Assembly: GCA_964016885.1 (NCBI GenBank)
Contig: OZ024747.1
Span: 71,238,001-71,302,000 of the forward strand
Source: Eledone cirrhosa
Lineage: Eukaryota
Length of the DNA stretch: 64,000 nt
Reading direction: 5' to 3'
Shown here piece after piece: positions 1 to 64,000 of this stretch. The notes below the pieces were generated by a model. The model was not told the origin of the DNA. It ran no database searches and saw only the letters and a list, made by a program, of their open reading frames with translations. A program made the translations under genes and the position numbers. Position 1 is the stretch's first letter. Each line of letters opens with the position of its first letter.

Positions 1-52
1 GCACTCGTTAGCTTGGCTGCAACCATCGCTTGGTTGATGCTGTACTAAATTT

Positions 53-343
<291 letters not shown>

Positions 344-1171
344 TGCCGAAGTGTTTGTTGTATGCAAGTTTGATTGGAAGTATAACTTATATTTGTGCTA
401 TATAAAGAAGCCGTATTTCAATGTCTGAATTGAAATGAAGTTGAATCAAAGAAGATATTTACTAAACTGCCCTATGTTTGACATGGATAGTGACCTAGGA
501 AATGACCTAAGCACTTTCTAAGAAAGTTCACTAAAGGGGTTCCTTCCCTATTAAACTGATTGCTACAATGAAACTATTTCTTAATTAATTATGCTCAATG
601 CCAACATTTGTTTCTGAAAACTTCAATTACGGTGTTAAGCAACAAGAATTTGCAGCCAATATTTCAATGAAAAAATACCTAATATTTAAGTCATTTTTTG
701 ATATCAGCAACGACTACTATTAGTATTATGATTATTATTATTGGTTCTTCAAATAATCGTCACACCAACTTTTGCTTCGTAAGTTTTGGTGATTTTTCAC
801 TTGTTTGCATAACGTTTCTTGTTTATATTTTTTTAGAAACTCTAAATAGAGTGCCATACTTTGCTCTCAGAAAGGATGACTCCATAATATTTGAGTGGGA
901 GTAATATTCGAGTATATTAGACCTACTTCTTGACTTGTACTCTATTCTATTGACTACATAGGGATGGACAACAATAAGGTCTCAGTGAGATTTAAACTCC
1001 AAGACGGAATAGATATAACTAGTCACACGTAGCCTTTCGCTCTAACGATTCCTTCAAGTTCAACGAGAGAGCATTTGTGTATTTGTTCGACTTACTAGAA
1101 ATAGCAAATAAAATAAGCCTAAAAATACACACTAACATTTGAAGTAACATTGCACATAATTAACAAGACTG

Positions 1172-1174
<3 letters not shown>

Positions 1175-1220
<46 letters not shown>

Positions 1221-1269
1221 ATACATACACACATACATACATACATACATACATACATACATACATACA

Positions 1270-1300
<31 letters not shown>
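1175..1300. repeat. Compound microsatellite (GT)n-(CATA)n
   Basis: Directly visible. Confidence 0.95.
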
Positions 1301-2616
1301 GCAAAAGGCAAACAGAAATAACAAATGACACAGTGCAATGAAGTATTATATTATTAGTTTTAAGCTTGATATAGTAGGAAAGAGTCATAACGTTTTGGAT
1401 GCTAGTCGTTCATCAGAAGATAAAATGAGAAATTAAAGAAGAAATAGAAAAATTGAGGAAACGGGCAGAGTGAAAACGAAATTTTTTTTTTTTTTAAATA
1501 ACAGGTCCATTCATTTTGCCATCACTTGGAAAACTGTTGATGCTGGCGTTTTGTGTATGATATAGTTGTTTTGAAAATGTGATGATGCAGCGTGTCTATC
1601 TGAAAGGAGAAAGACCATTTTGTATATGTAAAGCAAATGGTCCATTCTATCAGAACTTACAACAAACTTCCCGAACAAGCAAATTGCTTGTAACACAGAT
1701 ACATTCCCACAGCACCAAAAATCAATACTGCATTATATTATACAACTATTGAAATATTTCAGTCCATCCATTTTTAGAATTTCACTAGTCTCCGGATATT
1801 TTTTTTTTTTTTTTAGCAATTCAAAACATTGAGAAATATATGAGGGTATATTTCTTGAATAATAATGTTCTTCTATAAATAGTATTTTCTGGTCTTCTAG
1901 TGTTAGTTTTAATATTTTCTACCTACTGATGGACAGTACACATCTAGTTGACCAAACGAGAAACAGTCTATCACAGTGTTCACACGAAGTACTTTAATAC
2001 ACTGATCTTGACATTTGGCAAAACATGAAATTATTGAGGAAGATTAAATAGACGTGTGATCAATACATGTTCCAGGGACCATAAAGTTGATGCTCTCACA
2101 CAATTTATATTATGGCGAGTAACTCAAACCGTATCTAGATTCTGTATACTTATGCCATTGACAGTAGTATTTAGTCTAGAAGCATTTTGGATTTGAGAAA
2201 ATAACCGTATATTTCACAAACGTACCACTTTACATGCCAACAGAGAAATCCTATGTTTATAGCAATAGTACTAAAGAATCTGAGTAAAGTTTTGTATAGC
2301 TAAGAAGAGATAAAAGTTTGAAAATGAAATACTGTGAAGGTAAAATAATTTCAAACTTAGGAATAAAATTCAAACTAAAGCGTAAGAGAAATATCTGACT
2401 AAACTACATATGTATGTCAAAATTTGGCAAACTGAAGAAAATTGGTATTTTAGAAAATGATATAAAGATTATAAAAAAAACAACAGCATAAAGGAAAGTT
2501 ACAATTTTGTTATAGGCTAAAATTATTTCCCCATGATCAATGTCATAGAAAAGTGAACGAAACTTTTTTTTAAATTAAAGTAGAAAAATGAAAATATATC
2601 GCAATGTTAAAAGATT

Positions 2617-3180
2617 ATCTTCTTCTTCTTCTTCTTCTTCTTCTTCTTCTTCTTCTTCTTCTTCTTCTTCTTCTTCTTCTTCTTCTTTCTTCTTCTTCTT
2701 CTTGCTTATAGCTATTCCGGTGAATGACTATACATTTGTGTATTCGACTGAATCCTCAACCGAAACCAGTCGAGCTCCTGGATGTTACCCAGCCATTTTA
2801 CTCGGAGTTGGTTCTGTTCGTAAAATCTGTCCTTCGGCGGAATCCCATTTCGGCTGCTTGTATTCGTGTTCGTATTCTTTCAATCATTCTCCAAGATTTA
2901 TGACCATAGGAAAGGGTTAGCACGAATACTGAATTGAAGATAGCGAGATTGGCTTTTACACCTACCTCCTTTCTTGTGATTACCGAATACTGAATCTGGT
3001 GTATTACTGCACCAGCTACTGCAATTCTTACACATCATCCAGCCTCTTGCCTTTCATCACTCGTGAACACTTCCCGAGATACTTGAACTTCTCTACCCTC
3101 TTCAGTGGAACTCCATTCCCCTGTAGAGTGCACTGCGCATGCTTCCTTGAGAGGACGTCTCAGCTTTCGCAGAACTGATT
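2617..3180 (-). mobile_element. Degenerate, internally deleted RTE-clade LINE fragment with (GAA)n tail
   Basis: Minus strand reads FKYL..VFTSD..RIAVAGAVIHQIQYSVITRKEVGVKANLAIFNSVFVLTLSYGHKSWRMIERIRTRIQAAEMGFRRR, resembling the post-RT region of RTE (Rex3/Expander-like) elements. It ends in (TCT)n at 2617-2703. Confidence 0.75.
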
Positions 3181-3384
3181 TGAAAGATGTCATGACATAA
3201 ATATTGATATAATCCCTTTATATACCTAGAGGATTAATTCAAGGGTTCTATAAATTAGAAAATAACTCAAGCAATTGTCTCAGTTTATCATACTAGCAGA
3301 TAGATAAATGCTTACTTATCCAATATATGTTACTAATGTAATTAATTTGGATAAATAAGCATTACTGAGGCTTTTAAAGTTGAA

Positions 3385-3470
3385 CGAACGTTCATAGGAT
3401 CCTGGGTTCGATTCCTATATCAGACAATGCCTTGTGTCCTTGAATAAAATACTTTATTTCATGTTGCTCC
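3385..3470 (+). mobile_element. tRNA-derived SINE fragment
   Basis: B-box GGTTCGATTCC followed by GTGTCCTTGAATAAAATACTTTATTTCATGTTGCTCC, a SINE-body-like motif. Confidence 0.5.
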
Positions 3471-4239
3471 TTCTGCCGGGAGTTGCAGCCGGCAGATAGT
3501 ATTAAGAATGGAAAGTCCAATGGAAACAGTGTTTACTTTAATTACTAAATAGCAATTGCGTCTGTGTATTTTTTATTGACGAAGTATATCTAGCCAACAG
3601 TCATAAAAATCCAGCCTAGTGACTAAGGGAACTAACTCACCAATAATTTTATTATTTAGTCAAATTGTAGCCGTTAAAATATGAAATAAATTAAGCTGTA
3701 ATCTTGTTATATTTCTTTTTACGAATGTACCTTGCATAGTGTAAGACGTTTCTTCCGTATTTATGGTAATCAGTGAAGCAAACATTAATTCAATTCTTTT
3801 GGAGTAGTAACTTATAGACTGCTTTTATTTGATCAAACAAAACGAAAAAGAATGAAGATGGTGAGTGCAATGGAAAACGGACTGGAGAAAGAATAGTCGC
3901 AAGAGGGAAAAGAGTGGAGCCATAGATATATACATATGCATACATACATATGCACATACACACACGTGTTGGGGTGTATAAGAGGTTTTAAGTTAGTTGT
4001 GTTATCTAAATAGAAAAAAAATTGTCGAGGGACTCAGTGCCAAAAATACTTTCAGCAAACATATCTCAGCTGATATAGATGGCCACAAACTTACTAACCT
4101 CACTGTGCAGCCAAGCGTATTTATTATACAAAGTAAAAGACTTGAAGGCACGAACACAAATGTGCATTCGATCCATTATGTTAATATTCTCAGGTTTATT
4201 CGAACACAAAATCTTTGCTCCAAGTTTTGTTTATTTGAA

Positions 4240-4435
4240 ATTGGAATGGACATCCGTCTGTTTCGACGGTGTATCTTCCAGGTGATGATGAATCGAACAG
4301 CTTGGTAATGAAATTTACGGGTAAGTGCCTGAGCACTCCTCCATAGACATGTGTACCCTTAATGATATTCTTGGGAAGATTCAGCTGGACACAGTGCGTG
4401 ATAAGGCTGGTCTTTTATTAATTACAGGTAATCTT
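4240..4435 (+). repeat. Interspersed repeat (SINE-like), related to the inverted copy at about 30410-30545
   Basis: GTAAGTGCCTGAGCACTCC..GTGTACCCTTAATG..TTCT..GACACAGTGCGTGATAAGGCTGG matches the reverse complement of 30410-30500. Confidence 0.6.
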
Positions 4436-4469
4436 TCCAAAGGCCTTCCAAAGAATTTCCGCAAATGTG

Positions 4470-4685
4470 ATTTTTTCGTTGTTGATGTTATTGTTGTTAT
4501 TGCTGTCGTTACCGTTGCTGTTGCTGCTGTTGTTCTTCTCTTTGCCATTGTTTTGCTGCTGTTGTATTGTCGTTGCTGTTGGTGTTGTTTTGGTTGTTGT
4601 CATCGTCGTTGTTCTTGTTATTGTTGCTGTGATTCTCATCGTTAACGTCGTTGCTGCTACTGCTGTTGTTATTGTTGTTGCAATC
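4470..4685. repeat. Degenerate (GTT/GCT)n trinucleotide repeat
   Basis: Directly visible. Confidence 0.85.
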
Positions 4686-4689
4686 ATTA

Positions 4690-4906
4690 GGGCGGTGTAT
4701 TGGCAGTATCGGTAAAGGGTCAGACACCATGCTTTGCAGCATAATGTTACGGCCCTTTATGATCTGAATTCAAATCCCGCCGGGGTTAACTTTGCCTTTC
4801 ATCCTTACGGATAAAATAAAGTACCAGTCACGCACTGGGTCGATTTAGTCGAAATTTCCCCTTCCCCAAAATTGCTGGCCTTGTGCCTAAATCAGAAAAC
4901 ATTATT
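4690..4906 (+). mobile_element. tRNA-derived SINE, near full length
   Basis: GGCGG start, A-box-like TGGCAGTATCGG, B-box-like GAATTCAAATCC, body AACTTTGCCTTTCATCCTT..GATAAAATAAAGTACCAGT..GCTGGCCTTGTGCC, ATT tail. A second copy is at 31206-31395. Confidence 0.8.
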
Positions 4907-4974
4907 GCTGCAGTCATTGCTGATGTTTTTGTCGTCTTCATCATTGTTGCCGTTGTTGTAGTTATTGTTGTTGT

Positions 4975-5130
4975 TGTTCACTCCCATTTTCTACTAGCTC
5001 ATTTGCCTCAGCTACTCCACTCTCCATTCCCAACTTAAAATCTCTACTTAGTTCCTCCAATTCCAACTGACTTAAGTGTCCTTTAGCTCTTATTACATGA
5101 GCCTGGCCCGCTAATGTTTGTCCCCATAGT
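4975..5130 (-). mobile_element. Old fragment of a Dong/R4-like ORF N-terminus
   Basis: QTLAGQAHVIRAKGHLSQLELEELSR aligns with QKLAGQAQVIRTNGWISELELEELSR of ORF 21239-24631. Confidence 0.7.
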
Positions 5131-6734
5131 TCAAATACAGGAAAAATTCCGTTATAACGAATACCATTTAACGAATTCTTCAGTATAACGATTTTTTTTT
5201 CAATCCACGAAGTAATAACAAACAAATACTTGATTCATTTCGGTCGATCTCATTAAAAAGAAATTTTCGTTAGAATGAATTTTTTTATACACCGTGAACG
5301 GAATATAACGGAATTTCACTGTAGATCAATATCGTTCAAGATTCGGATCACTTTTCAGATAACATTACTTTACAGTTTTATTATACACACACAGCGTGTG
5401 AGTGTGTGTGTGTTTCTGCGTGTGTATGTAATGATAAAGACAATCACACGAGAACAGATATATATACATTGAAATACACATTATATAACATTCCCATACA
5501 TATACAAATATACATTCTATGGATAATTCTGAACGATAAATCGCCTGGACTTATGAAATTTGAAGATGTATCTTTTCGTCTATAGTATTCTATTCTGTAC
5601 ATTACTTTCTGGGAATTCCATATAGATATAATTTACTGAGAGTTAAATTTTAACGGAACAGCGTCAAGCAATCAAGTTCAAATGTTTAGTTGGTAACATC
5701 AATTCTTTTGCATTGAGATTCTATGCGAATAAACCTTACAAATTCTAAAGTTTTCACCAACACGTCACCAATTTATCACTTTGCTGTGTGAAAGCTTTTC
5801 AGTAGAGATATACAGAAAAGAATGTTTCAGATGAGAAAATAGATAAAGAATATATTAGTAGAGTATGTTGATCAATACAATTATGAAATATTCCAATATG
5901 AGAAGATATTTGTAAATAGCATAACACTAAAGATGGAGAGGCAACAAAATATTGTGAGCTTGCGGCCATCTTTTTTTGTTTGTTTTTTGTTTTTTTTCGT
6001 AGTGGTTGTTTACTGCCATTCAAATCTTATTCTCCTTAATATGGTCACTGTATTTGCAGCCATATTCAGGTTTGTCATCTAGATATGAGATTAATCCGCA
6101 AAAGTTAAATTGAAACTGATATTCAATATGTCAATGTATACGAATTCAGATTCCTGGGCTTCTTTCATAGAGTGATTGAGAAATTTAAAAGGTTTAGAAT
6201 CATATAGGCTTCTTCAAGACATATAAGCGAGGGTTTTTATACAAAGAGAGATTTTTAAAAGATGAGAAAATGTGAATTACATCGCTTATGGCTTTCCAAA
6301 GCGCATTAACGACATAAGTGTTTTTAAACAACATTAGCTGTCACAATCTTGCAAGTTTACATGCTCATCACATGTTTGTGGATATGAAATATGCAATATC
6401 TTTACAAATGTCAAAAACGTGTACAGAAAACTCATTCTATAAACGCTTTTGTAAACGTTTTCATTGCCATAAAGTTCGACCTATACATAAAATAATACTC
6501 TAAATAAAGTAATATCGAAACCGGTATGTTGACTTAGAAAATAAATCCAAATGTCAGAAATACTGAACGTAGATATTTTTATCCTTAAGCTGCTTCAAAA
6601 CAATCGAGCTATCAAAACAATCAATATTATTAAACACCTCTCGAATTTAAATATCATATATAAGATGGTAGTTGTTTACAAACTCCATTCAAAGGAAAAG
6701 TCTAAGGAAAACACATTGTAGAATGTTAGTTTTC

Positions 6735-6781
6735 ATTGTTATTTTAAACCCTTGTGGTTAATAAAGAAATCATTGTTATTT
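6735..6781 (+). mobile_element. Very short 3'-terminal remnant of the Tx1 family that forms the 37-64 kb array
   Basis: TAAACCCTTGTGGTTAATAAAGAAATCATT is identical to the 3' terminus of the array units (reverse complement of 37181-37210). Confidence 0.75.
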
Positions 6782-7417
6782 TACGATATTAAGTCTGAAT
6801 GAGAATGTATTGGCACATTTTATCTTGTTTTTCAAATATTTATATTATGCATTACTGGTTGATGTTGTGTTATTTTCGTTGCTATTCTTTTCTGTGTTGT
6901 TGTTGTCATCGTTGTTGTTGTAGCTATTGTTTTTCTTGATTTGTTTCTGTTATCGCTGCATATTTTAAGGCGCCCATTGCAGACATATGATCAACAGAAT
7001 TCTAGCCTTGACTATCATATAGATATTTTTTCTCGAGATATATTATATCAGTATGGCATGATCTAATGCGTACTTCCTTTCTAATATATTTAGTACGATT
7101 TAAGACGAATGTAGATACCATTACTAGCAAGGCAGGTAATACATCGAAACTTCCTCTCAGCTAAAAGGCATGTGGGAGTCTTTTCAGGTAAAATAATGGA
7201 TCTCTCGTTAATGATACGTGTTTATAATTAGTAAATGCAACTATGTGGCGTATTTGCATATTTCGTTGTTATTATTGAAGTAAGTGAAATGAAATGCAAC
7301 ACAATCATGCAAAGGATTTGCCTTTTAGATATATATATATATATATAAGTTGTAATAAAATGAAAACGAAATTTCATTTCTCAATGTTAAAACGGCACTT
7401 AGTTAAATGTAGGGTAT

Positions 7418-7460
7418 ACGGTGCTGATGATAGCTAACAAGCTTGAAACTAGTACATCGT
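7418..7460 (+). ncRNA. Minimal type I hammerhead ribozyme motif (Penelope-like)
   Basis: ACGGTG-CTGATGA-T.AGCT.AACA.AGCT.T-GAAA-CTAG-TA-CATCGT. Stem I is 6 bp and stem III is palindromic. The first stem II pair is a T-T mismatch. Confidence 0.7.
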
Positions 7461-7615
7461 TCCTGTGTCAGTGTTGAACAAAAAGGTGACGTGGTTGCCT
7501 TAACACCGTACGGCATAAATTCAGGCTGTTCAGTTTGTTTACAAACGAACAAAGCGGGCGTTATAATAAGCGTCCGCTAAACTGATACGTACATATATGT
7601 ATGTGTACCTGTATG

Positions 7616-7683
<68 letters not shown>

Positions 7684-7989
7684 CATGCTACTGTACGTCT
7701 GTATACATATATGTATGTACGTATACATACATACTTACATTTAAGTTTATATATATATATATATACATATATATAAATATATATATATTTTTTTTTATTT
7801 GTTGACCCGAATTACTTGATCCTTTTTGGGGGGGGCTATGCGAATGATTGTTTAACCATCGTCTCAGTGTGTTTGGCCTTTAACGTTTGTTATAGCTCTG
7901 GTTCATCTGAATCATTGAGCACTTGCCACACATCTCGGTGGTGGTTTTTCGTTATTTCGTGGGCCGAAATGCGAATCTCGATAATTTAT

Positions 7990-8103
<114 letters not shown>

Positions 8104-8124
8104 GCATATAAACATAGATAGATA

Positions 8125-9390
8125 TGTTTCTTTTATTTGCCACCAGGGCATCAAAAGCGGGACAAGTACAATGGGGGGAGTTTACAAAACAAGGCGTCCT
8201 CAATAAGGAGGAGGCAATAACAATATATAAAAATAAAATAAAATATAACAAAAAATAAAATTGATAACAAAGTCCTCAATAGAGAGGAGGCGCCTTGGGG
8301 GGTCGCACACACCCCCCAAAAAAGTGTGCAACCCTTTTCCTCAGGACCACAGAGAAGGGGTGCTCCCTTGGTCTTTCATCTTCCTCACCTATAGTCTGAT
8401 GTAGAGTGAAGGCCCATTCACACGGGCCATTCTCGCCACTTTCACCCATCTTTCATAAAAACGGCTGGGGTGCAACACCTCTCTCTCCATCCTGATCCTT
8501 CTTCCGAAATGATATCGGAAGAAACGGACCAGTTGTTGGCCAGAGAGAAAGGTGTTTGACCTCAGTCCTTTCAGACGCGTCCACCATACAATCTCTTTTG
8601 CCATGGCTATTACGCACAGAAACACCGCCTCTTCTTCGTTTTTGAAGAGGGGAGGCGGCTTGATCGTTACAATAGACTCGGTGGTCAACCGGATCGGTCC
8701 CACCCTTGACAGCAGTTGTTCGACATAGCCCCACAGATCGGCAATGCCCGAGCAGTGTACCAATGCGTGTGCAACGGTTTCCTCGTCGCACACGCATCTG
8801 GGACAGATCTTTTTCGAGGGGTCCCTACCCGGGCGCCCGTGTCTGTAGAGCCTTTCTGGAACGGGCAGAGCCCTTCTGTAGCATTGCCAGGCCAGGGACC
8901 TCTGGAAGTTATCCATGGGTCCCGGGCTGAATGTCCTACCGAACAGGTTTGCCAGTTCGTCTTCCTCCATGCCTAGGGCTTCTCCGAGGGCGTCGTCGCA
9001 CCTGCTAACCACCAGCCCTCTATAGAATGACGAGGTGGATTCTCCACTGACAGCCGGGTCCGCCTGCCAGAGAGCCGTGAGCGCCTGGGCACACTCGGTG
9101 TGCCAGGCGCCCAGTTTTCTCGGTCTTTGCTTGACCCAGGATTGCAGCTCGGTGAGTGAGATGAGTCTGGGAAAGGCTCACCTCACAAACGGGGCCCACA
9201 CCGGTTGTCCGGAGAGGAATACCTGAAGGTGCCGTAGCCTTAATGCGTGTTTACGTATCATTAGCCACGGCATCCCCAGCCCTCCTTTTGAAGGGTGTTG
9301 ACAGCAGATGGATCTTCTCACCATAGGAGCCCGTTTCTTCCAAAGATCTGGTCAGTCTCTCAAAATATTCTACGCCTTTAGGCGAAATAA
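8125..9390 (-). mobile_element. 5'-truncated Tx1/L1-clade LINE (ORF2 C-terminus plus 3' UTR)
   Basis: ORF 8389-9012 is homologous to the array ORF2 C-terminus (CPRC..ETVAHALVHC). The 3' end GTGGCAAATAAAAGAAAC runs into TATCTATC, and the 5' end abuts (GATA)n. Confidence 0.9.
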
Positions 9391-9392
9391 AC

Positions 9393-9445
<53 letters not shown>

Positions 9446-9446
<1 letters not shown>

Positions 9447-12400
9447 GTTTCTTTATTAGCCACAGAGGCACAAAAAAAGGGGATAAATACAAAGGGGGAA
9501 GTTTACATACAATAAAAACGTGTAAAATATTATCACAAATGCAATTTAAAAATTAGTCGATATTCCCCAATAGGGGGTGACATTACATATGGGTAACACA
9601 TACCCCCGAAAAAATGTGCAACCCTCATCTCCGGGAGTACGAAGAGTTTGTACCCCTTTCTTCTCCTCCTCTTTTTCTTCTCAACCTATAGGCTGATATA
9701 GAGAGAAGGCCCATTCACTCGGGTCATTCTCACCACTTTCACCCACCTTTCATAAAACTTGCTGGGGTACAGCACCTCCTCCCCATCCTGATTCTTCTTC
9801 CAAAGTGGTATTTGAAAAAAAGAATCAGTTGTTGGCCGGAGAGAAAGGTGTCTGACCTCAGCCCTTTCAACCTTGTCCACCATACAACCTCTTTCGCCAT
9901 AGCTATCACACAAAGGAAAACCGCCTCTCCTTCGTTTTTGAAGGAGGGTGGCGGTTTGATCATGACAATGGACTCGGTGGTCAACCGCATTGGTCCCACC
10001 CGCGACAATAGTCGTTCTACATAGCCCCACAGGTCGGTAACGCCCGGGCAGTGTATGGATGCGTGCGCGACGGTTTCTTCGTCTCGCACGCACCTCGGAC
10101 AGATCTTTTTCGAAGGGTCCCTTCCCGGGCGCCCATGTCTTTAGAGCTTGTTTCGAACTGGTAAAGCTCTTCGGTAGCACTGCCAGGCCAGGGACCTTTG
10201 GAAATGTCCATCGGTCCCGAGCGGAAGGTCCTACCGAACAGACTGGCCATTTCGTCTTCCTCTACGCCTAGAGTTTCACCGAGCGCGTCATCGCACTTGC
10301 TGCGGATCAACCCTCTATAGAATGACGAAGTGGAGTCTCCACTGATCGCCGGGTCCGCCTGCCAGAGGGCTGTGAGCGCCTGAGAACATTCGATGTGCCA
10401 GTCGCCCATTTTCCTCGGTCTTTGCTTGACCCAGGACTGCAGCTCGGTCAGCGAGACGAGTCGTGGGAAGGCTCGCTTCACGAACGGGGCCCACACCGGT
10501 TGTCCGGTGAGGAATACGTAGAGATGCCGCAGCCTGAGCGCGTGTTTGCGCATAGTCAGCCACGGCATCCCCAGCACTCCGTTGGAAGGGTGTTGGCAGC
10601 AGATGGATCTTCTCACCAAAGGAAACGGCCTCCTCCAAATGAATTGAAAGAGCGCGCGCTCAATTTTGGTGAGCGTTTTGGCTGGATAAGGCACGACGGT
10701 CAAGCGGTAGTAGATGGTGGACGCTATAAAAGTGTTCGCCACCTCCGCTCGACATTTCAAGGATAGTTTGCACTCGGCCCACTTCTGGGTGAGTGCAAAC
10801 AACTTGGCCGTCACCTCGTTCCAGTTCTTCTCCACCTGGAGGTCCGGACCAAACCAGACCCCGAGCAGCTTTACCGGTCCTTCCGTCCAGCGTCCGACAA
10901 CGCCATCGGAAGGCATCGGTTTACCTCTCCAACATCCGAGTTGCAAACCGATGGACTTGTCCCGGTTCAGCTTCGCTCCTGTGAACCTTTCGTATTCCTT
11001 CAATAAGGTGCCGACTTCCTCGATTTGCGAGGCACTCGACACCATTACTGTCACGTCGTCGGCGTAGGCCGACGCCGCTTTCCGCAGTCCCGGTTCCAGG
11101 GGGATGCCCTGCAATAGCTCCAACTTCCGCAGTAGTGGCTCGAGAGTCAGTACGTACAGAAGGAAGGAGAGAGGGCATCCCTGTCGAATGGATCGCGTTA
11201 TATGGAACGTTCACCATAACCCTTGAGCAGATGTTGATGTTGTGCATTGCAGCAATCCAGCCCCTGAACACGATTCCGAAGCCTGCCGCCTCGAGTACCG
11301 CATCCAGGTAACGATGGTCAACCCTATCGAAAGCCTTAGACTGATCCAAGTTGATCAGGGCCCCACCGAAGCCGGGCTTACACCCTACCCTCTCTATGAT
11401 GTATCTTATGAGGTGTAGGTTGTCGTGTATGGACCTGGTCGGGATTGCGCATGTCTGCGCTTCTCCCATCGGGTTCTCGACGACAAGCGCCAGCCTCTTT
11501 GCCAACACCTTGGCCAAAATCTGTAACTCTGTGTTTAGCAGAGTTATGAGCCGGAAGTTGCCTATGTCATCCCCTTATTCTCGTCCTTCCTGACTAGTGT
11601 AACTACGCCCCCGGTCACAGAACTGGGAATTCTCCCGTTCTGCTGCCAGTTGCAGTAGAACGCTTCCAGGAGACCGGAGAATAAGTCCGGCATTGCTATG
11701 TAAAATTCGTAGGGTAGACCGTCGAGACCAGGAGATCTGCGTTTGCCACATTGGCTCAGCACGTCCCTTATCTCAGCGGCTGAAATCGGCTTTTCGCAGA
11801 ATTCGCTTCGCTGTCCGAGAGTCGTGGTAGGCCGTCGAGGTATGGACCGAAATCCATAGCCCCTCCCGGCGCGCCACCCTGCCTAAACAGTTGAGAAAAG
11901 TGCCGCTGAAAGGCCGCACACATCTGCTTCGGCTCACGTATCACGCGTCCGTCTTGGTCCTTCAAAGACCGAATCGTGGACTTGTTGCCACTTTTTGCCT
12001 CCGTCACTCGTGCCTAGCTAATAGCTTTGGCTCCCTCGTTTCACAGAGCACTATTTTGCTTCTGACAACGCAGCCCTCGTGCTCTGCGTCGAAGAACTGG
12101 TCAAAGGCCGTTCTCGTTGCTAGCACGCTGGCTACGTTGCCACTTCTAATTGACTCTTCTACTTTATCTACCAGTTCCTTCTCGGTCCTATTTCTATCTA
12201 ACGCTAATTCTTTACTAAAAACTAACGAGTCTAATCTAACTGCCCTCTTGAGAGTGTACCACCATCTGTTGTTGACAATGGCCCCTGTCAAGTGCTGTTT
12301 AACTAAATTGCTAATCCGTCTACTGTAGGCTTTGCATGTCGGTAACGACAAGTTCAGCTTCCAGTAGCCGGGTCCTTGTCTATGGGTTCTATCAAGGTTG

Positions 12401-13400
12401 ACAATGCAGGTCACTAGTTTGTGATCTGAATAGGCAACCATGAACATTTGTGGACAGCTTAACATGTGCCTATCCATATTTCTAACTAGAACCCTATCTA
12501 GGTACGATCTAGATGTTCCGCTACGATTAGTCCACATCCACAGTGGCACAGTCGGAAAATCTAGTCGATATTTATCGGCCAGGTCAAATTGACCGATTAA
12601 CTGTTTGAGGCTGTTACACCCCCCTTTATCGGGCCATGCTCCCACATAGTCCCAACGTGCCTCTAGGATTCCATTCCAGTCCCCCACTAAAAGCAAGGAG
12701 CGGGACGTTCCCAGAAAAGTCTCTAGACGTTTGAAGAAGTCTGGCCGCGGTGTCCCGGATGGGGCATATGCGGCCACCAGCCTGAATGCTCCACCTTCAC
12801 TACCGTCAACGTCTAGGACCACCAGTCGACCCTCCGGATCCAGATATACCGTCTGTTTTACGAGGCCGAGGTGTTTCCGCAGCAAAACGGCGACCCCGCC
12901 CCCACCCCCTGGCTGACAAAGAGATGCGTAGATCTCAAAGTCATCGAAGATGGGGGCCAGCTGTCGCTTGCTGTGGATCCTGGACTCGCAAATGGCTACT
13001 ACATCCATACTGTGCGACCTGAGGTCATTTAAGAGTTTGCCCTGTTTCCAGGGCATCCCCAGGCCGCGTACATTCACATATCCAACTCTTATATTGGCCA
13101 TGTTGGTTCTGAAAAGTTAAAAGAAAAGAAGAAAACACACCTCTTCGTCTCCCGGGGATCAGGCCGCACAATTTCCACGGTGGTGTTAGAGGGGTTGTCT
13201 GGGTGGGTGGTGGTTTCCGGCGGGGTGGGGACGGAGATGTTTGGTGGTGAGGGGGGTGAGAGGGGGGATTTTTTAAAAGGACGCGGTTAATGGGTTTAAC
13301 ACAAGGATTACCCACGTCCTTAGGAAAGTTTTCCTTTAAAGACTTATAGGTGTCCGTAGGGTCCCTAATCATCTTTAAATTAGGTTTGTCTACACAGTTC
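9446..13400 (-). mobile_element. Degenerate 5'-truncated Tx1/L1-clade LINE (end of ORF1 plus frameshifted ORF2)
   Basis: Fragments 12004-13101 (APE: NVRGL, GDWN, SYLD, SDH), 10921-11762 (SPGLDG, DQSKAFDRV) and 10017-11123 (YADD). The 3' end runs into (GATA)n at 9393-9446, and GATA repeats also flank the 5' end at 13403-13420. Confidence 0.92.
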
Positions 13401-13496
13401 GAATAGATAGATAGACAGATATGCGTTATTGATTTCGGAATTTGAAAATTTATTTTAATGGGCTTTGAGAGAGAGAGAGTGTTTATATATATATGT

Positions 13497-13542
<46 letters not shown>

Positions 13543-13574
13543 AGAATATTTTCGAAACAACGAGCGGGTTTGAA

Positions 13575-13810
13575 ATTATTATAAATGTAAGCTATCGCCG
13601 TATTTTGACTAAAGAAATTAAAGAAATTATTTAGCCTGATAGGGGGGTTAAGGACCCTCGGAGAAATGGGAAAAGATGAGTATTGACGTACATGTACGTC
13701 AATACTCATCTTTTTCCATTTCTCCGAGGGTCCTTAACCTCACTATCAGGCTAAATAATTTCTTTAATTTCTTTAGTCAAAATACGGCGATAGCTTACAT
13801 TTATAATAAT
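13575..13810. repeat. Spacerless inverted repeat (about 118-bp arms) between (TA)n tracts
   Basis: Centre GACGTACA|TGTACGTC at 13692/13693; only a few mismatches between arms. Confidence 0.95.
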
Positions 13811-13886
<76 letters not shown>

Positions 13887-14010
13887 TACTAATAAATGAG
13901 AAATAAGTTAACATATTATTTGTGGTATATAAATGTTGAGTGTTGAGGAAGTAATTTACTGCCACTTGAAGGATCATGACCATAGGGTTATGTCGAATAA
14001 CCAATTTCTT

Positions 14011-14075
14011 GTGTTTTATCTGATGAAAGCGTACTCAAAAACCACTGTACCCTTGAAATATATGTAATAAAATAT
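14011..14075 (+). ncRNA. Minimal type I hammerhead ribozyme motif (Penelope-like)
   Basis: GTGTTTTAT-CTGATGA-AAG.C.GTAC-loop-GTAC.C.CTT-GAAA-TATATG-TA-ATAAAATAT, lying between about 27-bp inverted repeats (about 13879-13906 and 14096-14123). Confidence 0.7.
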
Positions 14076-14191
14076 ATACTTTGGTTATGTGAAAGTATTT
14101 CTCATTTATTAATATTTTGAATATTAAGGATACTCCAGATAAATCTTGTCGAGTTGTTCTAATCTGTTGTAAAAATAAATTCGTTGAATAA

Positions 14192-15920
14192 CACCGTGTA
14201 ACAAAAAAAAATTTCTTCTCTGTTTCTGGCTGTAATCAGTTTTTTGTGTTACTTAAGTCCCAAATAAATAAAAAAAAGTGCTATTAAACAGTTCAAAGTT
14301 TGGGTTTGTAAAAATTCTAAGCTATTTACTAGAATTATTTGTATGCTGGATTTTACGTTGTATGTAAGTTTAATTTGCTTATGTTAAATGGGTTTTTTTA
14401 TATATGTTTCAGGTTAAATTAAAATTATAAAATAAAGAGTAATACCTAAAGAAAATTATACAAGTGCAATAAAGTATAAAATTGTTAAAAAGTGGATTAA
14501 AGAGATTTATTGATATGGATTTTCGCACCCTGAATAAAGGGTAAGTTGTGTTTTAAGCATTCGTCTCCAGGATGAAGCAGTGGAACTTGGTCAAGGAGGA
14601 AGTGCGGGTGACAAGTCAGAGAAGTCGACACGAACCTTTCTCATGCTTTTACACTCTTAGGGATGGCCTCTGCTTCTGCCATGACGTGCCTGGACTGTTT
14701 GCCGTTATTGGGGTGCCGTTTATGCCCAAGGAGTGGCGGCTATTTATAGACAGCTCCACCACAAGTTTGAAGGCTGTCCTCCTCCACAATGGAAACAAGT
14801 TCCCGACACTGCTCCTAGCTCATTCAGTTTGCCTGAAGGAAGATTACTACAGTGTGAAAGTCCTCTTGGAAGCTCTGCAATACAACCAGTACAATTGGGA
14901 AATCATTGGAGACTTCAAGATGGTGGCTTTCCTGCTTGAACTCCAAGGAGGCTTTATCAAATTCCAATGCTTCCTCTGCCTTTGGGACAGCAGAGCCACC
15001 TCTGACCACTACAAAAGAAAGAACTGGGAGCAGCGAACAGAATTTGTAGTTGGGACCCGGAACGTCATGTGGGAGCCACTGGTTGATCCCAGGATTGTGC
15101 TCATGCCGCCACTACACATTAAGTTGGGGTTGATGAAGCAGTTTGTGAAGGCTCTCAACCAAGAATCAGCCGCTTTTAAGTACCTTCTTGAGTTCTGCCC
15201 CAAGTTATCTGAGGCCAAAATCAAAGGTGGAATTTTTGTTGTACCTCAGATAAAGAAGGTTTGCGTCTACCGAGTTCTCCAATAAGCTCAATAGGATTGA
15301 GAGAACAGCATGGAACTGTTTCAAGGCAGATGTTAAGGGCTTCCTGGGCAACTACAGAGCTGAAAACTACCAGCAACTGGTGCAGGATCTGATAAAGGCT
15401 TTTGTCGCCATGGGATGCAGGATGTCGCTTAAACTCCATATGCTGGACGCTGACCTGGAAAAATTCAAGGACAATATGGGCGCCTACTCAGAAGAACAAG
15501 GCGAACGATTCCACCAAGATGTGAAAGAGATAGAGCGGAGGTACCAGGGCCACTACAATGAAAAAATGATGGGGGACTATATCTGGGGGCTAGTGGGGAA
15601 TGCCCCCTGGACTACAACCGCAAATCCAGTCATTTCTGACGTGTATAAGTTGCTTTATAAGTGTTATTTGTTTTTACTTGTTTGCTTTTGATAAGCTTGT
15701 GTAATAAAATAAATATATACTCTGTTGATTTAATTATATGAACTGATAAATTTTTTTAAAATGTGTTTTTTCTTAAAAAATATGAAAATTTTGAAATATC
15801 AAACTTCTGACAACAAACCCAAACTTCTGATTAAATAATAGTGTTTTTTTAATAATAATGGGATATACCAAACCAGGAAATGATACTTAGAAGCGGGAAC
15901 AAAACATATGTTACACAGTG
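14192..15920 (+). mobile_element. Chapaev3-like (CMC/Transib-related) DNA transposon with TIRs and TAA TSD
   Basis: TAA|CACCGTGTAACA ... TGTTACACAGTG|TAA: an 11/12 terminal inverted match and a 3-bp TAA duplication, enclosing a transposase remnant. Confidence 0.75.
14572..15650 (+). pseudogene. Frameshifted, N-terminally deleted DDE transposase
   Basis: Motifs WRLFIDSS, GDFKM..CFLC, PPLHIKLG, SLKLH and EEQGERFHQD are split over ORFs 14572-15285 and 15380-15691. Confidence 0.8.
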
Positions 15921-15947
15921 TAATCGATGAACCATATAAACTTTTGG

Positions 15948-15997
<50 letters not shown>

Positions 15998-16001
<4 letters not shown>

Positions 16002-16524
16002 AGCTTCTATAAATCTCGGTAGAAGCGAAGGGATATGCAATCTTGATAACCGCCAACAAGCGATAAACGGCCGTCAGTTGCTTCCGTTTGCTTTTGCCGA
16101 GACCAAGTAAGTGAAATAGTCACTAATTTCAAACTCATAGCAAATGGCGTTCTAAAAGTTTTTAAATAAACATACAGTATATTATCAAATATACTATACA
16201 TACATTCATACATACATCGCTATTTCAAAGCACTGATAGTAATTCCTAATTTTTGCTGGACCGGCAACCGCTCTGTTTAATCAGCTCTTAAACATCACTG
16301 GAATTCTATAAGAATCCGGCTTCTATAAATTTCGGCAGAAACGAAGGGATATGCAATCTTGATAACCATCTAACGAACGAGAAACGGCCGTCGGTTGCTT
16401 CCCTTTGCTTTTGCCGAGACCAAGTAAGTGACATAGTCACTACTTTAAAACTCATAGTGAATAATCCTCAAAATGTTTTAAAATAAACATACAGTATATT
16501 ATCAAATATACTATACATACATTC

Positions 16525-16530
<6 letters not shown>
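15998..16530. repeat. Diverged direct repeat, about 210-bp unit, period 316 bp
   Basis: CTTCTATAAAT..CGAAGGGATATGCAATCTTGATAACC..GCCGAGACCAAGTAAGTGA..TATACATACATTCATA starts at 16004 and again at 16320. Confidence 0.9.
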
Positions 16531-16610
<80 letters not shown>

Positions 16611-16613
<3 letters not shown>

Positions 16614-19600
16614 CCTCGATAAGGGTGTTTAAATATCGAACATAAACAGTTCGAATAACGGTGAAATGGAGACTAGAACGTCATGTGACAGACTCTCACC
16701 CAACAGGTGGCCCCTGGCTCAGCAGCAGGAACCTGACTGTCAACCAAATACTGCTGATGTTGGAGGAAGAAGAAGGAAAGGGGCCAGAACCAACTGGACG
16801 AAAGAATTGAATAGAACTGTTATGCAATGCTACCTGAAAAGTAACCCCAAGGAGAGGGGCTACAGGAGACGGATGCATAACATCTGGAACGAGATTGGTT
16901 TATTTAAATTAGATGAACAAAAAATAACCGGGCAGGCTCGGGTAATAAGAACTAATGGGTAGATAAGCGAGCTGGAACTGGAGGAACTGAGCAGAGAGAA
17001 TGGCTTGGAGATGGCGGGTGTAGTATGCCAGACAAGCGAGCCGGCGGGAAATGAAGGTGAGGAGGTCCTGAGAACGGAGGAACCACCCGAAGCAGACAAT
17101 GATCTGAATACTGAGATAAATAATACCTGGAACAGAGATACGGCCACTGAGGAGATGAATGCTGACGGGCTAGGACAAGATTCGGTTGACATCCTAAATT
17201 TAGTGGTAGATGAGTTGAACAATGATAGTGGGAGACCTATGAACCTAAGATTTGTAGACAGGAAAAAGTTAAAAGAAACAACAGCTAAGGTAAACAAAGT
17301 CATCCCATACCTTGAGGCGAGGAGTCTTCACCAGTGCAACAATATCCTCAAAGCAACAGCAAATACGGTGAGGAAACTACTTGGTATAAAAGCGAGAGGA
17401 AACAACAGACAAGAAAGAGCAGAGCCGTGGTGGAAGAAGCGACTGAGTGGGCAAATCGGGGAAATGAGAAATGACATAGGAAAGCTTGAGTCACTACTGA
17501 ATGGGACACTAAAAAACATAGGCACTAAAAATAGACTGGAAATAATATACAAAACTAGGAGTAAAAAGCTAAATATTATCATAGAGGAATTGAAGCAACG
17601 CATTGTAGCAAAGAGTGCCAAAATCAGGCGATACGAGAACAGAGTCAGTCAGTATAAACAGAACCGCATGTTCGACAACAACCAGAAGATGCTGTTTGGA
17701 CAGCTTGAGGGGAAAGAAAGAGACAACGACTTGATCCCTGGGGCGGAACAAGCTAAAACATTCTGGAGAGGAATATGGGAGCAGGATGTTAGACACAATG
17801 CCCAGGCAGGGTGGATTGAGACAGTTCAGAGGGAGATCGGTGAGCAGGCACAGCAACAGACTGATTTGAGTATCACTGTTGAAACTCTTAAGGGGCAAGC
17901 CAAAAAACTAACCAACTGGAAATCACCAGGCCCAGATGGTGTGCAGGGGTATTGGATTAAACATTTAACATCCCTCCACCCGAAGCTGACGGCCATGTTC
18001 AATGACTGCTTGGTGTCGGGTGAGGTGCCAGAGTGGTTGACAAAAGGTACCACAGTTCTGATAATGAAAGACCGAATCAAGGGTAATGATGTTACCAACT
18101 ATAGACCTATCACATGTCTGCCCGTAATGTGGAAACTGTTGACGAGCATTGTGTCTGAGGAAATCTACCATCACCTCCACACAAACAACTTGTTGCCGGA
18201 CGAACAGAAAGGATGCCGAAAGAAGTCACGTGGTACAAAGGACCAGTTGCTTATTGATAAGATGGTAATGGGGAATTGCAGGAGGAGACACACTGATCTT
18301 GCCATGGGATGGATAGACTACAGAAAGGCATTTGACATGGTGCCTCATTCCTGGATCACCAAAAGCCTGGAGATCTTCAGGGTGGCAGATAACATCAGAC
18401 AGTTGCTGGGCAGGAGTATGGGGTCCTGGGAGACAGAGTTGACATCAACTGGAGTATCCTTGGGAAGCGTGAAGATCAAGAGAGGTATCTTCCAGGGAGA
18501 TAGCCTGTCCCCTCTGTTGTTTGTCCTTGCCCTGATGCCCTTGACCATTATGCTGCGAAAAGTGAGAGCAGGATACAAGTTGGGAAGGGGAGAGCTTACC
18601 ATCAATCACCTCCTCTTCATGGACGATCTTAAGCTCTTCGGGAAAAGTGAGAAGGAGTTGGATGTGCTTGTTGACACTGTCCGTATTTTCAGCAGTGATA
18701 TATGTATGCAGTTTGGTATTGGTAAATGTGGAGTCATTGTGATGAGGAGGGGTAGGTTGAGCAGAAGTAACGGGATCCAGATACCAACAGGTGAGATGAT
18801 AAAGGAAATTGACTCTGAGGAAGGATACAAGTATTTGGGCGTTCTGGAGGCTGATGGCATAAAGAACAAAAAAATGAAGGAATTGTTAAGAACTGAATAC
18901 ATTCGGAGAGTAAGGAGCGTATTGAAGTCACATCTGAACAGCAGAAATGCCATAAGCGCAGTAAATTCCCGAGCTGTGTCTATTATTAGGTACAGTGCGG
19001 GAATTCTGAGATGGAATGTTGCTGAACAAAAAGAAATGGATAGGAAGACTAGGAAGCTATTGACTATCTACAACATGTTCCACAAGAGGAGTGATGTCGA
19101 TAGACTCTACCTAAGGAGATCTAAGGGTGGAAGAGGTCTTATCAGCATAGAGGACTGTGTTCAGATGGAGAAAAACAACCTATACAAATACGTGACCTAT
19201 AGTAAGGAGCCAATGCTCAGAACTGTACTGAAGGAGGGGACAGTAGGCCAGGGGATGTCCAAGGAGGAAATAACATCAAGGAGGAAGAGCAGCCTTAAGG
19301 GAAAATCCCTTCATAGTACCTTCTTTGAGAAAACTGAATTTAGAGATCCACAGACATGGAACTGGTTGAGAAGAGGAGACCTCAAAAAGGCTACAGAAGG
19401 AATGCTAATGGCTGCGCAGGAGCAGGCCCTCAAAACGAAGTGGTTGAAGCACCATATCTACAAGGAGGAGGCTAGCCCACTGTGCAGGATCTGTGGAGAG
19501 AGAGAGGAGACTGTGGCTCACATTGTGTCCGAGTGTAAACACCTAGCCCAGACCCACTATAAGGGCTGGAGACACGATGTGATGGGCAGGGTGATCCACT

Positions 19601-20164
19601 GGCACCTGTGCAAAGTAAACAATCTACCACATTCTGAGAAATGGTATGAGCATAGGCCAGAGGCGGTGATGGAGAACAGTCAGGTGAAGGTGCTGTGGGA
19701 TTTTAGGATACAGACGGACAAAAAACTGGAACACAATAGACCTGACCTGGTGGTTGTGGACAAAGAAAAAAGATCGTGCCTGATTGTGGATGTGGCCTGC
19801 CCGTTCGACACGAGAGTGCAAGAGAAGGAGAGGGAGAAAATTAACCGATACCAGGACCTAAAGTGGGAGGTGAAAAGGATTTGGAACTGCCATGAAGTCA
19901 AAGTGATCCCGATTGTCATAGGCGCACTGGGGACTATCTCCAAAGGTTTCCAGGGATGGTTAAAGAAAATCGGCCCCTTCACGCTTTTTGGAACGCTTCA
20001 AAAGGCATGCTTGCTTGGAACGGCAAGAACCCTCCGATACGTCCTGAATATCTGAGGCTGCAGGTAGTGGCTTGATATTCAATCCAACGGACTTTCCAGT
20101 TAACCAACATCAATGACTGAGATTCAAGGAATAACAATAACAATAATAATAATAATAATAATAA
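16611..20164 (+). mobile_element. Dong/R4-clade non-LTR retrotransposon, copy 1
   Basis: Nearly identical to copy 2; flanked by (TAA)n on both sides. Confidence 0.93.
16666..20055 (+). pseudogene. RT-RLE ORF with a single premature stop (TGG to TAG at 16960-16962); the downstream 1016 aa are open
   Basis: ORFs 16666-16962 and 17005-20055 are in frame and match ORF 21239-24631. Confidence 0.88.
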
Positions 20165-21183
20165 AGGGAAGAAGACGCACGAGGTGACGGAGGTCATGAA
20201 ATCGCTCCCGTAAGTTTTGAATTTTTAACATATTTAAACCATTTGTGAAATAACAACTCTTAGTACAAATGCTACGTAAAGCACCCGGCTTGAGCCCCAA
20301 AAAATTCGGACCCAAAATATATTGTTATAAGGCTCAAATATTCAAATATTCAACTTTGTATTGTACACTGTATATCCAAAAAAAAAAAAAAAAAATGGCT
20401 ATAAATGGAAGAAGAACCCCTCCCCTCCTCTCCTCTGGCTACACTATATAGGACAGCTAAACTCACCAACACCAGAAACTAAATACACCACCCACCCCAT
20501 CATCTGTGTACACTAAACACAACAGCCAGATAACGACACATTTTCACCTTCACCGCCACCGCTCACTACGGCCATCATTACCACCACTATCCCATCACCG
20601 CCGCCACCACCCCTTGACTCCGCTACAGCACCATCACTACAGTAATACGGTCACATCACCGCCACCACTGCCTCGGTATCGACATCACCACCACCACTGT
20701 CTCAGTATCGCTAACGCCGCCAGTCTCCCACTTCCCTGCTGGCTGCTACTTCCACATTATAGAATTCCTACTACTAACAAAGAGGAAGGCATCAAAATAT
20801 ATAGATAGACCCAAAAGAAAAAAGAAAAAACAAACAACAAAACCAAAGCAGCACAGCAACAACAGCAAAAAACGAGAAAAACAAACAGAGAAAAACAAAA
20901 ACAAAAAAAAGAAACCCCAAAAACGTAAAGAAAATAAGAATGAAGAGAGAAGCAGGCGGACGGACAGAGAAGAGGGGGGAAAAAGTAAAACTTAAAAAAC
21001 TAAAACTAAGTCAGACATTCGAACACTACATTACAATGAAACTTATGCTTATTCATTTTTGGGGCCCTTTCTGCCTGTGTGTTTGTTTGTTTATGTGTGT
21101 TCGTATACAGCGTGGTGATAATGCCACACAAGGGCCAAGTGGGATGGCGGATCCACAGATGGCTATGTAAACATACATTCGCC

Positions 21184-24100
21184 AATCCTCGATAAGAGTG
21201 TTTAAATATCGAACATAAACAGTTCGAATAACGGTGAAATGGAGACTAGAACGTCATGTGACAGACTCTCACCCAACAGGTGCCCCCTGGCTCAGCAGCA
21301 GGAACCTGACTGTCAACCAAATACTGCTGATGTTGGAGGAAGGAGAAGAAGGAAAGGGGCCAGAACCAACTGGACGAAAGAATTGAATAGAACTGTTATG
21401 CAATGCTACCTGAAAAGTAACCCCAAGGAGAGGGGCTACAGGAGACGGATGCATAACATCTGGAACGAGATTGGTTTATTTAAATTAGATGAACAAAAAT
21501 TGGCCGGGCAGGCTCAGGTAATAAGAACTAATGGGTGGATAAGCGAGCTGGAACTGGAGGAACTGAGCAGAGAGAATGGCTTGGAGATGGCGGGTGTAGT
21601 ATGCCAGACAAGCGAGCCGGTGGGAAATGAAGGTGAGGAGGTCCTGAGAACGGAGGAACCACCCGAAGCAGACAATGATCTGAATACTGAGATAAATAAT
21701 ACCTGGAACAGAGATACGGCCACTGAGGAGATGAATGCTGACGGGCTAGGACAAGATTCGGTTGACATCCTAAATTTAGTGGTAGATGAATTGAACAATG
21801 ATAGTGGGAGACCTATGAACCTAAGATTTGTAGACAGGAAAAAGTTAAAAGAAACAACAGCTAAGGTAAACAAAGTCATCCCATACCTTGAGGCGAGGAG
21901 CCTTCACCAGTGCAACAATATCCTCAAAGCAACAGCAAATACGGTGAGGAAACTACTTGGTATAAAAGCGAGAGGAAACAACAGACAAGAAAGAGCAGAG
22001 CCGTGGTGGAAGAAGCGACTGAGTGGGCAAATCGGGGAAATGAGAAATGACATAGGAAAGCTTGAGTCACTACTGAATGGGACACTAAAAAACATAGGCA
22101 CTAAAAATAGACTGGAAATAAAATACAAAACTAGGAGTAAAAAGCTAAATATTATCATAGAGGAATTGAAGCAACGCATTGTAGCAAAGAGTGCCAAAAT
22201 CAGGCGATACGAGAACAGAGTCAGTCAGTATAAACAGAACCGCATGTTCGACAACAACCAGAAGATGCTGTTTGGACAGCTTGAGGGGAAAGAAAGAGGC
22301 AACGACTTGATCCCTGGGGCGGAACAAGCTAAAACATTCTGGAGAGGAATATGGGAGCAGGATGTTAGACACAATGCCCAGGCAGGGTGGATTGAGACAG
22401 TACAGAGGGAGATCGGTGAGCAGGCACAACAACAGACTGATTTGAGTATCACAGTTGAAACTCTTAAGGGGCAAGCCAAAAAACTAACCAACTGGAAATC
22501 ACCAGGCCCAGATGGTGTGCAGGGGTATTGGATTAAACATTTAACATCCCTCCACCCGAAGCTGACGGCCATGTTCAATGACTGCTTGGTGTCGGGTGAG
22601 GTGCCAGAGTGGTTGACAAAAGGTACCACAGTTCTGATAATGAAAGACCGAATCAAGGGTAATGATGTTACCAACTATAGACCTATCACATGTCTGCCCG
22701 TAATGTGGAAACTGTTGACGAGCATTGTGTCTGAGGAAATCTACCATCACCTCCACACAAACAACTTGTTACCGGACGAACAGAAAGGATGCCGAAAGAA
22801 GTCACGTGGTACAAAGGACCAGTTGCTTATTGATAAGATGGTAATGGGGAATTGCAGGAAGAGACACACTGATCTTGCCATGGGATGGATAGACTACAGA
22901 AAGGCATTTGACATGGTGCCTCATTCCTGGATCACCAAAAGCCTGGAGATCTTCAGGGTGGCAGATAACATCAGACAGTTGCTGGGCAGGAGTATGGGGT
23001 CCTGGGAGACAGAGTTGACATCAACTGGAGTATCCTTGGGAAGCGTGAAGATCAAGAGAGGTATCTTCCAGGGAGATAGCCTGTCCCCTCTGTTGTTTGT
23101 CCTTGCCCTGATGCCCTTGACCATTATGCTGCGAAAAGTGAGAGCAGGATACAAGTTGGGAAGGGGAGAGCTTACCATCAATCACCTCCTCTTCATGGAC
23201 GATCTTAAGCTCTTCGGGAAAAGTGAGAAGGAGTTGGATGTGCTTGTTGACACTGTCCGTATTTTCAGCAGTGATATATGTATGCAGTTTGGTATTGGTA
23301 AATGTGGAGTCATTGTGATGAAGAGGGGTAGGTTGAGCAGAAGTAACGGGATCCAGATACCAACAGGTGAGATGATAAAGGAAATTGACTCTGAGGAAGG
23401 ATACAAGTATTTGGGCGTTCTGGAGGCTGATGGCATAAAGAACAAAAAAATGAAGGAATTGTTAAGAACTGAATACATTCGGAGAGTAAGGAGCGTATTG
23501 AAGTCACATCTGAACAGCAGAAATGCCATAAGCGCAGTAAATTCCCGAGCTGTGTCTATTATTAGGTACAGTGCGGGAATTCTGAGATGGAATGTTGCTG
23601 AACAAAAAGAAATGGATAGGAAGACTAGGAAGCTATTGACTATCTACAACATGTTCCACAAGAGGAGTGATGTCGATAGACTCTACCTAAGGAGATCTGA
23701 GGGTGGAAGAGGTCTTATCAGCATAGAGGACTGTGTTCAGATGGAGAAAAACAACCTATACAAATACGTGACCTATAGTAAGGAGCCAATGCTCAGAACT
23801 GTACTGAAGGAGGGGACAGTAGGCCAGGGGATGTCCAAGGAGGAAATAACATCAAGGAGGAAGAGCAGCCTTAAGGGAAAATCCCTTCATAGTACCTTCT
23901 TTGAGAAAACTGAATTTAGAGATCCGCAGACATGGAACTGGTTGAGAAGAGGAGACCTCAAAAAGGCTACTGAAGGAATGCTAATGGCTGCGCAGGAGCA
24001 GGCCCTCAAAACGAAGTGGTTAAAGCACCATATCTACAAGGAGGAGGCTAGCCCACTGTGCAGGATCTGTGGAGAGAGAGAGGAGACTGTGGCTCACATT

Positions 24101-24741
24101 GTGTCCGAGTGTAAACACCTAGCCCAGACCCACTATAAGGGCTGGAGACACGATGTGATGGGCAGGGTGATCCACTGGCACCTGTGCAAAGTAAACAATC
24201 TACCACATTCTGAGAAATGGTATGAGCATAGGCCAGAGGCGGTGATGGAGAACAGTCAGGTGAAGGTGCTGTGGGATTTTAGGATACAGACGGACAAAAA
24301 ACTGGAACACAATAGACCTGACCTGGTGGTTGTGGACAAAGAAAAAAGATCGTGCCTGATTGTGGATGTGGCCTGCCCGTTCGACACGAGAGTGCAAGAG
24401 AAGGAGAGGGAGAAAATTAACCGATACCAGGACTTAAAGTGGGAGGTGAAAAGGATTTGGAACTGCCATGAAGTCAAAGTGATCCCGATTGTCATAGGCG
24501 CACTGGGGACTATCTCCAAAGGTTTCCAGGGATGGTTAAAGAAAATCGGCCCCTTCACGCTTTTTGGAACGCTTCAAAAGGCATGCTTGCTTGGAACAGC
24601 AAGAACCCTCCGATACGTCCTGAATATCTGAGGCTGCAGGTAGTGGCTTGATATTCAATCCAACGGACTTTCCAGTTAACCAACATCAATGACTGAGATT
24701 CAAGGAATAACAATAACAATAATAATAATAATAATAATAAT
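21184..24741 (+). mobile_element. Dong/R4-clade non-LTR retrotransposon, copy 2 (intact ORF; the 5' end may extend to about 20165)
   Basis: Single ORF, short 3' UTR, (TAA)n tail. Confidence 0.93.
21239..24631 (+). CDS. Reverse transcriptase plus restriction-like endonuclease polyprotein (1130 aa)
   Basis: KSPGPDG, YRPITCL, DYRKAFD, GIFQGDSLSP, LFMDDLK, YKYLG; CRIC..ETVAHIVSEC zinc finger; RHD; RPDLVVVD..D..K..Y RLE motif. Confidence 0.95.
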   Translation: METRTSCDRLSPNRCPLAQQQEPDCQPNTADVGGRRRRKGARTNWTKELNRTVMQCYLKSNPKERGYRRRMHNIWNEIGLFKLDEQKLAGQAQVIRTNGWISELELEELSRENGLEMAGVVCQTSEPVGNEGEEVLRTEEPPEADNDLNTEINNTWNRDTATEEMNADGLGQDSVDILNLVVDELNNDSGRPMNLRFVDRKKLKETTAKVNKVIPYLEARSLHQCNNILKATANTVRKLLGIKARGNNRQERAEPWWKKRLSGQIGEMRNDIGKLESLLNGTLKNIGTKNRLEIKYKTRSKKLNIIIEELKQRIVAKSAKIRRYENRVSQYKQNRMFDNNQKMLFGQLEGKERGNDLIPGAEQAKTFWRGIWEQDVRHNAQAGWIETVQREIGEQAQQQTDLSITVETLKGQAKKLTNWKSPGPDGVQGYWIKHLTSLHPKLTAMFNDCLVSGEVPEWLTKGTTVLIMKDRIKGNDVTNYRPITCLPVMWKLLTSIVSEEIYHHLHTNNLLPDEQKGCRKKSRGTKDQLLIDKMVMGNCRKRHTDLAMGWIDYRKAFDMVPHSWITKSLEIFRVADNIRQLLGRSMGSWETELTSTGVSLGSVKIKRGIFQGDSLSPLLFVLALMPLTIMLRKVRAGYKLGRGELTINHLLFMDDLKLFGKSEKELDVLVDTVRIFSSDICMQFGIGKCGVIVMKRGRLSRSNGIQIPTGEMIKEIDSEEGYKYLGVLEADGIKNKKMKELLRTEYIRRVRSVLKSHLNSRNAISAVNSRAVSIIRYSAGILRWNVAEQKEMDRKTRKLLTIYNMFHKRSDVDRLYLRRSEGGRGLISIEDCVQMEKNNLYKYVTYSKEPMLRTVLKEGTVGQGMSKEEITSRRKSSLKGKSLHSTFFEKTEFRDPQTWNWLRRGDLKKATEGMLMAAQEQALKTKWLKHHIYKEEASPLCRICGEREETVAHIVSECKHLAQTHYKGWRHDVMGRVIHWHLCKVNNLPHSEKWYEHRPEAVMENSQVKVLWDFRIQTDKKLEHNRPDLVVVDKEKRSCLIVDVACPFDTRVQEKEREKINRYQDLKWEVKRIWNCHEVKVIPIVIGALGTISKGFQGWLKKIGPFTLFGTLQKACLLGTARTLRYVLNI

Positions 24742-25094
24742 GTGGATGTGGCCTGCCCGTTCGACACGAGAGTGCAAGAGAAGGAGAGGGAGAAAATTAA
24801 CCGATACCAGGACCTAAAGTGGGAGGTGAAAAGGATTTGGAACTGCCATGAAGTCAAAGTGATCCCGATTGTCATAGGCGCACTGGGGACTATCTCCAAA
24901 GGTTTCCAGGGATGGTTAAAGAAAATCGGCCCCTTCACGCTTTTTGGAACGCTTCAAAAGGCATGCTTGCTTGGAACAGCAAGAACCCTCCGATACGTCC
25001 TGAATATCTGAGGCTGCAGGTAGTGGCTTGATATTCATTCCAACGGACTTTCCAGTTAACCAACATCAATGACTGAGATTCAAGGAATAACAAC

Positions 25095-25128
<34 letters not shown>
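24742..25128 (+). mobile_element. 5'-truncated Dong/R4 copy 3
   Basis: Last 89 codons plus 3' UTR plus (TAA)n, starting directly after the tail of copy 2. Confidence 0.93.
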
Positions 25129-25130
<2 letters not shown>

Positions 25131-25383
25131 CCGCGTATAGGAGAAATACAAAAGATAGTACTAATGGGAACTGCCCATATACTAAGGAAGATTCTGTCAA
25201 TATAAGTACATCACAAGTCTAAACACTAAAGATGCATGTGTGAGTATGTATGTTCTTTCTTGAACATGGCGGACCTTGTTGTCTCTTGAGGTCACTGGTT
25301 GTGACTTGGTGATAACTCGTATGAACATAAAGCAAGATAAATGCAACTGTAATAATAATAATAATAATGATAATAATAATAAT
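25129..25383 (+). mobile_element. 3' end of a different R4-like RLE family
   Basis: Translates PRIGEIQKIVLMGTAHILRKILSI*, compared with LQKACLLGTARTLRYVLNI* in the main family. It has a distinct 3' UTR and a (TAA)n tail. Confidence 0.8.
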
Positions 25384-28277
25384 TGTTGTAGACAGGAAAA
25401 AGTTAAAAGAAACAACAGCTAAGATAAACAAAGTCATCCCATACCTTGAGGCGAGGAGCCTTCACCAGTGCAGCAATATCCTCAAAGCAACAGCAAATAC
25501 GGTGAGGAAACTACTTGGTATAAAAGCGAGAGGAAACAACAGACAAGAAAGAGCAGAGCCTTGGTGGAAGAAACGACTGAGTGGTCAAATCAGGGAAATG
25601 AGAAATGACATTGGAAAGCTTGAGTCCCTACTGAATGGGACACTAAAAAACATAGACACTAAAAATAGACTGGAAATAAAGTACTAAACTCGGAGGAAAA
25701 AGCTAAATATTATCATAGAGGAACTGAAGCAACGCATTGTAGCAAAAAGTGCAAAAATCAGGCGATACGAGAACAGAGTCAGCCAGTATAGACAGAACCG
25801 CATGTTCGACAACAACCAGAAGATGCTGTTTGGACAGCTTGAAGGGAAAGAAAGAGGCAACGACTTGATCCCTGAGGCGGAACAAACTAAAACATTCTGG
25901 AGAAGAATATGGGAGCAGGATGTTAAACATAATGACCAGGCAGTGTGGATTGAGACAGTACAGAAGGAGATCAGTGAAGAGGCACGCCAACAAACTAATT
26001 TGAGTATCACAGTTGAAACTCTTAAGGGGCAGGCCAAAAAACTAACCAACTGGAAATCACCTGGCCCAGATGGTGTGCAGGGGTATTGGATTAAAAACAT
26101 AACATCCCTCCACCCGAAACTGACAACCATGTTCAATGACTGCTTGATGTCAGGTGAGGTACCAGAGTGGTTGACAAAAGGTACCACAGTTCTGATAATG
26201 AAAGACCGAATGAAGGGTAATGATGTTACCAACTATAGACCTATCACATGTCTGTCCGTAATGTGGAAACTGTTGACAAGCATTATGTCTGAGGAAATCT
26301 ACCATCACCTCCACTCAAACAACTTGTTACCGGACGAACAGAAAGGATGCCGAAAGAAGTCACGTGGTACGAAGGACCAGTTATTTATTGATAAGATGGT
26401 AATGAGGAATTGCAAGAGGAGACACACTGGTCTTGCCATGGGATGGATAGACGACTACAAAAAGGCATTTGACATGGTGCCTCATTCTTGGATCACCAAA
26501 AGCCTGGAGATCTTCAAGGTGGCAGATAACATCAGGCAGTTGTTGGACAAAAGTATGAAGTCCTGTGAAACAGAGTTAACATCAACTGGAGAATCCTTGG
26601 GAAGCGTGAAGATCAAGAGAGGTATCTTCCAGGGAGATAGTCTGTCCCCTCTGTTGTTTGTCCTAAGCCTGATGCCCCTGACCAGTGTACTGCGAAAAGT
26701 GAGAGCAGGATACAGGTTGGGAAAGGGAGGGCTTACCATCAATCACCTCCTCTTCATGGACGATCTTAAGCTCTTCGGGAAGAGTGAGAAGGAGTTGGAT
26801 GTGCTTGTTGAAACTGTCCGTATTTTCAGCAGTGATATATGTATGCAATTTGGTATTAGTAAGTGTGGAGTCATTGTGATGAGGATGGGTAAGTTGAGCA
26901 GAAGTAACGGAATCCAGATACCAACAGGTGAGATGATAAAAGAAATTGACTCTGAAGAAGGATACAAGTATTTGGGCGTTCTGGAGGCTGATGGCATAAA
27001 GAACAAAAAAATGAAGGAATTGAAACTGAATACCTTCGGAGAGTAAGGAGCGTATTAAAGTCACATCTGAACAGTAGGAATGCCATAAGTGCAGTAAATT
27101 CCCGAGCTGTGTCTATTATTAGGTACAGTGCGGGAATTCTGAGATGGAATGTTGCTGAACAAAAAGAAATGGATAGGAAGACTAGGAAACTATTGACTAT
27201 CTACAATATGTTCCACAAGAGGAGTGATGTCGATAGACTCTACTTAAGGAGATCTGAGGGTGGAAGAGGTCTTATCAACATAGAGGACTGTGTTCAGACG
27301 GAGAAAAACAACCTACACAAATACATGACCTATAGTAAGGAGCCAATGCTCAGAGCTGCACTGAAGGAGGGGACAATAGGCCAGGAGATGTCCAAGGAGG
27401 AAATAACATCAAGGAGAAAGAGCAGCCTTCAGGAAAAATCCCTTCATAGTACCTTCTTTGAGAAAACTGAATTTAGAGATCCACAGACATGGAACTGGTT
27501 GAAAGAAAAGAGGAGACCTTAAAAAGGCTACAGAAGGAATGTTAATCGCTGCGCAGGAGCAGGCCCTCAAAACGAAGTGGTTGAAACACCACATTTACAA
27601 GGAGGAGGCTAGCCCACTGTGCAGGATCTGTGGAGAGAGAGAGAGTAGACTGTGGCTCACATTGTATCCGAGTGTAAACAACTAGCCCAGACTCACTATA
27701 AGGGCTGGAGACATGATGTGATGGGCAGGGTGATCCACTGGCACCTATGCAAAGTAAACAATTTACCACATTCTGAGAAGTGGTATGAGCATAAGCCAGA
27801 GGCGGTGATAGAAAATGATCAGGTGAAGGTGCTGTGGGATTTTAGGATACAGACGGACAAAAAACTGGAACACAATAGACCTGACCTGGTGGTTGTGGAC
27901 AAAGAAAAAAGATCGTGCCTGATTGTGGATGTGGCCTGCCCGTTCGACACGAGAGTGCCAGAGAAGGAGAGGGAGAAAATTAACCGATACCAGGACTTAA
28001 AGTGGGAGGTAAAAAGGATTTGGAACTGCCATGAAGTCAAAGTGATCCCGATTGTCATAGGCGCACTAGGGACTATCTCAAAAAGTTTCCAGGGATGGTT
28101 AAAGAAAATCGGCCCCTTCACGCTTTTTGGAACGCTTCAAAAGGCATGCTTGCTGGGAACAGCAAGAACCCTCCGATACGTCCTGAATATCTGAGGCTGC
28201 AGGTAGTGGCTTGATATTCATCTCAACAAACTTTCCAGTTAACTAACATCAATGACTGAGACTCAAAGAGTAATAAC

Positions 28278-28346
<69 letters not shown>
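25384..28346 (+). mobile_element. 5'-truncated degenerate Dong/R4 copy 4
   Basis: Broken ORFs 25367-25687, 25802-27046, 27109-27522 and 27652-28194; (TAA)n tail. Confidence 0.93.
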
Positions 28347-28348
<2 letters not shown>

Positions 28349-30183
28349 ACACTGGTCTTGCCATGGGATGGATAGACTACAAAAAGGCATTTGACATGGT
28401 GCCTCATTCTTGGATCACCAAAAGCCTAGAGACCTTCAAGGTGGCAGATAACATCAGACAGTTGTTGGGCAAAAGTATGAAGTCCTGAAAAACAGAGTTA
28501 GCATCAGCTGGAGAATCCTTGGGAGGCGTGAAGATCAAGAGAGATATCTTCCAGGGAGATAGTCTGTCCCCTCTGTTGTTTGTCCTTGCCCTGATGCCCC
28601 TGACCATTATACTGCGAAAAGTGAGAGCAGGATACAAGTTGGGAAAGGGAAAGCTTATCATCAATCACCTCCTCTTCATGGACGATCTTAAGCTCTTCGG
28701 GAAGAGTGAGAAGGAGTTGGATGTGCTTGTTGACACTGTCCGTATTTTCAGCAATGATATATGTATGCAATTTGGTATTAGTAAGTGTGGAGTCCTTGTG
28801 ATGAAGAGGGGTAAATTGAGCAGAAGTAACAGAATCCAGGTGCCAACAGGTTAGATGATAAAGGAAATTGACACTGAAGAAGGATACAAGTATTTGGGTG
28901 TTCTGGAGGCTGATGACATCAAGAACAAAAAAATGAAAGAATTGATAAGATCTGAATACATTCAGAGAGTAAGGAGCGTATTAAAGTCACATCTGAACAG
29001 TAGGAATGCCATAAGTGCAGTAAATTCCCGAGCTGTGTCTATTATTAGGTACAATTCTGAGATGGAATGTTGCTGAACAAAAAGAAATGGATAGGAAGAC
29101 TAGGAAGCTATTGACTAACTACAACATGTTCCACAAGAGGAGTGATGTCGATAGACTCTACTTAAGGTGATCTGACGATGGAAGAGGTCTTATCAGCATA
29201 GAGGACTGTGTTCAGATGGAGAAAAACAGCCTACACAAATACGTGACTGATAGTAAGGAGCCAATGCTCAGAATTGTACTGAAGGAGAGGACAATAGACC
29301 AGGGGATGTCAAAGGAGGAAATAACAACAAGGAGAAAGAGCAGCCTTCAGGAAAAATCCCTTCATAGTACCTTCTTTGAGAAAACTGAATTCAGAGATCC
29401 ACATACATGGAACTGGTTGAAAAAAGGAGACCTTAAAAAGGCTACAGAAGGAATGCTAATGGCTGCTCAAAAGCAGGCCCTCAAAACGAAGTGGTTGAAA
29501 CACCACATTTACAAGGAGGAGGCTAGCCCACTGTGCAGGATCTGTGGAGAGAGAGAGGAGACTGTGGCTCACATTGTATCCGAGTGTAAACAACTAGCCC
29601 AGACTCACTATAAGGGCTGGAGACATGATGTGATGGGCAGGGTGATCCACTGGCACCTGTGCAAAGTAAACAATTTACCACATTCTGAGAAATGGTATGA
29701 GCATAGGCCAGAGGCTGTGGGATTTTAGGATACAGACGGACAAAAAACTGGAACACAATAGACCTGACCTGGTGGTTGTGGACAAAGAAAAAAGATCGTG
29801 TCTGATTGTGGATGTGGCCTGCCCATTCGACACGAGAGTGCAAGAGAAGGAGAGGGAGAAAATTAACCGATACCAGGACCTAAAGTGGGAGGTGAAAAGG
29901 ATTTGGAACTGCCATGAAGTCAAAGTGATCCCGATTGTCATAGGCGCACTGGGGACTATCTCCAAAAGTTTCCAGGGATGGTTAAAGAAAATCGGCCCCT
30001 TCACGCTTTTTGGAACGCTTCAAAAGGCATGCTTGCTTGGAACAGCAAGAACCCTCCGATACGTCCTGAATATCTGAGGCTGCAGGTAGTGGCTTGATAT
30101 TCAATCCAACGGACTTTCCAGTTAACCAACATCAATGACTGAGATTCAAGGAATAACAACAATAATAATAATAATAATAATAA
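28347..30183 (+). mobile_element. 5'-truncated degenerate Dong/R4 copy 5
   Basis: Broken ORFs 28519-30077 with stops and small deletions; (TAA)n tail. Confidence 0.93.
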
Positions 30184-30409
30184 ACAATAGAAATGAAAAT
30201 AAATGATAAATGAAGTTTCAGAAGATCCCGTTAAGGCTGAAAGCAGCGAATCTTTGCTTAAACTTTAATGTATCATTAGGTAACAGATTCAATGGCATCA
30301 TGTTCAACTGTCATTTACCGTAGTCTCGACTTGACGCATGGCTTGTGAGTGAAATTAGATAGACAGAAAACGTCTGGAAGCTCGTCAGAAAGAGTGTACA
30401 TAAATTCAA

Positions 30410-30545
30410 ACAGCCAGCTTTGTCACACGGTGTCACACTATCTCCTCGAGAATTACATTAAAGATACACCTCTCTTTGGAATGCTCAGCCACTTACACGT
30501 TGAGTTTAGGAACAGACTGTTCTGTTGTCCAAACAACTGGAACCC
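30410..30545 (-). repeat. Interspersed repeat, same family as 4240-4435
   Basis: Reverse-complement similarity to 4310-4410. Confidence 0.55.
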
Positions 30546-31087
30546 TTTTCATGGAAACTGGCGGAGATACTTTCCCTGTTTTCAAATACAATCTGTAAGA
30601 GAAGCAAAGAAAGCATATATAATTACGTGCGTACATACATAAGTAATTTACTAAATAAGAATGTACCATGTCATATGATCATATATTGACTAATAGAGTT
30701 AATGTATCTCCCTGCTTAACACCCCACCTCGCATATGGATGTCTTTCGTAATGCCCACCCTACTGCAAAATTTCAGGCCAAGCCTTCGGTTTGAGGATAT
30801 CTTCCTTCCCTCGCCCTACTGGTCCAGGATGCATTGCCTTTCTCTTTTTGATTAAATAGTAAAAAGAAATACATGCAATCACGCAAACATATTTATAACA
30901 AACAAATAGACATGCGTAGCCATATGTATATAGACACAGAGGCCACACACAAACATTCATTCAAATAAATTCGTGTAGATTCGAATATATGAACAGCATG
31001 TATAGACTCGCTTAATACAAATTGAAGTTACGTGCTCCCATAGCCAATCGCAAATATACAGACTTTATATAAACATAAAAGCGTATG

Positions 31088-31120
<33 letters not shown>

Positions 31121-31205
31121 ATGTGCATACATATATATATATACACTTACACGCCAACACACACATATGATGTATGTACAGATATATATATATATATATA
31201 TATAT

Positions 31206-31597
<392 letters not shown>

Positions 31598-31601
31598 GTT
31601 A

Positions 31602-31721
31602 GTTAGTTACAAATATCAGATAAGGAATATATTTACTTACATGTATACCATCAGGTGTTGTCAACAGCTGATGATATACATGTAAGTAAATATATTCCTT
31701 ATCTCATATTTTGTAACTAAC
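31602..31721. repeat. Inverted repeat (about 58-bp arms) abutting (TA)n
   Basis: GTTAGTTACAAA..GATAAGGAATATATTTACTTACATGTATA / TATACATGTAAGTAAATATATTCCTTATC..TTTGTAACTAAC. Confidence 0.9.
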
Positions 31722-31968
31722 CTTACATAGATCGATAACGAAATATGCGTACGATGTATTATTATCACCTAGAAACGATCGTAAAGAAGTGAAGTATATT
31801 TCTAATGACTTGAATTTTTATTTCATTGTTTTAACTTATATCATGACTCTGTTTTCCTTCTAATGTTTTATTGTTTTCCGGGATTTATTTTAACCTACAA
31901 CATTTTCAACATATGGATTACATTGAGTTCTTCATGCCGACTAGACCCCACAACCTACCGTGGATATT

Positions 31969-32006
<38 letters not shown>

Positions 32007-32009
32007 CAT

Positions 32010-32442
32010 AGTGACAGCCATCTTTGGCTGTGACCTCTTCAGGCAGTTTGAATTAGTATGGTATAGACAAGTACATATGTTGTTTAGGTGTATAATATTG
32101 TCAATACACTGATATGCTCAGTTCCTTGTTGGGTTGTTAATTCACTGAGGAACTGGAGTCATAGGAATTCAAACAAACGAATTTCAGTGTCAAAGGTCCT
32201 CTTCTCCTCTCATTGGTCAGTTATTAGAACATTCCTCAATGAGAGGAGAAGAGGACCTTTGACACTGAAATTCGTTTGTTTGAATTCATATGACTCCAGT
32301 TCCTCAGTGAATTAACAACCCAACAAGGAACTGGGCATATCAGAGTATTGACAATATTATACACCTAAACAACATATGTACTTGTCTATACCATACTAAT
32401 TCAAACTGCTTGAAGAGGTCACAGCCAAAGATGGCTGTCACT
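32010..32442. repeat. Inverted repeat, 206-bp arms with a 21-nt loop
   Basis: Arms 32010-32215 and 32237-32442 are near-perfect reverse complements. Confidence 0.95.
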
Positions 32443-32459
32443 GAAATATATATAGCAGT
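32405..32459 (+). ncRNA. Degenerate minimal hammerhead motif at the outer end of the palindrome
   Basis: ACTGC-TTGAAGA-stem II (GTCACAGCCA/TGGCTGTCAC)-GAAA-TATATA-TA-GCAGT. The left-arm copy retains CTGAAGA but is cut before GAAA. Confidence 0.6.
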
Positions 32460-32607
32460 AATAAACGAAGCTAAATTTTAATCATTTGACTTTTATTTAA
32501 CTTTATTTTACACTACTCCGGAGTAACCAGACCAACCTGCGCACTTCGTCGAGTGCTCCAGGCTGCATACTGAGGTGTTGGTATACAACCAACATAAACT
32601 CAAAATC

Positions 32608-32658
<51 letters not shown>

Positions 32659-32662
<4 letters not shown>

Positions 32663-32748
32663 ATACTTTGGGAGGGTCATGTTGCCAATAAGAAACACAC
32701 GCACCAGTTGCTTTCTTATTGGCAACATGACCCTCCCAAAGTATAACA
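32659..32748. repeat. Perfect inverted repeat, 37-bp arms with a 16-nt loop, abutting (TA)n
   Basis: TGTTATACTTTGGGAGGGTCATGTTGCCAATAAGAAA and its exact reverse complement. Confidence 0.95.
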
Positions 32749-32806
32749 CTATCGGTTTCAACACACGATTTCAGATAAAGAATCTTGCTAAACAAATTCA
32801 GAAACG

Positions 32807-32898
<92 letters not shown>

Positions 32899-33351
32899 CG
32901 ATGGACAGGCCCGATATCTTTCAAGCCAGTCCAGTCCACCATATTTCTACTCACCATGCAACATTTTATTAAGTGAGAGGAGAACCCGATATTAGGAGAA
33001 TCACAACTTAATTGACTGTCAGAGCTCTCCAGTAACTGAGATAGATTCCTCAATAGAAATATAATCTTTGCTTACTGACTTAGACACTTCTTGGGGATCA
33101 GATGTCCTATGGGAATACCTAATCTGCTTGTACCTAACAGAATCATACTAAATGTTTCAGTTTGCATTCAGATATCTTTTCAAGCATAATAATTAAATAA
33201 AACCACGAAACGCTTATGAAGGTAAGTGGGACGAGAGGAATGAAAGAGTGGAATTTTAAAAGGGTGGGGGTTAGTCAGAACTTTGTGGTCTGTATGTGAA
33301 TGAGTGTTTTTCCTTGACTCTAGCGAACGATAGCGAGATAGACAAACAGAC

Positions 33352-33419
<68 letters not shown>

Positions 33420-33569
33420 GTTTTAAAAGGAGCAAGATATTTGGAGGACACACATACATACATGCATACATACATAGATACCTACCTGCCTACATACATA
33501 CATACATACATACATACATACATACATACATACATACATACATACATACACACATATATACATACATAC

Positions 33570-33620
33570 ATGATGATGGCTGTCCCCTCGTTATCGAGTA
33601 TGGCCATTGCACGAGAAAAA
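33570..33620 (-). mobile_element. RTE-type 3' tail remnant ending in (ATGT)n
   Basis: GGCCATACTCGATAACGAGGGGACAGCCATCATC(ATGT)n; near-identical to 37071-37115. Confidence 0.6.
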
Positions 33621-33767
33621 CATATATATATATATACATACATATACATATATACATATATATTAATAACAATAATAATAATAATAATAACAACAATAAT
33701 AATAACGACAACAACAATATACATACATACATACATACATACATACATACATACATACATACATACA

Positions 33768-33798
<31 letters not shown>

Positions 33799-34084
33799 TG
33801 AAATATATACAAAGATAAACAGACAAATGAATGCACCTTTACTTATATATACATATATATATATATATACAGAGAGAAAGAGATATTGGAAATTGAGAGA
33901 GTGAAAGAGGGAGAGAGACAAATAGACAAATATATGAACTAACAGATGCTTGCTTCCTCGCTTATTTATGGTTTTCCGTCGAATCAGTGTTACTCATTAT
34001 CTCCTTCATCGCAGATCCCCCCATTACCTTATATCCCATTCCATCTTCCTCCTGTATGGGTCCTTGGATGACTGTGTTCTTATT

Positions 34085-34545
34085 GAAAATACAGCGGGAC
34101 GTTATGCTTAATGTGTGCTCTGACGAACGAAGCAGACATGCGTGATACTCTGATCAAGTCACCGTCGAGACTTCGGGTCTCCTCGGACGCCGCACTGCTG
34201 ATTTCCTTCATAATATCGGAAAGACAGTAGCGTACCTGAAGAAGGAGCCCTGTGAGTGGGAGTGGCTGTTACAGTGAGTGTCACTGGCCATTCTCCACGG
34301 CAATACCTTTACCATTCTATCCGCGGGACGCAGCTGAAATACAGCCCAGACTGGGGCGTAGAGCCTATCGCCCTCTCTCCCTCTTCCTTTCTTTCGTTAG
34401 TCATTCCCCTTTTTTCTCACCCCTTTTCTTATTTTCCTCTCTTTTATTTGTTTCTTTATTGCCATGTATATTGTACATTTTTTTTTTACTACTGGATATT
34501 TTACATTGCAATAAATCATTAATAACATATTCAGAAGAAAAAAAA
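34085..34545 (+). mobile_element. 3' fragment of a CRE-like RLE non-LTR element
   Basis: From 34164: VETSGLLGRRTADFLHNIGKTVAYLKKEPCEWEWLLQ*VSLAILHGNTFTIL, resembling the ET.G..G..A..FL..G..LQR.S.AI.RGN C-terminus. It is followed by a pyrimidine-rich 3' UTR, AATAAA and an A-rich tail. Confidence 0.7.
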
Positions 34546-35309
34546 GATTAGTCTTATCGACATTGTTTCCGAGATTATTTCAATGTCATCTGCCGGAAGG
34601 ATTGTCCTAACGGTCAAGCCCAAAACACACTAGGCTTCAGCAATACATTAAACATAAGGAATAGTGATGAAGAATTCCAATAACACAACAATCCGGTGCT
34701 AACTCAACAGATATTGTTGTACGGGACAGGGAACAATAGTCATTCACTGTTGCAGCTGCCCAGCGAATGTGAATATCTTGTTCAAAGTTGTCGAATGTCC
34801 ATGGTGAAATAATTCGGAAATTACTGCTTTTGTATCCTGACTATATGCTTCCATTTTTACCTGATATTAAGGCTAGATAAAAAGAGCTTTGTATAGAACC
34901 ATTGAAATACAAAAGTGTGGACAGAAAGGCCAACAAAAAAAAACCCCACGTTTTGCAAATCTAATCGATTAGTGCTACAAAGAAGATTTATAAAACATTC
35001 CAGATTCTCCGGTTGTGTCTCATGGGACAAATATACGCCTACAGTTACATATGTAAATATGACATACAAACAAACATAAATATTACAATGTACATATATG
35101 TATCAAAAAGACATGGACACACGTTATATACATGCAAGTATGTCTACACTTACATTTAGATATATCAACTCCTTAGCTTACTCACATATTCACACAGTGG
35201 AGTTACTTTCACACAAAGATCTGTGCCACATTATTGATGCTTCGCTCGAATTCTATAAAGAAAAATTAAATACATTCACCCATACATACGTACTCATATC
35301 TATATATAC

Positions 35310-35634
35310 ATGATGATGGCGATGTCTTCGATTCGAAGATACATCAAATTAAAGATCGGGTACACTCTGTCCTCCCAGCGTGCCTGAGCGTTGGTGTCTT
35401 CTCTGGCCGATTCGAGATCGGCAGATCAGCCCACAGCGACCACAGGGAAATGCCTTTGTTTTGCTTTGCTCCACCCTGGCCGAACCCTTCCAGTGGGCTC
35501 TCTTCTTCCCCTGGCTTATGCGGGGGTTTGCCTCGAATGTGGTGGTGGCCTGCTGCATGCTGCGGCGCTAAGCAGTGTCCGGTTTAGTCGCCGACGACCC
35601 GACCAGAACATGCACAGGTTGTACTGGGTTACAT
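35310..35634 (-). mobile_element. Bipartite RTE-derived element (5' UTR piece fused to ORF C-terminus and tail)
   Basis: FPCGRCGLICRSRIGQRRHQR is an RTE/BovB-type C-terminal motif; tail GCCATCATCATGT; head GGTCGGGTCG.CGGCGACTAAAC is shared with the neighbouring elements. Confidence 0.75.
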
Positions 35635-36210
35635 ATGGTGGCTGCCAACTCGTTTTCGAGTACGGCCACTACTTTATATCCATGTAGGAGAACCCCTACC
35701 GATGCGCTGAACGAGTGTGACTTTTTAGTCCAGCCTGTGACATGAAAACTCTGGTACAAACACTACACTTGTGACAATTATTGACACATAGTGCTGGGCC
35801 CATGGTACCATGTGACGACAAGTGCAGAGAGATCTCCAGATATAAAGCAATGCCTGTGCCGTGAAGCTTTTATAGTGAGCAAAGGCACTGCACAAAGCCA
35901 GTCCCACTCTCTTAACCGAGATGATATTTACCAAAAAGAAGAAGTCAACATAATTGGATACCATCAGAGTTGCAGGTGTTATATCAGTTTTCCTTCTCCT
36001 AGAATTCTGCCTGGTAACATGTATCCCAGTACAACCTGTCTCATGGTCGGGTCGTTGGCGACTAAACTGGCAACCCCACCAAGGTTTCTTGGTGAGGAGA
36101 GTGACTTTAGACATCCTACAGGACTAAAAACAAAACCTATCAAAGGGCAAAGGAGCTCTTAAGAGTCAATGGCCATCCAAAATCACCGGGAGAGATGACC
36201 CCTTAGCCTT
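35635..36210 (-). mobile_element. Non-autonomous RTE-related element with inverted 5' segment
   Basis: 35635-36010 is a direct copy of 36378-36762, and 36011-36210 is the reverse complement of about 36768-36968. Confidence 0.85.
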
Positions 36211-36377
36211 TATATATATATATACATACATGCATACATACATACATACATACATACATACATACATACATACATACATACATGCATGCATACATACATA
36301 CATACATACATACATACATACATACATACATACATACATACATACATACATACATACATACATACATACATACATAC

Positions 36378-36987
36378 ATGGTGGTGGCTGCAAACTCGTT
36401 TTCGTGTACGGCCACTACTCTATATCCATGTAGGAGAACCCCTACGGATGCGCTGAACGAGTGTGACTTTTTAGTCCAGCCAGCGATTTGAAAACTCTGG
36501 TACAAACACTACACTTTTGACAATTAGTGACACATAGTGCTGGGCCCATGGTACCATCTGACGACAAGTGCAGAGAGATCTCCAGATATAAAGCAATGCC
36601 TGTGCCGTGAAGCTTTTATAGTGAGCAAAGGCACTGCACAAAGCCAGTCCCACTCTCTTAACCAAGATGATATGTACCAAAAAGAAGAACAAGTCAACAT
36701 CATTGGATACCATCAGGGTTGCAGTTGTTATATCAGAGTTTTCCTTCTCCTAGAATTCTGCCTTGACAAAGGCTAAGGGGTCATCTCTCCCGGTGATTTT
36801 GGATGGCCATTGACTCTTAAGAGCTCCTTTGCCCTTTGACAGGTTTTGTTTTTAGTCCTGCAGGATGTACAAAGTCACCCTCCTCACCAAGAATCCTTGG
36901 TGGGGTTGCCAGTTTAGTCGCCAACGACCCGACCATGAGACAGGTTGTACTGTGATACATGTTACCAGTAGCACAAACTGGTGACCA
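36378..36987 (-). mobile_element. Non-autonomous RTE-related element, about 610 bp, between (CATA)n tracts
   Basis: RTE 5' UTR-like motif CTAGGAGAAGGAAAACTCTGAT; tail GGCCGTACACGAAAACGAGTTTGCAGCCACCACC(ATGT)n; no RT-like ORF. Confidence 0.75.
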
Positions 36988-37070
36988 TACATACATACAT
37001 ACATACATACATACATACATACATACATACATACATACATACATACATACATACATACATACATACATAC

Positions 37071-37115
37071 ATGATGGCTGCCCCCTCGTTATCGAGTATG
37101 GCCATTGCACGAGAA
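37071..37115 (-). mobile_element. RTE-type 3' tail remnant ending in (ATGT)n
   Basis: Near-identical to 33570-33620. Confidence 0.6.
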
Positions 37116-37150
37116 GAAATTAAAAATAAATAAATAAATAAATAAAATAA

Positions 37151-37185
<35 letters not shown>

Positions 37186-37444
37186 TTTCTTTATTAACCA
37201 CAAGGGTTTACATAAAGTAGACATTAAGGACAGTGCAGGACAATGCAGGACGGTACAAATGGGCATTTCTGCGTGTAAAAAACAAAAACAGAGGATGTAA
37301 CAAAAATAACAATGAAAATAACAATGAAAAATTCCCCAATAGGGGGGAGACTTCGGAGGGACATTTGTGGAGAAAGCCCAGTAAAAAGCCACAATGACCC
37401 TGACCACCAAGGCAAGTGCCCTCTCCCAGTTTTCCACCTTTAAT

Positions 37445-40400
37445 TTACAGATATATACTCAGAGTAGGCCCATTCACTCGGGCCATTCTTGCTTCTCTCA
37501 CCCATCTTTCAACAAAATGCTGGGAAGAGAGCACTTCCCTCTCTACTCTGATTTTCCTTTTCAAATGAAATTTGAAAAAGTCAATCAGAGCATCACCGAA
37601 GAGGTAAGTGCTCGTCTTCAGCCCTTTCAAACGTGTCCACCATACTATCTCTTTCGCCATGGCCACCAGACAGATAAAAACTGCCTGCCCTTCCCGGCTA
37701 AAGGAGGAGGGCGGGGCAATCCTCACGATGGACTCAGATGATAGCCGGATCCGTCCTAACCTAAACGCGACAGCAGGTGTTCGACATAAACTCAAAAGTC
37801 AGCAATTTTCGGACACTGGACGAGTGCGTGCAGGACGGTTTCGTCGCCCTGCGCGCATCTCGGACATGCCCGGCTGACGGCACCTCCATGCCTGTAGAGT
37901 TTATCCCGAACTGGCAAGGCTCCTCGGTAGCACTGCCAGGCCAGAGATTTCTGGAAGTTGTCCATAGGCCCCGGCCCGAAAGTTCTTCCGAAGAGATTGG
38001 CTAGTTGATTTTCGTCGACGCCTAGAGTTTCCCCAAGTACGTCGTCGCTCTTCCCCTCCACTAATCCTCTATAGAACGCCGAGGTGGAGTTTCCACCGAT
38101 CACATTGACCGATTGGTCGAGGGCTGTGAGCGCCTGAAGACATTCCAGTCTCCAGGCGCTCCCTCTCGGTCTTCGCTTGACCCAGGTCTGCAGCTCCGTC
38201 AAGGAAACGAGCTGGGGAAATACGCGCCTAGCAAACGGCGACCACACCTGATCACCGTCGAGGAAGAGGTGGAGATGTCGTAGCCTGAGCGCGTGCCTGC
38301 GCATCATCAGCCACGGCATGCCCAGCCCTCCACGTAGCGGGTGTTGACAACAGATGGACCGCCTGACCATCGGAGCACGTCCCTTCCACAAAAAGCGAAA
38401 GAGCAAACGCTCCAGCGCAGTCAGGCGAGGCTTAGGACAAGGTACGACGGTCAGGCGGTAGCAGATGACAGACGCGATGTACGCGTTAGCCACCTCCGCT
38501 CGACCTTTCAGGGATAGCTTCCTCTCCGCCCATTTCTGGGTGAGAGAAGCCACCCTGCTCGTCACCTCGTCCCAGTTTTTGTCCGTCTGGAGGTCCGGAC
38601 CGAACCAGACCCCTAGCAATTTAACCGGTCCGTCCGTCCAGCGCCCGACGACGCTGTTGGACGGCATGGACCTGCCTCTCCAGGTGCCGAGCTGCAGGCC
38701 CACTGACTTTTCCTGGTTGATAATTGCTCCTGTCACCGCTTCGTATTCTCTTAGTGTAGTGCCGATCGCCTCGATGTGTTTGGCGTTCGACACCACTACG
38801 GTGACATCGTCCGCATATGCTGACACGGATCTTCCGCATCCTAGTTCGCGCGGGACTCCCCTCAACGTCTCCAGTTTGTGCAGTAATGGCTCGAGAGTCA
38901 ATACGTACAAGAGGGACGAGAGGGGACATCCTTGGCGGACCGAGCGCATGATGTTGAACGGTTCCGACAGGTGACCGTTCACTCTCACCACAGAGCAGAT
39001 GTCGCTGTGCATGGCAGCGATCCAGCCTCTGAAGACGGGCCCAAAGCCAGCCGCCCTCAGGACGGCCGCTAGGTAACGATGGTCGACCCTATCGAAAGCT
39101 TTCGACTGATCTAAATTGATCAAGGACCCACCCGTGCCAGGTTCCTTAGCTACCCTCTCTATGATGTATCGCATGAGGTGGAGGTTGTCGTGGATGGATC
39201 TGTCGGGAATGGCGCATGTCTGCGCCTCTCCCACCAGACCACCAACGACAAGCGCCAACCTCTTTGCTAGCACCTTGGCCAAAATCTTGAACTCTGTGTT
39301 TAGCAGAGTTATGGGCCGGAAATTGTCTATGTTATCCCCCTTGTTCGGATCCTTTCTCAGCAGTGCCACCGCTCCTCGGCTCACAGAACTGGGAATTCTC
39401 CCGTTCTGTTGCCAGTTGCAGTAGACGTCCGCCAAGAGGCCTCCGAACAAGTCTGGCATCTGTACGTAAAGTTCATAGGGCAGACCATCCAAACCAGGCG
39501 ATTTACCCCTTGTGCAGCCAGTCATTGCCTCCCTTACTTCAGCGGCTGTTATCGGCTTTTCGCAACACTTCGCCTCAGTGGCCGAGAGCCGCGGCAGTCC
39601 GTCGAGGTAGACACTAAAGTCCATCCCTCTACCCGGCCCACCGCTGCCCCCGAACAGCTGAGCGAAGTGTCGCTGAAAAGCTTCACACATTTGCCCGGGA
39701 TCGAGTAGCATGCGCCCGTCGTGGTCCACCAAAGACCGGATCGTGGCTTTGTTGCCACGATGCGCCTCCGCCACTCGGGCCCATTGAACGGTTTTCGTCC
39801 CCTCGTGTCTGAGAGCACGCACCCTTGCTCTGACAACGCAGCCTTCGTGCTTTGCATTGAAGAATTGGTCAAGGGCCAATTTCGCCGCAAGCACGTCGGT
39901 CGCAATGCCTTTGCTAAGCGCCTCGTCTAATTTTCTAACAAGTTCTCCCTCGGCTCTATTTTTCTCTATTGCTAAAGCCTTACTAAACCTAATCGATTCT
40001 ATTCTAATCGCTCTTTTCAGAGCAAACCACCACCTGTTGTTGACGATGGCCCCCGTCAACGCCCGCTTAACTAGTTCGCTAATCCGGTCTCTGTAGGCCT
40101 TGCGCGCTGGTAAGGACGCGTTTAGCTTCCAGTAGCCGGGTCCTCGTCTATGAAGCCTATCTAAGTCAAGCACACAGATCACGAATTTGTGGTCCGTGTA
40201 GCTGACTATCTTGAATTGTGGACAGCCTATGCTAGACCTATCTATTTCCCTACAAAATACTCTATCTAGATATGATCTGGATGACCCTATGCGGTTTGTC
40301 CAAGTCCACATTGGCACATTCGGGAAATCCAATCGGTACCTGTCAGACAGTTCAAAACGCCTGAGCAGGTTGGTGAGGCTCTTGCACCCTCCACCCTTAT

Positions 40401-40869
40401 CCGCTAATCCCACACAGTCCCAGCGTGCATCTAAGATCCCGTTCCAGTCGCCCACTAACACTAAAGAGCGGGACGTTCCAAGAAAGGTCTCCAGACGCCG
40501 GAAGAAATCAGGCCGCCCTGCTCCTGTCGGGGCATAGACGGCCACTAGCCTGAAAGCTTGCCCGTCTCCGCTGGTCACGTCCAGCACCACCAGCTTACCC
40601 TCTGGGTCCAGGAAGATGGCCCGTATGGCGAGATCCAAACCTCTCCGAAAAAGCACAGCAACTCCTCCACCGGATCCAGGACGGCTGGGAGATGCGTACA
40701 CATCGTAGCCGCCGAAGATCGGTGCGAAGGCCCGTGCTTCGGAGATTCTGGTCTCGCTGATGGCCACTACATCTATGTTTAGTGACCTGAGGTCGTTGAG
40801 CAGGTGACCCTGCTTCCATGACGACCCCAAGCCACGCGCATTTATGCTGCCTATTCTGAGTGAGGTCAT
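37445..40869 (-). pseudogene. ORF2 with a nonsense codon (TGG to TGA at 37792-37794) and a 5-bp CCTAA duplication near 37755
   Basis: 1025-aa ORF plus a separate 116-aa C-terminal piece, compared with 1139 aa in the other copies. Confidence 0.9.
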
Positions 40870-40904
40870 GTTTAAAATAGAGTGGAAAAGATGGGAAAGA
40901 CCAC

Positions 40905-43010
40905 TTACCGTACTTTTGGTAGAGGAGGGATGGTTTTTACATCCCTTTTCACTTGATCGTCTGGTGAAGGGACCGTTGAATCGTCCCTTCGGCTGGTCGT
41001 CGGCTCTTCTAAGAGAATGTCTGAATATACTCTTCGATTGATGGTTTCTCCTAGGTCCCTGAAATCACCAACTGCGTTGGGGAATTTCGTTTTAATGTTT
41101 GTGTATTGTTTCTGTGCTATTTTTAGCAGTCTTATGTTAGTTGGCGTTTTGATTGGTGCTGGTATTATGTAGTCCTGTTGTGATATGTCTGTGTGTTCAA
41201 TTATGTAAGTCATTAGTTTCTTGTTGTGTGTGTTTATTGCCGTGCATTTGTTTTTCTGGGGGTGGGGTGTGGTTCTGCTATTTTCTTGTCGTTGTTGCTG
41301 GGTGTGTGTGTTTTGTTGTTGTGTTTGCGATGTTGGTGCTTGTGGTGGTGGTGTTGAAGGTGTTGTTGGCGGTGGGGTTGTCGCCGGTGGTGATGGTGGT
41401 GCTGGTGTGGGTGGTGATGGTGTTGGTGGTGTTGCTGCTGTGGGTCTCTTTGCAGTAGACTTTACCCTTTTCTCATTTCTTTCCTCCCTTTTCAAAGGCG
41501 ACGATGCGCTGCTTCTGCGTTTGTGCCTTCTTGCGACCTTTTGCCATCCCTCTCCCACCTCACACTCCATGTCTGATTCTGTGAGGTCGGGGAGGGGTAC
41601 CAGCTCCACTCTTTCACTTGTTGTTGTTGGTGATGTTTGCACTGGAGTCTCTGTTGCAGCTGCATTTGGTATTGCTGTTGTTGTTGTTAATATTTCCACT
41701 GCTGCTGCTGTTTTTGATTTCCGTGGAGTGGGTATGGGTGCCACGGACCTATCGTTCCTGGTTGCCGCTTGTCCTGTTGCTGGTAGCCGTGGAGCCGGAT
41801 TCGGAAGGAGGGGGGTTTTCTCCTTTCTCAGGGTGTTCTCGTTGCAGAAGGCCCTGAGGTGAGTCTTCGATCCACAGCGAAAGCATTTCGGGCGTTTGCC
41901 CTCAACACTTATGGGCAGTTGAGTGCCGTTATCGAAGTCTATCACATCCGGGATAGCTTCGATGCATTCCTGGTTGGTTTGGATTAGCATCTCAATGGAA
42001 GTGCCTACCCAATCTTCTCTTACTTTTTTCTGTACTTGCAGTACAGTTGTTTTGTCCGCGATTCCGACGAGGACAGACGCGGCCAGCCAAGAAGGGGCCA
42101 TTCCGGGGGGGACGTGGGTCAGTTTGACCCTCACAATTTTTTGCCCGCAGTAGGAGGGCACCAACACCATTTCGTCGCACCTTAGGGTCACTACTGATTG
42201 GGCCTTTGCCTCCTGGGGTGTGGCAAAAAGTACGTCTACGGTGGCATATTTTTTGCCTCGGGTGATGTGCGTTTTCCGCTGCCACACAGACCCCAAGGCT
42301 TTTTGTATTTGGGCTTCTGTGGCTCTTTCCACCCTACGGGATTTTGTACTTACTGTACGGTACGTGACCGTACAGTGCTCTTGGGTTTCGAAAAATTTTT
42401 CCGCTGCCTTGCAGATTGCTCGGTGTCCGTTCTTTGTCACCATCTTCTTCGCTTCCTCTAATTCCTCATTTGTTATGAGGATTGTTTCCAAGTTTTTCGC
42501 AATACCTGCAAATGAGATTGGTTTTTCTCTGCTGCTGCTGCTGTTGTTGTTGTCGTCAGAGCTGCTGGTACTTTTGTTGTTGCTGCAGGTACTACGACTA
42601 CTGCCTCCGCCGCTGTTGCTGTGGTTGTTGTTGGTGTTGCTGCTGCTAATGCTGTTGTTGTTTATGCTGCTGGTGATGCTGTTGCGGCTGCTACTGTTGT
42701 TTTCATTGTCACTGTTGCTGTTGTTATTACGGCTGCTACTGCTATTATTCCTGACGTCAGACGAATGAACTGGGTTTTCGTATTTCCCGCACACCTGTTT
42801 CGTCGCTGTCGTCGTCGTCGTGGAGAAACCTTGCACGCTTTGCACGAGACTTTTCTTTTCTTTCGTCACTTGCGAAAGAGAAGGGAGGGAGAGAGACACA
42901 TTTAAAGAAGGGAGGGAGAGAGACAATCTTCTCTCTGCTGTAGTGATGATTGAGGAAGAAGAAGACGGAATGAGTGGGAGTGACGTATGAAATTTCTTTT
43001 TCGTAGCCAT
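40905..43010 (-). CDS. LINE ORF1 (gag-like), 701 aa
   Basis: CFRCGSKTHLRAFC (CX2CX4HX4C) knuckle; N/S-rich and P/T-rich tracts; upstream of ORF2. Confidence 0.9.
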   Translation of the reverse strand: MATKKKFHTSLPLIPSSSSSIITTAERRLSLSLPSLNVSLSLPSLSQVTKEKKSLVQSVQGFSTTTTTATKQVCGKYENPVHSSDVRNNSSSSRNNNSNSDNENNSSSRNSITSSINNNSISSSNTNNNHSNSGGGSSRSTCSNNKSTSSSDDNNNSSSSREKPISFAGIAKNLETILITNEELEEAKKMVTKNGHRAICKAAEKFFETQEHCTVTYRTVSTKSRRVERATEAQIQKALGSVWQRKTHITRGKKYATVDVLFATPQEAKAQSVVTLRCDEMVLVPSYCGQKIVRVKLTHVPPGMAPSWLAASVLVGIADKTTVLQVQKKVREDWVGTSIEMLIQTNQECIEAIPDVIDFDNGTQLPISVEGKRPKCFRCGSKTHLRAFCNENTLRKEKTPLLPNPAPRLPATGQAATRNDRSVAPIPTPRKSKTAAAVEILTTTTAIPNAAATETPVQTSPTTTSERVELVPLPDLTESDMECEVGEGWQKVARRHKRRSSASSPLKREERNEKRVKSTAKRPTAATPPTPSPPTPAPPSPPATTPPPTTPSTPPPQAPTSQTQQQNTHTQQQRQENSRTTPHPQKNKCTAINTHNKKLMTYIIEHTDISQQDYIIPAPIKTPTNIRLLKIAQKQYTNIKTKFPNAVGDFRDLGETINRRVYSDILLEEPTTSRRDDSTVPSPDDQVKRDVKTIPPLPKVR

Positions 43011-43225
43011 GTTGTTTTTTGTTTAAAATGAAATTTTGGGTACAAAACCCCAATAACTGGTTATTTAACCCCGAAGGGCCAAATAACGGACAGAAAGACC
43101 CCTCTCACGAGGAGGAGGGTGTCTTTATAAACAATTTGGTTCAAGTTTTAAACAATTTACAATTGTTTTAACGGTTAAAAATTACTATACCTTACAGAGC
43201 CGAGCCTCCGTCAACCATGGCATTC

Positions 43226-43261
<36 letters not shown>

Positions 43262-43285
43262 AAAAATAAAAAAATTGAAAAAGAA

Positions 43286-43316
<31 letters not shown>

Positions 43317-43669
43317 CATACATATATACATACACACATACATACACATACACACACACATATACACACACACATACATTAATAACAATACTAATAATAA
43401 TAATAATGATTTCTTTATTAACCACAAGGGTTTACATAAAGTAGACATTAAGGACAGTGCAGGACAATGCAGGACGGTACAAATGGGCATTTCTGCGTGT
43501 AAAAAAACAAAAATAGAGGATGTAACAAAAATAACAATGAAAATAACAATGAAAAATTCCCCAATAGGGGGGAGACTTCGGAGGGACATTTGTGGAGAAA
43601 GCCCAGTAAAAAGCCACAATGACCCTGACCACCAAGGCAAGTGCCCTCTCCCAGTTTTCCACCTTTAGT

Positions 43670-46600
43670 TTACAGATATATACTCAGAGTCGGCCCATTC
43701 ACTCGGGCCATTCTTGCTTCTCTCACCCATCTTTCAACAAAATGCTGGGAAGAGAGCACTTCCTTCTCTACTCTGATTTTCCTTTTCAAATGAAATTTGA
43801 AAAAGTCAATCAGAGCATCACCGAAGAGGTAAGTGCTCGTCTTCAGCCCTTTCAAACGTGTCCACCATACTATCTCTTTCGCCATGGCCACCAGACAGAT
43901 AAAAACTGCCTGCCCTTCCCGGCTAAAGGAGGAGGGCGGGGCAATCCTCACGATAGACTCAGATGATAGCTGGATCCGTCCTAAACGCGACAGCAGGTGT
44001 TCGACATAAACCCACAAGTCAGCAATTTTCGGACACTGGACGAGTGCGTGCAGGACGGTTTCGTCGCCCTGCGCGCATCTCGGACATGCCCGGCTGACGG
44101 CACCTCCATGCCTGTAGAGTTTATCCCGAACTGGCAAGGCTCCTCGGTAGCACTGCCAGGCCAGAGATTTCTGGAAGTTGTCCATAGGCCCTGGCCCGAA
44201 GGTTCTTCCGAAGAGATTGGCTAGTTGATTTTCGTCGACGCCTAGAGTTTCCCCAAGTACGTCGTCGCTCTTCCCCTCCACTAATCCTCTATAGAACGCC
44301 GAGGTGGAGTTTCCACCGATCACATTGCCCGATTGGTCGAGGGCTGTGAGCGCCTGAAGACATTCCAGTCTCCAGGCGCTCCCTCTCGGTCTTCGCTTGA
44401 CCCAGGACTGCAGCTCCGTCAAGGAAACGAGCTGGGGAAAAACGCGTCTAGCAAACGGCGACCACACCTGATCACCGTCGAGGAAGAGGTGGAGATGTCG
44501 TAGCCTGAGCGCGTGCCTGCGCATCATCAGCCACGGCATGCCCAGCCCTCCACGTAGCGGGTGTTGACAACAGATGGACCGCCTGACCATCGGAGCACGT
44601 CCCTTCCACAAAAAGCGAAAGAGCAAACGCTCCAGCGCAGTCAGGCGAGGCTTAGGACAAGGTACGACGGTTAGGCGGTAGCAGATGACAGACGCGATGT
44701 ACGCGTTAGCCACCTCCGCTCGACCTTTCAGGGATAGCTTCCTCTCCGCCCATTTCTGGGTGAGAGAAGCCACCCTGCTCGTCACCTCGTCCCAGTTTTT
44801 GTCCGTCTGGAGGTCCGGACCGAACCAGACCCCTAGCAATTTAACCGGTCCGTCCGTCCAGCGCCCGACGACGCTGTTGGACGGCATGGACCTGCCTCTC
44901 CAGGTGCCGAGCTGCAGGCCCACTGACTTTTCCTGGTTGATCATTGCTCCTGTCACCGCTTCGTATTCTCTTAGTGTAGTGCCGATCGCCTCGATGTGTT
45001 TGGCGTTCGACACCACTACGGTGACATCGTCCGCATATGCTGACACGGATCTTCCGCATCCTAGTTCGCGCGGGACTCCCCTCAACGTCTCCAGTTTGTG
45101 CAGTAATGGCTCGAGAGTCAATACGTACAAGAGGGACGAGAGGGGACATCCTTGGCGGACCGAGCGCATGATGTTGAACGGTTCCGACAGGTGACCGTTC
45201 ACTCTCACCACAGAGCAGATGTCGCTGTGCATGGCAGCGATCCAGCCTCTGAAGACGGGCCCAAAGCCAGCCGCCCTCAGGACTGCCGCTAGGTAACGAT
45301 GGTCGACCCTATCGAAAGCTTTCGACTGATCTAAATTGATCAAGGACCCACCCGTGCCAGGTTCCCTAGCTACCCTCTCTACGATGTATCGCATGAGGTG
45401 GAGGTTGTCGTGGATGGATCTGTCGGGAATGGCGCATGTCTGCGCCTCTCCCACCAGACCACCAACGACAAGCGCCAACCTCTTTGCTAGCACCTTGGCC
45501 AAAATCTTAAACTCTGTGTTTAGCAGAGTTATGGGCCGGAAATTGTCTATGTTATCCCCCTTGTTCGGATCCTTTCTCAGCAGTGCCACCGCTCCTCGGC
45601 TCACAGAACTGGGAATTCTCCCGTTCTGTTGCCAGTTGCAGTAGACGTCCGCCAAGAGGCCTCCGAACAAGTCTGGCATCTGTACGTAAAGTTCATAGGG
45701 CAGACCATCCAAACCAGGCGATTTACCCCTTGTGCAGCCAGTCATTGCCTCCCGTACTTCAGCGGCTGTTATCGGCTTTTCGCAACACTTCGCCTCAGTG
45801 GCCGAGAGCCGCGGCAGTCCGTCGAGGTAGACACTAAAGTCCATCCCTCTACCCGGCCCCCCGCTGCCCCCGAACAGCTGAGCGAAGTGTCGCTGAAAAG
45901 CTTCACACATTTGCCCGGGATCGAGTAGCATGCGCCCGTCGTGGTCCACCAAAGACCGGATCGTGGCTTTGTTGCCACGACGCGCCTCCGCCACTCGGGC
46001 CCATTGAACGGCTTTCGTCCCCTCGTGTCTGAGAGCACGCACCCTAGCTCTGACAACGCAGCCTTCGTGCTTTGCATTGAAGAATTGGTCAAGGGCCAAT
46101 TTCGCCGCAAGCACGTCGGTCGCAATGCCTTTGCTAAGCGCCTCGTCTAATTTTCTAACTAGTTCTCCCTCTGCTCTATTTTTCTCTATTGCTAAAGCCT
46201 TACTAAACCTAATCGATTCTATTCTAATCGCTCTTTTCAGAGCAAACCACCACTTGTTGTTGACGATGGCCCCCGTCAACGCCCGCTTAACTAGTTCGCT
46301 AATCCGGTCTCTGTAGGCCTTGCGCGCTGGTAAGGACGCGTTTAGCTTCCAGTAGCCGGGTCCTCGTCTATGAAGCCTATCTAAGTCAAGCACACAGATC
46401 ACGAATTTGTGGTCCGTGTAGCTGACTATCTTGAATTGTGGACAGCCTATGCTAGACCTATCTATTTCCCTACAAAATACTCTATCTAGATATGATCTGG
46501 ATGACCCTATGCGGTTTGTCCAAGTCCACATTGGCACATTCGGGAAATCCAATCGGTACCTGTCAGACAGTTCAAAACACCTGAGCAGGTTGGTGAGGCT

Positions 46601-47089
46601 CTTGCACCCTCCACCCCTATCCGCTAATCCCACACAGTCCCAGCGTGCATCTAAGATCCCGTTCCAGTCGCCCACTAACACTAAAGAGCGGGACGTTCCA
46701 AGAAAGGTCTCCAGACGCCGGAAGAAATCAGGCCGCCCTGCTCCTGTCGGGGCATAGACGGCCACTAGCCTGAAAGCTTGCCCGTCTCCGCTGGTCACGT
46801 CCAGCACCACCAGCTTACCCTCTGGGTCCAGGAAGATAGCCCGTATGGCGAGATCCAAACCTCTCCGAAAAAGCACAGCAACTCCTCCACCGGATCCAGG
46901 ACGGCTGGGAGATGCGTACACATCGAAGCCGCCGAAGATCGGTGCGAAGGCCCGTGCTTCGGAGATTCTGGTCTCGCTGATGGCCACTACATCTATGTTT
47001 AGTGACCTGAGGTCGTTGAGCAGGTGACCCTGCTTCCATGACGACCCCAAGCCACGCGCATTTATGCTGCCTATTCTGAGTGAGGTCAT
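43670..47089 (-). CDS. LINE ORF2: APE endonuclease, RT and C-terminal CCHC, 1139 aa
   Basis: NARGL, SET, GDWN, SYLD, TDH; KSPGLDG, FRPITLLN, DQSKAFDRV, RQGCPLS, YADD; RGGLG; CPRC..ETVLHALVQC. Confidence 0.96.
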   Translation of the reverse strand: MTSLRIGSINARGLGSSWKQGHLLNDLRSLNIDVVAISETRISEARAFAPIFGGFDVYASPSRPGSGGGVAVLFRRGLDLAIRAIFLDPEGKLVVLDVTSGDGQAFRLVAVYAPTGAGRPDFFRRLETFLGTSRSLVLVGDWNGILDARWDCVGLADRGGGCKSLTNLLRCFELSDRYRLDFPNVPMWTWTNRIGSSRSYLDRVFCREIDRSSIGCPQFKIVSYTDHKFVICVLDLDRLHRRGPGYWKLNASLPARKAYRDRISELVKRALTGAIVNNKWWFALKRAIRIESIRFSKALAIEKNRAEGELVRKLDEALSKGIATDVLAAKLALDQFFNAKHEGCVVRARVRALRHEGTKAVQWARVAEARRGNKATIRSLVDHDGRMLLDPGQMCEAFQRHFAQLFGGSGGPGRGMDFSVYLDGLPRLSATEAKCCEKPITAAEVREAMTGCTRGKSPGLDGLPYELYVQMPDLFGGLLADVYCNWQQNGRIPSSVSRGAVALLRKDPNKGDNIDNFRPITLLNTEFKILAKVLAKRLALVVGGLVGEAQTCAIPDRSIHDNLHLMRYIVERVAREPGTGGSLINLDQSKAFDRVDHRYLAAVLRAAGFGPVFRGWIAAMHSDICSVVRVNGHLSEPFNIMRSVRQGCPLSSLLYVLTLEPLLHKLETLRGVPRELGCGRSVSAYADDVTVVVSNAKHIEAIGTTLREYEAVTGAMINQEKSVGLQLGTWRGRSMPSNSVVGRWTDGPVKLLGVWFGPDLQTDKNWDEVTSRVASLTQKWAERKLSLKGRAEVANAYIASVICYRLTVVPCPKPRLTALERLLFRFLWKGRAPMVRRSICCQHPLRGGLGMPWLMMRRHALRLRHLHLFLDGDQVWSPFARRVFPQLVSLTELQSWVKRRPRGSAWRLECLQALTALDQSGNVIGGNSTSAFYRGLVEGKSDDVLGETLGVDENQLANLFGRTFGPGPMDNFQKSLAWQCYRGALPVRDKLYRHGGAVSRACPRCAQGDETVLHALVQCPKIADLWVYVEHLLSRLGRIQLSSESIVRIAPPSSFSREGQAVFICLVAMAKEIVWWTRLKGLKTSTYLFGDALIDFFKFHLKRKIRVEKEVLSSQHFVERWVREARMARVNGPTLSIYL

Positions 47090-47124
47090 GTTTAAAATAG
47101 AGTGGAAAAGATGGGAAAGACCAC

Positions 47125-49221
47125 TTACCGTACTTTTGGTAGAGGAGGGATGGTTTTTACATCCCTTTTCACTTGATCGTCTGGTGAAGGGACCGTTGAA
47201 TCGTCCCTTCGGCTGGTCGTCGGCTCTTCTAAGAGAATGTCTGAGTATACTCTTCGATTGATGGTTCCTCCTAGGTCCCTGAAATCACCAACTGCGTTGG
47301 GGAATTTCGTTTTAATATTTGTGTATTGTTTCTGTGCTATTTTTAGCAGTCTTATGTTAGTTGGCGTTTTGATTGGTGCTGGTATTATGTAGTCCTGTTG
47401 TGAAATGTCTGTGTGTTCAATTATGTAAGTCATTAGTTTCTTGTTGTGTGTATTTATTGCCGTGCATTTGTTTTTCTGGGGGTGGGGTGTGGTTCTGCTA
47501 TTTTCTTGTCGTTGTTGCTGGGTGTGTGTGTTTTGTTGTTGTGTTTGCGATGTTGGTGCTTGTGGTGGTGGTGTTGAAGGTGTTGTTGGCGGTGGGGTTG
47601 TCGCCGGTGGTGATGGTGGCGCTAGTGTGGGTGGTGATGGTGTTGGTGTTGTTGCTGCTGTGGGTCTCTTTGCAGTAGACTTTACCCTTTTCTCATTTCT
47701 TTCCTCACTTTTCAAAGGCGACGATGCGCTGCTTCTGCGTTTGTGCCTTCTTACGACCTTTTGCCATCTCTCTCCCACCTCACACTCCATGTCTGATTCT
47801 GTGAGGTCGGGGAGGGGTACCAACTCCACTCTTTCACTTGTTGTTGTTGGTGATGTTTGCACTGGAGTCTCTGTTGCAGCTGCATTTGGTATTGCTGTTG
47901 TTGTTGTTAGTATTTCCACTGCTGCTGCTGTTTTTGATTTCCGTGGAGTGGGTATGGGTGCCACGGGCCTATCGTTCCTGGTTGCCGCTTGTCCTGTTGC
48001 TGGTAGCCGTGGAGCCGGATTCGGAAGGAGGGGGGTTTTCTCCTTTCTCAGGGTCTTCTCGTTGCAGAAGGCCCTGAGGTGAGTCTTCGATCCACAGCGA
48101 AAGCATTTCGGGCGTTTGCCCTCAACACTTATGGGCAGTTGAGTGCCGTTATCGAAGTCTATCACATCCGGGATAGCTTCGATGCACTCCTGGTTGGTTT
48201 GGATTAGCATCTCAATGGAGGAGCCGACCCAATCTTCTCTTACTTTTTTCTGTACTTGCAGTACAGTTGTTTTGTCCTCGATTCCGACGAGGACAGACGC
48301 GGCCAGCCAAGAAGGGGTCATTCCGGGGGGGACGTGGGTCAGTTTGACCCTCACAATTTTTTGCCCGCAGTAGGAGGGCACCAACACCATTTCCTCGCTC
48401 CTTAGGGTCACTACTGATTGAGCCTTTGCCTCCTGGGGTGTGGCAAAAAGTACGTCTACGGTGGCGTATTTTTTGCCTCGGGTGATGTGCGTTTTCCTCT
48501 GCCACACAGACCCCAAGGCTTTTTGTATTTGGGCCTCTGTGGCTCTTTCCACCCTACGGGATTTTGTACTTACTGTACGGTACGTGACCGTACAGTGCTC
48601 TTGGGTTTCGAAAAAATTTTTCGCTGCCTTGCAGATTGCTCGGTGTCCGTTCTTTGTCACCATCTTCTTCGCTTCCTCTAATTCCTCATTTGTTATGAGG
48701 ATTGTTTCCAGGTTTTTCGCAATACCTGCAAATGAGATTGGTTTTTCTCTGCTGTTGTTGTTGTCGTCAGAGCTGCTGGTACTTTTGTTGTTGCTGCAGG
48801 TACTACGACTACTGCCTCCGCCGCTGTTGCTGTGGTTGTTGTTGGTGTTGCTGCTGCTAATGCTGTTGTTGTTTATGCTGCTGGTGATGCTGTTGCGGCT
48901 GCTACTGTTGTTTTCATTGTCACTGTTGCTGTTGTTATTACGGCTGCTACTGCTATTATTCCTGACGTCAGACGAATGAACTGGGTTTTCGTATTTCCCG
49001 CACACCTGTTTCGTCGCTGTCGTCGTCGTCGTGGAGAAACCTTGCACGCTTTGCACGAGACTTTTCTTTTCTTTCGTCACTTGCGAAAGAGAAGGGAGGG
49101 AGAGAGACACATTTAAAGAAGGGAGGGAGAGAGACAATCTTCTCTCTGCTGTAGTGATGATTGAGGAAGAAGAAGACGGAATGAGTGGGAGTGACGTATG
49201 AAATTTCTTTTTCGTAGCCAT
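47125..49221 (-). CDS. LINE ORF1, 698 aa
   Basis: As copy 1; 35-nt inter-ORF gap. Confidence 0.92.
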   Translation of the reverse strand: MATKKKFHTSLPLIPSSSSSIITTAERRLSLSLPSLNVSLSLPSLSQVTKEKKSLVQSVQGFSTTTTTATKQVCGKYENPVHSSDVRNNSSSSRNNNSNSDNENNSSSRNSITSSINNNSISSSNTNNNHSNSGGGSSRSTCSNNKSTSSSDDNNNSREKPISFAGIAKNLETILITNEELEEAKKMVTKNGHRAICKAAKNFFETQEHCTVTYRTVSTKSRRVERATEAQIQKALGSVWQRKTHITRGKKYATVDVLFATPQEAKAQSVVTLRSEEMVLVPSYCGQKIVRVKLTHVPPGMTPSWLAASVLVGIEDKTTVLQVQKKVREDWVGSSIEMLIQTNQECIEAIPDVIDFDNGTQLPISVEGKRPKCFRCGSKTHLRAFCNEKTLRKEKTPLLPNPAPRLPATGQAATRNDRPVAPIPTPRKSKTAAAVEILTTTTAIPNAAATETPVQTSPTTTSERVELVPLPDLTESDMECEVGERWQKVVRRHKRRSSASSPLKSEERNEKRVKSTAKRPTAATTPTPSPPTLAPPSPPATTPPPTTPSTPPPQAPTSQTQQQNTHTQQQRQENSRTTPHPQKNKCTAINTHNKKLMTYIIEHTDISQQDYIIPAPIKTPTNIRLLKIAQKQYTNIKTKFPNAVGDFRDLGGTINRRVYSDILLEEPTTSRRDDSTVPSPDDQVKRDVKTIPPLPKVR

Positions 49222-49436
49222 GTTGTTTTTTGTTTAAAATGAAATTTTGGGTACAAAACCCCAATAACTGGTTATTTAACCCCGAAGGGCCAAATAACGG
49301 ACAGAAAGACCCCTCTCACGAGGAGGAGGGTGTCTTTATAAACAATTTGGTTCAAGTTTTAAACAATTTACAATTGTTTTAACGGTTAAAAATTACTATA
49401 CCTTACAGAGCCGAGCCTCCGTCAACCATGGCATTC

Positions 49437-49472
<36 letters not shown>

Positions 49473-49496
49473 AAAAATAAAAAAATTGAAAAAGAA

Positions 49497-49527
<31 letters not shown>

Positions 49528-49896
49528 CATACATATATACATACACACATACATACACATACACACACACATATACACACACACATACATTAATAACGAT
49601 ACTAATAATAATAATAATAATAGCAATAATAATGATTTCTTTATTAACCACAAGGGTTTACATAAAGTAGACATTAAGGACAGTGCAGGACAATGCAGGA
49701 CGGTACAAATGGGCATTTCTGCGTGTAAAGAAAACAAAAATAGAGGATGTAACAAAAATAACAATGAAAATAACAATGAAAAATTCCCCAATAGGGGGGA
49801 GACTTCGGAGGGACATTTGTGGAGAAAGCCCAGTAAAAAGCCACAATGACCCTGACCACCAAGGCAAGTGCCCTCTCCCAGTTTTCCACCTTTAGT

Positions 49897-52800
49897 TTAC
49901 AGATATATACTCAGAGTCGGCCCATTCACTCGGGCCATTCTTGCTTCTCTCACCCATCTTTCAACAAAATGCTGGGAAGAGAGCACTTCCTTCTCTACTC
50001 TGATTTTCCTTTTCAAATGAAATTTGAAAAAGTCAATCAGAGCATCACCGAAGAGGTAAGTGCTCGTCTTCAGCCCTTTCAAACGTGTCCACCATACTAT
50101 CTCTTTCGCCATGGCCACCAGACAGATAAAAACTGCCTGCCCTTCCCGGCTAAAGGAGGAGGGCGGGGCAATCCTCACGATAGACTCAGATGATAGCTGG
50201 ATCCGTCCTAAACGCGACAGCAGGTGTTCGACATAAACCCACAAGTCAGCAATTTTCGGACACTGGACGAGTGCGTGCAGGACGGTTTCGTCGCCCTGCG
50301 CGCATCTCGGACATGCCCGGCTGACGGCACCTCCATGCCTGTAGAGTTTATCCCGAACTGGCAAGGCTCCTCGGTAGCACTGCCAGGCCAGAGATTTCTG
50401 GAAGTTGTCCATAGGCCCTGGCCCGAAGGTTCTTCCGAAGAGATTGGCTAGTTGATTTTCGTCGACGCCTAGAGTTTCCCCAAGTACGTCGTCGCTCTTC
50501 CCCTCCACTAATCCTCTATAGAACGCCGAGGTGGAGTTTCCACCGATCACATTGCCCGATTGGTCGAGGGCTGTGAGCGCCTGAAGACATTCCAGTCTCC
50601 AGGCGCTCCCTCTCGGTCTTCGCTTGACCCAGGACTGCAGCTCCGTCAAGGAAACGAGCTGGGGAAAAACGCGTCTAGCAAACGGCGACCACACCTGATC
50701 ACCGTCGAGGAAGAGGTGGAGATGTCGTAGCCTGAGCGCGTGCCTGCGCATCATCAGCCACGGCATGCCCAGCCCTCCACGTAGCGGGTGTTGACAACAG
50801 ATGGACCGCCTGACCATCGGAGCACGTCCCTTCCACAAAAAGCGAAAGAGCAAACGCTCCAGCGCAGTCAGGCGAGGCTTAGGACAAGGTACGACGGTTA
50901 GGCGGTAGCAGATGACAGACGCGATGTACGCGTTAGCCACCTCCGCTCGACCTTTCAGGGATAGCTTCCTCTCCGCCCATTTCTGGGTGAGAGAAGCCAC
51001 CCTGCTCGTCACCTCGTCCCAGTTTTTGTCCGTCTGGAGGTCCGGACCGAACCAGACCCCTAGCAATTTAACCGGTCCGTCCGTCCAGCGCCCGACGACG
51101 CTGTTGGACGGCATGGACCTGCCTCTCCAGGTGCCGAGCTGCAGGCCCACTGACTTTTCCTGGTTGATCATTGCTCCTGTCACCGCTTCGTATTCTCTTA
51201 GTGTAGTGCCGATCGCCTCGATGTGTTTGGCGTTCGACACCACTACGGTGACATCGTCCGCATATGCTGACACGGATCTTCCGCATCCTAGTTCGCGCGG
51301 GACTCCCCTCAACGTCTCCAGTTTGTGCAGTAATGGCTCGAGAGTCAATACGTACAAGAGGGACGAGAGGGGACATCCTTGGCGGACCGAGCGCATGATG
51401 TTGAACGGTTCCGACAGGTGACCGTTCACTCTCACCACAGAGCAGATGTCGCTGTGCATGGCAGCGATCCAGCCTCTGAAGACGGGCCCAAAGCCAGCCG
51501 CCCTCAGGACTGCCGCTAGGTAACGATGGTCGACCCTATCGAAAGCTTTCGACTGATCTAAATTGATCAAGGACCCACCCGTGCCAGGTTCCCTAGCTAC
51601 CCTCTCTACGATGTATCGCATGAGGTGGAGGTTGTCGTGGATGGATCTGTCGGGAATGGCGCATGTCTGCGCCTCTCCCACCAGACCACCAACGACAAGC
51701 GCCAACCTCTTTGCTAGCACCTTGGCCAAAATCTTAAACTCTGTGTTTAGCAGAGTTATGGGCCGGAAATTGTCTATGTTATCCCCCTTGTTCGGATCCT
51801 TTCTCAGCAGTGCCACCGCTCCTCGGCTCACAGAACTGGGAATTCTCCCGTTCTGTTGCCAGTTGCAGTAGACGTCCGCCAAGAGGCCTCCGAACAAGTC
51901 TGGCATCTGTACGTAAAGTTCATAGGGCAGACCATCCAAACCAGGCGATTTACCCCTTGTGCAGCCAGTCATTGCCTCCCTTACTTCAGCGGCTGTTATC
52001 GGCTTTTCGCAACACTTCGCCTCAGTGGCCGAGAGCCGCGGCAGTCCGTCGAGGTAGACACTAAAGTCCATCCCTCTACCCGGCCCCCCGCTGCCCCCGA
52101 ACAGCTGAGCGAAGTGTCGCTGAAAAGCTTCACACATTTGCCCGGGATCGAGTAGCATGCGCCCGTCGTGGTCCACCAAAGACCGGATCGTGGCTTTGTT
52201 GCCACGACGCGCCTCCGCCACTCGGGCCCATTGAACGGCTTTCGTCCCCTCGTGTCTGAGAGCACGCACCCTAGCTCTGACAACGCAGCCTTCGTGCTTT
52301 GCATTGAAGAATTGGTCAAGGGCCAATTTCGCCGCAAGCACGTCGGTCGCAATGCCTTTGCTAAGCGCCTCGTCTAATTTTCTAACTAGTTCTCCCTCTG
52401 CTCTATTTTTCTCTATTGCTAAAGCCTTACTAAACCTAATCGATTCTATTCTAATCGCTCTTTTCAGAGCAAACCACCACTTGTTGTTGACGATGGCCCC
52501 CGTCAACGCCCGCTTAACTAGTTCGCTAATCCGGTCTCTGTAGGCCTTGCGCGCTGGTAAGGACGCGTTTAGCTTCCAGTAGCCGGGTCCTCGTCTATGA
52601 AGCCTATCTAAGTCAAGCACACAGATCACGAATTTGTGGTCCGTGTAGCTGACTATCTTGAATTGTGGACAGCCTATGCTAGACCTATCTATTTCCCTAC
52701 AAAATACTCTATCTAGATATGATCTGGATGACCCTATGCGGTTTGTCCAAGTCCACATTGGCACATTCGGGAAATCCAATCGGTACCTGTCAGACAGTTC

Positions 52801-53316
52801 AAAACACCTGAGCAGGTTGGTGAGGCTCTTGCACCCTCCACCCCTATCCGCTAATCCCACACAGTCCCAGCGTGCATCTAAGATCCCGTTCCAGTCGCCC
52901 ACTAACACTAAAGAGCGGGACGTTCCAAGAAAGGTCTCCAGACGCCGGAAGAAATCAGGCCGCCCTGCTCCTGTCGGGGCATAGACGGCCACTAGCCTGA
53001 AAGCTTGCCCGTCTCCGCTGGTCACGTCCAGCACCACCAGCTTACCCTCTGGGTCCAGGAAGATAGCCCGTATGGCGAGATCCAAACCTCTCCGAAAAAG
53101 CACAGCAACTCCTCCACCGGATCCAGGACGGCTGGGAGATGCGTACACATCGAAGCCGCCGAAGATCGGTGCGAAGGCCCGTGCTTCGGAGATTCTGGTC
53201 TCGCTGATGGCCACTACATCTATGTTTAGTGACCTGAGGTCGTTGAGCAGGTGACCCTGCTTCCATGACGACCCCAAGCCACGCGCATTTATGCTGCCTA
53301 TTCTGAGTGAGGTCAT
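49897..53316 (-). CDS. LINE ORF2, 1139 aa
   Basis: Same motifs as copy 2. Confidence 0.96.
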   Translation of the reverse strand: MTSLRIGSINARGLGSSWKQGHLLNDLRSLNIDVVAISETRISEARAFAPIFGGFDVYASPSRPGSGGGVAVLFRRGLDLAIRAIFLDPEGKLVVLDVTSGDGQAFRLVAVYAPTGAGRPDFFRRLETFLGTSRSLVLVGDWNGILDARWDCVGLADRGGGCKSLTNLLRCFELSDRYRLDFPNVPMWTWTNRIGSSRSYLDRVFCREIDRSSIGCPQFKIVSYTDHKFVICVLDLDRLHRRGPGYWKLNASLPARKAYRDRISELVKRALTGAIVNNKWWFALKRAIRIESIRFSKALAIEKNRAEGELVRKLDEALSKGIATDVLAAKLALDQFFNAKHEGCVVRARVRALRHEGTKAVQWARVAEARRGNKATIRSLVDHDGRMLLDPGQMCEAFQRHFAQLFGGSGGPGRGMDFSVYLDGLPRLSATEAKCCEKPITAAEVREAMTGCTRGKSPGLDGLPYELYVQMPDLFGGLLADVYCNWQQNGRIPSSVSRGAVALLRKDPNKGDNIDNFRPITLLNTEFKILAKVLAKRLALVVGGLVGEAQTCAIPDRSIHDNLHLMRYIVERVAREPGTGGSLINLDQSKAFDRVDHRYLAAVLRAAGFGPVFRGWIAAMHSDICSVVRVNGHLSEPFNIMRSVRQGCPLSSLLYVLTLEPLLHKLETLRGVPRELGCGRSVSAYADDVTVVVSNAKHIEAIGTTLREYEAVTGAMINQEKSVGLQLGTWRGRSMPSNSVVGRWTDGPVKLLGVWFGPDLQTDKNWDEVTSRVASLTQKWAERKLSLKGRAEVANAYIASVICYRLTVVPCPKPRLTALERLLFRFLWKGRAPMVRRSICCQHPLRGGLGMPWLMMRRHALRLRHLHLFLDGDQVWSPFARRVFPQLVSLTELQSWVKRRPRGSAWRLECLQALTALDQSGNVIGGNSTSAFYRGLVEGKSDDVLGETLGVDENQLANLFGRTFGPGPMDNFQKSLAWQCYRGALPVRDKLYRHGGAVSRACPRCAQGDETVLHALVQCPKIADLWVYVEHLLSRLGRIQLSSESIVRIAPPSSFSREGQAVFICLVAMAKEIVWWTRLKGLKTSTYLFGDALIDFFKFHLKRKIRVEKEVLSSQHFVERWVREARMARVNGPTLSIYL

Positions 53317-53351
53317 GTTTAAAATAGAGTGGAAAAGATGGGAAAGACCAC

Positions 53352-55448
53352 TTACCGTACTTTTGGTAGAGGAGGGATGGTTTTTACATCCCTTTTCACT
53401 TGATCGTCTGGTGAAGGGACCGTTGAATCGTCCCTTCGGCTGGTCGTCGGCTCTTCTAAGAGAATGTCTGAGTATACTCTTCGATTGATGGTTCCTCCTA
53501 GGTCCCTGAAATCACCAACTGCGTTGGGGAATTTCGTTTTAATATTTGTGTATTGTTTCTGTGCTATTTTTAGCAGTCTTATGTTAGTTGGCGTTTTGAT
53601 TGGTGCTGGTATTATGTAGTCCTGTTGTGAAATGTCTGTGTGTTCAATTATGTAAGTCATTAGTTTCTTGTTGTGTGTATTTATTGCCGTGCATTTGTTT
53701 TTCTGGGGGTGGGGTGTGGTTCTGCTATTTTCTTGTCGTTGTTGCTGGGTGTGTGTGTTTTGTTGTTGTGTTTGCGATGTTGGTGCTTGTGGTGGTGGTG
53801 TTGAAGGTGTTGTTGGCGGTGGGGTTGTCGCCGGTGGTGATGGTGGCGCTAGTGTGGGTGGTGATGGTGTTGGTGTTGTTGCTGCTGTGGGTCTCTTTGC
53901 AGTAGACTTTACCCTTTTCTCATTTCTTTCCTCACTTTTCAAAGGCGACGATGCGCTGCTTCTGCGTTTGTGCCTTCTTACGACCTTTTGCCATCTCTCT
54001 CCCACCTCACACTCCATGTCTGATTCTGTGAGGTCGGGGAGGGGTACCAACTCCACTCTTTCACTTGTTGTTGTTGGTGATGTTTGCACTGGAGTCTCTG
54101 TTGCAGCTGCATTTGGTATTGCTGTTGTTGTTGTTAGTATTTCCACTGCTGCTGCTGTTTTTGATTTCCGTGGAGTGGGTATGGGTGCCACGGGCCTATC
54201 GTTCCTGGTTGCCGCTTGTCCTGTTGCTGGTAGCCGTGGAGCCGGATTCGGAAGGAGGGGGGTTTTCTCCTTTCTCAGGGTCTTCTCGTTGCAGAAGGCC
54301 CTGAGGTGAGTCTTCGATCCACAGCGAAAGCATTTCGGGCGTTTGCCCTCAACACTTATGGGCAGTTGAGTGCCGTTATCGAAGTCTATCACATCCGGGA
54401 TAGCTTCGATGCACTCCTGGTTGGTTTGGATTAGCATCTCAATGGAGGAGCCGACCCAATCTTCTCTTACTTTTTTCTGTACTTGCAGTACAGTTGTTTT
54501 GTCCTCGATTCCGACGAGGACAGACGCGGCCAGCCAAGAAGGGGTCATTCCGGGGGGGACGTGGGTCAGTTTGACCCTCACAATTTTTTGCCCGCAGTAG
54601 GAGGGCACCAACACCATTTCCTCGCTCCTTAGGGTCACTACTGATTGAGCCTTTGCCTCCTGGGGTGTGGCAAAAAGTACGTCTACGGTGGCGTATTTTT
54701 TGCCTCGGGTGATGTGCGTTTTCCTCTGCCACACAGACCCCAAGGCTTTTTGTATTTGGGCCTCTGTGGCTCTTTCCACCCTACGGGATTTTGTACTTAC
54801 TGTACGGTACGTGACCGTACAGTGCTCTTGGGTTTCGAAAAAATTTTTCGCTGCCTTGCAGATTGCTCGGTGTCCGTTCTTTGTCACCATCTTCTTCGCT
54901 TCCTCTAATTCCTCATTTGTTATGAGGATTGTTTCCAGGTTTTTCGCAATACCTGCAAATGAGATTGGTTTTTCTCTGCTGTTGTTGTTGTCGTCAGAGC
55001 TGCTGGTACTTTTGTTGTTGCTGCAGGTACTACGACTACTGCCTCCGCCGCTGTTGCTGTGGTTGTTGTTGGTGTTGCTGCTGCTAATGCTGTTGTTGTT
55101 TATGCTGCTGGTGATGCTGTTGCGGCTGCTACTGTTGTTTTCATTGTCACTGTTGCTGTTGTTATTACGGCTGCTACTGCTATTATTCCTGACGTCAGAC
55201 GAATGAACTGGGTTTTCGTATTTCCCGCACACCTGTTTCGTCGCTGTCGTCGTCGTCGTGGAGAAACCTTGCACGCTTTGCACGAGACTTTTCTTTTCTT
55301 TCGTCACTTGCGAAAGAGAAGGGAGGGAGAGAGACACATTTAAAGAAGGGAGGGAGAGAGACAATCTTCTCTCTGCTGTAGTGATGATTGAGGAAGAAGA
55401 AGACGGAATGAGTGGGAGTGACGTATGAAATTTCTTTTTCGTAGCCAT
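53352..55448 (-). CDS. LINE ORF1, 698 aa
   Basis: Same as copy 2. Confidence 0.92.
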   Translation of the reverse strand: MATKKKFHTSLPLIPSSSSSIITTAERRLSLSLPSLNVSLSLPSLSQVTKEKKSLVQSVQGFSTTTTTATKQVCGKYENPVHSSDVRNNSSSSRNNNSNSDNENNSSSRNSITSSINNNSISSSNTNNNHSNSGGGSSRSTCSNNKSTSSSDDNNNSREKPISFAGIAKNLETILITNEELEEAKKMVTKNGHRAICKAAKNFFETQEHCTVTYRTVSTKSRRVERATEAQIQKALGSVWQRKTHITRGKKYATVDVLFATPQEAKAQSVVTLRSEEMVLVPSYCGQKIVRVKLTHVPPGMTPSWLAASVLVGIEDKTTVLQVQKKVREDWVGSSIEMLIQTNQECIEAIPDVIDFDNGTQLPISVEGKRPKCFRCGSKTHLRAFCNEKTLRKEKTPLLPNPAPRLPATGQAATRNDRPVAPIPTPRKSKTAAAVEILTTTTAIPNAAATETPVQTSPTTTSERVELVPLPDLTESDMECEVGERWQKVVRRHKRRSSASSPLKSEERNEKRVKSTAKRPTAATTPTPSPPTLAPPSPPATTPPPTTPSTPPPQAPTSQTQQQNTHTQQQRQENSRTTPHPQKNKCTAINTHNKKLMTYIIEHTDISQQDYIIPAPIKTPTNIRLLKIAQKQYTNIKTKFPNAVGDFRDLGGTINRRVYSDILLEEPTTSRRDDSTVPSPDDQVKRDVKTIPPLPKVR

Positions 55449-55663
55449 GTTGTTTTTTGTTTAAAATGAAATTTTGGGTACAAAACCCCAATAACTGGTT
55501 ATTTAACCCCGAAGGGCCAAATAACGGACAGAAAGACCCCTCTCACGAGGAGGAGGGTGTCTTTATAAACAATTTGGTTCAAGTTTTAAACAATTTACAA
55601 TTGTTTTAACGGTTAAAAATTACTATACCTTACAGAGCCGAGCCTCCGTCAACCATGGCATTC

Positions 55664-55699
<36 letters not shown>

Positions 55700-55723
55700 A
55701 AAAATAAAAAAATTGAAAAAGAA

Positions 55724-55754
<31 letters not shown>

Positions 55755-56123
55755 CATACATATATACATACACACATACATACACATACACACACACATA
55801 TACACACACACATACATTAATAACGATACTAATAATAATAATAATAATAGCAATAATAATGATTTCTTTATTAACCACAAGGGTTTACATAAAGTAGACA
55901 TTAAGGACAGTGCAGGACAATGCAGGACGGTACAAATGGGCATTTCTGCGTGTAAAAAAAACAAAAATAGAGGATGTAACAAAAATAACAATGAAAATAA
56001 CAATGAAAAATTCCCCAATAGGGGGGAGACTTCGGAGGGACATTTGTGGAGAAAGCCCAGTAAAAAGCCACAATGACCCTGACCACCAAGGCAAGTGCCC
56101 TCTCCCAGTTTTCCACCTTTAGT

Positions 56124-59100
56124 TTACAGATATATACTCAGAGTCGGCCCATTCACTCGGGCCATTCTTGCTTCTCTCACCCATCTTTCAACAAAATGCT
56201 GGGAAGAGAGCACTTCCTTCTCTACTCTGATTTTCCTTTTCAAATGAAATTTGAAAAAGTCAATCAGAGCATCACCGAAGAGGTAAGTGCTCGTCTTCAG
56301 CCCTTTCAAACGTGTCCACCATACTATCTCTTTCGCCATGGCCACCAGGCAGATAAAAACTGCCTGCCCTTCCCGGCTAAAGGAGGAGGGCGGGGCAATC
56401 CTCACGATGGACTCAGATGATAGCCGGATCCGTCCTAAACGCGACAGCAGGTGTTCGACATAAACCCACAAGTCAGCAATTTTCGGACACTGGACGAGTG
56501 CGTGCAGGACGGTTTCGTCGCCCTGCGCGCATCTCGGACATGCCCGGCTGACGGCACCTCCATGCCTGTAGAGTTTATCCCGAACTGGCAAGGCTCCTCG
56601 GTAGCACTGCCAGGCCAGAGATTTCTGGAAGTTGTCCATAGGCCCTGGCCCGAAAGTTCTTCCGAAGAGATTGGCTAGTTGATTTTCGTCGACGCCTAGA
56701 GTTTCCCCAAGTACGTCGTCGCTCTTCCCCTCCACTAATCCTCTATAGAACGCCGAGGTGGAGTTTCCACCGATCACATTGCCCGATTGGTCGAGGGCTG
56801 TGAGCGCCTGAAGACATTCCAGTCTCCAGGCGCTCCCTCTCGGTCTTCGCTTGACCCAGGACTGCAGCTCCGTCAAGGAAACGAGCTGGGGAAAAACGCG
56901 TCTAGCAAACGGCGACCACACCTGATCACCGTCGAGGAAGAGGTGGAGATGTCGTAGCCTGAGCGCGTGCCTGCGCATCATCAGCCACGGCATGCCCAGC
57001 CCTCCACGTAGCGGGTGTTGACAACAGATGGACCGCCTGACCATCGGAGCACGTCCCTTCCACAAAAAGCGAAAGAGCAAACGCTCCAGCGCAGTCAGGC
57101 GAGGCTTAGGACAAGGTACGACGGTTAGGCGGTAGCAGATGACAGACGCGATGTACGCGTTAGCCACCTCCGCTCGACCTTTCAGGGATAGCTTCCTCTC
57201 CGCCCATTTCTGGGTGAGAGAAGCCACCCTGCTCGTCACCTCGTCCCAGTTTTTGTCCGTCTGGAGGTCCGGACCGAACCAGACCCCTAGCAATTTAACC
57301 GGTCCGTCCGTCCAGCGCCCGACGACGCTGTTGGACGGCATGGACCTGCCTCTCCAGGTGCCGAGCTGCAGGCCCACTGACTTTTCCTGGTTGATCATTG
57401 CTCCTGTCACCGCTTCGTATTCTCTTAGTGTAGTGCCGATCGCCTCGATGTGTTTGGCGTTCGACACCACTACGGTGACATCGTCCGCATATGCTGACAC
57501 GGATCTTCCGCATCCTAGTTCGCGCGGGACTCCCCTCAACGTCTCCAGTTTGTGCAGTAATGGCTCGAGAGTCAATACGTACAAGAGGGACGAGAGGGGA
57601 CATCCTTGGCGGACCGAGCGCATGATGTTGAACGGTTCCGACAGGTGACCGTTCACTCTCACCACAGAGCAGATGTCGCTGTGCATGGCAGCGATCCAGC
57701 CTCTGAAGACGGGCCCAAAGCCAGCCGCCCTCAGGACTGCCGCTAGGTAACGATGGTCGACCCTATCGAAAGCTTTCGACTGATCTAAATTGATCAAGGA
57801 CCCACCCGTGCCAGGTTCCCTAGCTACCCTCTCTACGATGTATCGCATGAGGTGGAGGTTGTCGTGGATGGATCTGTCGGGAATGGCGCATGTCTGCGCC
57901 TCTCCCACCAGACCACCAACGACAAGCGCCAACCTCTTTGCTAGCACCTTGGCCAAAATCTTAAACTCTGTGTTTAGCAGAGTTATGGGCCGGAAATTGT
58001 CTATGTTATCCCCCTTGTTCGGATCCTTTCTCAGCAGTGCCACCGCTCCTCGGCTCACAGAACTGGGAATTCTCCCGTTCTGTTGCCAGTTGCAGTAGAC
58101 GTCCGCCAAGAGGCCTCCGAACAAGTCTGGCATCTGTACGTAAAGTTCATAGGGCAGACCATCCAAACCAGGCGATTTACCCCTTGTGCAGCCAGTCATT
58201 GCCTCCCGTACTTCAGCGGCTGTTATCGGCTTTTCGCAACACTTCGCCTCAGTGGCCGAGAGCCGCGGCAGTCCGTCGAGGTAGACACTAAAGTCCATCC
58301 CTCTACCCGGCCCCCCGCTGCCCCCGAACAGCTGAGCGAAGTGTCGCTGAAAAGCTTCACACATTTGCCCGGGATCGAGTAGCATGCGCCCGTCGTGGTC
58401 CACCAAAGACCGGATCGTGGCTTTGTTGCCACGACGCGCCTCCGCCACTCGGGCCCATTGAACGGCTTTCGTCCCCTCGTGTCTGAGAGCACGCACCCTA
58501 GCTCTGACAACGCAGCCTTCGTGCTTTGCATTGAAGAATTGGTCAAGGGCCAATTTCGCCGCAAGCACGTCGGTCGCAATGCCTTTGCTAAGCGCCTCGT
58601 CTAATTTTCTAACTAGTTCTCCCTCTGCTCTATTTTTCTCTATTGCTAAAGCCTTACTAAACCTAATCGATTCTATTCTAATCGCTCTTTTCAGAGCAAA
58701 CCACCACTTGTTGTTGACGATGGCCCCCGTCAACGCCCGCTTAACTAGTTCGCTAATCCGGTCTCTGTAGGCCTTGCGCGCTGGTAAGGACGCGTTTAGC
58801 TTCCAGTAGCCGGGTCCTCGTCTATGAAGCCTATCTAAGTCAAGCACACAGATCACGAATTTGTGGTCCGTGTAGCTGACTATTTTGAATTGTGGACAGC
58901 CTATGCTAGACCTATCTATTTCCCTACAAAATACTCTATCTAGATATGATCTGGATGACCCTATGCGGTTTGTCCAAGTCCACATTGGCACATTCGGGAA
59001 ATCCAATCGGTACCTGTCAGACAGTTCAAAACACCTGAGCAGGTTGGTGAGGCTCTTGCACCCTCCACCCCTATCCGCTAATCCCACACAGTCCCAGCGT

Positions 59101-59543
59101 GCATCTAAGATCCCGTTCCAGTCGCCCACTAACACTAAAGAGCGGGACGTTCCAAGAAAGGTCTCCAGACGCCGGAAGAAATCAGGCCGCCCTGCTCCTG
59201 TCGGGGCATAGACGGCCACTAGCCTGAAAGCTTGCCCGTCTCCGCTGGTCACGTCCAGCACCACCAGCTTACCCTCTGGGTCCAGGAAGATAGCCCGTAT
59301 GGCGAGATCCAAACCTCTCCGAAAAAGCACAGCAACTCCTCCACCGGATCCAGGACGGCTGGGAGATGCGTACACATCGAAGCCGCCGAAGATCGGTGCG
59401 AAGGCCCGTGCTTCGGAGATTCTGGTCTCGCTGATGGCCACTACATCTATGTTTAGTGACCTGAGGTCGTTGAGCAGGTGACCCTGCTTCCATGACGACC
59501 CCAAGCCACGCGCATTTATGCTGCCTATTCTGAGTGAGGTCAT
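56124..59543 (-). CDS. LINE ORF2, 1139 aa
   Basis: Same motifs; carries the IRLSSE variant (IQLSSE in copies 2, 3 and 5). Confidence 0.96.
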   Translation of the reverse strand: MTSLRIGSINARGLGSSWKQGHLLNDLRSLNIDVVAISETRISEARAFAPIFGGFDVYASPSRPGSGGGVAVLFRRGLDLAIRAIFLDPEGKLVVLDVTSGDGQAFRLVAVYAPTGAGRPDFFRRLETFLGTSRSLVLVGDWNGILDARWDCVGLADRGGGCKSLTNLLRCFELSDRYRLDFPNVPMWTWTNRIGSSRSYLDRVFCREIDRSSIGCPQFKIVSYTDHKFVICVLDLDRLHRRGPGYWKLNASLPARKAYRDRISELVKRALTGAIVNNKWWFALKRAIRIESIRFSKALAIEKNRAEGELVRKLDEALSKGIATDVLAAKLALDQFFNAKHEGCVVRARVRALRHEGTKAVQWARVAEARRGNKATIRSLVDHDGRMLLDPGQMCEAFQRHFAQLFGGSGGPGRGMDFSVYLDGLPRLSATEAKCCEKPITAAEVREAMTGCTRGKSPGLDGLPYELYVQMPDLFGGLLADVYCNWQQNGRIPSSVSRGAVALLRKDPNKGDNIDNFRPITLLNTEFKILAKVLAKRLALVVGGLVGEAQTCAIPDRSIHDNLHLMRYIVERVAREPGTGGSLINLDQSKAFDRVDHRYLAAVLRAAGFGPVFRGWIAAMHSDICSVVRVNGHLSEPFNIMRSVRQGCPLSSLLYVLTLEPLLHKLETLRGVPRELGCGRSVSAYADDVTVVVSNAKHIEAIGTTLREYEAVTGAMINQEKSVGLQLGTWRGRSMPSNSVVGRWTDGPVKLLGVWFGPDLQTDKNWDEVTSRVASLTQKWAERKLSLKGRAEVANAYIASVICYRLTVVPCPKPRLTALERLLFRFLWKGRAPMVRRSICCQHPLRGGLGMPWLMMRRHALRLRHLHLFLDGDQVWSPFARRVFPQLVSLTELQSWVKRRPRGSAWRLECLQALTALDQSGNVIGGNSTSAFYRGLVEGKSDDVLGETLGVDENQLANLFGRTFGPGPMDNFQKSLAWQCYRGALPVRDKLYRHGGAVSRACPRCAQGDETVLHALVQCPKIADLWVYVEHLLSRLGRIRLSSESIVRIAPPSSFSREGQAVFICLVAMAKEIVWWTRLKGLKTSTYLFGDALIDFFKFHLKRKIRVEKEVLSSQHFVERWVREARMARVNGPTLSIYL

Positions 59544-59578
59544 GTTTAAAATAGAGTGGAAAAGATGGGAAAGACCAC

Positions 59579-61675
59579 TTACCGTACTTTTGGTAGAGGA
59601 GGGATGGTTTTTACATCCCTTTTCACTTGATCGTCTGGTGAAGGGACCGTTGAATCGTCCCTTCGGCTGGTCGTCGGCTCTTCTAAGAGAATGTCTGAGT
59701 ATACTCTTCGATTGATGGTTCCTCCTAGGTCCCTGAAATCACCAACTGCGTTGGGGAATTTCGTTTTAATATTTGTGTATTGTTTCTGTGCTATTTTTAG
59801 CAGTCTTATGTTAGTTGGCGTTTTGATTGGTGCTGGTATTATGTAGTCCTGTTGTGAAATGTCTGTGTGTTCAATTATGTAAGTCATTAGTTTCTTGTTG
59901 TGTGTATTTATTGCCGTGCATTTGTTTTTCTGGGGGTGGGGTGTGGTTCTGCTATTTTCTTGTCGTTGTTGCTGGGTGTGTGTGTTTTGTTGTTGTGTTT
60001 GCGATGTTGGTGCTTGTGGTGGTGGTGTTGAAGGTGTTGTTGGCGGTGGGGTTGTCGCCGGTGGTGATGGTGGCGCTAGTGTGGGTGGTGATGGTGTTGG
60101 TGTTGTTGCTGCTGTGGGTCTCTTTGCAGTAGACTTTACCCTTTTCTCATTTCTTTCCTCACTTTTCAAAGGCGACGATGCGCTGCTTCTGCGTTTGTGC
60201 CTTCTTACGACCTTTTGCCATCTCTCTCCCACCTCACACTCCATGTCTGATTCTGTGAGGTCGGGGAGGGGTACCAACTCCACTCTTTCACTTGTTGTTG
60301 TTGGTGATGTTTGCACTGGAGTCTCTGTTGCAGCTGCATTTGGTATTGCTGTTGTTGTTGTTAGTATTTCCACTGCTGCTGCTGTTTTTGATTTCCGTGG
60401 AGTGGGTATGGGTGCCACGGGCCTATCGTTCCTGGTTGCCGCTTGTCCTGTTGCTGGTAGCCGTGGAGCCGGATTCGGAAGGAGGGGGGTTTTCTCCTTT
60501 CTCAGGGTCTTCTCGTTGCAGAAGGCCCTGAGGTGAGTCTTCGATCCACAGCGAAAGCATTTCGGGCGTTTGCCCTCAACACTTATGGGCAGTTGAGTGC
60601 CGTTATCGAAGTCTATCACATCCGGGATAGCTTCGATGCACTCCTGGTTGGTTTGGATTAGCATCTCAATGGAGGAGCCGACCCAATCTTCTCTTACTTT
60701 TTTCTGTACTTGCAGTACAGTTGTTTTGTCCTCGATTCCGACGAGGACAGACGCGGCCAGCCAAGAAGGGGTCATTCCGGGGGGGACGTGGGTCAGTTTG
60801 ACCCTCACAATTTTTTGCCCGCAGTAGGAGGGCACCAACACCATTTCCTCGCTCCTTAGGGTCACTACTGATTGAGCCTTTGCCTCCTGGGGTGTGGCAA
60901 AAAGTACGTCTACGGTGGCGTATTTTTTGCCTCGGGTGATGTGCGTTTTCCTCTGCCACACAGACCCCAAGGCTTTTTGTATTTGGGCCTCTGTGGCTCT
61001 TTCCACCCTACGGGATTTTGTACTTACTGTACGGTACGTGACCGTACAGTGCTCTTGGGTTTCGAAAAAATTTTTCGCTGCCTTGCAGATTGCTCGGTGT
61101 CCGTTCTTTGTCACCATCTTCTTCGCTTCCTCTAATTCCTCATTTGTTATGAGGATTGTTTCCAGGTTTTTCGCAATACCTGCAAATGAGATTGGTTTTT
61201 CTCTGCTGTTGTTGTTGTCGTCAGAGCTGCTGGTACTTTTGTTGTTGCTGCAGGTACTACGACTACTGCCTCCGCCGCTGTTGCTGTGGTTGTTGTTGGT
61301 GTTGCTGCTGCTAATGCTGTTGTTGTTTATGCTGCTGGTGATGCTGTTGCGGCTGCTACTGTTGTTTTCATTGTCACTGTTGCTGTTGTTATTACGGCTG
61401 CTACTGCTATTATTCCTGACGTCAGACGAATGAACTGGGTTTTCGTATTTCCCGCACACCTGTTTCGTCGCTGTCGTCGTCGTCGTGGAGAAACCTTGCA
61501 CGCTTTGCACGAGACTTTTCTTTTCTTTCGTCACTTGCGAAAGAGAAGGGAGGGAGAGAGACACATTTAAAGAAGGGAGGGAGAGAGACAATCTTCTCTC
61601 TGCTGTAGTGATGATTGAGGAAGAAGAAGACGGAATGAGTGGGAGTGACGTATGAAATTTCTTTTTCGTAGCCAT
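59579..61675 (-). CDS. LINE ORF1, 698 aa
   Basis: Same as copy 2. Confidence 0.92.
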   Translation of the reverse strand: MATKKKFHTSLPLIPSSSSSIITTAERRLSLSLPSLNVSLSLPSLSQVTKEKKSLVQSVQGFSTTTTTATKQVCGKYENPVHSSDVRNNSSSSRNNNSNSDNENNSSSRNSITSSINNNSISSSNTNNNHSNSGGGSSRSTCSNNKSTSSSDDNNNSREKPISFAGIAKNLETILITNEELEEAKKMVTKNGHRAICKAAKNFFETQEHCTVTYRTVSTKSRRVERATEAQIQKALGSVWQRKTHITRGKKYATVDVLFATPQEAKAQSVVTLRSEEMVLVPSYCGQKIVRVKLTHVPPGMTPSWLAASVLVGIEDKTTVLQVQKKVREDWVGSSIEMLIQTNQECIEAIPDVIDFDNGTQLPISVEGKRPKCFRCGSKTHLRAFCNEKTLRKEKTPLLPNPAPRLPATGQAATRNDRPVAPIPTPRKSKTAAAVEILTTTTAIPNAAATETPVQTSPTTTSERVELVPLPDLTESDMECEVGERWQKVVRRHKRRSSASSPLKSEERNEKRVKSTAKRPTAATTPTPSPPTLAPPSPPATTPPPTTPSTPPPQAPTSQTQQQNTHTQQQRQENSRTTPHPQKNKCTAINTHNKKLMTYIIEHTDISQQDYIIPAPIKTPTNIRLLKIAQKQYTNIKTKFPNAVGDFRDLGGTINRRVYSDILLEEPTTSRRDDSTVPSPDDQVKRDVKTIPPLPKVR

Positions 61676-61890
61676 GTTGTTTTTTGTTTAAAATGAAATT
61701 TTGGGTACAAAACCCCAATAACTGGTTATTTAACCCCGAAGGGCCAAATAACGGACAGAAAGACCCCTCTCACGAGGAGGAGGGTGTCTTTATAAACAAT
61801 TTGGTTCAAGTTTTAAACAATTTACAATTGTTTTAACGGTTAAAAATTACTATACCTTACAGAGCCGAGCCTCCGTCAACCATGGCATTC

Positions 61891-61926
<36 letters not shown>

Positions 61927-61950
61927 AAAAATAAAAAAATTGAAAAAGAA

Positions 61951-61981
<31 letters not shown>

Positions 61982-62108
61982 CATACATATATACATACAC
62001 ACATACATACACATACACACACACATATACACACACACATACATTAATAACGATACTAATAATAATAATAATAATAGCAATAATAATAATAACGACAACA
62101 ACAATAAT

Positions 62109-64000
62109 GATTTCTTTATTAACCACAAGGGTTTACATAAAGTAGACATTAAGGACAGTGCAGGACAATGCAGGACGGTACAAATGGGCATTTCTGCGTG
62201 TAAAAAAAACAAAAACAGAGGATGTAACAAAAATAACAATGAAAATAACAATGAAAAATTCCCCAATAGGGGGGAGACTTCGGAGGGACATTTGTGGAGA
62301 AAGCCCAGTAAAAAGCCACAATGACCCTGACCACCAAGGCAAGTGCCCTCTCCCAGTTTTCCACCTTTAGTTTACAGATATATACTCAGAGTCGGCCCAT
62401 TCACTCGGGCCATTCTTGCTTCTCTCACCCATCTTTCAACAAAATGCTGGGAAGAGAGCACTTCCTTCTCTACTCTGATTTTCCTTTTCAAATGAAATTT
62501 GAAAAAGTCAATCAGAGCATCACCGAAGAGGTAAGTGCTCGTCTTCAGCCCTTTCAAACGTGTCCACCATACTATCTCTTTCGCCATGGCCACCAGACAG
62601 ATAAAAACTGCCTGCCCTTCCCGGCTAAAGGAGGAGGGCGGGGCAATCCTCACGATAGACTCAGATGATAGCTGGATCCGTCCTAAACGCGACAGCAGGT
62701 GTTCGACATAAACCCACAAGTCAGCAATTTTCGGACACTGGACGAGTGCGTGCAGGACGGTTTCGTCGCCCTGCGCGCATCTCGGACATGCCCGGCTGAC
62801 GGCACCTCCATGCCTGTAGAGTTTATCCCGAACTGGCAAGGCTCCTCGGTAGCACTGCCAGGCCAGAGATTTCTGGAAGTTGTCCATAGGCCCTGGCCCG
62901 AAAGTTCTTCCGAAGAGATTGGCTAGTTGATTTTCGTCGACGCCTAGAGTTTCCCCAAGTACGTCGTCGCTCTTCCCCTCCACTAATCCTCTATAGAACG
63001 CCGAGGTGGAGTTTCCACCGATCACATTGCCCGATTGGTCGAGGGCTGTGAGCGCCTGAAGACATTCCAGTCTCCAGGCGCTCCCTCTCGGTCTTCGCTT
63101 GACCCAGGACTGCAGCTCCGTCAAGGAAACGAGCTGGGGAAAAACGCGTCTAGCAAACGGCGACCACACCTGATCACCGTCGAGGAAGAGGTGGAGATGT
63201 CGTAGCCTGAGCGCGTGCCTGCGCATCATCAGCCACGGCATGCCCAGCCCTCCACGTAGCGGGTGTTGACAACAGATGGACCGCCTGACCATCGGAGCAC
63301 GTCCCTTCCACAAAAAGCGAAAGAGCAAACGCTCCAGCGCAGTCAGGCGAGGCTTAGGACAAGGTACGACGGTTAGGCGGTAGCAGATGACAGACGCGAT
63401 GTACGCGTTAGCCACCTCCGCTCGACCTTTCAGGGATAGCTTCCTCTCCGCCCATTTCTGGGTGAGAGAAGCCACCCTGCTCGTCACCTCGTCCCAGTTT
63501 TTGTCCGTCTGGAGGTCCGGACCGAACCAGACCCCTAGCAATTTAACCGGTCCGTCCGTCCAGCGCCCGACGACGCTGTTGGACGGCATGGACCTGCCTC
63601 TCCAGGTGCCGAGCTGCAGGCCCACTGACTTTTCCTGGTTGATCATTGCTCCTGTCACCGCTTCGTATTCTCTTAGTGTAGTGCCGATCGCCTCGATGTG
63701 TTTGGCGTTCGACACCACTACGGTGACATCGTCCGCATATGCTGACACGGATCTTCCGCATCCTAGTTCGCGCGGGACTCCCCTCAACGTCTCCAGTTTG
63801 TGCAGTAATGGCTCGAGAGTCAATACGTACAAGAGGGACGAGAGGGGACATCCTTGGCGGACCGAGCGCATGATGTTGAACGGTTCCGACAGGTGACCGT
63901 TCACTCTCACCACAGAGCAGATGTCGCTGTGCATGGCAGCGATCCAGCCTCTGAAGACGGGCCCAAAGCCAGCCGCCCTCAGGACTGCCGCTAGGTAACG
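62109..64000 (-). mobile_element. Tx1/L1-clade LINE, array copy 5 (cut by the window edge)
   Basis: 3' UTR plus the 3' half of ORF2. Confidence 0.95.
62372..64000 (-). CDS. LINE ORF2, C-terminal part (partial)
   Basis: RQGCPLS, YADD and C-terminal CCHC; continues past the window. Confidence 0.93.
   Translation of the reverse strand, partial: RYLAAVLRAAGFGPVFRGWIAAMHSDICSVVRVNGHLSEPFNIMRSVRQGCPLSSLLYVLTLEPLLHKLETLRGVPRELGCGRSVSAYADDVTVVVSNAKHIEAIGTTLREYEAVTGAMINQEKSVGLQLGTWRGRSMPSNSVVGRWTDGPVKLLGVWFGPDLQTDKNWDEVTSRVASLTQKWAERKLSLKGRAEVANAYIASVICYRLTVVPCPKPRLTALERLLFRFLWKGRAPMVRRSICCQHPLRGGLGMPWLMMRRHALRLRHLHLFLDGDQVWSPFARRVFPQLVSLTELQSWVKRRPRGSAWRLECLQALTALDQSGNVIGGNSTSAFYRGLVEGKSDDVLGETLGVDENQLANLFGRTFGPGPMDNFQKSLAWQCYRGALPVRDKLYRHGGAVSRACPRCAQGDETVLHALVQCPKIADLWVYVEHLLSRLGRIQLSSESIVRIAPPSSFSREGQAVFICLVAMAKEIVWWTRLKGLKTSTYLFGDALIDFFKFHLKRKIRVEKEVLSSQHFVERWVREARMARVNGPTLSIYL

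Follow-up and report, generated by a model that had tools for sequence, protein, structure and literature searches.

In a 64-kb stretch of Eledone cirrhosa DNA (the window), five copies of a predicted Tx1-like LINE lie head-to-tail, all on the minus strand, with short repeat-rich spacers between them (Table 1). In the best reading of this array, a host microsatellite was likely trapped between two inserted LINEs, and unequal recombination then likely multiplied it along with the 5′ end of an element.

Table 1 Features of the array and of the related locus in the window.
Feature	Position	Strand	Remarks
Element-free paralog of target locus	33573–33719	+	45-bp unique core, TA/CA mix, AAT tracts, AAC/GAC block
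Array left flank	37071–37120	+	Unique core and left copy of 7-bp direct repeat (37114–37120)
A-rich/(AAT)n tract adjoining the 3′ end of unit 1 (tail, target, or both)	37121–37183	+	
Unit 1, putative Tx1-like LINE	37184–43225	-	Separate source lineage (alpha)
849-bp block, identical in units 1–4/J1–J4	42538–43386	-	688 bp of element 5′ end and 161 bp of spacer
Spacer left part	43226–43280	+	(AAT)9 and A-rich tract, inside 7-bp direct repeat; host or element-borne
J1 host-derived part	43281–43407	+	Right copy of 7-bp repeat, (TA)13, CATA/CA mix, end in first AAT tract
Unit 2, full length	43408–49436	-	ORF1 and ORF2
J2	49437–49633	+	End in second AAT tract
Unit 3, full length	49634–55663	-	Both ORFs open
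J3	55664–55860	+	Identical to J2
Unit 4, full length	55861–61890	-	Both ORFs open; distinct 3′ haplotype
J4, longest	61891–62108	+	Extends to last AAT of host cassette, as in paralog
Unit 5, 3′ 1.9 kb	62109–64000	-	Cut by window end

The predicted proteins of unit 2 suggest that the units are Tx1-like LINEs. ORF1 (47125–49233, minus strand) encodes 698 residues from the Met and contains a CCHC knuckle, seen in the translation as C-x2-C-x4-H-x4-C. ORF2 (43670–47284, minus strand, 1139 residues from the Met) combines APE, RT, and zf-RVT, with Pfam matches to PF03372 (5.7e-14), PF00078 (1.1e-28), and PF13966 (7.9e-8). An ORF2 with an N-terminal APE, an RT, and a C-terminal zinc finger, accompanied by a separate CCHC ORF1, is the arrangement of the L1/Tx1 group. 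The best PDB matches of ORF2 are to human L1 ORF2p (E = 9e-52), and the best named protein match is “Transposon TX1 149 kDa protein” (32% identity over 714 aa). For ORF1, a Pfam search gave no match, and the top Atlas match is a CCHC cluster (score 0.93) whose family, given on 12% of its members, is a lead. A cluster look-up returned names for 0 of 3 homologs, and an Rfam scan of the 64 kb returned 0 matches. A nonsense change shortens the ORF2 of unit 1 to 1025 aa, and a 5-bp insertion follows further on; in units 2–4, which span 6029–6030 bp, all ORFs are open. The 3′ ends of all five copies in the window adjoin AAT tracts, with at least 2 independent insertions among them. Elsewhere, part of the unit is present in 20 of 24 sequencing runs among the matches listed. 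These matches include no RNA run, which has no bearing on expression, and two raw Hi-C runs (X22 and X23) yielded 3 and 7 matching reads, all of low-complexity ORF1 sequence and hence uninformative. Metagenome contigs gave 34 pattern matches and 0 relatives, and viral contigs gave 0 matches.

The four spacers (J1, 182 bp; J2 and J3, 197 bp each; J4, 218 bp) are built from one cassette. The sequence-only reading had placed a shared cassette at 43226–43407, 49437–49633, 55664–55860, and 61891–62108, and this is confirmed: the first 161 bp, (AAT)9 and (TA)13 included, are identical in all four. An A-rich 17-mer has four plus-strand occurrences in the 64 kb, one in each junction, so the likeness of the junctions is not due to chance. 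As also noted in that reading, the left tail at 37116–37183 lacks the cassette. The variable end of the junctions is the side that meets the 3′ end of the next element, and the right ends are nested as described (J1 < J2 = J3 < J4 by AAT-tract stop): J1 ends within the first tract, after 5 AAT, J2 and J3 end after AGC and 3 AAT, and J4 extends through the AAC/GAC block and 2 AAT. Three details required correction. The A-rich part had been written with one A6T block too few; the step from J1 to J2 is +15 bp rather than +12 bp, one extra AAT being involved as well; and J1 is not a pure prefix, as it also carries one A/G substitution. The left-to-right order of lengths was rejected as a signal (1 of 12 orderings, or 2 of 12 in either direction). 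A 3′ transduction predicts a fixed end beside the 3′ terminus and a variable far end, the reverse of what is observed.

From 43281 onward, the spacer matches local host DNA and continues the left flank of unit 1. At the paralog, this flank is joined directly to the TA/CA-AAT-AAC cassette without an element. The paralog core shares 97.8% identity with 37071–37115 (1 mismatch in 45 bp), and the locus is colinear with the left flank plus J4, with 2 mismatches over the final 57 bp of the cassette. A 19-mer at the J4 end is found only in the paralog and J4, and among non-array loci the paralog scores highest against the J4 right end (89, with the next two at 83), although the match is of low complexity and the lead over other AAT tracts is only 6 score points. 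Since an element-free locus joins flank to cassette, the cassette appears to be host DNA and the length series a set of truncations. J4, previously said to add sequence, thus has the long form of the host state, and J1–J3 are shorter cuts of it; slippage expansion as the origin of J4 is ruled out by the presence of its extra letters in the paralog. The first 55 bp of the spacer (43226–43280) lie, together with unit 1, inside a 7-bp direct repeat (37114–37120 and 43281–43287) and could be element-borne.

The units on either side of J1 derive from different sources. Unit 1 diverges from units 2–4 by ~1% over the 3′ 5.35 kb. Relative to unit 2, it has 62 substitutions, with 15 synonymous and 15 non-synonymous changes in each ORF (pN/pS of 0.32 and 0.30). 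A pN/pS of ~0.3 points mostly to divergence between active sources and thus to a second source lineage, and the founders are in this respect independent insertions, as in an R1-type array. The final 734 columns are free of all 62 substitutions (P = 3e-4 for such a gap at the end, 0.019 for one of equal size in any place). This sharp boundary and the pN/pS rule out a simple duplication of unit 1. In the proposed scheme, an alpha copy would have entered the left AAT tract and a beta copy would have followed into a right AAT tract, so that the two formed a head-to-tail dimer. A single unequal exchange immediately 5′ of position 42537 would then have produced a chimeric unit with a beta body, the shared 5′ end, and the spacer, and further unequal exchange would have expanded this unit. 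Finally, loss between neighboring AAT tracts may have shortened the junctions, and other copies of the family, perhaps through breaks at the junction, may have donated the scattered 3′ differences by gene conversion; this step is the weakest of the scheme.

The length of the units is a point in favor of an array built by recombination. In run X1, the family is strongly 3′-biased (contig depth of 5–9e5 over ORF2 and ~1e5 over ORF1; X1 and X4 denote contigs whose organisms are not known to be that of the window), and units 2–4 are nevertheless all full length. A neighboring cluster at 16614–30157, of mixed lengths and 93–99% identity, looks insertion-built. As a point against the scheme, a joint across the empty site, or from the spacer back to a 3′ end, is absent from the 15 joints listed for the X1 and X4 contigs (284 further joints exist, and repeat zones were skipped). 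Unequal exchange between AAT tracts, one of two routes offered by the sequence-only reading, is close to the double-insertion scheme, which involves DNA-level exchange at such tracts, and that reading is right that the cassette could not result from independent insertions into random (AAT)n.

Among themselves, units 2–5 differ by 1–7 substitutions. All 7 variable sites of units 2–4 are in the 3′ half, and 5 of them are in the 3′-most 800 of 6044 columns (P = 7e-4; without the homopolymer site, 4 of 6, P = 4e-3). The lengths of (TA)13 and (AAT)9 are constant in all four spacers. The 3′-crowded differences and the constant (TA)13 are the opposite of what plain unequal exchange and slippage predict, and the crowding is left unexplained by the plain unequal-exchange model. 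Unit 4 has alpha-like alleles at columns 549, 565, and 800 and differs from unit 1 at columns 574–578, 611, 614, and 791; with these unshared columns in between, the alpha-like alleles do not form one continuous tract from unit 1. The four-gamete test fails for 5 of the 10 site pairs examined, which indicates that the units exchanged sequence.

A possible but doubtful alternative is that insertions were completed on a neighbor: after priming at a host AAT tract, the cDNA would invade the adjacent copy and copy its 5′ end and spacer. Every round would add a unit of full length with a new 3′ junction and would restore the spacer, so that the array would act as a ratchet and its junctions would record insertions. 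Such a process accounts for three different breakpoints, each within an AAT tract at the 3′ end, for the 3′-half location of the differences (7/7), their crowding at the junction (5/7 in 800 bp), and the non-contiguous haplotypes, and for the constant (TA)13 and the full-length units of a mostly truncated family. It is also favored by column 2353, at which both alleles are present in X1 (83%/17%), and by other multiply hit microsatellites in the window. For Zorro3, 6 insertions are reported to have recombined with an endogenous copy at a distance of 40 bp to 115 kb (PMC1965478), and for L1, cDNA is reported to have copied templates < 250 bp away (10.1101/2024.08.27.596794). As would be the case here, such insertions acquire their 5′ end from a nearby copy or copy adjacent DNA; however, both reports describe isolated events, for the most part deletions or short templated segments, and the Zorro3 same-orientation events were presumably deletions of the interval rather than duplications. 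Array building by cDNA completion or repeated rounds has no precedent in the literature searched, which mostly excluded subscription papers and bioRxiv supplements. At least four very recent insertions at one 200-bp site, all resolved alike, would be required; the identity of J2 and J3 is more cheaply explained by one duplication; and the signal comes from only 7 variable sites. The earlier idea of a separate priming tract for each junction can be kept, tentatively, only in this form, as host-tract priming with the 5′ end completed on a neighbor.

It is improbable that haplotype stringing or polishing during assembly contributed to the number of copies, the mosaic pattern of differences, or the uniformity of microsatellite lengths. 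The 1–7 substitutions among units 2–5 are few, and equal (TA)13 in four copies with incompatible site patterns would fit cross-unit polishing or haplotype mixing. Against this, each of the three junction forms is a clean cut of host sequence independently present at 33.6 kb, the ORFs of units 2–4 are all open, and copy number has no bearing on the spacer’s host origin or on the alpha/beta contrast. Very improbable is a whole spacer that is a transcribed 5′ leader on each new copy and the target of the next: the nested ends in AAT tracts agree with it, as does the 7-bp repeat bracketing unit 1 and the first 55 bp of the spacer, which could have arrived with the element, but the spacer from 43281 continues unit 1’s own flank, the occurrence of the 5′ 688 bp of unit 1 in units 2–4 without its body is left unexplained, and, weakly since contigs break at repeats, the depth of X1 drops in the spacer bin, from 106,065 to 4,947, and the listed X4 contig ends at 43216. 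The co-transposed 5′ leader put forward from the sequence is therefore contradicted from 43281 onward by the paralog and the flank continuation and could apply to 43226–43280.

In Drosophila HeT-A, 5′ tags derive from the 3′ end of the upstream element via the transcript. HeT-A likewise forms head-to-tail LINE-like arrays with variable short junction sequence, but its tags come from the upstream element, whereas the spacer here comes from host flank DNA; from 43281 onward, the junctions are not foreign DNA carried to the site on a transcript. The R1 array of the Drosophila X chromosome, as described by McGurk and Barbash (2018, PMC5932611), likewise consists of head-to-tail full-length non-LTR units with an identical piece of the target locus between them, and target preference favors a founding dimer. 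The same source attributes identical R1 junctions to double insertion and unequal exchange and describes hobo tandems with junction deletions. In agreement with the R1 type, the spacer from 43281 derives from the target locus. Junctions of that type would be identical or would stem from amplification of a single junction; here the first 161 bp are identical in 4/4 junctions with J2 = J3, yet there are three right ends. As far as that text describes R1, the present array differs in having a 182–218-bp host microsatellite between two target tracts instead of a 33-nt target duplication, in founders ~1% apart that make a chimeric unit visible, in nested steps of junction length, and in unit differences that crowd the 3′ end. 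Kibi, Koshi, and crocodilian Tx1 elements (PMC4494074) have the same two ORFs, with an APE-RT-zinc finger ORF2 and a CCHC ORF1, and end in a simple repeat. Their microsatellite targets are (TC)n, (TTC)n, or (TTCC)n, whereas the target here, as read in this window, is (AAT)n/(ATT)n; there, a Tx1 family counts as microsatellite-specific if one repeat flanks > 20% of its copies.

As best read, the array is a well-preserved early stage in the conversion of a transposon into a tandem array by a known route, and the empty target, the pair of founder lineages, and the boundary of recombination can all be read within a single window. If completion on a neighbor were true instead, a mostly 5′-truncated LINE family would generate large numbers of full-length copies with intact ORFs at a single locus, and the nested junctions would be a direct assay of germ-line LINE 5′ end joining.

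The five head-to-tail copies of the LINE (units 1-5) are separated by four spacers (J1-J4) of 182, 197, 197 and 218 bp, which lie where the sequence-only reading had placed them. J3 matches J2 letter for letter, and a 161-bp prefix is common to 4/4 junctions without a difference, with (AAT)9 and (TA)13 constant. Variation is limited to the spacer end facing the 3' terminus of the next unit, where three stop points each fall within an AAT tract, and the left tail lacks the cassette. J1 additionally carries one A/G change relative to the other junctions. At these ends J1 retains 5/6 AAT of the host tract (43403-43410) and J2 and J3 retain 3/4 (49629-49636); each is one AAT short, and the first triplet of the element stands where the last AAT would be.

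Coordinates and properties of features in and around the array
Feature	Position	Observation
Units 1-5	37184-43225, 43408-49436, 49634-55663, 55861-61890, 62109-64000	minus strand
J1-J4	43226-43407, 49437-49633, 55664-55860, 61891-62108
Left tail	37116-37183
45-bp unique core	37071-37115	left of unit 1; copies at 33573-33617 (97.8%) and 35635 (85%)
7-bp direct repeat	37114-37120, 43281-43287
389-bp direct repeat	35630-36012, 36375-36763	adjoins (CATA)n; start resembles the core (85%)
201-bp inverted pair	36011-36211, 36768-36968
High-depth bin	36770-36991	very high X1 depth, therefore a common repeat
Diverged relative of the array element	8126-13400	head-to-tail pair, 69-71% identity; 3' ends adjoin GATA-type repeats, not AAT; possibly a target switch and another double insertion
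Inverted-repeat structures	13498-13884 (87%), 32010-32442 (96%)	long, between (TA)n, MITE-like
Two plus-strand frames	14557-15691	242 and 145 aa; Pfam scan of the 242-aa frame, no match
Second RT element	16614-30183	plus strand; 1030-aa ORF with RT match and no APE match; AAT/AAC tails, differing 5' truncations, some pieces directly abutting the preceding tail; possibly R4/Dong-like

The origin of the spacer is indicated by an element-free paralog. At 33.6 kb, the second copy of the core is followed, with no element, by a TA/CA mix and then by AAT tracts and an AAC/GAC block. The left flank of unit 1 and J4, cut at the 7-bp direct repeat, align colinearly with this locus; the TA/CA mix is 50 bp shorter and there is a 6-bp gap, and otherwise the last 57 bp have 2 mismatches. 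A 19-mer at the J4 end occurs, on both strands of the window, solely at 33701 and 62088. The match is of low complexity (score 89 versus 83 for the next AAT tracts) and carries weight because it follows the paralogous core immediately and in the correct order. This colinearity argues that the spacer from 43281 onward is host sequence that unit 1 separated from the left flank. The letters that J4 had been said to add are present in the paralog, so the long form instead represents the host sequence. The initial 55 bp of the spacer sit within the direct repeat; they may represent one half of an earlier A-rich tract that unit 1 entered, as A-rich sequence grades into AAT on both sides of that unit, or may have arrived with unit 1.

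The 6.03-kb unit contains ORF1 (698 aa; a CCHC knuckle recognised by eye, no match in a Pfam scan) and ORF2 (1139 aa counted from Met; APE, RT and zf-RVT domains). The best named among 15 homologs is a Tx1-labelled coral protein (32%), the best PDB matches are L1 ORF2p, and we would call the element Tx1-like by homolog label rather than by a tree. Both frames are open in units 2-4, ORF2 of unit 1 stops at 1025 aa, and unit 5 runs off the edge of the window, beyond which the right array end lies. Microsatellite-preferring Tx1 families are on record, with repeat units that, in the available portion of the source, differ from AAT (PMC4494074). A run search found sequence near-identical to 43700-49900 in contigs filed under 17 coded organisms (share 0.07-0.85), whereas the raw reads from organism I contained none; this spread could reflect close relatives, horizontal transfer or cross-contamination. 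No RNA run was listed among those with matches.

Substitutions between unit 1 and units 2, 3 and 4 number 62, 61 and 61, versus 1-7 pairwise among units 2-5. Between units 1 and 2, each ORF holds 15 synonymous and 15 non-synonymous differences; the pN/pS values of 0.32 and 0.30 suggest that these arose mostly in active lineages, consistent with two separate insertions. The last 734 columns contain no substitution between units 1 and 2 (P 3e-4 for a terminal gap, 0.019 for any gap of that size). Beyond a 9-bp indel ending at 42537, 688 bp and the 161-bp prefix are common to units 1-4; constraint is an unlikely cause, because the stretch takes in the low-complexity start of ORF1. Among 40 listed of 188 variant rows from X1 and X4 (sequencing-run contigs), 25 are unit-1-private, with the other allele at >=98% of X1 depth in 19/25, and a further 14 are array-wide and located in the 3' part, where this level is reached in 1/14. 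Another listed row, 43129, falls within the shared block and has the other allele at 100%; this single site hints that the shared 5' end derives from the lineage of unit 1.

The other AAT-flanked element of the window (16614-30157) is present as 5 pieces that start at query positions 1, 1, 639, 1675 and 3172 and have 93-99.4% identity to the first. Such mixed lengths and ages are expected of separate insertions, according to the part of PMC5932611 (section 7) available to us. The Tx1-like units are equal and full length despite X1 depth over ORF2 of 5-9 times that over ORF1 (summed contig depth, not copy number), and the array 5' ends and spacers were therefore likely copied from DNA.

Among units 2-4, 5/7 differences fall in the 3'-most 800 columns (P 7e-4; 4/6 and P 4e-3 with a homopolymer site left out) and 7/7 in the 3' half. 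All four gametes occur in 5/10 site pairs, and the unit-1-like alleles of unit 4 do not form a continuous tract. In a pure (TA)13, many slippage events would be expected in the time that a 6-kb unit takes to gain several substitutions. Given this crowding, the gametes, the broken tract and the constant (TA)13, the differences seem to have been brought in at the 3' junction or close to it rather than to have accumulated. We lean slightly towards two insertions in one host microsatellite and amplification of the chimeric unit by unequal exchange, with gene conversion and junction deletions accounting for the imports. Repeated target-primed insertion, each finished on the neighbouring copy, would also yield them and is a distinctly weaker candidate; single-event precedents appear in the accessible parts of PMC1965478 and 10.1101/2024.08.27.596794, and the part of the literature that was searched yielded no description of arrays via cDNA completion or of AAT-spaced LINE arrays. 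Assembly mixing would have the same outcome and is improbable. The full model of a leader carried 5' of each new copy, into which the next inserts, is very improbable.

The R1 array, in the available sections of PMC5932611, offers a parallel to the leading reading: two insertions followed by expansion, each junction containing DNA derived from the target. Here, target-derived junction DNA is present from 43281 and the founders appear independent; the common prefix and the identity of J2 and J3 fit a single amplified junction, yet there are three right ends. HeT-A tags are a further comparison system, and metagenome and viral contigs yielded no related loci. The junction pattern is real and, apart from one polarity that lacks an explanation, the array is in the main accounted for by a known route.
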